The notes under the pieces: generated by a model
What the model was told of the DNA's origin: nothing
Seen by the model: the letters and a program-made list of their open reading frames with translations, nothing else
The model's database searches: none
Position numbers and translations under genes: made by a program
Virus record (IMG/VR): IMGVR_UViG_3300013426_000014
Coordinates: 32,001-96,000 of that record
Reading direction: 5' to 3' (one strand)
Source of the DNA: a virus
Taxonomy: Duplodnaviria > Caudoviricetes
DNA length: 64,000 nucleotides
In this document: piece after piece, positions 1 to 64,000 of the stretch
Numbering within the stretch: position 1 is the stretch's first letter
How the letters are laid out: each line of letters opens with the position of its first letter

Positions 1-279
1 GCGGATATCGGTGTAATCGTCGATATCATATCACAAGACGTCTTTGACCGCCTGATCCCGCAGTCTCATCATACCCGCCGGATAATTCAATGTTGAATCG
101 GTCATATTTGAAAATACCGCATCCAACGGTATCACGTACATGTGGTTTATTATCGCCTTCACTGCAGATTCGTACATGGATATGTAGTCAATGTCAGAGA
201 ATACGTCCGTGTAGTCGACGTCCGACATGTCAGAGAAGTCGAATCCCTCGTTTATATATGTCATATCGGTATAATACAT
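1..279 (-). CDS. Acidic-leader family protein (partial, runs off the window edge; TGA=Trp at 31-33)
   Basis: ATG at 279 follows an ATAAATA box (288-294). The N-terminus INEGFDFSDMSDVDYTDVFSD matches the leader seen at 15978, 44441, ~43410 and 52919. The frame stays open past the TGA to position 1. Confidence 0.7.
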
Positions 280-348
280 ATCTTTTGTATTTATTGTCAC
301 TGAGCAAGAATACCGATAAATATGTCAGACAGAAATTTTTGTATAAGC

Positions 349-981
349 ATGAATCAGAATATATTATACGTGGCGGCGGATTTCTCGATAGCAAAACCGG
401 CAATCAGTACATTATATGGTGACGAACTGAAATTCGCGGTGTTTCCGCAAAAGATAGATTCATTCACAGAGGACCGTCTCAGGACGGTTGGTGTCGAGGT
501 GACGAACAGGAACCTCGATCCGGTCGACACGAAAGATCCGGGACATATCATGGAGCTGACGAAACGTTACACGAACGCGGCGGATATGATAACAGCATAT
601 CTGATGTCATTCGACGCGGACAAAATCATATTCTCATCAGAAGGACTTTCGTACGCGTCGAAAGGAAGGATGACACTCGAGCTCGCCGGTGCCAAATACG
701 TGCTGTTGTCCGCGTTATGGTCCGCCGGCGTGACCGACATAATAACGTACAGTCCGACCACAATAAAGTCGACCGCCGGATGCGCCGGGAAGGGGAAGGG
801 AAAGGACGACATGATAGCGGCGTTCAAGGCACAGGATCCGAAGAATGAATTCATGCGCAGGATGAAAGATAACGACACGTTCTTCCGCAAGAAGACCGCG
901 TATATACACACAATAGACGACATCGTCGACTCATACTGATGCATGCGCACGATGGCTTCCAAACTTAACTTCGAGATCTAA
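349..981 (+). CDS. RuvC-like Holliday junction resolvase (TGA=Trp at 937)
   Basis: Motifs AADFS, SEGLSY, PTTIKS.AG...GK.DM and DDIVDSY(W). Read-through ends at TAA 979-981, which overlaps the next ATG. Alternative start at 322. Confidence 0.75.
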
Positions 982-3900
982 TGAATAGGACGGCCGGGCC
1001 GGGCGCGCGCCTGGTGGAAAAGATAAAGGAGACGAAATCCGGATATATCGTAAACCTCACGCCGGGCGGATCAAAAACGGAGGATTCAAAAGAGAAAAAA
1101 GGCGGCGATCTCGTCAAGGCAATGAAAGACAAGAAGAAATGCCTGGCGGATAACTGGCTTTCCGATTTCTGTGTGACACAATGGACGAGTATCAGGACAC
1201 GGCTTATCGACTCGATCAACAAGATCACTGTCAAGGCGAAGGAGGTGATCGACGATCTCATGTTCACGTTCACCGGTGACAATTTCATCAACCTTGTTGT
1301 CATAAGCCTGCTGACGACATGCGAGCAGCTTGTCAACGGGATAATCGTCCCGTTCGACCCAGTGTTCGTCGAGATATCATACAAATACAATGAGGTGCTC
1401 CGGAAATGAAGGGAATACAAGAACCTCAGAACAAACCCGGAGGATCCGGACGAGGATGAAAGGAAGACAAGGCTGGCCGAGATGACGGAGTATCTCGTCA
1501 GGCAGGGTGAAGGCGTGTGCTCCGCTATACTGGTGTATATGCTGATCGAACCTGTGTCGGAACTGCTCGACGTCATAAAAGAGATATTTAAGGCGGGACA
1601 GCATGAGTGGGAAAATGTCATCGGCAAGTTCCGCGACCTGTACGCGCTTATCAAAACAGTGTGCGACAGCATGCCCGGCAACAAATTCGCGAAATCACTG
1701 CTGGGAATACTGGCGATAATCATACCAGCGGCGGCGGCGCTGGCGTGCGGGATAGCGTGTGCGCGGGAATCGGACGACAAATTCAGAGCAAAGGCGAGGG
1801 AGTCACTGTCAGAGAACATGAAGGCGAACGGTCTGAAGGAAGACGCGGCTGTATCAGACCAGGCGGCAGACGCGGCAGAACGGTATAACCGCCTGTCGAT
1901 ACTGATAGAGGCGGCGCTGAAGAATCTTGACGGCGTGTCACTGTCATACAAGAAAGACGGTTCCGAATCAAAATCCGCGGATGACACGGTGTCGACAGAG
2001 ACGATATCGGTCTGCTACACGCCGAATGAAAGAATCGATTATGACACATCGGACAAGAAACGTTACGTGCTCGAGATCGGAAAAGACATCATCGCGAAAG
2101 GAGGAAGGCTGACGCCGCAACGGGGAGCGAAGATAAAACAGAACCAGAAAATCGGCGAATGCGAAGGAATCCCTATATTGTCGACCATATCCGGCCGCGT
2201 GACAAAACGGTATTATAACTACATCGTTATCGAGGACGACGCGGATGAAAACGAAATAATGAGCGAGATAAATTCGGCGCGGAACACCGCCGATATGACG
2301 GACAAGTTCTCGCCACTGATCGACCGGTTCAAAAAAATCGCGTACGCGGAGTCATATATCAAGGACCTCGCGGTATACTGCAGATTTCCGTCAATCGCCC
2401 TGCACAGCAAGAAAAAAGGAACATACCGTCTGACGCTGCTCGAGATATTGCTCGGCAAAAAACTCGACTCAAAAGACAGGTTCAAGAAAGATTACAACAA
2501 GGCGCTCGACAAGAAGATGACGTCACATCAGAAAAGCGTCAAACGGAAATGCGGTAAGTCGAAGATAAAGACGGCGGCGAACAACCAGAATATGGACGGC
2601 GTAACGAAGGACATAATGTCAGAGAAGGATGCCGGATACAGAATGGTTGTTGACATGTACAGGAACTGGATCCGGAGATCATCGAAATGATGCGCGGACA
2701 ACGCCGACACATACATGCTGCTGTCCGACTATATCGAGTTCGCCGCTGACAAATCGGTCATGTATGAGGAAGACAACCCGTTCGCGAAACGGCTGTTCGA
2801 CGCGCTCACGTCATTCGTCGACAAGCGGTCGCGCATAGAAAAGGTCGACAAGCAAAATTTGATCAAAAACTTTAACAAAAAATGCTCCGCCCTGCTGGGA
2901 AACAGGATGGGCAAAGGCATGAACTACTGGAACTATTTCTCGTCCAGGTTTCGGGCAAACTATTACGTGCAAGGAAGTTCCGGCGTTATCGGCGTATCGG
3001 ATGCGGCCGCGGCGGGAAACGAATCCGATTTCGATACACTGTACAGAAAGATGTACGACCACATAATGAACCTGCTGCAGTGCGGGACCGTCAAACGCGG
3101 GACGGAGGAGGTCAGCACGGAAGTAGACAGTATCGACGCATTCGTCAATCAGACTGATCAGAATGAGGAGATGTCAGACGCGGACAAAAAAATCATAGAG
3201 AAGCAGAACGACGCGAAGGCGATCGTCCGGTATTACATGCTCGCCCGGGGGGTCAAGGCGAGTAACAAGAAATCATCGTCGAAACAAACGCTGGCGGCGC
3301 AGACGCGGTCAGAGGAGCGGATATTAGACAAGATATTCAACGACGCGGTAAAATGGAGAGAGAAAGACGCCGGCCTGCTCGACATCGACAAGCTGAAGAA
3401 CGAGTTCAAGAAATTCATGTCGGTCGACTGCCCGTACAGGGGGACAATATACCTGAACAACATACCACACACGCATTACGTGTTTTCGACATCGATCGAG
3501 ACCGCCGGCGGCAGCAGTTTCATGACGGATCTTGAGGCGAACGGGCAATGCTCCGCGAAAACCGGGACAGACAACAGATCGATGCATTACTGGCTGCTGT
3601 ACTGCTCGATGGCGACGCTTGTCAACTGCATGATCCCGATCTATTGGGGAACCGGACTAAACATAATGGGCGTGCCGATACCGCTGCCGGTGATATACCT
3701 GCCAATATACTACCTGTCTGGATCATGCGGCGTGCTGTTCGGTCTCGGCATATGCGGCATCGCGGTATGGCCGATGATTGTGCTCATCAACAATACCGCA
3801 TATGACGCGACGATGCTGATACCGATAAACCTTGTCATCGATCTCGTCAGAAAGAAGCTCAACGATCTCGCAGACAAGTCGGTCGGCTCGCTGAAGTCAT

Positions 3901-5093
3901 TCGCGATGCCGTTCATAAAGGAATGCGATGATGAGATCGAGGAAATCGAGAAGCAGATCAAGGTCGTCGACACGGCGATAACAAAATATAAGCTGAACGC
4001 CGCCGGCGTCGACAACATGGCGGTCAGCGGCGCTGCAGTCGACCCAGCAGAAGGGTACGACACCGGTGGCAGTAGACGGAGCCGATACGGCGGGGCGGCG
4101 TCGACAGCCGGACTCGAGACCGGAACAGTCGACATGACGTATGACGAGGCGTATATAGAAGAAATCAGGAAAAAGGGTCAGATGACTGCGGAAGAGTGGA
4201 AGAAAGCAGAGGAAGAAACGAGAAAGGCATACAGGCAGATGACGGAACGCCAGAAAAAAACAGAACAATACGCGAAAGACACGGCCGGATCAGACAGTAA
4301 TGGATCATCGTCCACCGGATCAGACAAATCATATTCATCATCAATTGAATACAACCCGACTGGAACTGGATTTAACAATGTGATTGTCTGTCTCGACGCC
4401 GCGCACAACAAATACAGGTCAGGCAAGCGCACGCCGTGACTATGCACAAAAACACTGCCGACCGGTTACAAGACGAACGAGAGCTGGATGGACCTGTATG
4501 AATATAAGTGATCAAGGGAGGTCATACCTTACATAAAATCCGGGCTCGAACGTTACGGGGTAGAGGTGTACGAGGTGACGCCACAGGATACGGAAGGCGA
4601 CGCTTCACAGGACAATCTGACAAGAAGGAAGAATCGGATCGCGGCGAAAGTCACGCAATCGGGGAAACACGCGGTATACCTGTCGATACACGGAAACGCC
4701 GCCGGGTCGGGGACGAAATGGTACGGCGCGAACGGCTGGGCGATATACACGACAAAGGACCGGTCGAAAGACGCGAAAGGACAGGCAGAAGGGTCGAATA
4801 AACAGAATTCAGTGACGCTCGCGCAGACCCTGTTTGACGAGGCGGCGGAAATCCTGCCGCAATACGGGAAGACGATAAACCGGATAGGGGAACTCCGGAC
4901 AGCAAAGCACTGAGAGACAAACGACTTCGGCGCGGTGAACAACACATTCATACCGACAGTACTGACAGAAAACCTGTTTTACACCAATCCGGACGACTGC
5001 AAGTTCATGTCATCGGACACCGGCAAACGGGTCATCGCACAGATACATGTCAACGGTGTGCTGAAATTCATAAAGAAGATGAAATGGGTATAA
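981..5093 (+). CDS. ~1370-aa probable virion protein with C-terminal N-acetylmuramoyl-L-alanine amidase (Amidase_3) domain
   Basis: Four track ORFs (981, 1482, 2715, 4566) share one frame and are separated only by TGA (1407, 2688, 4437, 4509, 4911). The C-terminus has LDAAH..E..SIHGNAA..PTVLTEN amidase motifs. TAA at 5091. Confidence 0.8.
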
Positions 5094-5094
5094 C

Positions 5095-5125
5095 GAAAAA
5101 GTCCGGATTACTCCGGACTTTCTTT
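5095..5125. terminator. Bidirectional intrinsic terminator
   Basis: AAAAAGTCCGGA-TTAC-TCCGGACTTTCTTT hairpin between convergent genes. Confidence 0.75.
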
Positions 5126-5144
5126 ATACGACCGACTCGTAACA

Positions 5145-6308
5145 TTACATATTCGCGAGCACGCTCGACAAATCGCCGAATATCGGAGCATTTGCTCCAT
5201 TAATCGGCTCGACATGCGGAAGGGCGGACGCGACATCCGGCAGTTCGATACCGGTGACAGTCGGAGCGGCAGGATTAACCCCACCCTGTGCGGGAGCGCC
5301 AAACTGAGGAGCAGATATACCCGAATTTACTTGTGGCTGAACAGGTTGAGCAGACTGTGCCGGCTGTTGAGACTGCGACCCGCCGAACTGTATTCCTGGA
5401 GTGGGTTGTTGCTGTCCGAATCCTCCAAACTGAATTCCCTGTGGAGCGGAGGACGACGCGGCGGAGATGGCCTGACCAAACGCCGGTCCAGATGGAAGCG
5501 TGCCAGTCTGGACGCAATTTCCGATAATACGCAATGTCTCGTCGACATGCTGCTGAACGGCGGCGCTCCATGGCTGGAAGTCATATGGAGCGAGATCCGG
5601 GGATGTCTTCGCGAGCCACTCCGCGAAGTACTGCTTGTCACTGCTGTCGGTCAGCACCTCCCACTGACCCGCCGCGTTCTGATAACGGATTCCGGACGTG
5701 TCACCAGCCTGACCGGTATAATCGAAGAATGAACTCTGATCATAGTTGTTGAAGTTCGACTGATAGACGACCTTCAATGCGAAGAAACGGCCATGAATTG
5801 GATCAAACGGATTCCTCGCGACCATACCGGCGATAGGTGGGGTCTGCTCCGCCATGAGCTTCTCGTAGATTTTCTTGCCGAACTTAAACACAAGAATCTT
5901 GTTGTTCAGCTCAGGATGCTGCGCGTCATTGATAATCTGGACAAGCGACGCATACACATTCCTTGTGGAAAGGCACTCCTTCGCAAGCTCCTCGAATTTG
6001 GCGTTGTTTGTGTTGATGAGCGACCAGTACATCTGGTTGACCGGCGACTCAGACTGACCGCCACTGCGCGGATCGTCAACATACATGCCGTTTTTCGTCA
6101 CCGGATTCTTCACCCACGCCTGAAGCTTCTGCATGATCGACTTTGACGGATTGCCGATCCACGGGACAAATCTGATAATCGCGTCATACACGCCATTCTT
6201 GCCATCCTTCGGGCTCGGCCTGTATTCATTCGTTGACATCCCGCCCTTCGCGGCCGGCTGATCGAGTTTCGGGTTAAGCAACCCGTTAATGAAATTTGTG
6301 TCGTACAT
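5145..6308 (-). CDS. gp32: T4 gp32-like single-stranded DNA-binding protein
   Basis: Motifs YRP..KDG.Y.AIIRF.P, ND..HPE.N.KI.VFKFGKKI.EK, NPFDP..G..F.LK..NYD.S.F, then a low-complexity tail. No TGA. Confidence 0.85.
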   Translation of the reverse strand: MYDTNFINGLLNPKLDQPAAKGGMSTNEYRPSPKDGKNGVYDAIIRFVPWIGNPSKSIMQKLQAWVKNPVTKNGMYVDDPRSGGQSESPVNQMYWSLINTNNAKFEELAKECLSTRNVYASLVQIINDAQHPELNNKILVFKFGKKIYEKLMAEQTPPIAGMVARNPFDPIHGRFFALKVVYQSNFNNYDQSSFFDYTGQAGDTSGIRYQNAAGQWEVLTDSSDKQYFAEWLAKTSPDLAPYDFQPWSAAVQQHVDETLRIIGNCVQTGTLPSGPAFGQAISAASSSAPQGIQFGGFGQQQPTPGIQFGGSQSQQPAQSAQPVQPQVNSGISAPQFGAPAQGGVNPAAPTVTGIELPDVASALPHVEPINGANAPIFGDLSSVLANM

Positions 6309-6434
6309 AAATCTAAAATTATTAAGACTCGTATTGAAGCACAACGCTTCTGTGAATATTATATTGAACGTTTCCGGTTTTTATTACAGAAATGCATAAA
6401 AAATAAATAACCACGAAACATAAAGAAAACAAAT

Positions 6435-7442
6435 ATGTTAAAGAACCTTTCCGACGCGACGGCGGCGGATCTTAAATGCCTGTCGTCAAACGAATGCGTC
6501 ATATATGAGAAACTCGACACATTCTACTTCAACGTCATGATCACAATATCCGGATGCACGGTATTAAAAAGCAATCACCGGATTATAGACGATGTCGACA
6601 TGGCGGTTAATTCGATGTATTCGGATATAACGGAATTTGTAAAGAACCACATCGTCCCGAACAAAGATAGGATAGCAGAAAAATACGGGGATATAATCGC
6701 CGGGATATTCTACTTCCCATGCGGCAAGCCGGGACGCACAGATTACACGGAAACGAGCATGCCGGGATCTTTCGTGATCGGGAACGTCAAAACAATGATG
6801 ACAGAAAAGCATGTTGACGACGTATCTGATCTCGCCACTATGACTGGTATGAGACCGTATCCGGTCATCGCGAGAATGCCGGCCGGCAAGTTCACGCCAG
6901 ATCTCATCAACATGACGCCAGCCGAAATCATTTTGAAAACCGGCGGAAAACCATTCAGCGGGCTGGACATAAACAAAACGGAAGGAATTGTAATCAAGTC
7001 GAAATGCAAGACGTTCCAGGCGTTGAACAACCGTTATGAGAAACCAGACGAATACCAGAAAAAAATCGACACATATGATGATTTCGTCAAACATCTTTGT
7101 GAATGGTATATCCTTTCAGATCACGAGACGCCGTCCGGTGATTACATAGAGAATGTCACGAATCTGTTCATTCAGTTCGCGAATGAAAGTCCATATATGA
7201 AAGAATATGCCGGGAATCCAGACGATCTCACGCCGTCGATCGGCACATATATACCGGATCCGGATTACTCGTTATTTCCGGACGAGACGGTAAAAACTAT
7301 ATGCAAATGTTCCAGGCTCGCCACCAATATATTCAAAATCATGCTACACGGACTACGTTACCGTAAAAACATAAGGAAATCATCATATATGACAACAGAT
7401 GATTTCCTTATATGGAACAAAATAGTCGACGACGTGTCCTAA
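6435..7442 (+). CDS. Hypothetical protein with degenerate RNA-ligase-like motifs
   Basis: YEKLD (motif I-like, Gly missing) and EGIVIK (motif IV-like). ATAAATA at 6403-6409. Confidence 0.45.
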   Translation: MLKNLSDATAADLKCLSSNECVIYEKLDTFYFNVMITISGCTVLKSNHRIIDDVDMAVNSMYSDITEFVKNHIVPNKDRIAEKYGDIIAGIFYFPCGKPGRTDYTETSMPGSFVIGNVKTMMTEKHVDDVSDLATMTGMRPYPVIARMPAGKFTPDLINMTPAEIILKTGGKPFSGLDINKTEGIVIKSKCKTFQALNNRYEKPDEYQKKIDTYDDFVKHLCEWYILSDHETPSGDYIENVTNLFIQFANESPYMKEYAGNPDDLTPSIGTYIPDPDYSLFPDETVKTICKCSRLATNIFKIMLHGLRYRKNIRKSSYMTTDDFLIWNKIVDDVS

Positions 7443-8131
7443 CAATTCTTCTGCTTTGTCGGAGGAATCCAATCGATCGACGGATACCCGTGATATCCCT
7501 TCTGCCAGACGTACCACGCGTAGCACACGGCGCCGCCGTACTGGTTTTCCTTCTCAAAGTCGCCGTTCATCGCGCACTGCATCCGTTCTGAACAGACGAA
7601 CACCCACAATGGCGGATTCTTCATGAACAGCTTGTACCTGTCAATCGTCTCAAGGAACTGTATCTTCAGGAACATCATGACATATGCTCCGTCGTCGACG
7701 ATGTCGAGTGCGTGACGGACGCAATCGTTCGACATGCCGTATGGAGGATTCGTAACAATCGACGCGTGAGGCGGAATCACATAATCAGGCGGGACGAGAC
7801 CGTCACTGACCCTGCCGACTTTGAAAAAGTCGACCGACCTGTCAATACGGATAATACCCGGCGCCAAGGTCCATTCACGAGGAACAAGATCTGATGCGAT
7901 GACTTCAAAATTCTTTTCCGCGAGAATATTCGCGATATGTCCTTTACCACAGCACGGCTCATATACAGGATAATTTCGAAGATTATTATATATACCATGT
8001 TTAGACAGCATATTCAGAAGACCGTTTACAGCGACAGGCGGCGTCGCATAAAAATCGTTTTTCTCCCTTTCCAGTTCCGGACTGTGATTAGACGCGCCCA
8101 GCGCGCCATATACTGATCTCTTATTTCCCAT
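7439..8131 (-). CDS. DNA amino-methyltransferase (N6-adenine/N4-cytosine)
   Basis: DFYATPP, EPCCGKG (SAM binding), IVTNPPY (catalytic), YAWYVW. Confidence 0.85.
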   Translation of the reverse strand: MGNKRSVYGALGASNHSPELEREKNDFYATPPVAVNGLLNMLSKHGIYNNLRNYPVYEPCCGKGHIANILAEKNFEVIASDLVPREWTLAPGIIRIDRSVDFFKVGRVSDGLVPPDYVIPPHASIVTNPPYGMSNDCVRHALDIVDDGAYVMMFLKIQFLETIDRYKLFMKNPPLWVFVCSERMQCAMNGDFEKENQYGGAVCYAWYVWQKGYHGYPSIDWIPPTKQKNC

Positions 8132-8170
8132 ATAAAATAATATATGGCATTATATTACATTTTTATAAAA

Positions 8171-8202
8171 TAAAAGGCAGTTCAAAAAATGAACTACCTT
8201 TT
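8171..8202. terminator. Intrinsic terminator
   Basis: AAAAGGCAGTTC-AAAAAAT-GAACTACCTTTT hairpin. Confidence 0.55.
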
Positions 8203-8222
8203 TATATCAGATATTATATCTG

Positions 8223-8882
8223 TTATTCAGTCTTGTCTGCGGAAATGACAGTGCCTTCCAACTGAGAATCATCCGCAAGAACAGTAGTCTGCTCCCATTT
8301 CTCGCGTTCCTCTTCCGTCAGATATCGAAGTTTGAATCCGGCGCACGCCGCGGCCCAAACCTCCTGTTTCTTCTTGATCTCGAGCTGTTGCTTGTCTGTG
8401 TCCTTCTTCAAATCATCAATCGTCTCGAGAATCTTATTATACTCCTCGTCAATCGACTGCATTTTCTTCGCCGAGGCAAGACCGACGCCGCACGGCTTCA
8501 TCATCAACGTATACAAGAAACCGAGGCATCCGTAATCGATGACGAGATCCTGTTCCTTCTTCTCGAACTCCTTCAAAAAGTCGTTGACAAATTTGTCAAA
8601 CTTCACGACGCCGATCCACTGGTCCTTCTCCCATGCGGCGAACTTTTCATTCCATGTCTTAAGAAATTTGGCGACACGAACCGCGTTACGGGAATCAGCG
8701 ATAGTGAATGTGCGGGTCTGGAACGTCTTTACCGCGTTTTCCCAATCCTCTTTGGTGTTCTTGACAAACTCATCGTCAACCGTCTCGTCTATGAGCTCGC
8801 TGACACCGACATTTTCTTTGTTGTATTGAGAAATGAGTTCTTTCCTCTGCTCCTCGACCGATTTGACATTATTCTCTGCCAT
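8223..8882 (-). CDS. Hypothetical protein
   Basis: 219-aa ORF, ATG start, TAA stop, upstream CATATAAT box. Confidence 0.7.
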   Translation of the reverse strand: MAENNVKSVEEQRKELISQYNKENVGVSELIDETVDDEFVKNTKEDWENAVKTFQTRTFTIADSRNAVRVAKFLKTWNEKFAAWEKDQWIGVVKFDKFVNDFLKEFEKKEQDLVIDYGCLGFLYTLMMKPCGVGLASAKKMQSIDEEYNKILETIDDLKKDTDKQQLEIKKKQEVWAAACAGFKLRYLTEEEREKWEQTTVLADDSQLEGTVISADKTE

Positions 8883-8940
8883 TGAATATCAATTTAATTT
8901 ATACATAAATTATATGTGTACCGGAACATTTTTTTTAATA

Positions 8941-8966
8941 AAAAAGACAGGCAAAACCTGTCTTTT
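8941..8966. terminator. Intrinsic terminator
   Basis: AAAAAGACAGG-CAAAA-CCTGTCTTTT. Confidence 0.65.
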
Positions 8967-8990
8967 CATGATAAATCATTGTACGAAACT

Positions 8991-9254
8991 TTATTCTGTC
9001 TCCGGTGTATCATCTTTCCGAACTAGCTTGAAACCGGCAAGCGGTTCAAGATCACAACCGCAAATAATATTAAGATCCTGTTCAGGGTCAAACGATTCCG
9101 GAAGTCTTCCGCCCTCGGCCTGTGGCGGGCACTCGTCCCTTCACACAATCCTGCCGTTATATGAGATCCAGATGTCGCCTTTCATAAAACCCGGAAGCTC
9201 ATTCCAATTCCGCATGAATATATTGCGTCAAACCTTCTTAGTCTGCTTTATCAT
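8991..9254 (-). CDS. Small hypothetical protein (87 aa, two TGA=Trp), absent from the ORF track
   Basis: MIKQTKKV(W)RNIFMRNWNELPGFMKGDIWISYNGRIV(W)RDECPP...ETE-TAA. It fills the gap between 9271 and the terminator at 8941. Confidence 0.6.
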
Positions 9255-9270
9255 GACAAACCCTTTGTTT

Positions 9271-9744
9271 TTACATAATATTTAACCGCGCGCAAATCTC
9301 TGGAACAAATCTAATACCCAATGTAACAGCTGCCGTGATTACAGCAATCCATAACGCCGTACGGCGGATCCATCTGCTGCCGAAACGGACGGGTGTGAAC
9401 ACAAGCAGCACACCATATGACAACGTCATCTTACCGTCCTCGTCCGTGAAGTTGTTAAACTCCGGCACGAGATACTCGCTCCATCCGAGATCCGTCATAT
9501 AGTCACATATCGGCTTTATCTTGAAATACACCATCCGCTCCTGGTTATAATCATACTTCTGTAGATCCTCCTCTTTGCAGTTGAACTGGACATACACGAT
9601 ATTCCGAAGCCAGTTCAACTTCAATCCGTAACGATTGAACATCGACGCCGGATCATCCATCTCCCGTTTCATCTCCCGACGGAACCTGAAAAAATTGACG
9701 ACGTCCTTGACGCCCTGTACGAAACCCCAATCAGTTAACGACAT
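9271..9744 (-). CDS. Hypothetical membrane protein
   Basis: C-terminal hydrophobic helix ALWIAVITAAVTLGI. Coupled to the end of the sigma gene. Confidence 0.65.
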   Translation of the reverse strand: MSLTDWGFVQGVKDVVNFFRFRREMKREMDDPASMFNRYGLKLNWLRNIVYVQFNCKEEDLQKYDYNQERMVYFKIKPICDYMTDLGWSEYLVPEFNNFTDEDGKMTLSYGVLLVFTPVRFGSRWIRRTALWIAVITAAVTLGIRFVPEICARLNIM

Positions 9745-10493
9745 ACCGATTCCTTTTTCTTTTTGCCGCATTCCGGATAATACAAGCGGTATGACTCATA
9801 TAATGTGGAGTACTTGTCTTTTATCACGTCCTGCAGTTTGATTTTACCCTTGTACAGCCAATTGACGACAGTCGTCATCGGAATCTTATTCTCCGCCGCG
9901 ATCTGGTCGATTTTCTTCTTCCGCACAAGCTGCTCCTTCAGCACGAGCCTGTAATTGTCAGGCAAGTAGTCGATGCACTTAATCGACGCGTCCGCCATAT
10001 CATCAATAAGCGTATCTTTATTGATATCGACGAACTTGCCGCCGTCATACAGGCTGTCATATTCCTCTGTATATGATACAGATTCCGAAGACGAATCATT
10101 TCTCGACAGCGTGTCATGCGACGTCTCGATATTGCCATACGAGCTGTCGAACATATCAGAAAGATCGACACTTACCTGCCGTCTCCTTTTCGACGCGAGC
10201 TCCTGCATGTAAAGCAGTGAGTTATTCCTGGCGATACCATACGCCCACGAGCTGAACTGACCACGCTCGCCGTCAAACTGCGAATGTTTTGTCCAGATAT
10301 CCTCAAACGTACGCAGTAGCACCTCATCTGTTGCGTCGTTATCCTGTGTAATCTTGTATATATGTTTTCTGAGTCCCCATGTCATCCTTTCGATAAGGGG
10401 ACGGAACGTGTCGCCGGTCGGATTATCGATAAACGATCTGGAAAGTGCAGTAATATTGCGTTCTTTCCTCTTCATTGTCTTTCCCTGTATCAT
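9735..10493 (-). CDS. ECF-type sigma-70 family RNA polymerase sigma factor
   Basis: Region 2 (DEVL..TF..IW....FD..RGQFSSWAYGIARN) and region 4 HTH (LP..YR.VL...QIA....IPMTTV.NWLYKGK). No TGA. Confidence 0.85.
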   Translation of the reverse strand: MIQGKTMKRKERNITALSRSFIDNPTGDTFRPLIERMTWGLRKHIYKITQDNDATDEVLLRTFEDIWTKHSQFDGERGQFSSWAYGIARNNSLLYMQELASKRRRQVSVDLSDMFDSSYGNIETSHDTLSRNDSSSESVSYTEEYDSLYDGGKFVDINKDTLIDDMADASIKCIDYLPDNYRLVLKEQLVRKKKIDQIAAENKIPMTTVVNWLYKGKIKLQDVIKDKYSTLYESYRLYYPECGKKKKESVCR

Positions 10494-10494
10494 A

Positions 10495-10785
10495 TTAGTC
10501 TATTTTTACGAGATAAATGTTCTGACTGTTCTCTATGTTGTGCATAAGATCCTTCACGTTCCTGTACGGCAGACGTGACAGACGCTGTATCAACTCATTC
10601 GCCGCCGCGATATACATCCTGCCGCCGCAATTGTCGACCGAGTCGAGCAGGTTTTTTACATCGGCGTACGGAAGGGCGTCACACACAGTATGAATGTCTT
10701 TCACAAACCTGTCAGTCAGGCGGAACCTAACGTCATAATCGACGGTCGCGGGGATCGGCATCTTATTTTCTTTATCCATATTCAT
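10495..10785 (-). CDS. Hypothetical protein with internal LPY..VK duplication
   Basis: 96-aa ORF, first gene after a TAnnTTTG promoter. Confidence 0.65.
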   Translation of the reverse strand: MNMDKENKMPIPATVDYDVRFRLTDRFVKDIHTVCDALPYADVKNLLDSVDNCGGRMYIAAANELIQRLSRLPYRNVKDLMHNIENSQNIYLVKID

Positions 10786-10805
10786 ATATCCTTATTTTGA
10801 TGACA

Positions 10806-10829
10806 CAAATATAAAAGAAAATTTTCAAA
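10806..10829 (-). promoter_or_regulatory. Bacteroidetes-type housekeeping promoter (TTTG ... TAnnTTTG)
   Basis: The minus strand reads TTTGAAAATTTTCTTTTATATTTG upstream of the operon carrying the ECF sigma. TATATTTG also occurs at 18508-18515 and 46097-46104. Confidence 0.55.
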
Positions 10830-10862
10830 TATGAAAATATCGGCGAAAAAATTTTGACAGGT

Positions 10863-12647
10863 TTATATAGCGGACTCATCGATGCGGCGGATCCTTGACA
10901 TGAAGTCATTGCCGAACATACCACCCGCCTGACGGAGCAGCCCGTCAAAGCAACCATCAAGAACATACGTCACCGCCCAGTCGTCCTTGCTACGGATGGA
11001 CCTCCCAACACCTTGAAGAATCGACAACGCGGTCTTATTCGAATACCATGACCTGTCGTGCTCCATCTTCGCCTTCGTATACTTGTCGGCGAGCGACGGA
11101 TACGGTATCTTGAATATTATCTGAAACCTGCAGAAATCGTCCCTGAGATCGATGCCCTCGAGTAAGGTCGGTCCGACAAGCACCATGTTACCGCCACCGC
11201 GCTTGAACATCTCGAGCGCGTCCTGCTTCGTCGTCGAGTCGACGTACGACAGAAGTCGCCGACGCACGGCAGGCGACGCGGACTCCATGATTTTGCTCGC
11301 CACGGAATAGTTTCCCGTCTGAATGATCCCCTGCTCATCCGGATGCGCGGCGACGATGCGCTCGACCATCGACAGGATCCGCGGAAACGCGGCGTCTTTG
11401 CCCGCGTAATTCATCTTGTACGTCGGCACATAATTTATCGGAGATCTCATGAAGTCAAATGTCGACGGAACGATCGCATACCTATACTGATCCGGACGGA
11501 TGTCGAGCTCACGCGCGAACGCGGCGGGATCGCCGATCGTCGCCGACATGAACAAACCCGCCCCGACGTTCGCGTGGAATGCCTTCGCCATCAGATACGA
11601 CTCATTGATGCAGTTGAACGTGACCGACCCGCCGCCGGCGCTGTCATTCTTGATCATGCTGTCGACGCTGGCATTCTTTATTATCCGGATATACTCCGTG
11701 AACGAATCCGCGTGATCGATGACGAAATCCGCCGCCGACATAAGCCTCCGTTCTGACCGTTCCAGCCGGTGATCGACCGATTTGCGTCCCAACGACGATT
11801 TCACCGCCTCCGCGTCCGGCAGCAACTCCCCGACAGCAGACACATAATCATTCAACGCGGCGAATACCGTGTCATTACAGTCAGCGACCGTCACGCGGTC
11901 CCTCGCCGACCGTATTTTTTCCCGGATCTCGTCCTTCCCGCAACCGATCAATACGGCAGAATCGATGACATCATCGATTTTCCGCATGTCGAACTTGTCA
12001 AATTTCGGTGAGAACTGACTCTGCACAATATCCATCACATTGTGCGCCTCATCACATATCACGAAATCGCGCGGGCCGAACGGCGCGCCGTCGCCGAGCT
12101 TGCGCCTGACGATATTCTGCTGCACGAGCCACTGCTGGTATGTGCAGACGGTGACAGGCGATGAGATCGCCTTCGCGCGGCGGATAAGATACTCGCATAC
12201 CGACGCGCATTCTGGATAGTTCTTCTGTATCTCGTAATATGACTTGCATCCCGACAGCCTGCACACGCCCGACTTGAACGGCAGGCCGTTGACATTACAC
12301 ATGTAATTGTTCTGGCCCATCAAATTTCCCCATTCGGGAAGATACCGGTCGAGATCATCTGAATACTGCTTTGTCAGCGAAAGATCTGAACACAATATAT
12401 AGCCACGTTTGCCGTACACAGTGGACAGCACACCGGCGACGGCAAACGCAAGGAAAGACTTACCAAAACCGGTCGGGCATTGCGCGATGTAATACTTGAC
12501 ACCAGAAAACATCGACTGCAATATATTGACCGCAAGCTCTTTCTGGTACTGGCGGAACTGGAACTCCTTTCCCAAAACAGTCGCGGCCCACTCGTCAAGC
12601 TGTGCGGACAAAGTCTCTGCAGACGGAACAATTTCCTCTTTCATCAT
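10863..12647 (-). CDS. DinG/Rad3 (XPD)-family helicase
   Basis: FRQYQ Q-motif, CPTGFGKS, Cys cluster, DEAH, MSAT, EGIDL, QGVGRSIRSKDD. No TGA. Confidence 0.9.
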   Translation of the reverse strand: MMKEEIVPSAETLSAQLDEWAATVLGKEFQFRQYQKELAVNILQSMFSGVKYYIAQCPTGFGKSFLAFAVAGVLSTVYGKRGYILCSDLSLTKQYSDDLDRYLPEWGNLMGQNNYMCNVNGLPFKSGVCRLSGCKSYYEIQKNYPECASVCEYLIRRAKAISSPVTVCTYQQWLVQQNIVRRKLGDGAPFGPRDFVICDEAHNVMDIVQSQFSPKFDKFDMRKIDDVIDSAVLIGCGKDEIREKIRSARDRVTVADCNDTVFAALNDYVSAVGELLPDAEAVKSSLGRKSVDHRLERSERRLMSAADFVIDHADSFTEYIRIIKNASVDSMIKNDSAGGGSVTFNCINESYLMAKAFHANVGAGLFMSATIGDPAAFARELDIRPDQYRYAIVPSTFDFMRSPINYVPTYKMNYAGKDAAFPRILSMVERIVAAHPDEQGIIQTGNYSVASKIMESASPAVRRRLLSYVDSTTKQDALEMFKRGGGNMVLVGPTLLEGIDLRDDFCRFQIIFKIPYPSLADKYTKAKMEHDRSWYSNKTALSILQGVGRSIRSKDDWAVTYVLDGCFDGLLRQAGGMFGNDFMSRIRRIDESAI

Positions 12648-12648
12648 G

Positions 12649-15073
<2,425 letters not shown>

Positions 15074-15109
15074 AACGCGAATATAATAAAAATATTTGAA
15101 ATAAAAAAA

Positions 15110-15136
15110 GAACGGTGAAAAAATTTTTCACCGTCC
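15110..15136. terminator. Hairpin / probable terminator
   Basis: GAACGGTGAAAAAATTTTTCACCGTCC after an A-tract, downstream of the 15166 stop on the minus strand. Confidence 0.5.
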
Positions 15137-15165
15137 GTATTAATTGTAATAAACAAGCGGGACCA

Positions 15166-15978
15166 TTATATTGATCTTCTTAGTTTCTTCGCCTTATCTG
15201 ATATATATTTTTTACGTAATGATTTCGACAGAAACAGTTTACCGTCAATTCCATTCTCAGGACGTTCGGACATGTTCCGACCAAGATCATACTTGTTAAG
15301 CGCCCTGTTGCCGGCGAGGTTGATCCTCTGAGCAGGATATTGCTGTCTACTCACATATCCGTAACTATTTGATGACACGGTGAAATTGTTGACCTTACTG
15401 AAGTCGACCGACGGCATGTACCTTTGCGCGTCTGACATGTAATTGTCAGCATTGTCGGATTTCAGGAATTTTCACGTCATGTCTGTCGCCGCCGTGATTT
15501 TGTCCGGGCCGGAAAAATTATTAAATGAAAGCGATATGGCGGGCCAACCACATACCGGCTTCATCACCGGCATATCGATCACAGGCAGATTATCCAGACT
15601 CGTTATAAGATTGTAATTCGCGTTGAACAACCCACCCCGTATGACCTTCGGAAAATTCTTCATCGATGTCAGTCCATTTCATGACACATCGACATTGACA
15701 TCGACGACATTCAACGGGAACGGGAGCTCTGTCTGACCCGGCCGGAGGATGATCCGAATCGCAGGCCGGGTCAGTACATCATCCACATCATCCGAATATA
15801 GCAATGATATCCCGTCTTTATCGATTGACACCAATTTCTCATCTATTCCCTGCTCTTTGCATCACATGATCATCATCTGCTCTGTCGCGGCATCATCCGC
15901 GTCTGACATGGTGTCGGTCCAATCGACATCGTCCATATCAGACAGATTGAAATCTTCGTATAACAAATTGATCTGCAT
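15166..15978 (-). CDS. Acidic-leader family protein with phage LRR-like repeats (270 aa, 3 TGA)
   Basis: LYEDFNLSDMDDVDWTDTMSD leader, then VDVS(W)NGLTSMKNFP..FNANYNLITSLDNLP repeats. Joins track ORFs 15472 and 15166. ATAAATA at 16000-16006. Confidence 0.75.
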
Positions 15979-16074
15979 AAAAATAAATCTAATATATGTT
16001 ATTTATTATAAATCCGAAAATACGTTTTCACACGTATTTCCGGATACATTAACAAATTATTAACAAACTGCAAG

Positions 16075-17646
<1,572 letters not shown>

Positions 17647-17657
17647 ACCGTATTGAT

Positions 17658-18449
17658 TTACTTTAATATGCCTTTCGCCCGCGCCGCCGCTACGGCAGCG
17701 TTCCACGCGTCTTTATACCCGTCAATGAAATCCTGCGATATGTTCGGCGGGAGCTGAGGCGGCTGCGGCGGAGTGACGGGCGGATTCTTCTTCAGTTCTT
17801 CGTATATATCCTCATACGCCATATTCGCGTATTTCTCGTCATATAGGAACTGCATCCCGTCTGGGCCCGGCTCGCTGAACACGCCTTTGAAATCTTTATT
17901 GAGATGCTCTATCGCGTAATTGATCTCGTAATCGCCGGCTATGTTCGACAATTCATGCTCCATACCGTACGACTCGCCGCGCGGTATATGCTGGTATATG
18001 ATATGGAACGCCTCATGCGCGAACACGCCGACGAATTTCGTGTCAGTCAACGAGTTCATGAATGCGGGATTGATAAAAAAGCGCACGCCGTCGACACCTG
18101 CTGTCTCTATGCCGAACGTCGGCACCAACGTGAGCATGTTAAGCACCGCGTATATGCCGGCGGTCGACTGGTTCTTCGACATGATCTGCTTCGTCAGATT
18201 GATCCGGCGGCGGAGATACCTGAAATCATAATCCTTGCCGTCCGGCCCGACAACGATATCGTACTGCATCAGATTACGGGCCGGGACCATTGAGTTCGGA
18301 CCGAGTTTCACCTTTTTCGTGTCAGGATCGCCCAGCGCATCCTGCTCGACGCCATCGAACGCACCTGCGAAATCGATGTCGCCGATCTCGACACCCGTGC
18401 CGAACTGCTGAGCCTCGTTTATCTTTTTTCTTATATGAGCTACCGCCAT
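17658..18449 (-). CDS. Predicted zincin metallopeptidase (DUF2201 N-terminal-like)
   Basis: TAGVDG..FFINP.F, AHEAFH, NIAGDYEIN. Confidence 0.8.
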   Translation of the reverse strand: MAVAHIRKKINEAQQFGTGVEIGDIDFAGAFDGVEQDALGDPDTKKVKLGPNSMVPARNLMQYDIVVGPDGKDYDFRYLRRRINLTKQIMSKNQSTAGIYAVLNMLTLVPTFGIETAGVDGVRFFINPAFMNSLTDTKFVGVFAHEAFHIIYQHIPRGESYGMEHELSNIAGDYEINYAIEHLNKDFKGVFSEPGPDGMQFLYDEKYANMAYEDIYEELKKNPPVTPPQPPQLPPNISQDFIDGYKDAWNAAVAAARAKGILK

Positions 18450-18534
18450 ATGATTAACAATTATATTATTGACAACTTATTTATTATGTCATACAATTAC
18501 AACGGCACAAATATAATCGTTTTCGTCATAATAT

Positions 18535-18562
18535 AAAAAACACCGGAAAAAATTCCGGTGTT
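18535..18562. terminator. Intrinsic terminator
   Basis: AAAAAACACCGGAA-AAAA-TTCCGGTGTT. Confidence 0.6.
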
Positions 18563-18584
18563 CATCTATTCAATCAAATCTGAC

Positions 18585-20540
18585 TTATTTATCTTCCGCG
18601 ACGGCGCCGAGTTTCTCGATGTACGGGCGGATCCTCGCGTAATACTCATTGTATCCCGGATCCTTCGGATCGCACGCACGGTCACGCTGTTCCGGCGTAG
18701 CCGGAAGATAGCGTTCAGGAATCGTCGTACCCTTCTTATATACAGGAGTCCTGACTGACATCAGACTGGTCGGCGCGAACATCCCGGTCTGGTTGCGGAT
18801 CAGCTTCACACAGCTGGTCCATGCCAGGGCGCGCATGGACTGATTCGTAATCTGCATCATCCACTTGACATAATTCTCGAACTGCTCCGGCGTCGGATTA
18901 GTCTTGTGGTTACCCGGACGAGCTGCCACTATCGCGTCGACGACGCGGGACACATTCGACGGGTTATCGGCGTTGAACGATATAGGAACCTTGTCGCCTT
19001 TCGTCCAGACATCCTCACAATATTTCTTCGGGAAAATCGCGAACAGGTTAAGGTAGTCATTGAAACGGCGGCCGACATTGCCGACGACCTTCTGACCGTT
19101 CCATCCCTTCGCATCAGGCGAGGACGGGACGACATCTGTCCCCATCACGCCGAAGAACTTCTGCATTTTCTGACCATTGATAAATTCAGCGTCCTTGCCG
19201 TTATTCGAACCCTTGATATATTTGCGGCTATGTTTCAATGTCTTAAACTCGTCACTAAGCTTCGCCCATGATGCCGGAGATTGACCTGCCGTCATCGCGC
19301 CGGCATCCGCGCCAAGATATCATGCGTCCTTGTTGTCCTGAAGAAATCCGATGATATCCTTATCGATGCCGGACCTTGTCGCCCAGTCAATTCATGAGTT
19401 GAAGTCCGGGATGAAATTATACTGCGTCCACCTGCGGCCGAACGCATTCTCCCATGAAATCTCAGCGTCACGCATATCCTCCTGCCTGTTTCCGGCGGCG
19501 ATTATATACCATTTACTGCCGAGACGGGCGTTACCGAGATTGCCCTCGTTAACAAGGTTCATGATAACGTTGAGCACACCGCGGTTCGCGCGGGAAAGCT
19601 CGTCGAAGAACAGCACGCCGCCTCCCTCCGACCCGTGCGAACAGTTCGCGAGCCGGTCGAGCTCCGCGTCCGTCTCTGGATCACCGGTCGGCTCGTACAT
19701 CGGAAGCCAGTTCTTCACAAGCTCGACGACCTTTGTGTGGTTCGCGTCCGGAACGGAAAGTGAGAAGTCATCATAATCCATCTTAGACAAACATGTATCG
19801 ATACAAGTCAACTTGTGGTTGATATCCGGATCCTCAGAAAGTTCCTTGAGTATACTGTGAATGATAGCGGTCTTGCCGATACCAGGCGCTCCCCATATCA
19901 TCATAGGATTCGCGTCGCCTTCGATCAGGTTCCTCCTGATATTCGAATAGAGCAAATCCTCGAAATCCTCGGTGTTGATATTTTCAAGACCGAGCTCCGG
20001 ATTGGCGTCGAGCTTGATGAACGCGTCATCCGGGACGATGCGCGCCTGTGCGATATCATACGCCTCGTTCATCTTCGCCGCACGGCGGGACGCTTTCCTT
20101 GCGTAATGCTCCGACACACCGTCGCCCACGGATATCTTGTCGATAAAATCGCGCCAGTACGCATTGACCTCACGAATGTCGTCACTTATCCTCGCGTCGA
20201 GATCCGCGATACCGATGCTCCTGTCGATGTCGACACCCTGATCGGCGGCGAGCTCGACAATATGCTCAGACGGGATAACCGTCACACCCATCGGAAGGGT
20301 CTCGTTCTGGAAGTTGACCGCGACAGTGAGCGGTGTCACGACCGTCCTGCCAGCGAAGACGGAGACGATCGTATTACCGATCTTCTTGAACATGTTCATA
20401 ATACGGCGCGCGCCGCGGCGAACAGCATCGCCGAACCGACCTTCATTCAAAAACTGGTCGATATCATCCCTGCCGTATTTCCGTACAAGATGCTCGAGAA
20501 GCGCACGATCCTTTCCGATCTCTGTTCTTCTATCCATCAT
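18585..20540 (-). CDS. MoxR-like AAA+ ATPase (651 aa, 2 TGA)
   Basis: WGAPGIGKT, LFFDELSRA, AAGNR. Read-through restores FNS(W)IDWA...II.FL...SPASW. Confidence 0.85.
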
Positions 20541-20556
20541 ATATTTGTTCGTTTGT

Positions 20557-20763
20557 TTATTTTTTCTTTATCAATGTCGTCGACTGGTTATGACCGTTAA
20601 ACTCCGCGCCGGAATATCCGGACCTGAATTCGCGAAAACCAGACTCGAACCCGCCCCTGCTCCACGCGTTATCATAAGCGGACCGCATCGCGGAAAAGAT
20701 CCGATGCGTCTCCGGTGGCAGCAGTACCGGACAATCCTTCACGTATTTCAAACCGGCTGACAT
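20557..20763 (-). CDS. Small hypothetical protein
   Basis: 68-aa ORF after ATAAATA (20784-20790). Confidence 0.45.
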   Translation of the reverse strand: MSAGLKYVKDCPVLLPPETHRIFSAMRSAYDNAWSRGGFESGFREFRSGYSGAEFNGHNQSTTLIKKK

Positions 20764-20817
20764 ATTCTAATCAATTACTGATTTATTTATTATGTGAAAA
20801 TCTTAATGTTCCACACA

Positions 20818-22680
20818 TTATTCAGCCGGCGGCGTCATCTCCGCGCTGCCTTCGCCTTCCATGCCGGATCCCGACATACCCATCTCGCCGCCCATTCCAG
20901 GACCCATATCCATGCCGCCGGACATTCCGCCCATTCCAGGACCCATATCCATGCCGCCGGACATTCCGCCCATTCCAGGACCCATATCCATGCCGCCGGA
21001 CATTCCGCCCATTCCAGGACCCATATCCATGCCGCCGGACATTCCGCCCATCCCTGCGTTCATTTCTTCCTGCTTCTTCTTCATCTCCGCTTCATCCTCG
21101 GCGCGATATTTCTCGTTCAGTTTCCAGTCGTCATCGGACAGGCCGAGATATTTGACCAGGAATCGCATCGAGAACACCGGACGTCCGTCAGCGCCGTTTA
21201 TACCAGACAAATTCTGTACGAGAGCCGCGCCATCCGATATGATCGCACGTTCCTTCGCGAGCACGAAAAGATTTTCCTCCACATATGAAAGACCAAGTGC
21301 GGAGCGGAGAACATTATTTGTCGCGAATGCGGGGTACTTAAGGCAGAACTGCATCCACATCGGCTTGACGAGCAATTCCTTAAACACCGTCCTGAGCCGG
21401 TTGATAAACAGGCTGAACTTGTACTCCTCCCTTGACACGGTGTTATTCGACGTCGGGACCGGGTTAGACGAGTCTCCGTCGACGCCCATCATCGTGAACC
21501 TGTCTTTCGGCAGCTGTGTCTCGATTATGAACCGCTGCCAGAAATATCGGAGCTGCTCTGTCGAGTTAAGGTCATATCCCTCGACACCGACTTCTGATAT
21601 CTCTGTCTGTGACCCCTCTCTGGACGGGAAGAAGAACGTCTTGTTGAACGAGAACTTCGGTTGGCCGTTGACCGTCACCTCTCCGGAGTTGTCGTCTATT
21701 ATGATATCCTCCTTGTAATACGCCTGCAGCTCATTGAGCCGGGTCCTCGCCATCTGTTCGGACTGCGACCCGATCGGGACAACGAACTTGATGCGTTTCT
21801 GCGCATTCTGCACGTTTCAAATGACACGGGAATTCTCGAGAGTCCTGAGCATGTTGAACGAACGCACGAGCTGCTCCGTGTAAGACAGGCGTGATATGAA
21901 ATTATTCCGCGCCCATGATATGTAAATCACGTTGGAGTCCGGCAGAATCCGCTCCTTCTCGGCGTCGCCGCGATACTGGATCCACACCTTGTACTCATTC
22001 CCGTCTTCATCGAACCTTATATCCGGCTCAAGTGTTACCGGGTCAAGCTCCTGAAAGCCGATTATGTCGACGGCCTTGCCTGTCGCCCGGTCCGTCTGGT
22101 ATATGATCTCGAACGCGAGAAACCCGTCGACCAGGAATCGCTTCATATACTGTCACGCATCGTCCGACTCGTTGAACTTGAACTTCGAGTACACACGCTT
22201 ATACGACTCGTTGATGGCATCGACGATCTCCTTGCCGTTCTCCTTCTTCAATATAGCGGTCAGATTCTTCGTGTTCGGATACGCGAAATAGTGGAAGTCG
22301 TCATACACGACCGTCTCATTCGTTATTGTATCGAGCACATACTCAATCTCGCCTTGAAGCGCGAAACGTCTCAGAAAATCCCGGCGAGCCGCGTAAGACT
22401 TATCGAAAAACGCGACGTACTCGTTGTTCCCGGCGATATTCGCGTATGTATTATACACATTTTGATTTTCCGTAAAGCCGGAGTTCGGATATATCGAGTT
22501 GGATGACTCCGCCGTCTCGGACGACCCGATGCCCCTCGCGAACCTGATGAGTGACTCGTCCCATTTAAGTCCGATGTTGCTGAGATTGAGAAGGTTCCGC
22601 TCGATCCGCCTGTGACCTCCGAAATTCGGCATCCCACCCGGCGCGCCGGCGAGCGCCTTTAATATGAATTTTTTGGCCAT
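20818..22680 (-). CDS. gp20: Portal vertex protein (T4 gp20-like; 620 aa, 2 TGA)
   Basis: Three track ORFs are in one frame. Motifs DA(W)QYMKRFLVDG, LVRSFNMLRTLENSRVI(W)N, REEYKF..FINRLR. ATAAATA at 22707-22713. Confidence 0.9.
20888..21051 (-). repeat. Four perfect 39-nt tandem repeats encoding (GGMSGGMDMGPGM)n at the portal C-terminus
   Basis: ccgcccattccaggacccatatccatgccgccggacatt x4. Confidence 0.95.
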
Positions 22681-22705
22681 CGATTCCTAATTTTCTGTAA
22701 TCATG

Positions 22706-23353
22706 CTATTTATCAGCCCGCAATACCGCCTGCTGCACAGCGGAAAGCGCGGCGCCGCGGATAGATTTGCCATAACTCAAGAACGGTATATATTTTCACA
22801 TGTCATACTCGACAAGCCTGATTTCCGTACAGTTCCGCACATAATACTGACGGCATGCGGAGGTTATATCAGCAGACAACCTGTAATTGACAGATTTCAT
22901 AAACATCCCGCGACGAACCGGATCGGCGAGCGTCTGATACAGGACATTATTCATGGTGAAACCGTCATTCTCGACATTATCATAAAAATCCGGATTCGTG
23001 TCATTGATGATGTCAAGCACCGCGGCCCTGAACTCGGGCAAAAGAAGATTGAAGTTGAGTCCTTCAATATGAGCCGGATCCGACCAGCCCGTCACCATGA
23101 CAAGCGGGACGACATCAGTAAACCTGACATCCGATATGACCTGCTCATCCGGCCTGACGTACATAAACGTGTATATCATACCGGGAATGAACACCGCCGG
23201 CTGTGACGACTCCATATCAAGATCAAACTCAGTCTCGAGCTTGTCTTGCCCGCGGCGTTTCCTTGACAGCGCGTAATCGACAAGATACGTGTACGCGGCG
23301 GATCTTTTCTCAGAATCCGCCGCGTACTTCCTGTAATATTCGGTATACGTCAT
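22706..23353 (-). CDS. DNA end protector protein (T4 gp2-like; 1 TGA)
   Basis: PGMIYTFMY..D..PLV..GLNFNLL..FR and EYDM(W)KYIPFL. TAG stop. Confidence 0.7.
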
Positions 23354-25383
23354 TATTTGAAGACAATACGTTTAATCGGTTTTATCTGCCGTGGACGCGT
23401 CACGCCAGAAGTGAAGTCAAGTTTTGACGGGGTGTGATCCGGTTTGTCGGAACCATCACAGACCGTGTCACGCTGCGCGAGCACCGGCTGGATGTTGCCG
23501 TCCGTGAACCTGAATGTCGACGGGCGTTTTTTCGGTAGCTTTTCCGGAACCGGAGTCGGATTCATTGAATCTACCGGATCAGCCGCGAACTTCAGCACGG
23601 TCCGGACGACGACCGGCGGCTTCACTGCCTCCACGACCACAGGATCTGCAGGTGTTTCTGTCAGGTTAGTCTCGACCGGACGGGACGGCGCGATGACGAA
23701 ACGGTCAACACCGAATTTCACCGCCTCGTTGTATAGACGGATTTCCTCTGCCGGGTTAACGGAAGTGAAACTTATGACAGCCGGCGGATCCGGGACGGCG
23801 TCATCCGGAACACCCGGCGTCTTCTCGACATCATCCGAATACGGAAAGCCGATCATGCTGACGTAACGGTCGTTGCCGCCATTCTTGACATTCTGCTTGT
23901 ATAGTGCGGAGTCATTATGCTGCGCCTCCAGTATAGGATCGCCGAGTCTTTTTTCATTCGGAACGTACACCGTCTTTATGCCCTTGTTGAACTCACGTTT
24001 CTTCAGCCATATATCATCAGCGTTGACATACTCCATAATAGACGACAGATCATCCGGGCAGATGTTCAGCGCGTCCGGCGGATATAGTATGCCGCCGCAT
24101 CCAGTCGCGATGAGCTGTGACGACGCGGCCTTCGCCTTCGTATAGTCATAGCCTCAGTTCTTATACGGCAGCGGCTTGCGGTCCGCTGAATACCTGATGA
24201 GATGCACGCGTCTGGCACACACCCGTGACGGATTCTTCATATACGCGTCGGTCAGGCTTTCGATGAGATCAGGTGTGTATACAGAATCGTCGTCCACCGT
24301 GATGACCGCGTGACCGCGGTATTTCATCATCGCGTAATAATATTTCTTGTGCGGCTTGAGATCGCCACACGGCTCATCCGACCAGATCAGATCCACACGC
24401 GGATCTGACAGATAATCAGAAAGCTCTGACGTCAGCCTGTCCCTGTCGCGGACGTCAAGGCAGACGACGATTCTACACGGCTGAACAGTCTGCCTGTACA
24501 GCGAGTTAATAACGGCAGGCAGGTATTGGATCCTGTCGCCGTATGATGTCAGCGACACGACGACGCGGGACCGCCGTTCATCGAGCTTCTTCGCGTATTC
24601 CGGAAAATATGAGAACAGCGTGTCATTTATCTTACCGTAATCATTCACCTTATGAAGCGCGGTAGGCATCGACTGTGTGCCCGGTATATAGCTCGCCGAA
24701 TTATCGAATATTTTTGACGACTGACGTATCGTCCTGTCCGCCATTATGTTAAAACAGAACTGCCATGACTCGTCTGACGTCGGGGACAGCCGCATGTAAA
24801 GATCCTCGTCGAAAAACCGCGGATCGGTAAATGTCCCGGCCGGATAGAGCACGCCGCCGGTGCCGTTCGCCGGCCGGGCGGTGTTGAACACGATGTCAGG
24901 AACGTCGTTAAAACTTCCGGCGGCTTTCTGCTTCCTGTTATCAAACCGGATAAGCCGATTCCCCGCGCCGAAGAAATATCCGAATGCTCCGCATATGATG
25001 TCATCCGGATATCTGTCGTGGTCGTCAATGAACATCTGCAGCCAGCCCGGCTGTCTGATGACGTCGTCGTCCGTTATCAGTATCGGGTTGGTCGGGTATT
25101 TCTTCAGCGCCGGCATCAGCTTCTTGTGCGAACGGGTGTTCGTCTCCGTCCAAACAAGTTCGATCTCTTTCTTTCTCACCATCGCGACGAGATCCGGTGG
25201 GAGATCTGCCTTCCCTCCCGGAAACTCCGGACGCGCGAGCGCAAGCATACACTTGTAGAGTCTCCTGTCGACATTCTGGTTCAGAATAGACCGGAACGCC
25301 GGGGCGACACACTCGATACGCGCCGGATACGACGTCATCGAAACTATGACCTTCTTCTTGAACTGTCCGTTGTTTGTTGCCAT
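23353..25383 (-). CDS. Tandem GT-A-fold glycosyltransferase with Pro-rich tail (676 aa, 1 TGA)
   Basis: Two copies of VIVS[ML]TSY..RI / IT[DV]DDD / G.GG[VI]LYP / DD.W. Track ORFs 24154 and 23353 join through the TGA. Confidence 0.75.
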
Positions 25384-25391
25384 ATCAATGT

Positions 25392-26000
25392 TTACATTAT
25401 TCCCAATTTCGTAAGCGTGTCCTCCGTCCACACGACGAACTTCATACCATGCGAGTCTGCCCACGCCTTTGCCGCTTTCCATTTCGCTTCGTTCGTCAGG
25501 TATGTGCGGCAGTCGAGCACGAACCGTTTCTGCTCCTTGAGCTTCGCCGTCGACTGAGGCGGGATCGGCCGAATCGTCTGTGCTTTCGGCTTCACCTCGA
25601 CGAGAAGCTTATGTGAGGCACAGTCAGAATCCTCGTCCCCGTCGTCATCCGACTGATTAAACTCTATGTAGAAATCGATGAAATAGCTTCGCACCGGCCA
25701 GATCGACGGATCCGCCGGGTTGAGCTGAAGCCGGCGTAACTCGTCAAAATCGAGATTGCCCGGATCACGGTATTCGATCTTCGCAACCTCTATGCCTCAC
25801 TTGCGTACATTCGGGTTGTCGTCACACCACCTGCACAAATCACGCTCCCATCCGGATCTATATATGAGCTCAGCCGGACTGCCGATGATTTTCTCCGGAT
25901 GTTGTGGCACATAATATCCCTGATGCGTGCCCTTCACCTCTCCCGATTCGGTAAGGTGTACGACCGGCTTGTGCGATCTTTTATGTGATTCAACGTCCAT
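25392..26000 (-). CDS. Head completion nuclease (T4 gp4 / TnsA-like; 1 TGA)
   Basis: QGYY.P.HPEK..YRSGWE...CDDNPNVRK(W)..E, YFIDF, VEVKP..QT, NEAKW.AA, TE..L. Confidence 0.88.
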
Positions 26001-26019
26001 AATATTTCTGTCTGTTAAA

Positions 26020-26047
26020 TATAAATAGCGTTTTCGGTTATATTTAT
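26020..26047. promoter_or_regulatory. Divergent T4-like late promoters (TATAAATA +, ATAAATA -)
   Basis: They serve the endolysin and gp4. The same ATAAATA box precedes genes at 288, 316, 16000, 18478, 20784, 22707, 35798, 35859, 44464, 51221, 59016, 59454 and 63335. Confidence 0.7.
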
Positions 26048-26088
26048 TATCCGAATTTTTAAGCCAAACATATTGACTGACAATAAGT

Positions 26089-26748
26089 ATGAATAGAAAT
26101 GATTTCATGGTAATCATCGACTGCGGTCACGGCGAATCGACACCGGGCAAACGATCGCCGTGATCAGCGAACAAAGTTGAGCCGGCCCTGCCGTTCTTTG
26201 AATGAGAATGAAGCAGGAAAGCCGGCAAGCTGGTGGCGGACAAACTGCAAGCGGCGGGGGTGAACACTGCATTCACTGTGAATCCGTCAGACCCGTCCGA
26301 TCTGAAACTCACGTTGAGATACAAATTAGCAAACAGGATCAAACAGGCGAACCCAAACAAGAAATGTATATTCCTGTCAATCCATGTCAATGCCGCCGGG
26401 AACGGCGCCAAATGGATGACCGGAACAGGATGATCCGCATACACGACAAAGGGTCAGAACAGATCCGATGTATACGCGGACAAACTGTATGACGCGGCGG
26501 AGGAAATATTGAAGCCGGCGGGAGTGCGGATCAGAACAGACAAATCGGACGGAGACAGAGACATCGAGGCAAACTTCACTGTGATATATGGGGCGGCAAT
26601 GCCGGCCGTGCTTGTCGAGAACATGTTTCAGGACAACGCATCAGACGTTGAATTCCTGACGAGCACAGACGGCATCGAAATGCTGACCGACGTGATGGTA
26701 AAGGGATCGATTGACTTCCTTGAATCGGAATACGGCGGAAAACGGTAA
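26089..26748 (+). CDS. Endolysin, N-acetylmuramoyl-L-alanine amidase (219 aa, 4 TGA)
   Basis: IDCGHG..TPGKRSP(W), FE(W)E(W)SR, LSIHVNAAG.G..W....G(W)SAYTTKG, SDGDRDIEANF, PAVLVEN.FQDN. This is a Bacteroidales-type Amidase_3. Confidence 0.92.
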
Positions 26749-26762
26749 TTTACATATATAAC

Positions 26763-26792
26763 AAAAAGGACGTCAAATCGACGTCCTTTTTT
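26763..26792. terminator. Bidirectional intrinsic terminator
   Basis: AAAAAGGACGTC-AAATC-GACGTCCTTTTT between convergent genes. Confidence 0.8.
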
Positions 26793-27258
26793 ATTTTCCG
26801 TATGACTGTATCAGTTCTTCGACCTTGACCCGGCTGTTGATTCCATAAATGATATCATCAATAGATTTCAGCGTCTCTTGCATATACTTCGCGAGCGCGT
26901 TCAGCATCTCGATCCCGTATGTGTAATCCGACAAATCCGATGATATCTGAGCATTAATCGCTGAATCGGTGCCATACCGTATTTGAGACTGCGTCTTATA
27001 CCAATTATACCGCTCGGCGTAATCGCGCTTGTACTTCTTGGAATGTTCTGAAATCTTGTTGACAAGTGTGTAATAATACTCAAGACATTCCTGCCGAACG
27101 GGATATACGGTCGTCTGCAGCTCGACAAGATCAGGAAGTTTCTTTAACAATCCCGACATGTAATCCACCTTCGCCTTCCATTTCTCATAATGTGACGTCA
27201 CATATTCCTCGAGTGATGCTGACCGTTCCTCCGTTATCTGCTGACCGGCGTTTTCCAT
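26791..27258 (-). CDS. uvsY: UvsY-like recombination mediator
   Basis: 155-aa helical protein directly downstream of UvsX, with Y.WY...D...L..ID...Y.I pattern. Confidence 0.6.
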   Translation of the reverse strand: MENAGQQITEERSASLEEYVTSHYEKWKAKVDYMSGLLKKLPDLVELQTTVYPVRQECLEYYYTLVNKISEHSKKYKRDYAERYNWYKTQSQIRYGTDSAINAQISSDLSDYTYGIEMLNALAKYMQETLKSIDDIIYGINSRVKVEELIQSYGK

Positions 27259-28508
27259 TATTCGTTATTGCCGTTTATGTCGCCGCCGTCATCAGTGAAG
27301 AACTCATCGAGATCGTCATGCGACTGGCCGGAAGGAAGCTGAAACGTCGGCTTGATTATTTCGTCGTCCAACTTGTGGAGCAGCTCGTCGGTGAACACCT
27401 TGTCTGTGAACAATTCAGTGATCGGAAGCGTCTGCCCCAGACGGGCGACGACAATTTTTCGGTTCTTATACTGCGCCGCGACCTTCGGTCTGGCGTACAT
27501 TGTCTGTCCATTATAATCAAATGTCTTCACTACCGATTTCTCCACATCAGAAAGCTTCTCGTAATCCTTCTCTGTCAGCAGCTCCCCCTCCATCACGCCG
27601 GAATTCTCCCACGTGAGATACTGTTCGAGCCCGACATACGGATTCGGCGCCTTGAAGAACGGTATCTGAAACTTTACCTTGACCGGACGGGTGAATCTCG
27701 ACTTGAACGGTGACGCGGTGACAAGCACACCGGTCCTTGTGTAGTCAGTCTTTCCCTTATTCTGCTCTACTATCTTCTCGCCGATCTTGTCGTCACGGAG
27801 CTGCGCCTTTGTCAGGATCATCGTTATCGACGGGTTGTACTTAAGCCCCTGTCCGCCGGAAACCTCGACACCGCCCATGAAATCAATCTTCGCGTAAACA
27901 TGATTGACGATAAGAAACGGAATCGCGAGCTTTGACATTTTTAACCCATTGACACGGAACAAAGCCTTGAGCTGCTGCTGTTTCGTCATATCCCGGACTT
28001 GATTACCCTCGGTCGAGTCGTTTTTCTCCTTGTCGGACGTCAAGTTGCCGACTGAATCAAGGATGACAAACACCTTGTCCTTTGATTTCGCCGCCGCCAT
28101 CTTGTCACACAGATTGGCAAGAAACGTGTTAACCTCTGATATGACGTTGACCGGAACGGCGATAAGTTTTGACGTGTCGACACCAATCCTGCCGGCAAAT
28201 TCCTTGTCCCACGCGCCTTCTGAATCAAGCACGATGACGGTATATCCTTTTTTCTGCGCCTCCCGCGCCATCGACGCGGCGAGATAAGACTTACCCGCGC
28301 CGGACTCGCCGGCGAGCATCATGGATCTCCTGTTGGGCAAACCACCAAACAATGATCCAGATACAGCGGCGTTGAGTATATACGATCCCGTACCGATATA
28401 ATCGTCACTGTTCGCTCACACAGCGGTCTCTATGATATCCGCGTCCGAATTAAGCGACTTGACAAGATCAAAAATCGATCCTCCCGCCACCTCTGTTTTC
28501 TTCGCCAT
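27258..28508 (-). CDS. uvsX: UvsX/RecA-like recombinase (416 aa, TGA at codon 31)
   Basis: TGSYILNA.VSGSLFGG, AGESGAGKS, LDSEGA, LDSVGNL, DMTK, NHVY, SGG.GL.Y, KSRF. Confidence 0.92.
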
Positions 28509-28592
28509 ATAAATCTAAATTCTTTTAACCATACATAATATAACAATGTCGGACGACTTATTTTTGACAGTCCGGCATAAAATATCACAGAA

Positions 28593-29096
28593 TTATCCCG
28601 CATTGAAACTCAGTTCCGGAATCAACGGAAAACCGGCGTACACGTCATAATCTTTCAGTCCGTCGACAGAATCAATCGACATAATCTCGCCACGCTTCCG
28701 CAAAAACACAAGGTCACACGCGTTCATATGAAGTCTCGCCTGTTTTATAAACTTACGGAGCAGATCGACAGTGACAGGGAACGGATACCCATCAATCACG
28801 GCGTCGCCGCCCGTATCATCCAAATCATCCGCCATGTCCCTGTAATCACGGATTGTTGCCTTTGTGACATGAATCTCGTTGCCATCAATCACTACATGTT
28901 CTGAACATGTCTTGTAATATGACGTCAGGTCATCAACCCGTTCCGATTTCCAGTCATCAACGGTCTTCACATAATCGACCCATCCGTTCTCATAAAATAT
29001 CTCGGGCGTCGGATTAAACACCCATGTTGACTCACCGATCCTGAGTGATTTGCCGTCAGACGTCTCACCGTCCTTAACATATTTAGGAAATTCCAT
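28593..29096 (-). CDS. Hypothetical protein (tail-fibre assembly / DUF4376-like)
   Basis: NPT......NGW N-terminus and I..L.....L..YD...G.P C-terminus. Confidence 0.45.
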   Translation of the reverse strand: MEFPKYVKDGETSDGKSLRIGESTWVFNPTPEIFYENGWVDYVKTVDDWKSERVDDLTSYYKTCSEHVVIDGNEIHVTKATIRDYRDMADDLDDTGGDAVIDGYPFPVTVDLLRKFIKQARLHMNACDLVFLRKRGEIMSIDSVDGLKDYDVYAGFPLIPELSFNAG

Positions 29097-29791
29097 TATT
29101 GTCTGATTATATGTTCCATTGTCAATGATGACACGCTATCCGCTGTCTGGACGACCACAAGAAGCGGTGACATGTCGATGCTGTGCAGATATGCGGTTTT
29201 CGAATCATTCATGGACGAGCCGTCCCACGTGCCCATATGCCACCGTATCGCGAGCATCTCCTCCGCGTTCAGGTCGAGCCCGAATTTCTGGAGCATAATG
29301 ACAGATTTCTCTCCGTGCCCTATAGGAAACCTGTCATCGATCTCATACCCCTTGTAAGACTCCCACCGTCCAGACGAATCTTTTCTCCACTTATCCGCCG
29401 ACTTGTAAAAGCTGCATTTGCAAGTGTCGTGAAGAAGCGTCGTGAGAATCAGGCTGTCTGCCGCGACGCGTGAGCCGATATCCGGATTCATGACCTTCAT
29501 CATTTCAAGCAATCTGTATCCGGTAGACAGGACGAGCAGCGAATGATCGACAAGTCCGCCGTCATAATTAGAATGGTATTTCATACTCGACGGCGCGGTG
29601 AAATAATCCGACGTATCAAGAAATGAAATCACATTGTCAACACCATTCCTGCCCGTGCCGGCAAGCAGCGTCCGCACAGTGTTTCTTTTCTCGTCAGGCG
29701 ACGCGGCGATGACGTTCTTTTTCGTCATGGCCGTTATCAGTTCACGCTCCGTATCCGTAAACTCATACCGCAATATAGAAGAATCTGACAT
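29096..29791 (-). CDS. HD-domain phosphohydrolase
   Basis: FTAPSS..YH...GGL..HSL, LLHD..K, GHGEKS, AIRWHMG, AD. Confidence 0.88.
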   Translation of the reverse strand: MSDSSILRYEFTDTERELITAMTKKNVIAASPDEKRNTVRTLLAGTGRNGVDNVISFLDTSDYFTAPSSMKYHSNYDGGLVDHSLLVLSTGYRLLEMMKVMNPDIGSRVAADSLILTTLLHDTCKCSFYKSADKWRKDSSGRWESYKGYEIDDRFPIGHGEKSVIMLQKFGLDLNAEEMLAIRWHMGTWDGSSMNDSKTAYLHSIDMSPLLVVVQTADSVSSLTMEHIIRQ

Positions 29792-29803
29792 ACAACCTAT
29801 TTT

Positions 29804-30334
29804 TTAATCGTCAAACAAACTATTGGCGTGTAATGTACTGTGCTCCATCGGACGATCAACAATGTCATCCACATCATCATCTGATACAGGATCAAGTACA
29901 ATCTCGACCTCATTGGACATGACAGACCAGTCAATATTATTCGGGCATATCTTCACGAACACGACGTTCAAGCCGTCAGCCTTGTACAGATAATCTGACA
30001 TCGCCGAATCATTCAGATATACCGAATATTCGTCATCCGTCACCGTGCGTAACAGACACCGCATTCCGTCAAAATCAATCTGGTAATACTGCTCTGTCCT
30101 GCCTTTCTTAATATCGGACAGCAACATTCCGCCTACTGATTTGTTCCATTCCACCATATACGTGCCGCCACATCCCTGTGACAGCATGAGATTGATCCTG
30201 CCTGCCTTATCCCGCCTTATCAGGACGGATCCGACCGCGATATTGACGCCGGGATCAAACTCATATCTCTTCAACGATCCGCCGGACACGGCGTCACCCA
30301 CACGGCGGATCAAAGACTTATCTAAAAACTCCAT
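29804..30334 (-). CDS. Hypothetical protein
   Basis: 176-aa ORF within the replication operon. Confidence 0.65.
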   Translation of the reverse strand: MEFLDKSLIRRVGDAVSGGSLKRYEFDPGVNIAVGSVLIRRDKAGRINLMLSQGCGGTYMVEWNKSVGGMLLSDIKKGRTEQYYQIDFDGMRCLLRTVTDDEYSVYLNDSAMSDYLYKADGLNVVFVKICPNNIDWSVMSNEVEIVLDPVSDDDVDDIVDRPMEHSTLHANSLFDD

Positions 30335-30344
30335 AACATAAATA

Positions 30345-30782
30345 TTATGATTCTAATGCCGACATCATTTTGTCGTATTCGATTATTTCGGTGGCGGTGT
30401 CATCAGGGAAAAACCTGAGTGACTGCTCGATATCTTTCACCGAAATATTCCGGCCAACTGCGAACCTGCGTATCTGCGCCGCCGTTACCTTACGTCTCGC
30501 GTCGGTTTTCGCCTGAGACTTCTTAACGCCTTTCAAGTAAACCCAATTTGGAGTCCTGCCGCCGGACGCGGTCGAAAGATAATCCGACCAGAACCTGACG
30601 CCATCAACCGGATTGACTTTTGTGTTATTCAAAACCTGCGCCTGGAGCGGATATCTCGCGGCGACGCGCCTGTTGATCATGAACCAGTTGGACTTCACTG
30701 CCTGAACGGGAAGTGACCATATATAGGCGTGATCATTGAATAACGCGCCTATTATATTAAACAGTATATTATCAGACGCCAT
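30345..30782 (-). CDS. Probable clamp loader small subunit (T4 gp62-like)
   Basis: FMINR motif and size, next to gp44 and RNase H. Confidence 0.5.
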   Translation of the reverse strand: MASDNILFNIIGALFNDHAYIWSLPVQAVKSNWFMINRRVAARYPLQAQVLNNTKVNPVDGVRFWSDYLSTASGGRTPNWVYLKGVKKSQAKTDARRKVTAAQIRRFAVGRNISVKDIEQSLRFFPDDTATEIIEYDKMMSALES

Positions 30783-30784
30783 GA

Positions 30785-32026
30785 CTAGAACAACCTGTTA
30801 ATCGGTGTAATATACTTATCAAGATCCTTGATGTCGTCAAAAATCTCATTCCGTTTCGCCTTGCCGTAATTCTTGTCGATGAACCGCGTGCCTTCCAGAA
30901 GCGTCTCCATCCGGAGCGTCTTGCCGAACACATAACCGTCCTGCGCCGCGTGGCCCACTGCGTAATCATAATCATCGACGACCTTCTCCGGAAACAACGT
31001 CGGATCAAGCACGACCAGCCGTCGCTGCCTGTCAGTCCGCGCGGTAAAATCGATGTCATCCGCGTCAGTCTTAAGAACGGACGACAAAGCGTCATGGAAC
31101 GGCTTGAGCGGGGCGAGCCGGATGAAATCGTCAGAATCATTGATGCCACACGCTTCGTTAATTTTATCCATCCTTTTCTCTGTGATCCTGGTCAGTTTCC
31201 CGTTCTTATAAAACTCGTAAAACGACGGGATGTTATCCGACATATCGCCGCACGCCATCTTGACAAGGATGACGCGGTCGGGGTCAATCCGGTCGATCTC
31301 AACCTTGTCACTCACCGCGAAAACACGCGTACGAGATTTCAGGTCGGCGCCACGGACACCGCACGTCGGATCAAACAGGCTTTCCCACGATATACCGGAC
31401 ACTGGAACCGGTTTCGGCTCATCCGGAGCGGAAAGCCAATCGGCAAACCCGTCCGTCACGGAAAACCGCTTGCTCTTCCGTCTGCCGGATGATATCGGGT
31501 CAAGCACACAGCAATATGATCCAGTCGCGCCGTCAAAATCAGCGAGCTGCGTCCAATCCTTATCAGATGACACGAACACCACGCTTTCATGCCGATCCGT
31601 ATACAGGTCACGCTTTATCAACGCCGCGACGTCATCCGCCTCGGCGTCAGGAATCTCATACACGATGACATTCTGTGATCTCAACACTTTTTTATACTCA
31701 TCAAACGCGTTGAAAATCGACTTCCAATCCTTGGTATCGTCTTTTTTCCTGTTCTCTTTGTACCCGACCTTCTCATCGGCAAGCAGAGCCTTCCTCCATG
31801 GATGTTTCGCGTCACAGCAAACAATCACTTTATCGGGGCGGATAAAGTTGATCATATACACCATATCGATCGCGAGCTTCCTTATGAGCACCGCCGTCTC
31901 TGCCTGTGTCGAGAAATCCTTAATCATCACGTCACCCGCGCCTTTCGTGAATGAACAGGTAAACAGCGCCCGCATCGCCATGTTGTTAAAGTCGAACACA
32001 AGCGACAGCATATTCTTACTATTCAT
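30785..32026 (-). CDS. rnh: T4 RNase H-like 5'-3' exonuclease
   Basis: D.NN, D...WRK....YKENR, EADD, SSDKD..QL, GD.SDNIP. Confidence 0.88.
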   Translation of the reverse strand: MNSKNMLSLVFDFNNMAMRALFTCSFTKGAGDVMIKDFSTQAETAVLIRKLAIDMVYMINFIRPDKVIVCCDAKHPWRKALLADEKVGYKENRKKDDTKDWKSIFNAFDEYKKVLRSQNVIVYEIPDAEADDVAALIKRDLYTDRHESVVFVSSDKDWTQLADFDGATGSYCCVLDPISSGRRKSKRFSVTDGFADWLSAPDEPKPVPVSGISWESLFDPTCGVRGADLKSRTRVFAVSDKVEIDRIDPDRVILVKMACGDMSDNIPSFYEFYKNGKLTRITEKRMDKINEACGINDSDDFIRLAPLKPFHDALSSVLKTDADDIDFTARTDRQRRLVVLDPTLFPEKVVDDYDYAVGHAAQDGYVFGKTLRMETLLEGTRFIDKNYGKAKRNEIFDDIKDLDKYITPINRLF

Positions 32027-32027
32027 G

Positions 32028-32981
32028 TTACGACAATATTATGGTTTGCAGTTTATAGACAAGGCTGAGCAGGGTGATCACCTTGTCGGGGACGTTCACT
32101 ATATCCCGCGCGTGTTCCGCGATCGTAATGACACAGTATGGTATCTTCTGTATCTTGTCCGGATGATTTAGCCTGAGAAACTCGATGAAATCTTTTGAGA
32201 AAGCAGACACCGCGTCCTCTGGATAACTCGCGTATTCAGACATGACAAGCTTGTAGTTCTCGACAGGATCAACACAGGTAAAAATCTTTTCGAACAGATC
32301 AGAGCATTCGAACGTCTTCACCAATGAATCCTTGTTCATCTCCTTCGCGCCCTGCAGATACAGTGTCTGGATCCCGTTCAGCATCGACCGCATGTCAGGG
32401 AAACTATTCCTGACGAACGCGGTGACGGTCTCGTCGTCCGCCGCGATATGAACGCCGTCAAGGATCTGCCTGATATATTTGACATACATGCCAAATACAT
32501 AATCCTCTTCCTCCTTGTTGATCGGGTAAAATGGTATGCAGTTAAACCTCGATCTGATCGGATCCGGTATCTTATCGATTCTGTTGCATGTCAGTACAAA
32601 CCTGACAGAATCGGCGTACCGTTCAATCGTGTTTCTGAGCGCATCCCACCCGTCAGCGGTGATTCCGTCAGCCTCGTCGATATAGACCGCCTTCAGTTTC
32701 TCGGAGCCGGCGTCGAGTGATACATGCGAACAGAACGAAACGACCTTGTCCCTCATGATGTCGATGCCGCGCTCGGCTGAACCGTTCAACTGCAGCGTAT
32801 CATAATCAGAGATCAGGATCCTCGCGGTCGACGATTTGCCGCATCCAGGTGATCCATACAGCAGAATATTCTGCACAAGCCCACGTGACAGCTCATTCTT
32901 GATACGCGGCGGGGCGATGACGCCGTCCAGCTTTTTCGGGCGGAAAAGTTCCGTGAATAATTTTTGCGTTACACTTTCCAT
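32028..32981 (-). CDS. gp44: Clamp loader ATPase subunit (T4 gp44 / RFC-like)
   Basis: E.FRP..L, GSPGCGKS, NGSAERGID, IDEAD, LRNTIE, SRF, FPDMR. Confidence 0.92.
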   Translation of the reverse strand: MESVTQKLFTELFRPKKLDGVIAPPRIKNELSRGLVQNILLYGSPGCGKSSTARILISDYDTLQLNGSAERGIDIMRDKVVSFCSHVSLDAGSEKLKAVYIDEADGITADGWDALRNTIERYADSVRFVLTCNRIDKIPDPIRSRFNCIPFYPINKEEEDYVFGMYVKYIRQILDGVHIAADDETVTAFVRNSFPDMRSMLNGIQTLYLQGAKEMNKDSLVKTFECSDLFEKIFTCVDPVENYKLVMSEYASYPEDAVSAFSKDFIEFLRLNHPDKIQKIPYCVITIAEHARDIVNVPDKVITLLSLVYKLQTIILS

Positions 32982-32998
32982 ATAATGGCTTCGTTAAT

Positions 32999-33742
32999 TT
33001 ATCATTTATTATATGTCAGGAACGGCTGATTCATTTCGACATTCAGAATATCTATATACCGCGTGACGGTTTTCATCATCGCGTCGCACGCCTTTATATA
33101 CGCGATAAGATGTTCGAACTTGATATCGGATTTCTTGTACATGACATCATCCATCTTGCCATGATCATGCACCCATCGCAAATTTCCGGAGCTGTTTTTA
33201 TTATAAGTATGAGTCAGAATGTCTTTCATATCAATCCTTACCTGCACCGCGTCATGGAAAAATTCGACAATCACGGTGAGACGAACGCAAAAGTGGACAT
33301 ATATACTCTTATACAACATATATTTGTATTTCAAATCAATGTCACCGGTTCTTTTACATTTCCTGTTATTAACCTGTGCCATTTCGCCGCCGCTGTCAAA
33401 CATATGGTTAATGTATTCCGTCGTTATGTCAGCCGCCCGTTCCATGTCGTATTGCCCGGAAGGCTTGATATTGTAAATAAGCCTGACAGTATTGCTCGAC
33501 GACAGCGGGAAAATACGCGCGAGCGCCGCGGCCGACGATTTGACCGTATTTTGCCGGTCCCGCGATCCAGATGAATGGTCAAGAATCCAGTCAACCGGAC
33601 GGACCGCCGCTGCGACGCGGAGCGAGTCGATATTCGCGACCTTCGACACAAAACGAACCGAATTCTGACCGGCGGACGAGAGACACGCGCAGGCCGCAAT
33701 AACGAACGCCACCGATTTAAGTATTATACTGAGATTTTTCAT
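32999..33742 (-). CDS. Hypothetical exported protein
   Basis: Signal-peptide-like N-terminus. Ends TGA-TAA. Confidence 0.6.
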
Positions 33743-33825
33743 AACGCGAATATATGACATATTTTCAAAATAAAAAACGGGCGGATAAAAAATATCCGTC
33801 CGCACTCAATCTTTTCCAGGTGTCA

Positions 33826-35778
33826 TTACTTCCTGTTGTATTTCCGCATACCCAATATCTGGTTGACCGCGGCAAACGAGCCAGTCAACTTTATTGTCCT
33901 GCCATGGTATTTCAACACAATGCCCTCCGTCGCATTCACGACGCCGCCGGCGTCACGGAGCCGACGAAGCTGGTCGTTCAGCAGTGCGATCTTATCAGAC
34001 AACCCCTCCGCCTTGATCGACTCGACAGTCTTTTCTATCTGATCCTTGAGTTTCCGTGACACATCCGCGCTGCTCTTATCGTTGACGAAACCAGAACAGC
34101 GGCGGATCACCTCGTCGCCAAACCTGATGAAAAACCGGTCGAGCGGGTCGACCACCTTTTTCACGGCGTCGGCCGCGGAGTTCTTGTCGAAGTCAGTAAT
34201 CGATTCAAACCTTCGCTTCATCTCAGCCTTGTCAACCGGATCCATACCGGAATCGGCGGCGGATTTCATCACCTCCACAGCGACCCGCTTTATGTCACGC
34301 ATATTCGTCTTTTTTGACTTGTCTATCCACCGGTCAAGCAACATGTCGCGCAAATCAGGATAATTATAGATAAACTTTATCTTCGACCTGGCGGTGATCC
34401 GCGTAAATCTCGCCTTCTTCCAGTCGCCGACGGTTGTCTCGTCCGGATCGGTATAACCGATCCCGTCCGCCGCGACCTTATTGAGCTCCGATATGAACCT
34501 GTGCGTCACGTTCCCGTTGTCGTTCAGCTGTTTCATGACGATCTTGTTCGTGCCGGACGCGGAGTCAACCTTCTCCGCGGCGGTGTTAACGATCTCCATC
34601 GTCTTATCATCCGCCGTCGGCTCAATCTCCTCGAATGTATCCGATTTCAGATGTCTCGTCATGTAGATGCGACAGTCATGAAAATACACGTGCACGCCAT
34701 CATACGGGATGACGTTGCGGTTGACCGGATTGATCACCTCGCAGTTGATCCACACGCGGTAATCAGAATCGCCCCCGCCGCGGTTGAAGAACACGGTCCT
34801 GTCCTTTATCTTGCGGAACACCATGTCGATTATCTTGCCGCCGGTAACAAACGCCTCCGCGACCTCCGGCTTGTCCGACCACTTCGCCGCCATGTCGTCG
34901 ATCGACATGCCGGATCCCCTTATGTCGGTGAGATTGCGGGCAAACACGGTCTTTCCTTTCTTATCGACGGACGCGAATATGTTCTGTCCATCAAGCTTCT
35001 CTGTTATGTCCTCGACATCGGCGCTGAACACATCACGCACGAGCCGTTTCAAATCGCCGAACGTGAAGTCGTTAATCTCATATGGATGCGGCAGATGCCC
35101 GGCCATCCCGCCCTCATTCAGCGCCGGCGCCGGCAAGACGGTGATGGATTCGGTCAGTGCGCTGTCATACAGGCCGGAATCTCGGAGAGGAAGAACCTCG
35201 CTCCTGATCGCCTTATAATATTCCTTGATATCAGCTGGCTTCACCACCCCTGCCGACAACATCCTCCTATACGCCGTCAGGAACGCGGCGAAGTCATCAG
35301 ACCTGACATCGTTCCTGACGACAGTCGACGATACCGGCCTGTTCTGATATCCGTCTGCCCGCGCGCCGTATGTCACAGGCGAATAATCGACTGGAACATC
35401 GACGGTCTCGACCCCGTCGACGGGATGCGTCTTAAAATACCTGATGAAGTCGTCGACCCGTTTCTTATCGTCACCCTTGCCGGATGATGCCATCGCGAAA
35501 CGGCCACGACCGCCCTCGACCGCCCTGTATACGGCGCGGACCGGGGACGCGTCCGGCGACAGCCAGACGCGGACACGCGGCTCATCTGCGAACACCTTGT
35601 CCATAAACGTCTTGGATGTATCTGCCTTTATTCCCTCCCTATCTGCTGACGAAAGCATTACCGTCACATCGACGTCATACCCATCAAGATTGAGATACTT
35701 CTTTATCTGTTCCCAATGTCCATCATGGAATGGCTTAAATGCGCCGGGATATATGACATGTAGTTTGCGGTTCATCAT
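33826..35778 (-). CDS. Fusion of HIGH-family nucleotidyltransferase and RNA-ligase-like domain
   Basis: PGAFKPFHDGH and VSSTVVR; then EGG.AGH..HP, TEKLDGQN, EGIVLK, KLTGSFA. Confidence 0.7.
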   Translation of the reverse strand: MMNRKLHVIYPGAFKPFHDGHWEQIKKYLNLDGYDVDVTVMLSSADREGIKADTSKTFMDKVFADEPRVRVWLSPDASPVRAVYRAVEGGRGRFAMASSGKGDDKKRVDDFIRYFKTHPVDGVETVDVPVDYSPVTYGARADGYQNRPVSSTVVRNDVRSDDFAAFLTAYRRMLSAGVVKPADIKEYYKAIRSEVLPLRDSGLYDSALTESITVLPAPALNEGGMAGHLPHPYEINDFTFGDLKRLVRDVFSADVEDITEKLDGQNIFASVDKKGKTVFARNLTDIRGSGMSIDDMAAKWSDKPEVAEAFVTGGKIIDMVFRKIKDRTVFFNRGGGDSDYRVWINCEVINPVNRNVIPYDGVHVYFHDCRIYMTRHLKSDTFEEIEPTADDKTMEIVNTAAEKVDSASGTNKIVMKQLNDNGNVTHRFISELNKVAADGIGYTDPDETTVGDWKKARFTRITARSKIKFIYNYPDLRDMLLDRWIDKSKKTNMRDIKRVAVEVMKSAADSGMDPVDKAEMKRRFESITDFDKNSAADAVKKVVDPLDRFFIRFGDEVIRRCSGFVNDKSSADVSRKLKDQIEKTVESIKAEGLSDKIALLNDQLRRLRDAGGVVNATEGIVLKYHGRTIKLTGSFAAVNQILGMRKYNRK

Positions 35779-35890
35779 GAAGAATTATATTACCTGATAT
35801 TTATCACACATTATATACCATACAATGTCCTGTCATTTTCTTTTGTAATGATTCTCAAATAAATAGCATGGACAGAATCATTTTTTAACC

Positions 35891-36550
35891 ATGAGCAACA
35901 CTATAAAATCAGACAAGATCGCGCTCGAGCAGCTGCTTAACTCGATATCGCCGGCGACACCGGGGGAGCAGAGCAATGGCGTGTCCGGCGCGGTAGATAA
36001 TAGCGGAGGCGCGCCGGTGGAGCCGGAACAGATCATCATATTCGACCGCGCCGGCGAGCAGAAGTCAGCGCGGAAACGAGCGAGAAATACAGTCAAGCTG
36101 ATGGCGCAACACGCCCTGCCGAAACCGTTGCTTGAAGAGGAATACGTGCAAAACAAAATGGAACAGGATGCGGCGACGCTGGCAGACCTGTACTGACAGG
36201 TCAAATCAAACTCGCTCGTCCAGAACGCGCTCCTCGACGTCATCGCCAGGGGAAATACCGCCCCGCGCAACTTTGAGGTATACACGCAGCTGACAGACAA
36301 GATATCCGCGTTGAGCAAGCAGATTCAGGTGACAGAGACGACGATGAGGAAGACGTATCTCGACCTGAAGCTGGAGATCCGCGACAAACAGGCAGAGGAG
36401 CGGCAAAACCTGGATGGACCAGTAGAGACGCAGCTGCAGGGAGGAAAAAGTCACAATGTCATAACAGGCGGCGGTAAACTCGCGGAGTTACTGATGTACA
36501 AACGAATGAAAACGCTCGAAGCCGCGCAGGACGGGCCGGACGAGCAATAA
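35891..36550 (+). CDS. terS: Probable terminase small subunit (gp16-like; 1 TGA)
   Basis: PRNFEV motif followed by a coiled coil and NVITG..KL..LL. Lies upstream of TerL. Joins ORFs 35891 and 36311. Confidence 0.6.
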
Positions 36551-36568
36551 AGGAACAACAGAGATGAT

Positions 36569-36934
36569 ATGATAAGGGAAATATACACCAGAGCGGCGGA
36601 CGAGACGGGATACAATCCGTCCGCACTCGAACACGACAGCGCGGTCGAAGAGATGGTTCAGAAGATCAAGAACCTGATGTCGACGTCGAACGGCGACGTC
36701 CTCGGCGACTACAGTTTCGGCGCGAACATAGAGGATCTTGTGTTCCGCACGGCAAGGGACGCGGAGGGAATAGAGTCTGACATATCGCGGCAGCTGACAG
36801 AATACGTGCCGACGCCACAAGGATGAACGATCACACCTAAGGTGAGATTCGGTCACCACGACGACGGATATGACTTCGCCGTGATAGACATATATATCAA
36901 CCAGAGGAAGGTGGAGTCGTTCCTCATAAACTAA
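36569..36934 (+). CDS. Baseplate wedge protein gp25-like (1 TGA)
   Basis: KIKNLMST..GDVLGD..FG..IE..VF...I..Q...YVP. Confidence 0.75.
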
Positions 36935-36947
36935 ACCGGGAAAAGAT

Positions 36948-37517
36948 ATGGGAAAATTCGACAAGGACGGCAGTCAGCAGACGACCGGCCGCTCGCCGCG
37001 CGTGTGAAGCACAGAGCAGATAAACCAGATGATGACGGACTATGAAAACGGGTATGACATAGACTACTCGCCGTTCTTCGAGCACGACATCGACCTGAAG
37101 GCAGAGAACATCAGCTTCGACTACACGGACGCGGAGCTGGAAGAAATCGACAGGTGTTATAACGACCCGAAATACTTCATCGAGCGATACTGCAGGTGGA
37201 TGACGGACCACGGCATGCAGACGGTGACGCTGCGACCATACCAGAAGGAGCTCATAGACATAGTGACATCACAGGACTATGACGCGGCGAAAGACCTGCT
37301 TGTCCCGAAGAACCGTAACATCATATGAATGGCCGCGCGGCAAAGTGGAAAGTGTTGTTCTCCAATAAGTTACATATCATATAATGATAGCAATGCCGGT
37401 TTGTCAGAAAGCAAAACAAACAACTTTTATACAATCTGAAATAAATATAAAAAGCAAAAACGCACTTTGTTGTATCACATTAAAAATATGCTTTACTGAT
37501 TATATTCCAAATTATAA
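36948..37517 (+). CDS. terL: Terminase large subunit N-terminal fragment fused to split-intein N half (4 TGA)
   Basis: EI.RC..DPKYFIE.YC, LRPYQ, RNII(W)MAARQSGK, then CCSPISY... (intein Cys1 at 37353). TAA at 37515. Confidence 0.88.
37353..37514 (+). mobile_element. Split intein N fragment (54 aa)
   Basis: Starts with Cys immediately after the Walker A GK, with an abrupt shift to AT-rich sequence. Confidence 0.8.
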
Positions 37518-37522
37518 AGTTA

Positions 37523-38266
37523 ATGGAAATCAAAAAACGTAAAAAGAACAAACTTACAAAACATATCTGTATCGTGTGCGGCAAAGAATTCGAGGCGCGG
37601 CAAGGCGATGCGAAATTCTGCTCATATGAATGCGGCAAGCGATATCACGATCAGCAGGCGCTCGAAAAAAAGACGAGGTCGCTTCTCGAAAACGGCGTCG
37701 AGAATGTCGACTACATCATAGACAGGTGGAACGGTCTGCCGACCGTCCGGCTGTATGGCCGATGGTTTCGGAAAATGCATCCCGACCGCACGATGGATGA
37801 GTACAAGTCGGAATTCCCGGACGCGCCGATAACGATACCGAAAGACAAGGCCGCGACATCAAAGAATTCCGGCCAGTTCATGAAGAAACCGGAATACCGC
37901 GAGAAATATTCAAAGATGATGTCTGGTGAGAACAACCCGAATCATCACACAAAGGCGTCAGAGCAGAAGCGCAAGGAGAATTCGCCGTTTTCCAAAGAGT
38001 TTTATAAACGGAAAAACATGTCAGAATCGGACCGCGACATTTTTTTGACCGAAGTCGCGGAAAGCAGATCATACGCGGCGCAAATTGATTATTACATCGG
38101 CAAGGGAATGTCTTCCGAAGAGGCGGAGGTGGCGCGCGCCGAAAGACAAAGAACATGCGCGCTTAAACGTTTTATTAAAACATATGGTGAAGATGAAGGA
38201 ATGAAGAACAAGAAACAGGCGAAAACAATAAAAACAAATATGAATCGAGATACACGAAAAACGTAG
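37523..38266 (+). CDS. Homing-endonuclease-like DNA-binding protein, apparently lacking a nuclease domain
   Basis: CIVCGKEF..KFCSYECG zinc finger, EYK.EFPDAP, SGENNPN (NUMOD3-like), FIK.YGE.EG. It ends shortly after that with no recognisable HNH, GIY-YIG or Vsr motif. Confidence 0.6.
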   Translation: MEIKKRKKNKLTKHICIVCGKEFEARQGDAKFCSYECGKRYHDQQALEKKTRSLLENGVENVDYIIDRWNGLPTVRLYGRWFRKMHPDRTMDEYKSEFPDAPITIPKDKAATSKNSGQFMKKPEYREKYSKMMSGENNPNHHTKASEQKRKENSPFSKEFYKRKNMSESDRDIFLTEVAESRSYAAQIDYYIGKGMSSEEAEVARAERQRTCALKRFIKTYGEDEGMKNKKQAKTIKTNMNRDTRKT

Positions 38267-38298
38267 AAGACAACATCGAAAAGTAAAAACAGACCGTT

Positions 38299-39279
38299 AT
38301 GAAAGACATGGATATCCGGAAATACTGACTATACCAGATATGGAAAGAATTCATCCACCGCGAATCGCCGTACATGGTGAACGAATCAATGGGACGGCCG
38401 GACAACATAGATATATGAGCCGACGCCGTATACAGAAAAATATCGGGCTGAATACAGGAAAGATACAAAGCCGAAGGGATCGGAGACAATCTGATCACGT
38501 CGGGAAGAATCATCATAGACAAAAACGATTTCGCCGGACGTGAATGCAAGGTGTTCTTTGACAAATGTGTGATAGACGTTGTTGCGAACATAGACATGTC
38601 CGGATCGTCGTTCGACGTGTCGTCCGCGAACTTTTATTACCCTGACAGAAGCGGCGTGCGCGCGGATGGGTCATACATGATATATCTCAAGTTCTTTCTA
38701 ATGGGCGACATCGATAAAGTGTTGGCAGATCTCCGTCCCGCGACGGCGCACGAGCTGACGCATGCGTATGTGGATTACAGGATGAATCCGGATGAATTGA
38801 TGAAAGACAGATCGGTCGGTGGGCTCGACCGGAATTTCGACAAAAAATTCCTGCACGGCGCCGCGGCAACAGATGACCCCGATATAAAGCTTATATATAA
38901 TATACTGTATTTCACGGAAAAAGACGAGATAAACGCGATGCAGTCCGAATTGTGGTCCGAACTTCTCAGGGGCAGAAGCATGATCGGAACATCTGCGGGA
39001 GCGAACGAATTATTAAAAAGGACCGAAGTGTATAAAAGGATGGAGTCGAACGAGAACCGTCTTCGCGAACTCCACCGCGTCACGGAGGAGGAACCGCGAA
39101 ACAAAATACTCGCTTTCTTCAATTCGGTTTTCCACTCGTCTGTCCCAGATTACTGGCGGATGCTGACGAAAGTCGACGTCATGTGAACCCGTGCGAGAAA
39201 CCGGTTGATGAATCGCGCGTGCAAATATATCGGTTATTTTCAGGACGTGAAGGACACGTACGGCTATATTCCATCATAA
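38299..39279 (+). CDS. HExxH zincin-like protein, paralog 1 (326 aa, 4 TGA)
   Basis: AHELTHAYVDY ... ILYFTEKDEINAMQSE. Confidence 0.72.
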
Positions 39280-39299
39280 CCGATTCAAAGCGATAAGTC

Positions 39300-40286
39300 A
39301 TGGATATCAATCAATATATAAAAGAACATACTGCGCTGGAGTTCAAATACAGATCGCGATCATTATGCGAATCCGGTGGCGTTCCGGATTTCATAAGCGA
39401 CGCTGTCGACAGTTTGATGAACAGAATAATGGAAAAGATCCGGGCCGGCGAACGTGACCGATACGCGGACGGAATATTCGACATCAAAGCAGACGGATTA
39501 TTTTTCGACATATGCAGGATCGAAATGTCGATTTTGATCGACAAGCCATCCGACGCGGTGTCGATCTGCTGATCCGACGGCGGTTATGTGCCAGACCGCA
39601 GCGGCGACGCTGGCGGCAAATACATGATATACATATTGATTACAGCCGGCGGCAATGCAGACATGCTCGACGAAGAGATCCGCATCCTGCTCGCGCATGA
39701 AATAACCCACGCGTATAATGATTATATGACGCGGAACGCTGGGAAAATCAATCCGATACAATGCGGCCGGGCGGATGGGACAGTGCTTCACAAAAATTAC
39801 ATGAATCCGGATCAGATTATCAGATACATGCACGACATCATATATTTCTCGCTGAAATCTGAGACCAACGCGATGCAAAGTGAGATATTCATGGAGATGT
39901 CAAGAAAAAAAGGATACATGTCAGACCGGAACAACGTCGAAGCTGTCATGTCGGGCACGGCGGTGATGAAAAGGATAAAAAGAATAGCGGACGAGCTGTC
40001 ATACATTGAATCGTTGACGGAGCCGGACGGCAGAAAAAAGGCGGTGGACTTTTTCAACGCCGTATACCATACAAACGTGACGGATTTTAATTCGATAACC
40101 CGCAAAATCAAGACACTATTTTTCAAATCAAGAAGCAAAATAATCCAATCCGCATGCAAATCCGCGTTTATACTGCACGAGACATGATATGCGCCGGTCA
40201 GGATGAATGGAGAATGGCTCAATGTGTTCGACTGGACGCAAGTGAACGACGCGGACGCGAATACAGCAGAAACGATAATACAATAA
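39300..40286 (+). CDS. HExxH zincin-like protein, paralog 2 (328 aa, 2 TGA)
   Basis: AHEITHAYNDY ... IIYFSLKSETNAMQSE. Colinear with paralog 1 (FFD.C.I, PDRSG, FFN.V.H, AC K). Confidence 0.72.
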
Positions 40287-40295
40287 CCGGATAAT

Positions 40296-40778
40296 ATGAA
40301 AATCAGGAAACTGCTAAAAATCATAGTCGGCAAATTCATAGAGAAGGCGGAGCGGTGGGAACTTCGGCATACTGATACTGGCGACGAGAACGATGTCTCA
40401 AAAAAGATAATTGACACCATCCCGGCGCCGGATCTTTCCGTGTCGTCTGACTCCGGCATGGTCCCTGTGACGGAGATACACCGCACGCGGCCGTTCACCG
40501 TATACGTCATAACGCTGGACGACGGCACGGAGATCGAATGCGCCGACAGGCATATCATGTACAAGGTGGACGACCTATCCGCGGCGAGTTTGCCGGAATG
40601 ACATGTTTATTCAGAATGCTTCGCGAAAAAACTTGTACCGGGTGACAAACTAGTAACGGAGAAAGGATATTCAACCGTCATATCCGTGGAAAAGATGCCG
40701 TACAGGATGTGTATGTATGATATGTCGGTGGCGACACAGGAGCACAGATATTACGTGAACGGCGTGCTTTCGCACAAC
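40296..40778 (+). mobile_element. Split intein C fragment (161 aa)
   Basis: Contains blocks B, F and G and ends His-Asn. The +1 residue is Thr at 40779. Confidence 0.88.
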
Positions 40779-42407
40779 ACGACAACAATGGCGTCTATTT
40801 TCGCTTACCTGCTGACGTTCATGAAGGACAGAAACTACATGCTGCTGGCGAACAAGGAAGCGACCGTCATCGAAATCGCGGACAAAGTCATACAAGTATT
40901 CAAAGGACTACCGTACTTCCTGAAGCCGGGATGCAGATCGTTCGGAAAGACCGGATTCCGGCTCGACAACGGATGCAGGATAATCACAGGAGCGACGACG
41001 AAGACGACGTCAATCGGTTTCACGGTCCACCTGCTGTATCTCGACGAGTTCGCGCACATCGACCCGACGATCGTCGACTCATTCTGACGGTCGGTATATC
41101 CGACCCTGTCATCGTCGGCCGTTTCGCAGTGCATGATCACGTCGACACCACACGGGGTAGACAACAAGTTCTATGATATATGGAGCAAATCGATGAACGG
41201 CGAGAACTCTTTCACACATTTCCGGACGGACTACTGGCAGGTGCCGGAGCACGACGAGGCGTGGGTCGCGAAGCAGAAGAAGGATTTCGGCGAGACTGAG
41301 TTCGCGCAGGAGTTCGAGCTGCAGTTCCACGCGGCGAGTAAGATGCTGCTCAAGCCGTCGGACTTCTCGTTCATCGAGCGAGTCGGCGCGCCGTTCGAGC
41401 GCAAGTACATCCCGTCAGACTCACCTTACTTGAACGATCCGGACCTTAAATGGGCGCCGGACTTTGACCCGAACGACGTGTCGCCGTCCGACAGGTTCGT
41501 TCTTCTCGTCGACCTGGCGGAAGGTAACGGGGACGAGGCGGTGGATGACACGAAGAAGAAAAGCAAGACAAGGACACCGGACTCAAACACCGTGCAGGTG
41601 ATGAAGGTCATCGCGAACAGTCCCGCTAACATCAGACGGTTCTCAGAGTCGGGCGTCACCATGAAAGACTCCGTCCGTTTCATCCAAGTCGGGACGTGAG
41701 AGAGCAACAGAAAAGACGAAGAATATTGCGGCAAGATGACATGCGCGCTGGCGCTCGATCTGCTGAAGGCAGCGGAAACAGACGGTGTCAGAGTCATGGT
41801 CGAGATGAACTTTCAGGGGAAGAACTATGTGACGTCAATGCGGCAGCATCCACTGTATTTCGACGGGCTGCTACAAAAGACATACCACACAAAACCTGTG
41901 CCGGGTGAGGTGAGAAGGAGAAGGATCGGATTCAAATCGGGACCGGAAAAGGAGCACTTCTGTCAGCTCGGCGCGAAGATGATAGCAAGACGGCGTATCG
42001 TGCCGCGTGACAGGACGACGCTTGGCCAGCTGGAGCAGTTCGGATATGTCAAGGGAAAAATCAAAGGAATCGCCTGTCATGACGATTTGTCATACCCAAT
42101 AATCAACCATATACCGGTCATGATGGATGACGAGACGTTCATGTCGTGGATCGAGGACTTTTTATACAACCTGACAGACGAGAAGAGGAAATACGAAATC
42201 AACATGTATATAAAAAAATGGGAGATGGAAAACCCAGAGATGACAGATGAATCATTTGCCGCGATGTACGGATTGAATGACAGATCAGAACTGTTCGGTG
42301 GAGGAATCAACACCGGGACGCCGTTCCAACAGTCGCAACAGCCGCAATACCAATATTATAATGGAATAAATCCATATTCATCCGGATATAACGGTGGATG
42401 AAGATAA
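40296..42407 (+). CDS. terL: Split-intein C half fused to terminase large subunit C-terminal fragment (4 TGA)
   Basis: Intein blocks LDDG..IECADRH, MYDMSV, YYVNGVLSHN|T; then LANK, LP.FLKPG, LLYLDEFAH (Walker B), STPHG..NKFY, QEFE..F, VE.N, HDD. Confidence 0.9.
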
Positions 42408-42420
42408 TTACATTTTAATA

Positions 42421-42456
42421 AAATAAAACAGCGGTAAAATTACCGCTGTTTTATTT
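42421..42456. terminator. Bidirectional intrinsic terminator
   Basis: AAATAAAACAGCGGTAA-AA-TTACCGCTGTTTTATTT between convergent genes. Confidence 0.8.
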
Positions 42457-42476
42457 AATAATTAAGTTGTTATTCA

Positions 42477-44441
42477 TTATTCATTGTCAGATTCATCATC
42501 AAAATATTCATCAGACTGATCATCATCCTCATTATCAAAATATCCGAATTCCATCAGATATTCTTTGTCCTCCGTATTATATCCGTTAATGTTATACTCA
42601 TCACAGTACTGTATCCACTCAGCCAGATTTTCATCATCGGAACAATCATACAGCATGGTATTTTCCCTGCTGCCGTATACCTTGAAATTAACGCGGCCGA
42701 AGTTCTTCCGCAATATATCCGTTATAAAACAAAGCTCGAACGCGCTGTAACCTATACGTCCTGGATGAACGCAGCTGTAACCACCGTCATCATATATCCA
42801 CACGGTCGGCCAATTTTCGCCGCCTGGCCGCGATCTCAGCGTCGGGATGAATGAGTCATCGCTAAACCAATATGACGAATTCAGTTCGGTGTATCCGTCT
42901 TTTATCATCTTAGGGACGACCAGCTCGTCACACGCGATCAGCAACGGCATGCCGTCAAGCGATTTCAGTGAGACGCATCTGGACAAATCGACGTCGCCGA
43001 CTACCTCTGATGGGCATCCGTCGAGCGAGACGATACCGATATTATCGTCATATGCAGTTCTCAACGCTAAATTACAGTCGCATTTGCCGAACCTTATGAA
43101 CGGCGGGAACGCCGGTATATCCTCGCGGGGATCATCACCGTCGAACAGTCATTCCGACTCTCTGCTGTAGCAGAGATCCTTCGCGGCAGATGAGACGTCA
43201 ATCACGAAACCGCCGTTCCCGGCTGGACGGAGTGTGAACAAATTCTCGCACGTATCCTCCGAATACGGCTCGTTCGAGCCATGCCCATATCATTCCATGT
43301 TGTCTCACAGTCAACGGTATATACTGGAACGTGTATCAGCGGATTCTATGTCGTCCATTGTGTCAGTGTAGTCCGTGTCGGACATATCCTCCATATTGAA
43401 ATCCTCATTGACTTTATCGGCGTCATATTTTGGCTGACACCACCCTTCGGCGGATTTCCGCTCTATGAGCCCGCTCAAATCCTTGATGACATCATCGATA
43501 TATTCACTGGGTATTTTCACGTCCTTTCTCAGCAGCGCTGAACACGGAACAGGACAAGCGCCCGGCCCCTTGTTTATATCGGCATACTCTATCATCTTCA
43601 GTGCGCCATCTGATCCGAGTTTCCCGGACCGAACGAGATCACGGATATGATTGAGATATGACAGCAGATCATAATACATCTGCTCGAGAATCTCCGTGTT
43701 ATTTTTGACTTTACCTTCATCTTTGTCATAGATATCAGCATAAAAATCCTGATGGTAACCATCATAATACTCGCTAAAGTCGAACGAGTGATCCTGTATG
43801 CTAATCACCCCAACCGGCGGGATTATATCGAGCAGCGCCCCGTCTGAACGGAGCGGTGGGTTGGCATCACTTGTCGAGAACACGCCACGGATCTTATCAG
43901 GAAACCACGACGGTACGGGATCACCGATATCGCCAAATACCCTGTCGGGATACAACGCGCCGATGTTGAACTCGGCGTCAACGACACCGAACTTGATTCC
44001 GGCGGCGAGGACGTCTGCCTCAGTCGAGTTGCCACCGGAATCGAACTCCGCCGCGACATATGTAATAGGGGGAAGACTCTCCGCCGGAAAGACGTCGTTA
44101 CCGTATCTTCCGATATTGATGACAAACACGTATTTTCCCGGCGACGTTAACCTCCACTCTATCTGTATATACGGGTCATCCTTCATCGCGTACGGTCCAT
44201 TCGTGTTTTCACCATACCCGGAAAATTCCGGATCCTTCGCGTAACGAAACGACGTACTTGTGCACAAATCATAATTATTATCCTGATCGACATATATTAT
44301 GACATGCCTGTTGATCCACCACCACACATGCTCGATCTCAGCGTTTATGTCGGAATCAGACAACACATCTGTGTAGTCGATGTCAGACATATCGGACATA
44401 TCAAAATCCTCATATACAACGCCAGTGCAACAAGATCGCAT
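42477..44441 (-). CDS. Tandem two-unit acidic-leader family protein with LRR-like repeats (654 aa, 4 TGA)
   Basis: The leader occurs twice (VYEDFDMSDMSDIDYTDVLSD and VNEDFNMEDMSDTDYTDTMDD). IVSLDGCP..V.G...LKSLDGMP repeats. TATAAATA at 44464-44471. Confidence 0.72.
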
Positions 44442-44491
44442 ATTCAATCAATTATATTCATAATATTTATAACAAAAAATCATCCATGATC

Positions 44492-44770
44492 CTATGACCA
44501 TGGATGATTCATAACTTTGTACTTTTTTGATTTCCCATCGCGCTCGACCCATCCGCGGGCGACGAAATCATCGATCTCTTTCGTTTTATGATCCCGGCAC
44601 TGGTCCGTCCGCAGCCTCATTTTTGACGCATACTCCGATTCCGTGAATGTGTCCTTACCTATACGTTCAAGATAATCGACAAGCTCGTAAAACACGTCGT
44701 CAATTCCTGGATCTCGCGCGTACCGGACAAGACAACGCATCGGCACTTTACTCCTGTCAACCGGCTTCAT
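44492..44770 (-). CDS. Hypothetical protein
   Basis: 92-aa ORF in a tightly packed operon. Confidence 0.6.
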   Translation of the reverse strand: MKPVDRSKVPMRCLVRYARDPGIDDVFYELVDYLERIGKDTFTESEYASKMRLRTDQCRDHKTKEIDDFVARGWVERDGKSKKYKVMNHPWS

Positions 44771-44771
44771 A

Positions 44772-44939
44772 TTAAAACAGACCCCTTGTCTTTTTCTTCT
44801 GCCCTCTCAACGTCGTTATCTTGTACGGCGTCGACGATACCGGAGCAGAAGTCCTGATCCCGCCGCGGGGCACGTCCATCATGCGGAGTTTTTCGTCGCA
44901 CACAGGACATCTGGTTTTCGTCTTGTCTCCCTGTATCAT
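44772..44939 (-). CDS. Small CxxC protein (55 aa), below the ORF-track cutoff
   Basis: MIQGDKTKTRCPVCDEKL...GLF-TAA fits exactly between its neighbours. Confidence 0.55.
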   Translation of the reverse strand: MIQGDKTKTRCPVCDEKLRMMDVPRGGIRTSAPVSSTPYKITTLRGQKKKTRGLF

Positions 44940-44941
44940 CA

Positions 44942-45313
44942 CTAAAACTCTATCTCATCGACATAATACGCCTTAAACGACCCATCAGACAACTTGAACA
45001 CGAACCTGTTCGGAAGCGATGCCTTTCCCATCACGACAACGGTCGTCTTTTTCCCGTTAATCTTGACATGCAATTTCGTCCTGTCTGCCTCTGTGCGGTT
45101 GACAAGCTCGTTGTTAAGGAATCTGTTCAGATCTGCCCGCGCCTCATCCTCTGGATCCAATTCCTTGTATTCATCCGCATCCGGCGACACAGTGTTCGTT
45201 TCGTCGTCCGCCGACTCTATATCCTCCGGCTCATCGAGAAGATCTATCTCCTCACCGTGATCCTTTCCGTAATCGTCGTCGATTTCATCGACATATTCAT
45301 TCCTATCCGACAT
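44942..45313 (-). CDS. Hypothetical acidic protein
   Basis: 123-aa ORF, coupled to the upstream gene. Confidence 0.6.
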   Translation of the reverse strand: MSDRNEYVDEIDDDYGKDHGEEIDLLDEPEDIESADDETNTVSPDADEYKELDPEDEARADLNRFLNNELVNRTEADRTKLHVKINGKKTTVVVMGKASLPNRFVFKLSDGSFKAYYVDEIEF

Positions 45314-45653
45314 CTTCCGTCTTTTCTGTTTCTTTCATCGCTTCCGCGTCATGACCGTTTATTTGGCCTGTTACGTTAAAAATATGTTCATATATACCTT
45401 TCTTCGCCCGGCGGATAAAATCACGCCGTACGGCCCGTTTCTGCTTTCCAGACAGATATCTTGACTCATCCTCGTGTGTGGTCAGCCAATTCTGATACGC
45501 GAGCATTCCCTGTGTCTCACGCGACAACCGAACAGTGGGTGTCTGATCCAAAATTTTATGCGTCGCCGACGCATCATCCACCGACGCATCATCCGGAACG
45601 ACAGTCACTACATTTGTAACAGGATCAATCACATTGTTTTTATCCTCAGTCAT
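45303..45653 (-). CDS. Hypothetical protein
   Basis: 116-aa ORF downstream of gp55. Confidence 0.6.
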   Translation of the reverse strand: MTEDKNNVIDPVTNVVTVVPDDASVDDASATHKILDQTPTVRLSRETQGMLAYQNWLTTHEDESRYLSGKQKRAVRRDFIRRAKKGIYEHIFNVTGQINGHDAEAMKETEKTEDVG

Positions 45654-45665
45654 GCAATATTCCGC

Positions 45666-46073
45666 TTATATTGTATATATGTTGTCAGAAAGCGACACGC
45701 GTTTAGAATCAGGAAGGCTTATCTTGCCAAGCTTCCTCCATCCCTTCTGGAAACCGTTGACGCAAATCTGTGTGATATAACTGAACGCGTTGAGACTTTT
45801 CTCCGGATTATAATTATGTCAGTACATAATACAGTCGAGAACCGCCTGCGATATACAATCTTCCCGGTCCATCGGATTGGTGTACTTGAGCTTCGTCGAC
45901 AACCGTTTCGCTATCTGCTGAAACATAAGGATCGCTTTCTCCGTCAGCTCACCTGACGTCTTGCACCGTATCAGCTCCTCGCGGAGCTCGTTGTTATTGA
46001 CATAATGCCGTGACGACATCAGATCCTTCGATGAGATGTCGTCGAGATTGACCTCCTTACGTTTCCTGCCCAT
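45666..46073 (-). CDS. gp55: Late-transcription sigma factor (T4 gp55-like; 135 aa, TGA at codon 85)
   Basis: HYVNN.EL, IA.RLS.K..Y....REDCIS..V.DC..Y(W)HNYNPEKS.NAFSY.TQI. Confidence 0.88.
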
Positions 46074-46172
46074 TAATCCATACGCGTTAACCTTAACAAA
46101 TATAATATAGCGCCGAGACTGGTTTTATTCCATCCTGGCGCCATAATATTGTGAAATCCGATTTATCGCCTG

Positions 46173-47081
46173 TTAACGTCCGCTGTATTGCCGGACGGTT
46201 CCGGTCTTCGCCTTGAGCTCCCGCTCGTCCTCTATGGGGGTGGACAGAAGCATGCAGATTTTCTGCGCGGCCATATCCATCTTCTGTGTGATCAACGTCT
46301 TCGACGGCTTGTTTTTCGCCGCCATGGCATCATATGTGACAGCGAGAAGCCCAAGCGGGGCACGGAGTCCCTGAATCACCTGCAGCGCACCGAACTCGGC
46401 GCCAGTATACTTCAATTTCGCCGCGAGATGCGGATCCTCGGCCTCGATGTCGTCCCTGGTCCCTATCCATATCTGATCATAGAAATGATTCCCGATAAAC
46501 GGATACCTGGCCATATTGAAGTTTTTGTACTCATCCGTCACGTAATCAGCGGTCCGAACAATCTCCTCATACACGGCGTCGGCGTACAGGAAAGGAATAC
46601 CGTTCAAATTGTTGGTCCCGTTATGCATCTCGCACAGCACAGCCCTGGTCGCGCCGAGGTCCAATATAAGATCCTTAAGCACAGACGAAACGACAGGCCC
46701 GGCCTCCATGCGCTTTCGCGCGAGCTCATTGTGTTTGGTCGTTTCCTCATCGGCGAACGCCTTCATGGCAGTCTTATAATTATTGACCATATCACCGTTC
46801 CTCTTGTCATTTCACAGGCTTCGCGCAACATAGAACAGACACAGCAACATTATGAATATCAACACGACAACCCACATTGTGGCGCCGTCCATCCAGAAAG
46901 TCTTAAAAAACCCGACCGGATCGACGGTGATGTCGTTGAAGTTTGTGATGACCAGTGTCAAGAGCAGGACGAGCGCGACAAGAATGATGTTATTCCAATA
47001 ATACGCCGAGCCGCGCGAGGCGGCTCTGACGATCTTATCTTTCGCGTCGGCAATATTCTTTGGTTTTACCGAATTATTCAT
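46173..47081 (-). CDS. Two-TM membrane protein with GAF-like soluble domain, holin candidate (1 TGA)
   Basis: Two hydrophobic helices, then a TGA, then a domain with RA...EMHNG..NL.G.PF.Y....YE. Confidence 0.5.
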
Positions 47082-47107
47082 AACGTGCAATTATATATAC
47101 TATTTAA

Positions 47108-50100
47108 TTACACGGACAAAGTTTTCAGCGAATCCTTAGGAAGTTTCGTCATCGTGCCGGTCCCGTCCTGCAGGATAACGTCGACCAGATCAGATGGGTT
47201 TTCCGCCGCGGCGTACTGCTCGCCGTCGATCCAGACATTCCGGATAGCCTTGCCGTCCTGTGTCGTTTCAACACCGGATATGTACTTATCCTCGTTGACG
47301 GTCGCGTCCTCGAGAAGACGGATATACTGCTTCTGTGCCGACATCTTCTCCCCTTCTAGGATTATGCGCACGTCGTCGCCGTCCTTCGCATCACGATACT
47401 CGCCATAGTTGACATAGCAGTCAGCCGGAGTCAGCTGCACGCCGTTCATGAACAGACCGCATCTGAGCGTCATCGACTCGTATATCCCCTTGAGCGTCGC
47501 CTTGTCGAACTTAAACACCGGCTTCACCGTGTCTTTCTTCTCCGAAACGAGACGCACGGCGGACGGGGCGCACTTGACAGTCGATCCCTTTATGTTGACG
47601 ACAAGATCGCCGTCCGGGTATGTCGATATGACCTGACCTTTCTCACCTTTGTACGTGACATAATCAAGAACGTTCGGATCAGCGGACTCATTGACGCGGA
47701 TCACGTTCGACTCATGAAGCTTCGACTTAGGACGGAACTTGAACGTCTTTTTTGGCGTCGGCGTCTCCTCTGACTCATTCTTCTCGCCGTCGGCGTCCCC
47801 GCTGTCATTCTTATCGTCATCGTTATCATCGGAATCATCCTTACCGAACAAATCGGAATCATCGGTGTCAAACGTCGTGTCGTCTGAATTATCCTTCTCC
47901 GCGTCGGCGTTGTCGCCGTCGTTAAGGTCGTCGGTGTCGATTTCGACCGTCTTGCCGGTGCTGTCGTCCTTGACCGTTATCCGGACGCCCTCATCCAGAC
48001 ATCCATGACGGAACTTCCGTGCTTCTTGATAATCATCGTCATTGTTAAATGTGTCGGCAAACTTCTGAATCTCCGACGTCTCATTATCATAGCCGGTCGA
48101 CATCAAAATATAAGCAAGATCTATCTTGCCGTCGATGTCATCACCTTCGACAAACACCCGAATGACATCGTCACCGTTCTCATTTGTATCCTCTTCGTAA
48201 CTGATCTCGTAATCATCCAGCTTTTCTATAAGATCATCATCATACGGTAGTGTGAAATTGATGTCTGTCGTATCGTCATCGTTGTTTACCGGGTCGTCGT
48301 TCTCATCATCCAACATGCCGAACTCGTCATTTTCCGCGATCTCGACAAAATTCGCGGTCTCATCAGAGTAATCAACGAGATCATGAGCTTTAATCACGTC
48401 TGCCGCCCTTCTTGCTTCCTGGATTGTATCGACGGACACCATTATCATCTTTTCGTCAAAATCATCCGGATCGAAAAATCCATCGTCTTCGTCAAATATA
48501 TGAACGTCGGCGTTATTCAGATCATCCACAAGATCCGCGTCGTACGGAAGCATCACATCAATGGAGTCGCCTCTATGATCGGTCGATCTTTCGTTCAAAT
48601 GTCGGCGACAACGGTGGAACTGTCCTGAAACAGACTCATTTATAAAATCTATCCCTTTGATCATCAACGACTCCGCTACAGAGAACTCCTTGAAGAAATT
48701 AAAGAAGTTGTCATCCGTCCAGTCAAGCCATTCCTTAAAGAAATCCTTGAGCGCGTAAATCTCAGCCTTGCTCTTCACGTTTATCGTAAGACGTTTGCCG
48801 CCGTCACGGGTGTAATCAATACCTTTGTCATCAAGCATCGAGCAGACAAGATTCGGCGAAAGCGACGAGACGTACTTATTCGCAAGATCAAGTTTTACCT
48901 CTATCGGGTAGGTCCTGCCATATGTCTCTGCCTCATTCGGATTGTCATCCGGGATGTCATCCAAATCACCGAACAGCGAAGCGATGTCGTCACCGTCGCC
49001 TTCCGGCTCCGCGTCCTCGATATCGGCCGACAGATCGAGATCATCAACCGGCGAATCCGCGACGGCGGACCCGGCGGCGGTCTTAATCGTGCCGTCCGCG
49101 TCATCGTCATCATCGTCCGATGAGATACCCAACGCGAACGTGTCTGGCGCGTCGATTAGCACGTCGGTGTCGATCACGTCGGTCCCTTTGCCCGCGTCAT
49201 CTGCCGGAACATCAGGCGTCTCGCCACCAGCGGCGTCGATGTCACCGGCGAGCGCGCGCTCAGTGTCAGGACAGGCGTTGACAGCGTCGACAATAGCATT
49301 ATACATGTCGAGCGGCATGTAATCATTATTGATGATCGGTTTCTTGTCTGACGTCAGGTAGAACGTCACCTTCTTGACATCCTGTACAAGCTCGCCATTC
49401 GAGTTGACGGACGGGATTATGATATGGACCTCGCCCTTGTTCGAAACCTCGCCGGTCTTGACATTGGTGTTGTAAGCGACCTTGACTATCTCGAATCCGC
49501 CGTCATCCGGCTTAGGCTCCGCCGACCCGGCGCCGATCACACTGTCAAAACCGTAATCATCGTCACCATACGGGTCACGGTCAGAGCCATCAGACGGAAC
49601 ACCGGCCGGGACGTCAAGCACACCATCGAAATCAGGGATATCATCCTCGCCGCCGTCAGTCAACGGTTCGGTCGGGTCATCAGAACCGCCGTCCGGCTCA
49701 ACATCTTTGACATTAACGTCATCACCGTCATCGCCGGATCCGTCGGGATCGGCAGAATCGACATCCTTGTCGGACGGCTCGCCTGTCACGTCCTTCACGG
49801 AGTCCTGATAGTCCCTATAATCGTTCTTCACTCTATCAAGCTCGTCCTCGACCAGCTTTATCGCCTCCGCGAGCTCGCCGCCGTCATCACCGTCAGACTC
49901 CTTCATGGCACATAGCGTATCTTTCTTCTCCTCCAGCTCCTGTATATACGACTCATACTCCTTGCATGTGTCATCGACATCCTTCTTTATCTTGTCCTGA
50001 TTAGGAAGAACATCCTCGAACAGTGCCGATATATTGAGATTCATATGGTTATTGATCAGGTTCTTCGCCTGTATCGGGTTGACATTCCTGTAGAACGTCG

Positions 50101-51187
50101 TCTTACCCATCGACTCATCGACCGTTGTGACATATATGTTGTCCTTAAGTCGGAACACGTCGACTGATCTGCCGGCGCCGGACTCGTTAAGGCCGACATG
50201 CTTGACGAAATCAAGCACGGCGATATTGTCTTTGATGTTGTCCTTGATAATCTGGGCGACATTCCAGAACGCGTCACGTCCCTCGTTCATCATGTATGAC
50301 GCGTCACGGGCGGCGTTCCACTCAGACTCAGACAGGATTTTGCCATCAGCAAACACCTTGCCGTCCGTCGTTATCATGACATAACCGGTCGCGTCAGAAA
50401 CCTCGGCGCACAACTTATTCATGTCGAACGACACCATCGGCGAATTGACCGCCTCGCACAGGGCGCGAAAACCAGCCGGCAATGACGAAACGTCGGACTT
50501 CGGCAGCTTCGACACAGTGTTGCCCTTACGGACATAATAATTGCCGCGGACGTTAAACACCGACTCGTTTTCCTTGATGTACTGGACCGGCGAGCAGACC
50601 GTCTCAGCCTTCGCGACTGAATTCGCGACGTCGAATGACTCGCCCAGATACACGTTGTTTGGTATCGAATTATCGAGATTAAGAATATTATTGATCTCCT
50701 TGACATACGGATCACCCTGGAACGCGGTGAGCGCGGATCTGAGCAGAACACGGTTGGCCGGCGTCTTGTCATTGACATACGCGGCGACAGACTCCTCTAT
50801 CAGCGGGACGATATAATATGACGTCGTCTGCTCCATAAGACGGAAGATCTTCGTCAGGTCAATATCCTGCTTGTATTTCTTGATCCGTTCATTGAGAGCG
50901 GAAAGCTCCGTGTCAACGGCGTTAAGATATGAGTAATTCGATGCGTTCGATATAAACGACTCGTATAGCAGTTCGTCCGCCTGACCCGCGTCGATGGCGT
51001 CGATGTAGCTCTCGCACAAAGCGCGGAATGACGCGTTGCGGCCGGCAGCGGATATCATCCGCGCGATAAAATTACGCAGTCCGATACGGCTCTCGATCAC
51101 CGGTTTAGCGGCCGGCTTATCTGCAGCGACGGCTTCGTCAATCATCGCGGAAACCTGCCGCATCATCTTGTCTTTGTCTATTGCCAT
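47108..51187 (-). CDS. 1359-aa acidic protein, probable prohead core / internal head protein
   Basis: Many [ILV]xE-S sites (VIES, LCES, LYES, LGES, LNES, INES, LHES, VNES), a coiled coil and Asp-rich tracts. ATAAATA at 51221-51227. Confidence 0.55.
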   Translation of the reverse strand: MAIDKDKMMRQVSAMIDEAVAADKPAAKPVIESRIGLRNFIARMISAAGRNASFRALCESYIDAIDAGQADELLYESFISNASNYSYLNAVDTELSALNERIKKYKQDIDLTKIFRLMEQTTSYYIVPLIEESVAAYVNDKTPANRVLLRSALTAFQGDPYVKEINNILNLDNSIPNNVYLGESFDVANSVAKAETVCSPVQYIKENESVFNVRGNYYVRKGNTVSKLPKSDVSSLPAGFRALCEAVNSPMVSFDMNKLCAEVSDATGYVMITTDGKVFADGKILSESEWNAARDASYMMNEGRDAFWNVAQIIKDNIKDNIAVLDFVKHVGLNESGAGRSVDVFRLKDNIYVTTVDESMGKTTFYRNVNPIQAKNLINNHMNLNISALFEDVLPNQDKIKKDVDDTCKEYESYIQELEEKKDTLCAMKESDGDDGGELAEAIKLVEDELDRVKNDYRDYQDSVKDVTGEPSDKDVDSADPDGSGDDGDDVNVKDVEPDGGSDDPTEPLTDGGEDDIPDFDGVLDVPAGVPSDGSDRDPYGDDDYGFDSVIGAGSAEPKPDDGGFEIVKVAYNTNVKTGEVSNKGEVHIIIPSVNSNGELVQDVKKVTFYLTSDKKPIINNDYMPLDMYNAIVDAVNACPDTERALAGDIDAAGGETPDVPADDAGKGTDVIDTDVLIDAPDTFALGISSDDDDDDADGTIKTAAGSAVADSPVDDLDLSADIEDAEPEGDGDDIASLFGDLDDIPDDNPNEAETYGRTYPIEVKLDLANKYVSSLSPNLVCSMLDDKGIDYTRDGGKRLTINVKSKAEIYALKDFFKEWLDWTDDNFFNFFKEFSVAESLMIKGIDFINESVSGQFHRCRRHLNERSTDHRGDSIDVMLPYDADLVDDLNNADVHIFDEDDGFFDPDDFDEKMIMVSVDTIQEARRAADVIKAHDLVDYSDETANFVEIAENDEFGMLDDENDDPVNNDDDTTDINFTLPYDDDLIEKLDDYEISYEEDTNENGDDVIRVFVEGDDIDGKIDLAYILMSTGYDNETSEIQKFADTFNNDDDYQEARKFRHGCLDEGVRITVKDDSTGKTVEIDTDDLNDGDNADAEKDNSDDTTFDTDDSDLFGKDDSDDNDDDKNDSGDADGEKNESEETPTPKKTFKFRPKSKLHESNVIRVNESADPNVLDYVTYKGEKGQVISTYPDGDLVVNIKGSTVKCAPSAVRLVSEKKDTVKPVFKFDKATLKGIYESMTLRCGLFMNGVQLTPADCYVNYGEYRDAKDGDDVRIILEGEKMSAQKQYIRLLEDATVNEDKYISGVETTQDGKAIRNVWIDGEQYAAAENPSDLVDVILQDGTGTMTKLPKDSLKTLSV

Positions 51188-51305
51188 TATATTTGGTGTT
51201 TATTTTTCTGTTTGACAGTATATTTATTGACGGCACAACAGAAAAATCAGGAAAATGAAACAAAAACGTTACATTTTCCTGATTACATAAATAATTAAAA
51301 ATCAA

Positions 51306-52919
51306 TTAGTTCTTTAAGGTTGGCAAAGATTCTTTAACAAAATTCAGTAATTCATTCTCCGACACTGCAGGGTCGTCATCATATGAAACATATCTTTTAT
51401 TATCGACGCGCAGGCCAGAATAATACGTCTTCATCGCGTTCCTGAGCGCGTCATAGAATGGGCCCGAACATACAACCGACCCCGGAGAGTTCAACCATTC
51501 CGGAACAATGCCGTATATCGCAATCGGACCGTCATGTCATGAGTTCTGCACATACCGGAACAGCGTGACGACCTGTATCCTGGACGGGTCATCCGGTCAG
51601 AACGTGATCCTATCACACTGCGCCGGATGATATATCCGGCCTGCGCCGCCGGTAATGATGTAATCCATCGTCTTGTATTTGACTGTAAACAATGTCTTGT
51701 TCGCGGATCGTCCCGGTCATTTCAGTACATCGCCGTCCGTCGAGAACGACTCGACTGAATACGGCACCTTCATACGGTCAAAAATTCTGTATAATGTGTC
51801 AGGCATAAAATGATCATCGAACTCACCAGCGTCGGCCTTTTTCATATACGAGTCATACGTGGTCAGAATGTCACCAATCGACGCGCCGGCCAGCTTCGCC
51901 TTACGCAGCCATGTACGTCACCCGTTATTGTATATGGTATTAGTCTTTTCTCATTCTATGTAAACATCAATATTGTCACGCATCCGCGGAAAATATCTCG
52001 CGGCGGCGTCATCATTGGCGTGTTGAAAGATATAACTACCGACGCATTCGCATACGGCGGTTTCAACGGTAGTAGTCTTCTTCGCCGTCGGCGCCATGTA
52101 GTTCATCTTCCTGTACGACCCCGCATCTATCACGTCATTCCTGGTCAGGCGAAAATCATTGCCGGTCGCGATCTGCATCGCATCAAACTCACCAATAAGC
52201 GCGTCGGAACTCATCCACGCGGCGGCGGCTTCTTTCATCGCACACATGATGCCGTCACACAGTTCAATCACCTCCCGTACATGGCGCGACAATACAGAGT
52301 TAACTGCTTGAACCGGCTTATATGAGTGGAATATGTCACCGAAAACACTGGATAGAAGATTATCCTTGTATACGACAGGTTTGGATTCATACACGACGGC
52401 GTTACCGACCCGCAACCGCACCTTAACGTATCCGCTGACATAAACATTCAACGTATCGTCATCAATGACCGCGTCGTCGACATGATTCAATATTGACAGC
52501 ACATTACCGGACTCCGGCGTGAACGGGGCGAGCCGCCTACTGTACACGGCGTCCGGAAATTTCTTGAGACCGGCGACAATGGCGGGATATGTCGATACAT
52601 TATAATACAGGCCTCAACGCATCGTGTCTTTGACACCGTCCGGAACCGGAAGCGTTCTCGTGTCGCCGTTCCGCCTTTCGCCGAAATAGTATTCCTCGGC
52701 CGCGGCGTCCGGCCTGATCAGATCCGGGTTCTTTATCAAATCGGCGGGACTGAACGACCAAAATTGGCATCATTTCTGAGAATCCAGGCATCACTCAATG
52801 TGTCCGAAATAATCCTGATCAGACAATGTTTCCGTCCAGTCTTCGACATCCCCGTCGGAAAGGTTGAAATCCTCATATAACGGCGTTCTGTATCTTGATT
52901 GTATCATCAGTGCATTCAT
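51306..52919 (-). CDS. Acidic-leader family protein (537 aa, 8 TGA)
   Basis: LYEDFNLSDGDVEDWTETLSD leader. One continuous frame joins ORFs 51951 and 51306 through TGAs only. Confidence 0.72.
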
Positions 52920-52923
52920 ATTT

Positions 52924-54276
52924 TTACAGAATCCGTATCAATCCGGATTCAGCTTTAACATCCATACCCGTGACGGTCAGAACAATCCTGCCGGTAGCAG
53001 GCGCGATGTTCTGCTTATATACAGAATACTTACCGGTTTTTATCTTAACAGGCTCGCTTAAATCAATCACGCCCGCTGACGTTACATGAAACAGGTAATT
53101 ATCATCTATAACGACATTCCCGTCATTGTCGACGTATTCAAGTGAGAACGGAACCGTCCCGTCATTGTCGCCGTCAAGTCACGCGCCAGATCCTGGATCC
53201 GTTATGACGAACGAATCTGCTGTTATCTCATTGTTCCCGTTCGGCACGACACGCACAGATGGCATCACACCGAACCTGTACTTGTCCGAATTTACATATA
53301 TTTCCGGCTGTGTGAAACCGGTCATGCCGTCCGGTATATTCCAGATGTACTCACCCGAATAACAATACAGACCGTACGCTATTTTTATGACGTCGCCTGA
53401 ATCCTGAACAAAATCCAGACACAGCGAATACGGCTCCGCTGTGTCCGCTTTGAAATCCCATCCGATCCTCATCGCCGCCCCCGCCGAATACGGCATGACA
53501 GCATTACCGGCAACGACTGGATCTGTGATGGCGGCGGAAATGTTAACAGACTCCGCTGGCATGACATTCAGACCAATCGACTCCATGACACAATCCGCCG
53601 GTATCGCGGTCGTCGGGTCGAACACCGGCTGGTATGTCTCGACGCCCAATGTAAAAGTCATCTTGTTCTCACGTTTCACATTGTCATACGTCAGATCCAT
53701 AGTCGGCTCATATGAATACTGTTCAGGAAAACCGACCGTACAGCCGACCCTGACACCAGAAAACATCACGTAAAATGACCGATTCTTATAGAACTCGTCA
53801 CGTATCGCCTGCTCTATCTTCATGACGGACAAAAAATCCGTGTCGGCGGTCAAAACAGTACAGTCAAACGTCATATTCAGCGGAATCGACTCCATCATCG
53901 CCTTGTACGTCGTCAGCACGCCCCTGTCATTCCTCGTGAACGTCCCCATCACCGGCGAAGTGCACGACCCGGCGTCGATCTGAGATCCTTTATAGACGAT
54001 AATACCTTTCGGATATGAGTTGAAATCGGTATCCATCCTTCGCGATCCGAAACATTCCCTGCCGAAGAACGTATAATTGTCCTGCAGGAATCTCTCGTTA
54101 TTCGCGTGGGAAAAACCATAATATCACGGAACGGTCACGTCCTGCATCGTATCGTTATCCCACACCTGCTTGTACACTATGGCATTGTTGAGCAGGTTGA
54201 GCAGACCGGATATAACGGACCTGACAAGAACGTCATCCGTGTTGTGTATGTTGTACAACGAAGATTGCTCCGACAT
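52924..54276 (-). CDS. Tail sheath stabiliser / terminator (T4 gp15-like) with C-terminal extension (2 TGA)
   Basis: VP(W)YY....ERFLQD, PKG, IPL.M.F, QA...FY, F...VETY.P. Confidence 0.6.
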
Positions 54277-54285
54277 GACGGCCCG

Positions 54286-54459
54286 CTATTTCTTTTTGTC
54301 TTTCGGCTTCGCCGCGTTTCCGCCGAACATATCCGGACCGCCCACGGCGGAGCTGGATGACTGACCGACGGCGTCAGACGGGGCAGACGCGGCGGGAGAC
54401 GGATTTCCCATACCAGAATCACATTCAAGCAAATCGAAATCTTCATATACAGACAGCAT
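54286..54459 (-). CDS. Small hypothetical protein
   Basis: MLSVYEDFDLLE... begins with a truncated version of the acidic leader. Confidence 0.45.
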   Translation of the reverse strand: MLSVYEDFDLLECDSGMGNPSPAASAPSDAVGQSSSSAVGGPDMFGGNAAKPKDKKK

Positions 54460-54502
54460 AAACGTATCGTTCAATTATATATAGTATTTACTTAACAATA
54501 TA

Positions 54503-54530
54503 AAAGCAGGACACAAAACGTCCTGCTTTT
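54503..54530. terminator. Intrinsic terminator
   Basis: AAAAGCAGGAC-ACAAAAC-GTCCTGCTTTT. Confidence 0.7.
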
Positions 54531-54551
54531 ATATCACAACGCGGTCAAATG

Positions 54552-54965
54552 CTATTTCTTACGATTGAAACGCACGACCCACCTGACAAACAAAACAGCG
54601 AGAGCAACGAACACGACGCCGAACGTGATCCATCCACCCGTCGACGTTATGAGATCCCTGCCGTTCAAGAAATGCATGGCGTATCCGGCTATCGCGCACA
54701 CGTGCACGAACAGCCCGCCGGCGACAGTCGCGCCGAAATCTCACCAATCCCACTTGCTGTCGATGAAATACTCCTTGATGAACGCGGCTAACGCCGTGAC
54801 GAAATACCCGCCCGCGGCCGCGACGAAAACATCCCGCCATGTTATGTCAACCGGGCCGGTGATCATCGACAGCGCGAACATCGCGGTGAACGCGGCGAAT
54901 ATGACACCGCCTATCCCGAAATGCGCGATCCGGTCAAGCCCTATCTTTTTCACAAGTTCTTCCAT
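54552..54965 (-). CDS. Small multi-pass membrane protein (VanZ/YfiM-like; 1 TGA)
   Basis: DRIAHF..G, KE..D...DW(W)DF.AT..GG. Confidence 0.6.
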
Positions 54966-54981
54966 TATATCTGGTTATATT

Positions 54982-55536
54982 TTATTTCTCCATCTCGTAA
55001 GTGACGTCATACCTGGTGTAACGCATCCGAAAGTCGACCGTTTTGAAGTCCGCGGCCTGCGCGGCGAACGAAAGCGGAAGTCCGGTCAACCCCTCTGGAA
55101 TGACGTTCCTGAACTCGAACGTCACCATACCGAACCCCTTCTGATTAAGAAAGGTAAGCGTGAGCGGATCCATAAATACAGGCTTGTGAGCCGACCCGTA
55201 CTTAAGGTACCAGTCAATCTGGTCGAACAGAATCCAGTACGTCATATAACTCTCTGTCAGTTTGAGACGGACACTCAGTGTCTTCGTGAGCTCCGGTCCG
55301 AGCTCACGGCCCGCCGGATACGCCGTCTCGTACTGACCCTGCTGCTGCGTCTCGCCCGACAGAGAGATGTCAGGAAAGTCAACCGACTGTACCTGACTGT
55401 TCATGAAGTCGCACACCGTACTGAACGGCAGTTTCATTCGCCGGACAAAAGGTTCTCACCGGTCACAGACCTCCTTATAGAAAAAAGTCTGCGGGAACCG
55501 GAATGTGAACATCTGCGGAAGGTTGCGTAATATCAT
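54982..55536 (-). CDS. Tail-tube-fold protein (gp3/gp19-like; 1 TGA)
   Basis: NSQVQSV.FP, L.V..KL.E.Y..YWI.F, P..L..L.LSF...F.V.F pattern. Confidence 0.55.
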
Positions 55537-55553
55537 AAACCAATCCGTTATCT

Positions 55554-55901
55554 TTACAGGCGAAGGCCGAGCTTGCCGCCGACCGCGGCGTTGACAAGCT
55601 TCGAAGTCAAAAGGTCATACAGTACACCCCGCTCGACGCCAAGCGCGCCGCACACCGCCTTCATTATGGCGGGCATGATGGTCGCGCCGAGCCCTGCGCC
55701 AATCAGACCGCTCAGCACGCCTTCGTCGACGACAGCGTCAAGCGGCCGGTCGGTCTCTATGGCGGTGTCTATCGACTCAAGAAGATATGTATACAGTCTT
55801 TTCGAATTCTCAAGCTCCGTCCTGGTCGAGCCGGACGTGTCAACACCTTCGAACAACGTGTCTGCGTCCGTATTAGTCCTTAACGAGTTCTTTCTCATCA
55901 T
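55554..55901 (-). CDS. Hypothetical protein (VDEG site followed by a Gly-rich hydrophobic helix)
   Basis: 115-aa ORF. Confidence 0.6.
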   Translation of the reverse strand: MMRKNSLRTNTDADTLFEGVDTSGSTRTELENSKRLYTYLLESIDTAIETDRPLDAVVDEGVLSGLIGAGLGATIMPAIMKAVCGALGVERGVLYDLLTSKLVNAAVGGKLGLRL

Positions 55902-57684
55902 TTATTCCGTATTCTTGCTTATGCGTGACGGGTCGTATCCTGTCCGGCGACACCTTCTTTATCCTCGCTGTCTTCGAATCAAGGATATACACAGCGGTTA
56001 CAACACCTGACGCGTCCCTGACTATCTTCGTCACCACGCCGTCATATTTAATATCCGGATCATTAAGTCCCGTCGCGTGGACCTTTGTCCCGACATGAAT
56101 ATAGGATGCATTCGACGGGTCATTCTTCTTCTGCTGCAGATCATCCGTGACCGGAAGCAGCTCGTACTGATACCCCATCATGTTCAACGTCCCTACCGCG
56201 CCGTTACCGGTATTCATGACGGACGGATAACCGTAATTCTCATTTGTTGCAGTCTTTCGATCTCTCGTCACCGGAGGGGTGGACGGATCATTCTTTATTT
56301 CATCATAAAAAATCTCATTCATGAAATCGTCATACGCCTCCGACGCGATCGCGGCGGCTTTCTTCGCCGCGTTTACGGCCAATTTATACCGTCTTTTAAG
56401 TGACGTCTTAAATTTTCTCGTAAAATCATTATCAGCAAATCCGTCATTACCGAATATGTAGTCTATCGGAAAAGATCTGCCGGCCGACAGTTTTTTCCCG
56501 CCGTTGGGATTTAACGGATCTGGAACATATACGGCGTTTTTATAAGTATATACGATTTCACTCTTGTCGATCCACCCCATATCCCCGATATTCAAAAGAC
56601 GGGGCAAATCATCTAATTTATACTTTCGCGGAAATTTCAGTCATATCATATACGGTCTGTTCCGCCTAAGCGTTTCAGATATCATTTTTCCCTTATCCTT
56701 CATCGTTTTATACACCGCGTGATGGAGCTTGTTTGAAATCCGTTGTTCATCACCATAAATCCTGTCAAGCGAATCATACACATGCCGGTATAAACTATTC
56801 AAATACGCTTTTACTTCGGTGACATTCGTCATATAAACAAAATCGGTGAAACTTCTCTGGCACAATGTCCGTTTGTTCATGTCAAAATCCGAACGAGTGT
56901 CAATCACACAATACATACCGTCCAATTGTAACACGGGACCTGTATCACGGAAAAAACCTTTTTTCATCCGCATGGCTGCTGTATTCGCCAATTGATTATC
57001 ATATACATGCATAAGTTCATGCATGAACGTCTGTTTTGATATATTCATCGGAACGCCGGGACAAACCAACCGCTCAATTGTTTTTGATGCAAAGTCAAAG
57101 CAAAAATCACTTAAGAACAAGGTCAGCTGCTGCTGAATATCATCGGCATTCTTAAGTTCGAGAGAACTCTGCGAAATCGCGCCATCCGCGGCCGCGGCAT
57201 GAGTGGAGGTATATCTTCTCGCAACATCCGCGACGCGCATGACATCGCTGTCTGACAAACCGGGTGAAAATTTCAACGGAATGACAAGCAATGGGTCGGG
57301 GAAAAAGCCAGACATAAACGTCTCGCCGTGCATTGTCTTTTCAAATTCCGGGCAGTCAATGTCGATAAACGGATCATACACGTTTATTTCATCCGGCACG
57401 GATTTATCCAATTTTGAATTGTTGCACAATCAGCGAAGATCACACAAAAAATGGTTCGCGTCAGCGATTGACATAACAGATCGATTTCCAGAATTCAAAA
57501 TAGCGAGAACTTTCCCGTCAAAAGCAGCAGGATTAAGTTCAAACCGTTTTTTTATGGCATCGCCGACGCAATCGACAAGCAAGTCAAACAATTCATTGAT
57601 CTGGTCATTAACAACTGAACCAAAATGATGATTAGATTCCGTAAGTAATATTTTATGATGTCGCATTATATTCATATCTGACAT
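55873..57684 (-). CDS. HExxH zincin-like protein, distant family member 3, with C-terminal extension (603 aa, 2 TGA)
   Basis: Three track ORFs in one frame. MHELMHVYD ... FVYM....EVKA. Confidence 0.65.
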
Positions 57685-58974
57685 TTATACAAATGACATA
57701 ACCTTCATCTCCATTGGATAGTCATTCGGATTATACAAAATGACGGACGGTATCAGATTCCTGACATAATCGCCGTCCGCCGCGGCGACGTCAACGAATA
57801 AAGGTCCAATCGGTATTCACATGTCGTTGTCGTTCACATATGTCGCGTAACCATACATGCCCATCACCTTTTTTGATACATCTTTACGGTCAACGCGCAC
57901 CGCCACCTCTGCCGGCGATGATTCGGTTGTGTTCACCGCGGCGTACCATTCATCATCCACCGGATCTGGTCTCATCGGGTCATCTCACTCGTCGTCCGCC
58001 GGTTTTTCGGGCATAGTGTCATGTCACCCGTCGGCTGGATCAAAGGTCCCGTCATCCGGGACGCAATACGAGCAAACCGGCTCATCCGGGAAGCGTCACT
58101 TCATCGCGGTGAACTCTTCCTTTGTCCTTCAGTCGATGTCGACATCAGTAATCTCCCGCCTGAAAATGTCCGGGACGTTCGCGGTCAACTCCTCATATGT
58201 GAACACCCTGTCCTTCACGAACGCGAGTTTGACGGATCTGTCGACTGCAGAAATCGACGAATCGTTATACTTCGGGTAGACTGGCTTTATGACGAGCCCG
58301 CGGAACGCGCCGTTTTTATACTTGACCGCCGGGACGTAAACACCGTCCATCTCTGTCAGTAACGCGCGGCATCGCTCGCCGGGAACGACGGTCCCGTCCT
58401 CTATGTACGCGTCGTCGGAAAGCGCGAAATTCACGCCGTCGACATAATACTCGAAACCGTTGTCATTACCGACGAACATTATATAGTCGTCGACGAAATA
58501 CACGGTCACCGGCACGCACGCGGCGGTCAGTGCGGCATTGACGGACTTCTCTATGTCGTTGGGGTATCCAGCCGACACGGAAAGCGGGACGATACAGACC
58601 CTGCCGTTCCTCCTGTACTTAACGGTGAACCTGACCTTCGCGTCATATTTCCAGTCCTTCTCGCTGGTCGCGCACTCTGGTATGCGTCCGAAACCGCGGG
58701 TCATTCTCGACTCGCCGGACGTCACGCCGCGGATCACCGTGACGGAGTTCGGCTGCAACACCGTCGATGAGCTGTCGAACGATGTCACCGGCACATTGAG
58801 ATCAGAAAGGTCAACGACGGTCGTGTTCCCGTCAGGATCTGTTATGGTGAGCTTGTCGTCGTCAACGGTGAAACTGCCGTCGCTTGACGACGACGCGCCG
58901 GGGCAGGTTATGCCGGCATATATGTACTGCTTCGCAGGATTGTCGTAATATCTTTTGAACAGGTCGGTTGCCAT
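57685..58974 (-). CDS. Hypothetical virion protein (429 aa, 5 TGA)
   Basis: The frame continues from 58129 to TAA at 57685, abutting the next ATG. ATAAATA at 59016-59022. Confidence 0.7.
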
Positions 58975-59060
58975 GTCGAAAACTGTTTTATTTTCAGCGC
59001 CGCGGGGGGCTGTAGTATTTATCGGAAAAAATTAGCGTCATGACTGAAAAATTTTTCCGG

Positions 59061-59311
59061 TTTCGCATATAATTTGTGTAAGCAAATTTCAGTCAGGGAT
59101 AGATATTTATTTAATTATTAAATATTTAAGTTTTATCAGGTATAAATTTTTTACAAAATTCTATACCTGATTTTATTTTATACCTGTCCGAATATCATAT
59201 TATCAGATTACACTGTTCTAAATTATAGTTGATTGTTCTTTTTTACCAAGAAAAAATAATTTTTCAATTTTCGCATATAATTTGTGTAAGCAATTTTCGG
59301 TCGGGGATAGA
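59061..59311 (+). repeat. Two 43-nt direct repeats (40/43 identical) flanking an inverted repeat in an AT-rich divergent intergenic region
   Basis: tttcgcatataatttgtgtaagcaa.tttc.gtc.gggataga at 59061-59103 and 59269-59311. ATCAGGTATA...TATACCTGAT at about 59135-59171. Confidence 0.85.
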
Positions 59312-59483
59312 TTAATTTAATTTATAATCTATATTAGATCTAAAAAATTTATACTTCCGGAATTTTAAGACTTTAACGGGCGCGTTTGGTGTATTAGTGT
59401 ACTAAGGCACTGTATCCCTGAATCCGGATATTCGCCGCCATGGTTTCATGCCGATAAATACACAAAGATTCCGTCATGGATTC

Positions 59484-60230
59484 ATGCTGTCATTTTTCAA
59501 CATATTAGGTAAGATTTACGGCTGGATCAAATCACATCCGAAAGAAACCGTCATTGTTGTCCTTTTCTTGTTTCTTGCATGTTCTGTTATCAACAACGAG
59601 ACCATGCGGCGCCGATACGAGAGATCGATAACGAATATATCCGACACGATCTCTGTATACAGGACGAGAAACGGCGAGCTCCGCAAATCAGTGGAGTCTT
59701 ATGTCGTATCGCTCACCGAGCTGAAGAAATTGAACGCGGACCTTTACGACGAGGTCCGGAACCTCAATGCGAAGCCGCTCGTCGTGACCAAAACCGAATA
59801 TGTTACCGAAATCGACACGTTGTATATAAAATCCGATTCGGTCAGGGTGGTCGACGGGACGGCGGAGTTCCGGTGGTCGCATTCAGACAGCTGAACTAGC
59901 ATATCCGGCGTGTCGGCATGGAATCCGGAGGATTCATCTGGTCTGACAAGGATCGACCGTCTGTCGACACGGATACCGGTGACGCTGAGCGTTGTCGAGA
60001 ACAAGGACGGGGGACTCGACATCGTAACAGGATCCGATTGCCCGTATGCCGACGTCACGGCGATATCGGGAGCTGTTGTGTCGCCGGAGAAGATAAAGGC
60101 GGTGTCGGCAAGGAGATCGAAATGAGGTATATCATTGACCGCTGGTTACGGCGCCGCGGCCGTGAACGGTCAGGTAAGGCTCGCGCCTTACGCAGGGATC
60201 GGCATTTCTTATAATCTGATAACATTCTAA
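59484..60230 (+). CDS. Spanin-like lysis/membrane protein (248 aa, 2 TGA)
   Basis: N-terminal TM, coiled coil, then C-terminal K(W)GISL.AGYG...PYAGIGISYNLITF beta hairpin ending in Phe. Confidence 0.6.
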
Positions 60231-60236
60231 TACGTT

Positions 60237-62000
60237 ATGAAGGATATTTCAAGGTTCGTCCAGATATCGGATGTTTGCCTGCTTGAGTACAGGATAAACA
60301 AGGAATACGACAACGTCTACTCGCCGGACGAGGAGGGTATGCTCCGGCCGGCGGACGGGTCGAGAGTGTTCACTTTGCCGGATGACTCCGTCTTGTTCGC
60401 GGACGCGAGATACGCACCCAACACCGCGTTGCCGACGGATAAATCGGGCAAGGAATGATGCAACCCGCTCGATGGGACGTCGCCGTCGCTTTCCGACTTC
60501 ACAGATTCATACTCGTCGATATTCGACCCGCTGCCGTCGGCCGACATCCCGTCGGAGTCGGTGCCCGCTGACAGGATAAGGATATATGTCGTCAACGGAT
60601 ACTCTTTCTCCAATACGTACGGCTTCTGGATCAAGGCGTGGCTCGACAGGGAGACGAAGGATCAGGATAACGCCGCGACGAGATCAGATGCGGTACTTCT
60701 GTCGTGAACATACAACAGGGCGAACGCAAAGTGGAAATACGTGACGCGGCCGTTGTTCTTCAGTAACCGCGTGTACGACAAGTACATCGAGCTCGAGTTC
60801 CCGTCCGCACAGTTCCTGACACATTCGAACTCGTCCGCGCTGGCGGCGGCGCTCGGCGTCAAGGAAGGAGCCGGGTCGCTCAGGCTGGCGTACGCCGACC
60901 TGTATCAGGACGTGTACACCGAACATTCAGACGTCATGACAGGCGGGTTCGCGGCGTTGTCCGGGAAGGCGGCGCCGAAGGCGCGGACCGGTGAGTTCGG
61001 GACAGGCAACGCCGTGTCGACTTCGCTTCCACTCGCCGCTAACACCGACCGGTTCAACCTGTATATCGGTGAGAGCCCGAAAGGCGGCTACATCGAGTAT
61101 TACGGCACATGGGACGGGAAGGCGCTGACACCGGCGGTCGTGAACAGATTCAATGTCACAATACCACTTTACACTCCATCTAAGTCCGCCTATGACGCGG
61201 CGAAGGCGTCAGCAGGGCTCGATGAGTGGCAGACGTGGTACGTGCAACACGGTCTGAAGGTGACGCTTGTTAACCAGGACGGCGAGAACGTCGTGCTGGA
61301 CAATATTGTCAACACTCAGTATTTCGGCGACGGAAGCCCGACCCGGTTCTTCTATAGGCCGATACCGTCCAGGCTGACTGAGTCCGGCATAAAGCTGTCG
61401 GACGACTGGATCATGACCGTCGAATACGAGTGCTCGCTCGTCAATGTCGTCGACGGGTCGAAGGTGACGAGGACCGGATCGATGTCCACCGACCTTTCGA
61501 AATACATGTCTGACACAGGGTCGGATCTTGGATTTTCCGACACGTTCACATACAAGATATTCAACAGGATCAATAACGTGAAGCAGGAGCTGACGACCGC
61601 CGGGAACGGCCCGTCCGTCAAGTACACGAAGGTTTTTTACGACAGCACGACCGTCAACCTGTCGGGAAACACCGGCCTGTACACGATGACGCTGGCGAAC
61701 AGCCCGAAGAACTACAAGTTCACGTTCACGCAGGATGATTCCGACGGCGCGACCAAATACATGAACTTCACAGGGTCGTATTATAAGTTGTACTCCCGCG
61801 ATAAGGACGGAAAGGACATATATATCGACGCGACGTACAGCGACAACATGAACACGATAATGGGAGAGCTCGAGTTTTATATACCGCAAACAATGATAAA
61901 GCGGCTTAAGGCAGTGCCGGTTGAGAACAGGTTTATGGATATCGTCGTCGTCAATCAGGACAACACCATATCGACGCTGTACGAGTTCACGTACAGTTAG
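60237..62000 (+). CDS. Hypothetical structural protein (587 aa, 2 TGA)
   Basis: ORFs 60237 and 60741 are in one frame, joined through TGA 60456 and 60705. Confidence 0.7.
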
Positions 62001-62081
62001 TGGAATGGAATGATGAATTCGGCAATATAATTTACAGGGTGTCGCGTGAGCGCCGCCCTGTTAAATTTTAACAGTTTCCAT

Positions 62082-63062
62082 ATGGACAAGAACAAGGAGG
62101 AAATCCTTTCCAATTATGTGAATTCCGTCGAGGAGCCGGCCACTCCGACGACGCGGGAGACGCGGGGAAAGGTTCTCAACCCCGCCGGCATACCGGAGCG
62201 GTTCCGCGGCGGGAACGCCCCCGCCGGAGCGCGTGAGCAAGCAGATCAGCCAAAGGACCACCTCGGTTGGCAGAAGGTCCCTGTCGACACCCTGCCGACT
62301 GGCGGTCTGTATTACCCGGAGGGGACGGAGCTATTCATCAGGGCCGCGCAAGGCAAGGAGATAAAGCACTGGTCGACGCTTGACGATTCTGACCTGTCGA
62401 GCATGGACGACATGCTCAACTACATCGTCGAGAGGTGCGCGCGGCTCAGGATACCGGGCACGCAGTATGGCGGCGGCAGCTGGAAGGACATCAAGGATAT
62501 CGACCGGTTCTATATACTTCTGTCGATCCGCGAGCTAACTTTCCCTGACGCGGCGGATGAGCTTAAGATATCGGTGAAGGAAAACGTCGATATCCCGGTC
62601 AAGAAGGAGATGATCGATTTCATCCAGATCCCACAGGAGATCATGAAATACTATTCGCCGGAAGAACGGTGCTTCGTGCTCCGTCTTAAGACCGGCCGCG
62701 AGATCAGGATGTACATCCCGTCCATCGGCATCAACGAGTGGATCAAGCGTTACGCGATTTCAAAAAGCCAGATGCGGGCAGGATATGACCAGGATTATCT
62801 GGTTTTCGCACCGATGCTGCTTGGTGATTACAGGAAATTGTCTGAAAGGGCGTATAATGAGGCGGTGCTTGAGTCTGAATCGTGGACCGGCAAGGAATGG
62901 TCGCTTGTGTCGTACGTCCGCGACCTTATCGCCGCCGCCGTCGACCCTAAGCTTAAGTATATCGATCAGGACGGTCAGGAGCAGACCACCCCGCTCAACA
63001 TCCCGGGAGGGGTGAAAAGCTTGTTTCGAAGCGTTTCAGATCCCCTATCAATACTTGAGTAA
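62082..63062 (+). CDS. Baseplate hub assembly / tail chaperone (T4 gp26-like)
   Basis: LP.GG..YP.G..I..RAA...EI, DR.YI...IRELTF, C-terminal GG.KSLF. Confidence 0.65.
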   Translation: MDKNKEEILSNYVNSVEEPATPTTRETRGKVLNPAGIPERFRGGNAPAGAREQADQPKDHLGWQKVPVDTLPTGGLYYPEGTELFIRAAQGKEIKHWSTLDDSDLSSMDDMLNYIVERCARLRIPGTQYGGGSWKDIKDIDRFYILLSIRELTFPDAADELKISVKENVDIPVKKEMIDFIQIPQEIMKYYSPEERCFVLRLKTGREIRMYIPSIGINEWIKRYAISKSQMRAGYDQDYLVFAPMLLGDYRKLSERAYNEAVLESESWTGKEWSLVSYVRDLIAAAVDPKLKYIDQDGQEQTTPLNIPGGVKSLFRSVSDPLSILE

Positions 63063-63300
63063 AATCTACTTTATCTTCGCGAAGGATCTTCATATACCGC
63101 CTTCTGAGATCGACGAGATGTACTGGTACGACGTCATGTTCATACTGAAAGAGTACACGACATATGTCGAGGAGTCGAATGAGGAGTCACAACGGCAGGA
63201 GGATGAGTACAGGTCGAAAATGCAGGAGGTACAGCAGCCGAAGGTACCGGAGTTCAAGATCCCGGATATGAGCTCGCTCGCGAAAGGATTCAAGATTTAG
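63055..63300 (+). CDS. Small baseplate/tail chaperone partner (gp51-like)
   Basis: L.I.PSEID.M..Y motif. Overlaps the upstream gene and has only a TTG start. Confidence 0.55.
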   Translation: MSKIYFIFAKDLHIPPSEIDEMYWYDVMFILKEYTTYVEESNEESQRQEDEYRSKMQEVQQPKVPEFKIPDMSSLAKGFKI

Positions 63301-63360
63301 GTTTCCGTTGTTTACGGAAACCTTTTTCTGTTTGATAAATAGGTAAAATACCGTTTTCTT

Positions 63361-63681
63361 ATGAATATAATGAATTGGTTACAAAATAAATGGAAAGACG
63401 TGTTGCTTATCCTGCTGATGGTTCTGTGGATGGGTGGATGTGTGTCGAGATGCTCCAAAAACAACGAGATACGGTCGCTTAGATCCGTCATCTTTGAACG
63501 TGACAGCGCGATCACCGCTGAGATTGTGAAGTCCGACAGCCTGTCTGACGTCATATCTGGCATGCGTCACGAGATCGATCTTCGTGATGTTGTGATAGAG
63601 CAGAAGACGCAGAACGTCAGAAGTCTGGAGGAATCGGCGAAGCGGATTGTCGTCAGGATAGACACGGCCGGACGCAGGTAG
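63361..63681 (+). CDS. Membrane-anchored coiled-coil protein (spanin-like)
   Basis: N-terminal TM with Cys followed by a coiled coil. ATAAATA at 63335-63341. Confidence 0.5.
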   Translation: MNIMNWLQNKWKDVLLILLMVLWMGGCVSRCSKNNEIRSLRSVIFERDSAITAEIVKSDSLSDVISGMRHEIDLRDVVIEQKTQNVRSLEESAKRIVVRIDTAGRR

Positions 63682-63685
63682 TCAT

Positions 63686-64000
63686 ATGGGAAAGAAAAAA
63701 TTATACATCGCGTTCATCGCCGCGTTCCTTCTGTTGTATCTGATAGTCGCGTGCATCAGTTTCGTACACAGCATATCGTTTTTCTCGATAGGAAACACCG
63801 GATGGATGTCATGCCTGCTGGGATTCAGCTTTGAGCTCGGTCAGGCGGTGGTGCTCGCGTCTATACTGCTGTCTGACAACAGGAAGTCGCTGCTCACGTG
63901 GGCTTTGTTCATAGTGCTGACCGCTGTGCAGTGCATCGGCAACGTGTATTCAGTGTATGCGTACATGTCGCAATCCGCTGTTGAATATTACAGGTATTTA
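63686..64000 (+). CDS. Multi-pass membrane protein (partial)
   Basis: MGKKKLYIAFIAAFLLLYLIVA..., at least three hydrophobic helices, open to the window end. Confidence 0.6.
   Translation, partial: MGKKKLYIAFIAAFLLLYLIVACISFVHSISFFSIGNTGWMSCLLGFSFELGQAVVLASILLSDNRKSLLTWALFIVLTAVQCIGNVYSVYAYMSQSAVEYYRYL

Follow-up and report, generated by a model that had tools for sequence, protein, structure and literature searches.

Gut phages that read TGA as tryptophan (code 4) have been described in the Jade, Sapphire and Agate clades. Two Jade phages carry a 'code-change module' that comprises a suppressor tRNA, tryptophanyl-tRNA synthetase (TrpRS) and RF1; only 35% of the code-4 genomes yielded a TGA suppressor, and non-canonical tRNAs were suspected (Borges et al., bioRxiv 10.1101/2021.08.26.457843). 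The phage described here resembles these clades in its in-frame TGA read as Trp, its phage-borne TGA suppressor tRNA, its TGA codons in structural, packaging and lysis genes and in several modules across a large genome, and its replication genes largely without TGA. As in those clades, its kin vary in TGA use and in the type of suppressor tRNA; in relative L008 the aligned Trp positions are free of TGA, and relative G001 carries a tRNA(CUA). It differs in that its suppressor tRNA is split by an intron, in its genome of at least 269 kb, which exceeds the quoted clade means, and in its GC content of 50%; unlike in the Jade phages, no RF1 plus TrpRS module was found in its record. The nearest deposited phages are the Lak megaphages of Prevotella (~540 kb), with portal proteins 42–44% identical over 80% of their length. 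Like Lak, this is a T4-like jumbo phage of the animal gut that departs from the standard code and encodes many tRNAs; its relatives derive from metagenomes of animal guts. However, the kinship is distant, the Lak genome is twice as large, and the codon reassigned in Lak is TAG (Borges et al., bioRxiv 10.1101/2021.08.26.457843) and not TGA.

We analysed a window of 64,000 nucleotides that covers bases 32001–96000 of the 269-kb record, for which CheckV estimates a completeness of 87%. The phage very probably decodes TGA as Trp by means of an intron-split tRNA(UCA), with genes of the replication and major capsid protein (MCP) type kept code-neutral. Genes were called using an in-house codon-model caller (not Prodigal) with TGA set to sense. 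Sixty called genes lie wholly inside the window, including a few doubtful short calls (8991–9254 and 57451–57648), and 29 of the 60 contain in-frame TGA. The Trp-type codons in called genes of the window number 70 TGA and 202 TGG, so that the original prediction, which counted about 70 TGAs joining fragments into about 30 genes by hand, was close to the recount. Across the whole record, 252 TGAs fall within 79 of 244 genes, about a third.

Reading TGA as sense raised coding density from 0.818 to 0.881, lowered the gene number from 360 to 244 and increased the mean length from 204 to 325 amino acids, the gain expected from the original prediction; with the same caller, controls that treated TAG or TAA as sense gave densities of 0.819 and 0.807 and no gain. 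Of 164 code-11 open reading frames that ended at TGA, 128 kept a positive coding score over 30 or more codons past it; the same was true of 17 of 149 that ended at TAA and of 6 of 46 at TAG. A second version of this continuation test gave 85/130, 16/141 and 5/36, respectively. Homology of conserved genes runs on across the TGAs, with one continuous stretch each for the Portal_T4 and PHROG matches, and 39 of the 70 TGAs in the window have an aligned homologous position in tblastn matches to relatives. The earlier statement that all complete genes end in TAA or TAG is true by construction once TGA is read through; its non-trivial form is supported by the finding that 25 of the 252 TGAs in the record lie near a TAA or TAG (within 15 codons), so that the genes that could still stop at TGA are about one in ten at most.

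Individual genes of the window illustrate this pattern. A RuvC-like resolvase (349–981, plus strand) has one TGA at codon 197 (937–939), 13 codons before its TAA; its match to PHROG 159 spans residues 72–208 and therefore crosses the TGA, which faces W in G001. The adjacent 1,370-amino-acid protein (981–5093, plus strand) with a C-terminal Amidase_3 domain (Pfam match, residues 1136–1361) has 5 TGA and 14 TGG codons and ends in TAA; all five TGA positions are covered by tblastn matches in G001, and in L006 and L008 one of the five lies opposite W or TGA. It is followed by a TGA-free block of eight larger genes (5145–14808) ending in TAA or TAG, among them genes for SSB, a DNA methyltransferase, a sigma-like factor, a helicase and an NAD-dependent ligase; the roughly 40 Trp codons noted there before, all TGG, proved to be exactly 40 TGG and 0 TGA. 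A MoxR-like AAA ATPase (18585–20540, minus strand; Pfam AAA_5, PHROG 1297) has TGA at codons 383 and 407, both of which face W or TGA in three of three relatives (G001, L006 and L008). The T4 gp20-type portal (20818–22680, minus strand) has TGA at codons 176 (22153–22155) and 288 (21817–21819), both inside a single Portal_T4 stretch in Pfam (residues 103–528). In the head-proximal gene at 22706–23353 (minus strand), which has a weak match to PHROG 429 (DNA end protector), codon 186 is TGA here and in L006, and W in G001, L003, L005 and L008. The single TGA of a family 2 glycosyltransferase (23353–25482, minus strand; Pfam Glycos_transf_2), at codon 443, faces W in G001.

The endolysin, an N-acetylmuramoyl-L-alanine amidase (26089–26748, plus strand; PHROG 435), has 4 TGA and 1 TGG codons. 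In an alignment with its amidase paralogue the residues opposite the TGAs are W, Y, W and W, and in relatives the same positions hold W, TGA, Y or F. A UvsX/RecA-like recombinase (27258–28508, minus strand; PHROG 97, Pfam RecA) has one TGA at codon 31, where L008 has W, L006 has F and G001 has T. The block at 28593–35778 (minus strand), which encodes an HD phosphohydrolase, a 5'-3' exonuclease, a clamp loader and a 650-amino-acid protein of unknown function, is nearly free of TGA, the sole one being the last codon before the TAA of 32999–33742. The large terminase is split (36948–42407, plus strand): N-terminal (36948–37517) and C-terminal (40296–42407) pieces, each with a PHROG terminase match and 4 TGAs, flank a TGA-free HNH endonuclease gene (37523–38266) and, after it, two genes of unknown function with 4 and 2 TGAs. 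This region also matches HNH, Terminase_6N and, weakly, Intein_splicing, and in G001 the TGA codons of the terminase line up with W or Y. A gp55-like late sigma factor (45666–46073, minus strand; PHROG 234, E = 2e-21, residues 20–110), whose residues 23–114 align to T4 gp55 (7D7C chain F), has TGA at codon 85 (45819–45821), inside the conserved domain; this codon is W in G001, L003, L004 and L005.

Genes of unknown function differ widely in TGA load. A 1,359-amino-acid gene (47108–51187, minus strand) has no TGA and 5 TGG codons, and the adjacent 551-amino-acid gene (51306–52961, minus strand), with 9 TGA and 5 TGG, carries more TGAs than any other gene in the window; the latter is called from coding potential alone (score 89), with no aligned homologue and no family match. 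A 429-amino-acid gene (57685–58974, minus strand) has 5 TGAs, two of them at positions that are W in G001, and a 587-amino-acid gene (60237–62000, plus strand) has 2 TGA and 7 TGG codons and ends in TAG. The last gene of the window (63686–64000, plus strand) is TGA-free and runs past the window end. The TGA-bearing genes of the record also include those for giant surface proteins with BACON and LRR domains and many unknowns.

We next consider which residue TGA encodes. In a Codetta-type likelihood analysis of 137 aligned TGA positions, using relatives without TGA at aligned Trp positions, the facing residues were W (67), Y (22), F (11) and G (3), and the log-likelihood of W exceeded that of Tyr by 174 nats and that of Gly by 469 nats. 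Both portal TGA columns (codons 176 and 288) hold W in 119 of 119 homologues. When the recoded relative L006 was aligned, 7 TGA codons of the phage faced TGA and 3 faced TGG, and 15 of its TGG codons faced TGA: the two codons exchange freely between these phages. The original prediction favoured Trp over Gly from internal comparisons, which we found quoted exactly: NGW-AIYTTK with TGG at 4737–4739 and TGw-SAYTTK with TGA at 26431–26433 in the amidases, and DDE-TGA (57985–57987) and DDE-TGG (57946–57948) in a local repeat of the 429-amino-acid gene. The Trp positions that it regarded as restored, in the portal, the MoxR-like ATPase, the RuvC-like resolvase and the gene at 22706–23353, likewise face W (or TGA) in homologues. 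Were homologues absent, glycine (code 25) would predict open frames identical to those of code 4; with them, glycine occupies 3 of 137 positions, and no relative has a GGN codon opposite a TGA in the portal region. We count glycine as refuted, together with selenocysteine, pseudogene breaks and assembly errors, given that identical TGA positions reappear in the independent assembly L006 and that about 250 TGAs are spread over 79 genes with an unbroken coding signal. Aligned homologues thus strongly support Trp, rather than Gly, as the meaning of TGA.

The original prediction saw no suppressor tRNA in the window, and this is correct; the record holds one elsewhere, hidden by an intron. Using ARAGORN with introns allowed, we located a tRNA(UCA) gene at 206860–207225 of the genome (L010 5860–6225), which starts 110,860 bases past the window end. 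It consists of a 33-nt exon 1 ending in CUU, a 293-nt intron ending in G and a 40-nt exon 2 that begins with CAAAACC. The intron lies between anticodon bases 34 and 35, and the UCA anticodon would therefore exist only after splicing; it is because the intron splits the anticodon that this gene was missed earlier. Joining the exons yields a tRNA of 73 nt that matches the intron-less tRNA(UCA) of the close relatives L052 and L053 at 73 of 73 positions, and the blastn alignment is interrupted exactly at 206892|207186. These comparisons establish the split gene and its exact predicted splice junction. The precursor adopts a cloverleaf fold (z = −4.2). L050 and L051 have the same tRNA(UCA) with a 333-nt intron at the identical site, and a 318-kb recoded relative has a homologous tRNA with a homologous intron of ~215 nt. 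The gene is one of 33 tRNAs in the phage array, and tRNA-Trp(CCA) is also carried. A wider search of the genome had been proposed for tRNA-Trp(UCA), RF1 and TrpRS, among others; it returned the tRNA, and six-frame translation of the 269-kb record (87% complete) gave no match to PF00472, PF03462 or PF00579 for RF1/RF2 and TrpRS.

The 293-nt intron appears to be group-I-like from its pattern of base pairing. In an alignment of four sequences, 96.4% of cells are paired and compensatory change is seen at 13 pairs, a result that 0 of 500 shuffles attained. The helices follow group I order, with compensatory changes in P2, P3, P6, P8 and P9; P4, P5 and P7 are invariant in the four sequences, which allow a P7 with a bulged A, and P1 has only 3 bp (CUU/GAG). 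The junction has the group I hallmarks: a U precedes the 5' splice site, the intron ends in G (...GUAAG) and the joined tRNA is regular. Known group I introns in tRNA anticodon loops share with it the insertion site (CUU / intron...g / next base), the U before the 5' site and the terminal G, the small size without an open reading frame (215–333 nt in the phage versions) and a presence that varies among close relatives. Unlike them, the phage intron has no match to Rfam Intron_gpI, up to E = 10, for either the phage intron or the shorter L054 version, and its splicing is predicted; the Rfam group I seed includes no bacterial intron (Williams 2020). It also differs in sitting in an opal-suppressor tRNA(UCA), so that splicing would create an anticodon that reads a stop codon.

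TGA is distributed unevenly among genes. Replication-type genes have 2 TGA and 61 TGG codons, compared with 17 TGA and 47 TGG in virion, packaging and lysis genes (Fisher p = 2.8e-4). Among genes with at least four Trp codons, 53 have no TGA, where 24.9 were expected and the maximum in 5000 simulations was 41. The late bias claimed in the original prediction is thus significant both by gene class, in the Fisher test that it suggested, and by over-dispersion; 'strongly' overstated it, as internal TGA is lacking from the genes for the MCP, tail sheath and prohead protease, and one each is present in UvsX and the gp55-like late sigma factor, neither of them a classic late gene. Since the MCP, sheath and protease are late and have no internal TGA, timing alone does not account for the distribution. 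A T4-late-like upstream motif, GATAAATA, was weakly linked to TGA genes (12/23 versus 67/221, p = 0.058). The replication-gene blocks and the tRNA-array region are TGA-free and almost never use TGA as a terminator either; genes that avoid TGA in both roles, those for the MCP, sheath and protease included, therefore read alike under code 11 and code 4. A division into two groups fits these observations better: genes needed early or in bulk are code-neutral, and the remainder may use TGA.

From the TGA-free gene set, a code switch during infection can reasonably be inferred. In the most probable course, the early, code-neutral genes would be translated by unmodified host machinery; the tRNA array would then be transcribed, and the suppressor tRNA would mature, be charged by host TrpRS and presumably outcompete RF2. 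TGA-bearing genes would then be made full-length, including the late sigma factor and hence late transcription. The same gene set is the one basis for proposing that the host reads TGA as stop. A Bacteroidales host is only a lead, suggested by the BACON domain and by Prevotella Lak phages as nearest deposited relatives.

The bias could also have arisen without any regulatory switch, which we regard as possible but less probable. TGA and TGG would be near-neutral synonyms once the phage has its suppressor tRNA, TGA would be purged where incomplete suppression is costly, in highly expressed or early-needed genes, and the late bias would be a by-product of drift and of selection for efficient translation. 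The absence of internal TGA from the late proteins of greatest abundance (MCP, tail sheath and prohead protease) speaks for this, as do the fast turnover of TGA and TGG among close relatives, the TGAs in UvsX and the late sigma factor, outside the classic late genes, and the weak link to the late-promoter-like motif. The replication blocks and tRNA-array region speak against it, being TGA-free and rarely TGA-ended, as expected if they are read before the code changes; moreover, this explanation is compatible with a switch and denies only that the bias has a regulatory origin. Far less likely still is a host that itself uses code 4 or in some other way reads TGA as Trp, so that the phage merely matches it and no switch takes place. 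Scanning bacterial genomes with the endolysin identified no host, which leaves room for one, but under such a host nothing would favour the existence of over 100 TGA-free genes or a strong unevenness from gene to gene, and the phage carries its own tRNA(UCA) beside tRNA-Trp(CCA). Known code-4 bacteria have a GC content far below the 50% of this phage. The nearest deposited phages, Lak of Prevotella, and the giant surface protein with a BACON domain also argue against it, and standard-code Firmicutes or Bacteroidetes hosts are predicted for code-4 phages (Borges et al., bioRxiv 10.1101/2021.08.26.457843).

As TGA-as-Trp was already described for gut phages, this is a further well-documented case, here in a 50%-GC jumbo phage of Lak kinship. 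Three features go beyond the published picture, so far as we surveyed it: the split suppressor, abundant virion proteins that avoid TGA, and TGA in a late sigma factor. An intron-split anticodon offers a concrete reason why standard tools find suppressors in only about one-third of code-4 phages, and tRNA searches in annotation pipelines should allow introns. The genome needs annotation under table 4; otherwise ~80 genes look fragmented. That the most abundant virion proteins avoid TGA makes 'late genes are recoded' too simple a rule. Because the late sigma factor needs read-through of TGA, it becomes a testable question whether the code change is tied to late transcription. Returning to the code switch, we speculate, with little confidence, that it could form a cascade with two gates. 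One would be the splicing of the intron, whose rate or conditions (for example GTP or Mg2+ levels, or a phage factor) would determine the moment at which TGA can be read; the other would be the TGA in the conserved domain of the gp55-like late sigma factor, which would hold back late transcription until the suppressor is available. If true, recoding would set the timing of the lytic programme at two levels, translation and transcription.

We compared gene calls for the whole record with TGA read as a stop and as a sense codon, using a simple caller that combines our own codon log-odds model, trained on long code-11 open reading frames, with weighted interval scheduling. The standard code returned 360 calls with a mean length of 204 amino acids and a genome coverage of 81.8%. 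Reading TGA as sense gave 244 calls with a mean length of 325 amino acids and a coverage of 88.1%, the gain in coding density expected from the original prediction that TGA is recoded to tryptophan, although here the translation tables were mimicked by our caller. Treating TAG or TAA as sense gave no coding gain for the whole genome with the same caller. Code-11 calls ending in TGA could be extended by 30 or more codons while keeping a positive coding score in 128 of 164 cases, compared with 17 of 149 calls ended by TAA and 6 of 46 ended by TAG; a stricter run-on test gave 85 of 130, 16 of 141 and 5 of 36, respectively. Within the window, 70 in-frame TGAs are distributed over 29 of 60 genes, against 202 TGG codons, and the eight genes at window positions 5145–14808 contain 40 TGG and no TGA. 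The hand counts and sequence motifs reported with the prediction were exact to the base when rechecked.

The record is 269,322 bp long, linear by IMG/VR class and 87% complete as estimated by CheckV. Encoded proteins include a T4 gp20-type portal and a T4-type large terminase, a major head protein, prohead protease and tail sheath, together with UvsX, a clamp loader and a gp55-like late sigma factor; the record also carries 33 tRNA genes at 202–222 kb. Among deposited phages, the closest are Prevotella Lak megaphages (portal identity 42–44%). Gut metagenome assemblies contain much closer uncultured relatives, in part on contigs of 180–364 kb; relatives L050–L055 come from pig and other animal-gut samples. 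The GC content of the whole record is about 50%, which is unusual for a genome in which TGA encodes tryptophan. Relatives L001, L003, L006, L008, L059 and L062 have 27–39% GC, and the shift holds even against L006, which shares 83% portal protein identity, a large change of composition inside one clade. The portal is adjoined by a gene group at window positions 16075–20540 that comprises a MoxR-like AAA ATPase followed by genes whose counterparts in L006–L008 are called DUF2201_N and VWA-like; its order is kept in L006 and L007.

To identify the amino acid, all genes were searched by tblastn, with X at each TGA, against G001, a whole related genome of 364 kb, and a number of related loci, and the subject codons were read. 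Aligned homologues exist for only 39 of the 70 window TGAs. The 137 aligned TGA positions face tryptophan 67 times, tyrosine 22, phenylalanine 11 and glycine 3. In relatives without TGA at aligned tryptophan positions, TGA of our phage faces TGG most often and then TAT, TAC, TTT and TTC, and this profile is that of its own TGG codons. A Codetta-type likelihood, with substitution frequencies derived from the same alignments, favoured tryptophan, with tyrosine 174 nats and glycine 469 nats behind. A single Pfam Portal_T4 match spans both portal TGAs, and both columns are tryptophan in 119 of 119 full-length homologues, as are the six TGG columns. The choice of tryptophan over glycine made in the original prediction is upheld by these columns and by the likelihood. 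Recoding extends to the 318-kb relative L006, whose portal can be translated only when TGA is read as tryptophan, and TGA and TGG swap freely between the two genomes. Code 25, selenocysteine and sequencing error are each excluded as explanations of the in-frame TGAs by the homologue columns, the likelihood and L006.

Genome-wide, 252 in-frame TGAs stand against 841 TGG codons, and they are spread very unevenly: no TGA occurs in 53 genes that have four or more tryptophan codons, where 24.9 such genes are expected and none of 5,000 simulations exceeded 41. TGA codons are concentrated between 68 and 170 kb, where they form 35% of tryptophan codons; this region includes the terminase and giant BACON and BspA-type leucine-rich repeat proteins of 2,414–2,834 amino acids with 12–20 TGAs each. 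Hardly any TGA occurs in the replication blocks or in the 170–257 kb stretch, which includes the tRNA array. Among about 60 genes classified by PHROG and Pfam names, those for replication, recombination and transcription have 2 TGA and 61 TGG, compared with 17 TGA and 47 TGG in those for virion, packaging and lysis (Fisher's P = 2.8 × 10−4). The predicted bias towards late genes stands as a contrast between classes, but it does not extend to every gene. The tail sheath, major head protein and prohead protease have no internal TGA. UvsX has one, at which the facing residue is tryptophan in relative L008, phenylalanine in L006 and threonine in G001; the gp55-like late sigma factor also has one, at codon 85, where relatives have tryptophan, and this falls in the stretch that aligns to T4 gp55 (7D7C), N-terminal of the conserved AYITQ motif. 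Because major virion genes are free of TGA while UvsX and the late sigma factor contain it, the pattern is one of a code-neutral set and a TGA-using set of genes, not a clean split between early and late.

Genes free of internal TGA also shun it as a terminator. Of the in-frame TGAs, 227 lie further than 15 codons from where the gene ends, and only 25 are found within 15 codons of TAA or TAG. The sole TGA of the RuvC-like gene, 13 codons ahead of its TAA, is tryptophan in G001. TGA stands directly before the stop five times, compared with 2 of 841 TGG codons (P = 0.009), in the genes at genome positions 26277–28049, 64999–65742 (window 32999–33742), 205264–205674, 230339–230602 and 252613–253446. 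Such codons may be left over from genes that once ended at TGA, or may form tandem stops effective under either code. The bases after and before in-frame TGA show no difference from those after and before TGG (P = 0.14 and 0.15, respectively). The T4 late promoter word TATAAATA is scarce in the genome, and the most over-represented word upstream of genes is the similar 8-mer GATAAATA. It is found 19–60 nt upstream of 23 gene starts, TGA-bearing and TGA-free alike, for example at window 22707–22714 upstream of the portal and 315–322 upstream of RuvC, and is weakly associated with TGA genes (P = 0.058).

The most heavily recoded genes encode a 2,628-amino-acid protein with N-terminal BACON domains (20 TGAs) and a 2,834-amino-acid protein with BspA-type leucine-rich repeats (12 TGAs), listed in that order at genome 158862–166748 and 141095–149599. 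PHROGs assigned no function to the giant proteins; these two probably serve as surface proteins that bind the host. Two pieces make up the large terminase (window 36948–37517 and 40296–42407), separated by a TGA-free HNH endonuclease gene (37523–38266) and two unknown genes. Residues 125–161 of the second piece weakly match Intein_splicing, just ahead of its Terminase_6N domain.

The original prediction noted no suppressor tRNA in the window, and plain ARAGORN, run without introns, indeed found no UCA tRNA there or in the whole genome. When introns were allowed, the search of the rest of the genome revealed one tRNA(UCA) at 206860–207225, outside the window, split by a 293-nt intron after anticodon base 34. 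Its 5′ half begins 10 nt downstream of a tRNA-Met, its halves pair as a 7-bp acceptor stem with discriminator G, and the whole precursor folds to a cloverleaf around the insert (z = −4.2). A tRNA-Cys call by plain ARAGORN at 207154–207225 is false and unsupported by Rfam, and an additional low-threshold 'tca' call at 187846–187934 lies inside a gene and was taken as noise. Directly downstream of the suppressor, a conserved 264-amino-acid DUF7873 protein is encoded at 207259–208053 (6259–7053 of L010, the piece of the record that carries the suppressor); this gene lies beside tRNA arrays in all relatives fetched, with or without a tRNA(UCA) found nearby. We used it to fetch relatives for comparison. 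L052 and L053 (about 85–89% DNA identity) have an unsplit 73-nt tRNA(UCA) at the same place that matches the joined exons at 73 of 73 bases, and aligning them with our genome gives a break precisely at 206892/207186. In L050 and L051 this tRNA is interrupted at the same site by a 333-nt intron, and the recoded 318-kb relative carries a homologous one of about 215 nt without the long first hairpin. Exact-pattern scans of viral contigs for the tRNA 5′ half and the intron core gave no matches, and a DNA search of G001 for the tRNA and intron gave just generic T-arm matches. Among phage tRNAs the suppressor is most like the phage tRNA-Trp(CCA), but barely (68% versus 66%), which is too weak to show descent from it.

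The last base of exon 1 is U and that of the intron is G, and the insertion site of the suppressor intron, CUU/...g/, matches the one used by the classic tRNA-Leu(UAA) group I intron (Williams 2020). Its helices follow group I order: a GAG guide faces the exon CUU, P3 encloses P4–P6, and a P7 containing a bulged A can be modelled, which creates a P3/P7 pseudoknot. In an alignment of four sequences from three lineages, pairing holds in 96.4% of cells, with compensatory changes at 13 pairs; 0 of 500 shuffles reached the observed level and slid controls gave at most 3. Rfam group I models did not match the intron; the Rfam seed contains no bacterial intron (Williams 2020). Given drawn helices and compensatory pairs but no Rfam match, we call it group-I-like, and consider a true group I intron more likely than not. 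The intron is dispensable for recoding, because close relatives are without it, and resembles a mobile element that has landed in the suppressor by chance. ARAGORN with introns also reported candidate inserts of 407–615 nt in tRNA-Lys(UUU), tRNA-Leu(UAA) and tRNA-Phe(GAA) genes of relatives (G001 82225–82778 and 297439–297947; L059 4055–4719; L062 4118–4598; L054 4583–5285), which have no blastn similarity to the suppressor intron; intron insertion into tRNA anticodon loops may be frequent in the clade. Literature searches turned up no description of a phage suppressor tRNA split by an intron, which is no proof of absence.

Extending the search for RF1 and TrpRS beyond the window, we found no RF1, RF2 or TrpRS gene in the record, itself 87% complete by CheckV, and therefore the 'code-change module' of the Jade type (Borges et al., bioRxiv 10.1101/2021.08.26.457843) is absent here. 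A scan of bacterial genomes with the endolysin gave two distant MAG matches and no host lead; the BACON domain and Lak kinship point weakly to a Bacteroidota host. The best argument that the host uses the standard code is internal, as a host reading TGA as tryptophan would not select for more than 100 TGA-free genes.

Borges et al. described TGA- and TAG-recoded gut phages in which the recoded codon is concentrated in structural and lysis genes, located in several modules of large genomes, and is used variably by replication genes, suppressor tRNAs were detected in just 35% of code-4 genomes, and genetic codes are mixed within clades. Such mixing is also seen here: relative L008 is without TGA at aligned tryptophan positions, and our phage and L006 are recoded. 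Two relatives of 31–35% GC carry a tRNA(CUA) amber suppressor (G001, IMG/VR 3300031992_000003, at 93489–93560; L062 at 6227–6304). Despite this tRNA, G001 gives no TAG or TGA read-through signal, and its TAG-terminated open reading frames are scarce (13, compared with 239 ended by TAA); this state may be a stage before or after recoding. Since the same features were described by Borges et al., the recoding of TGA to tryptophan is itself already known and the present case belongs to that type. What this phage adds to the published picture is a suppressor split by an intron, major virion proteins free of TGA, and a TGA inside the late sigma factor.
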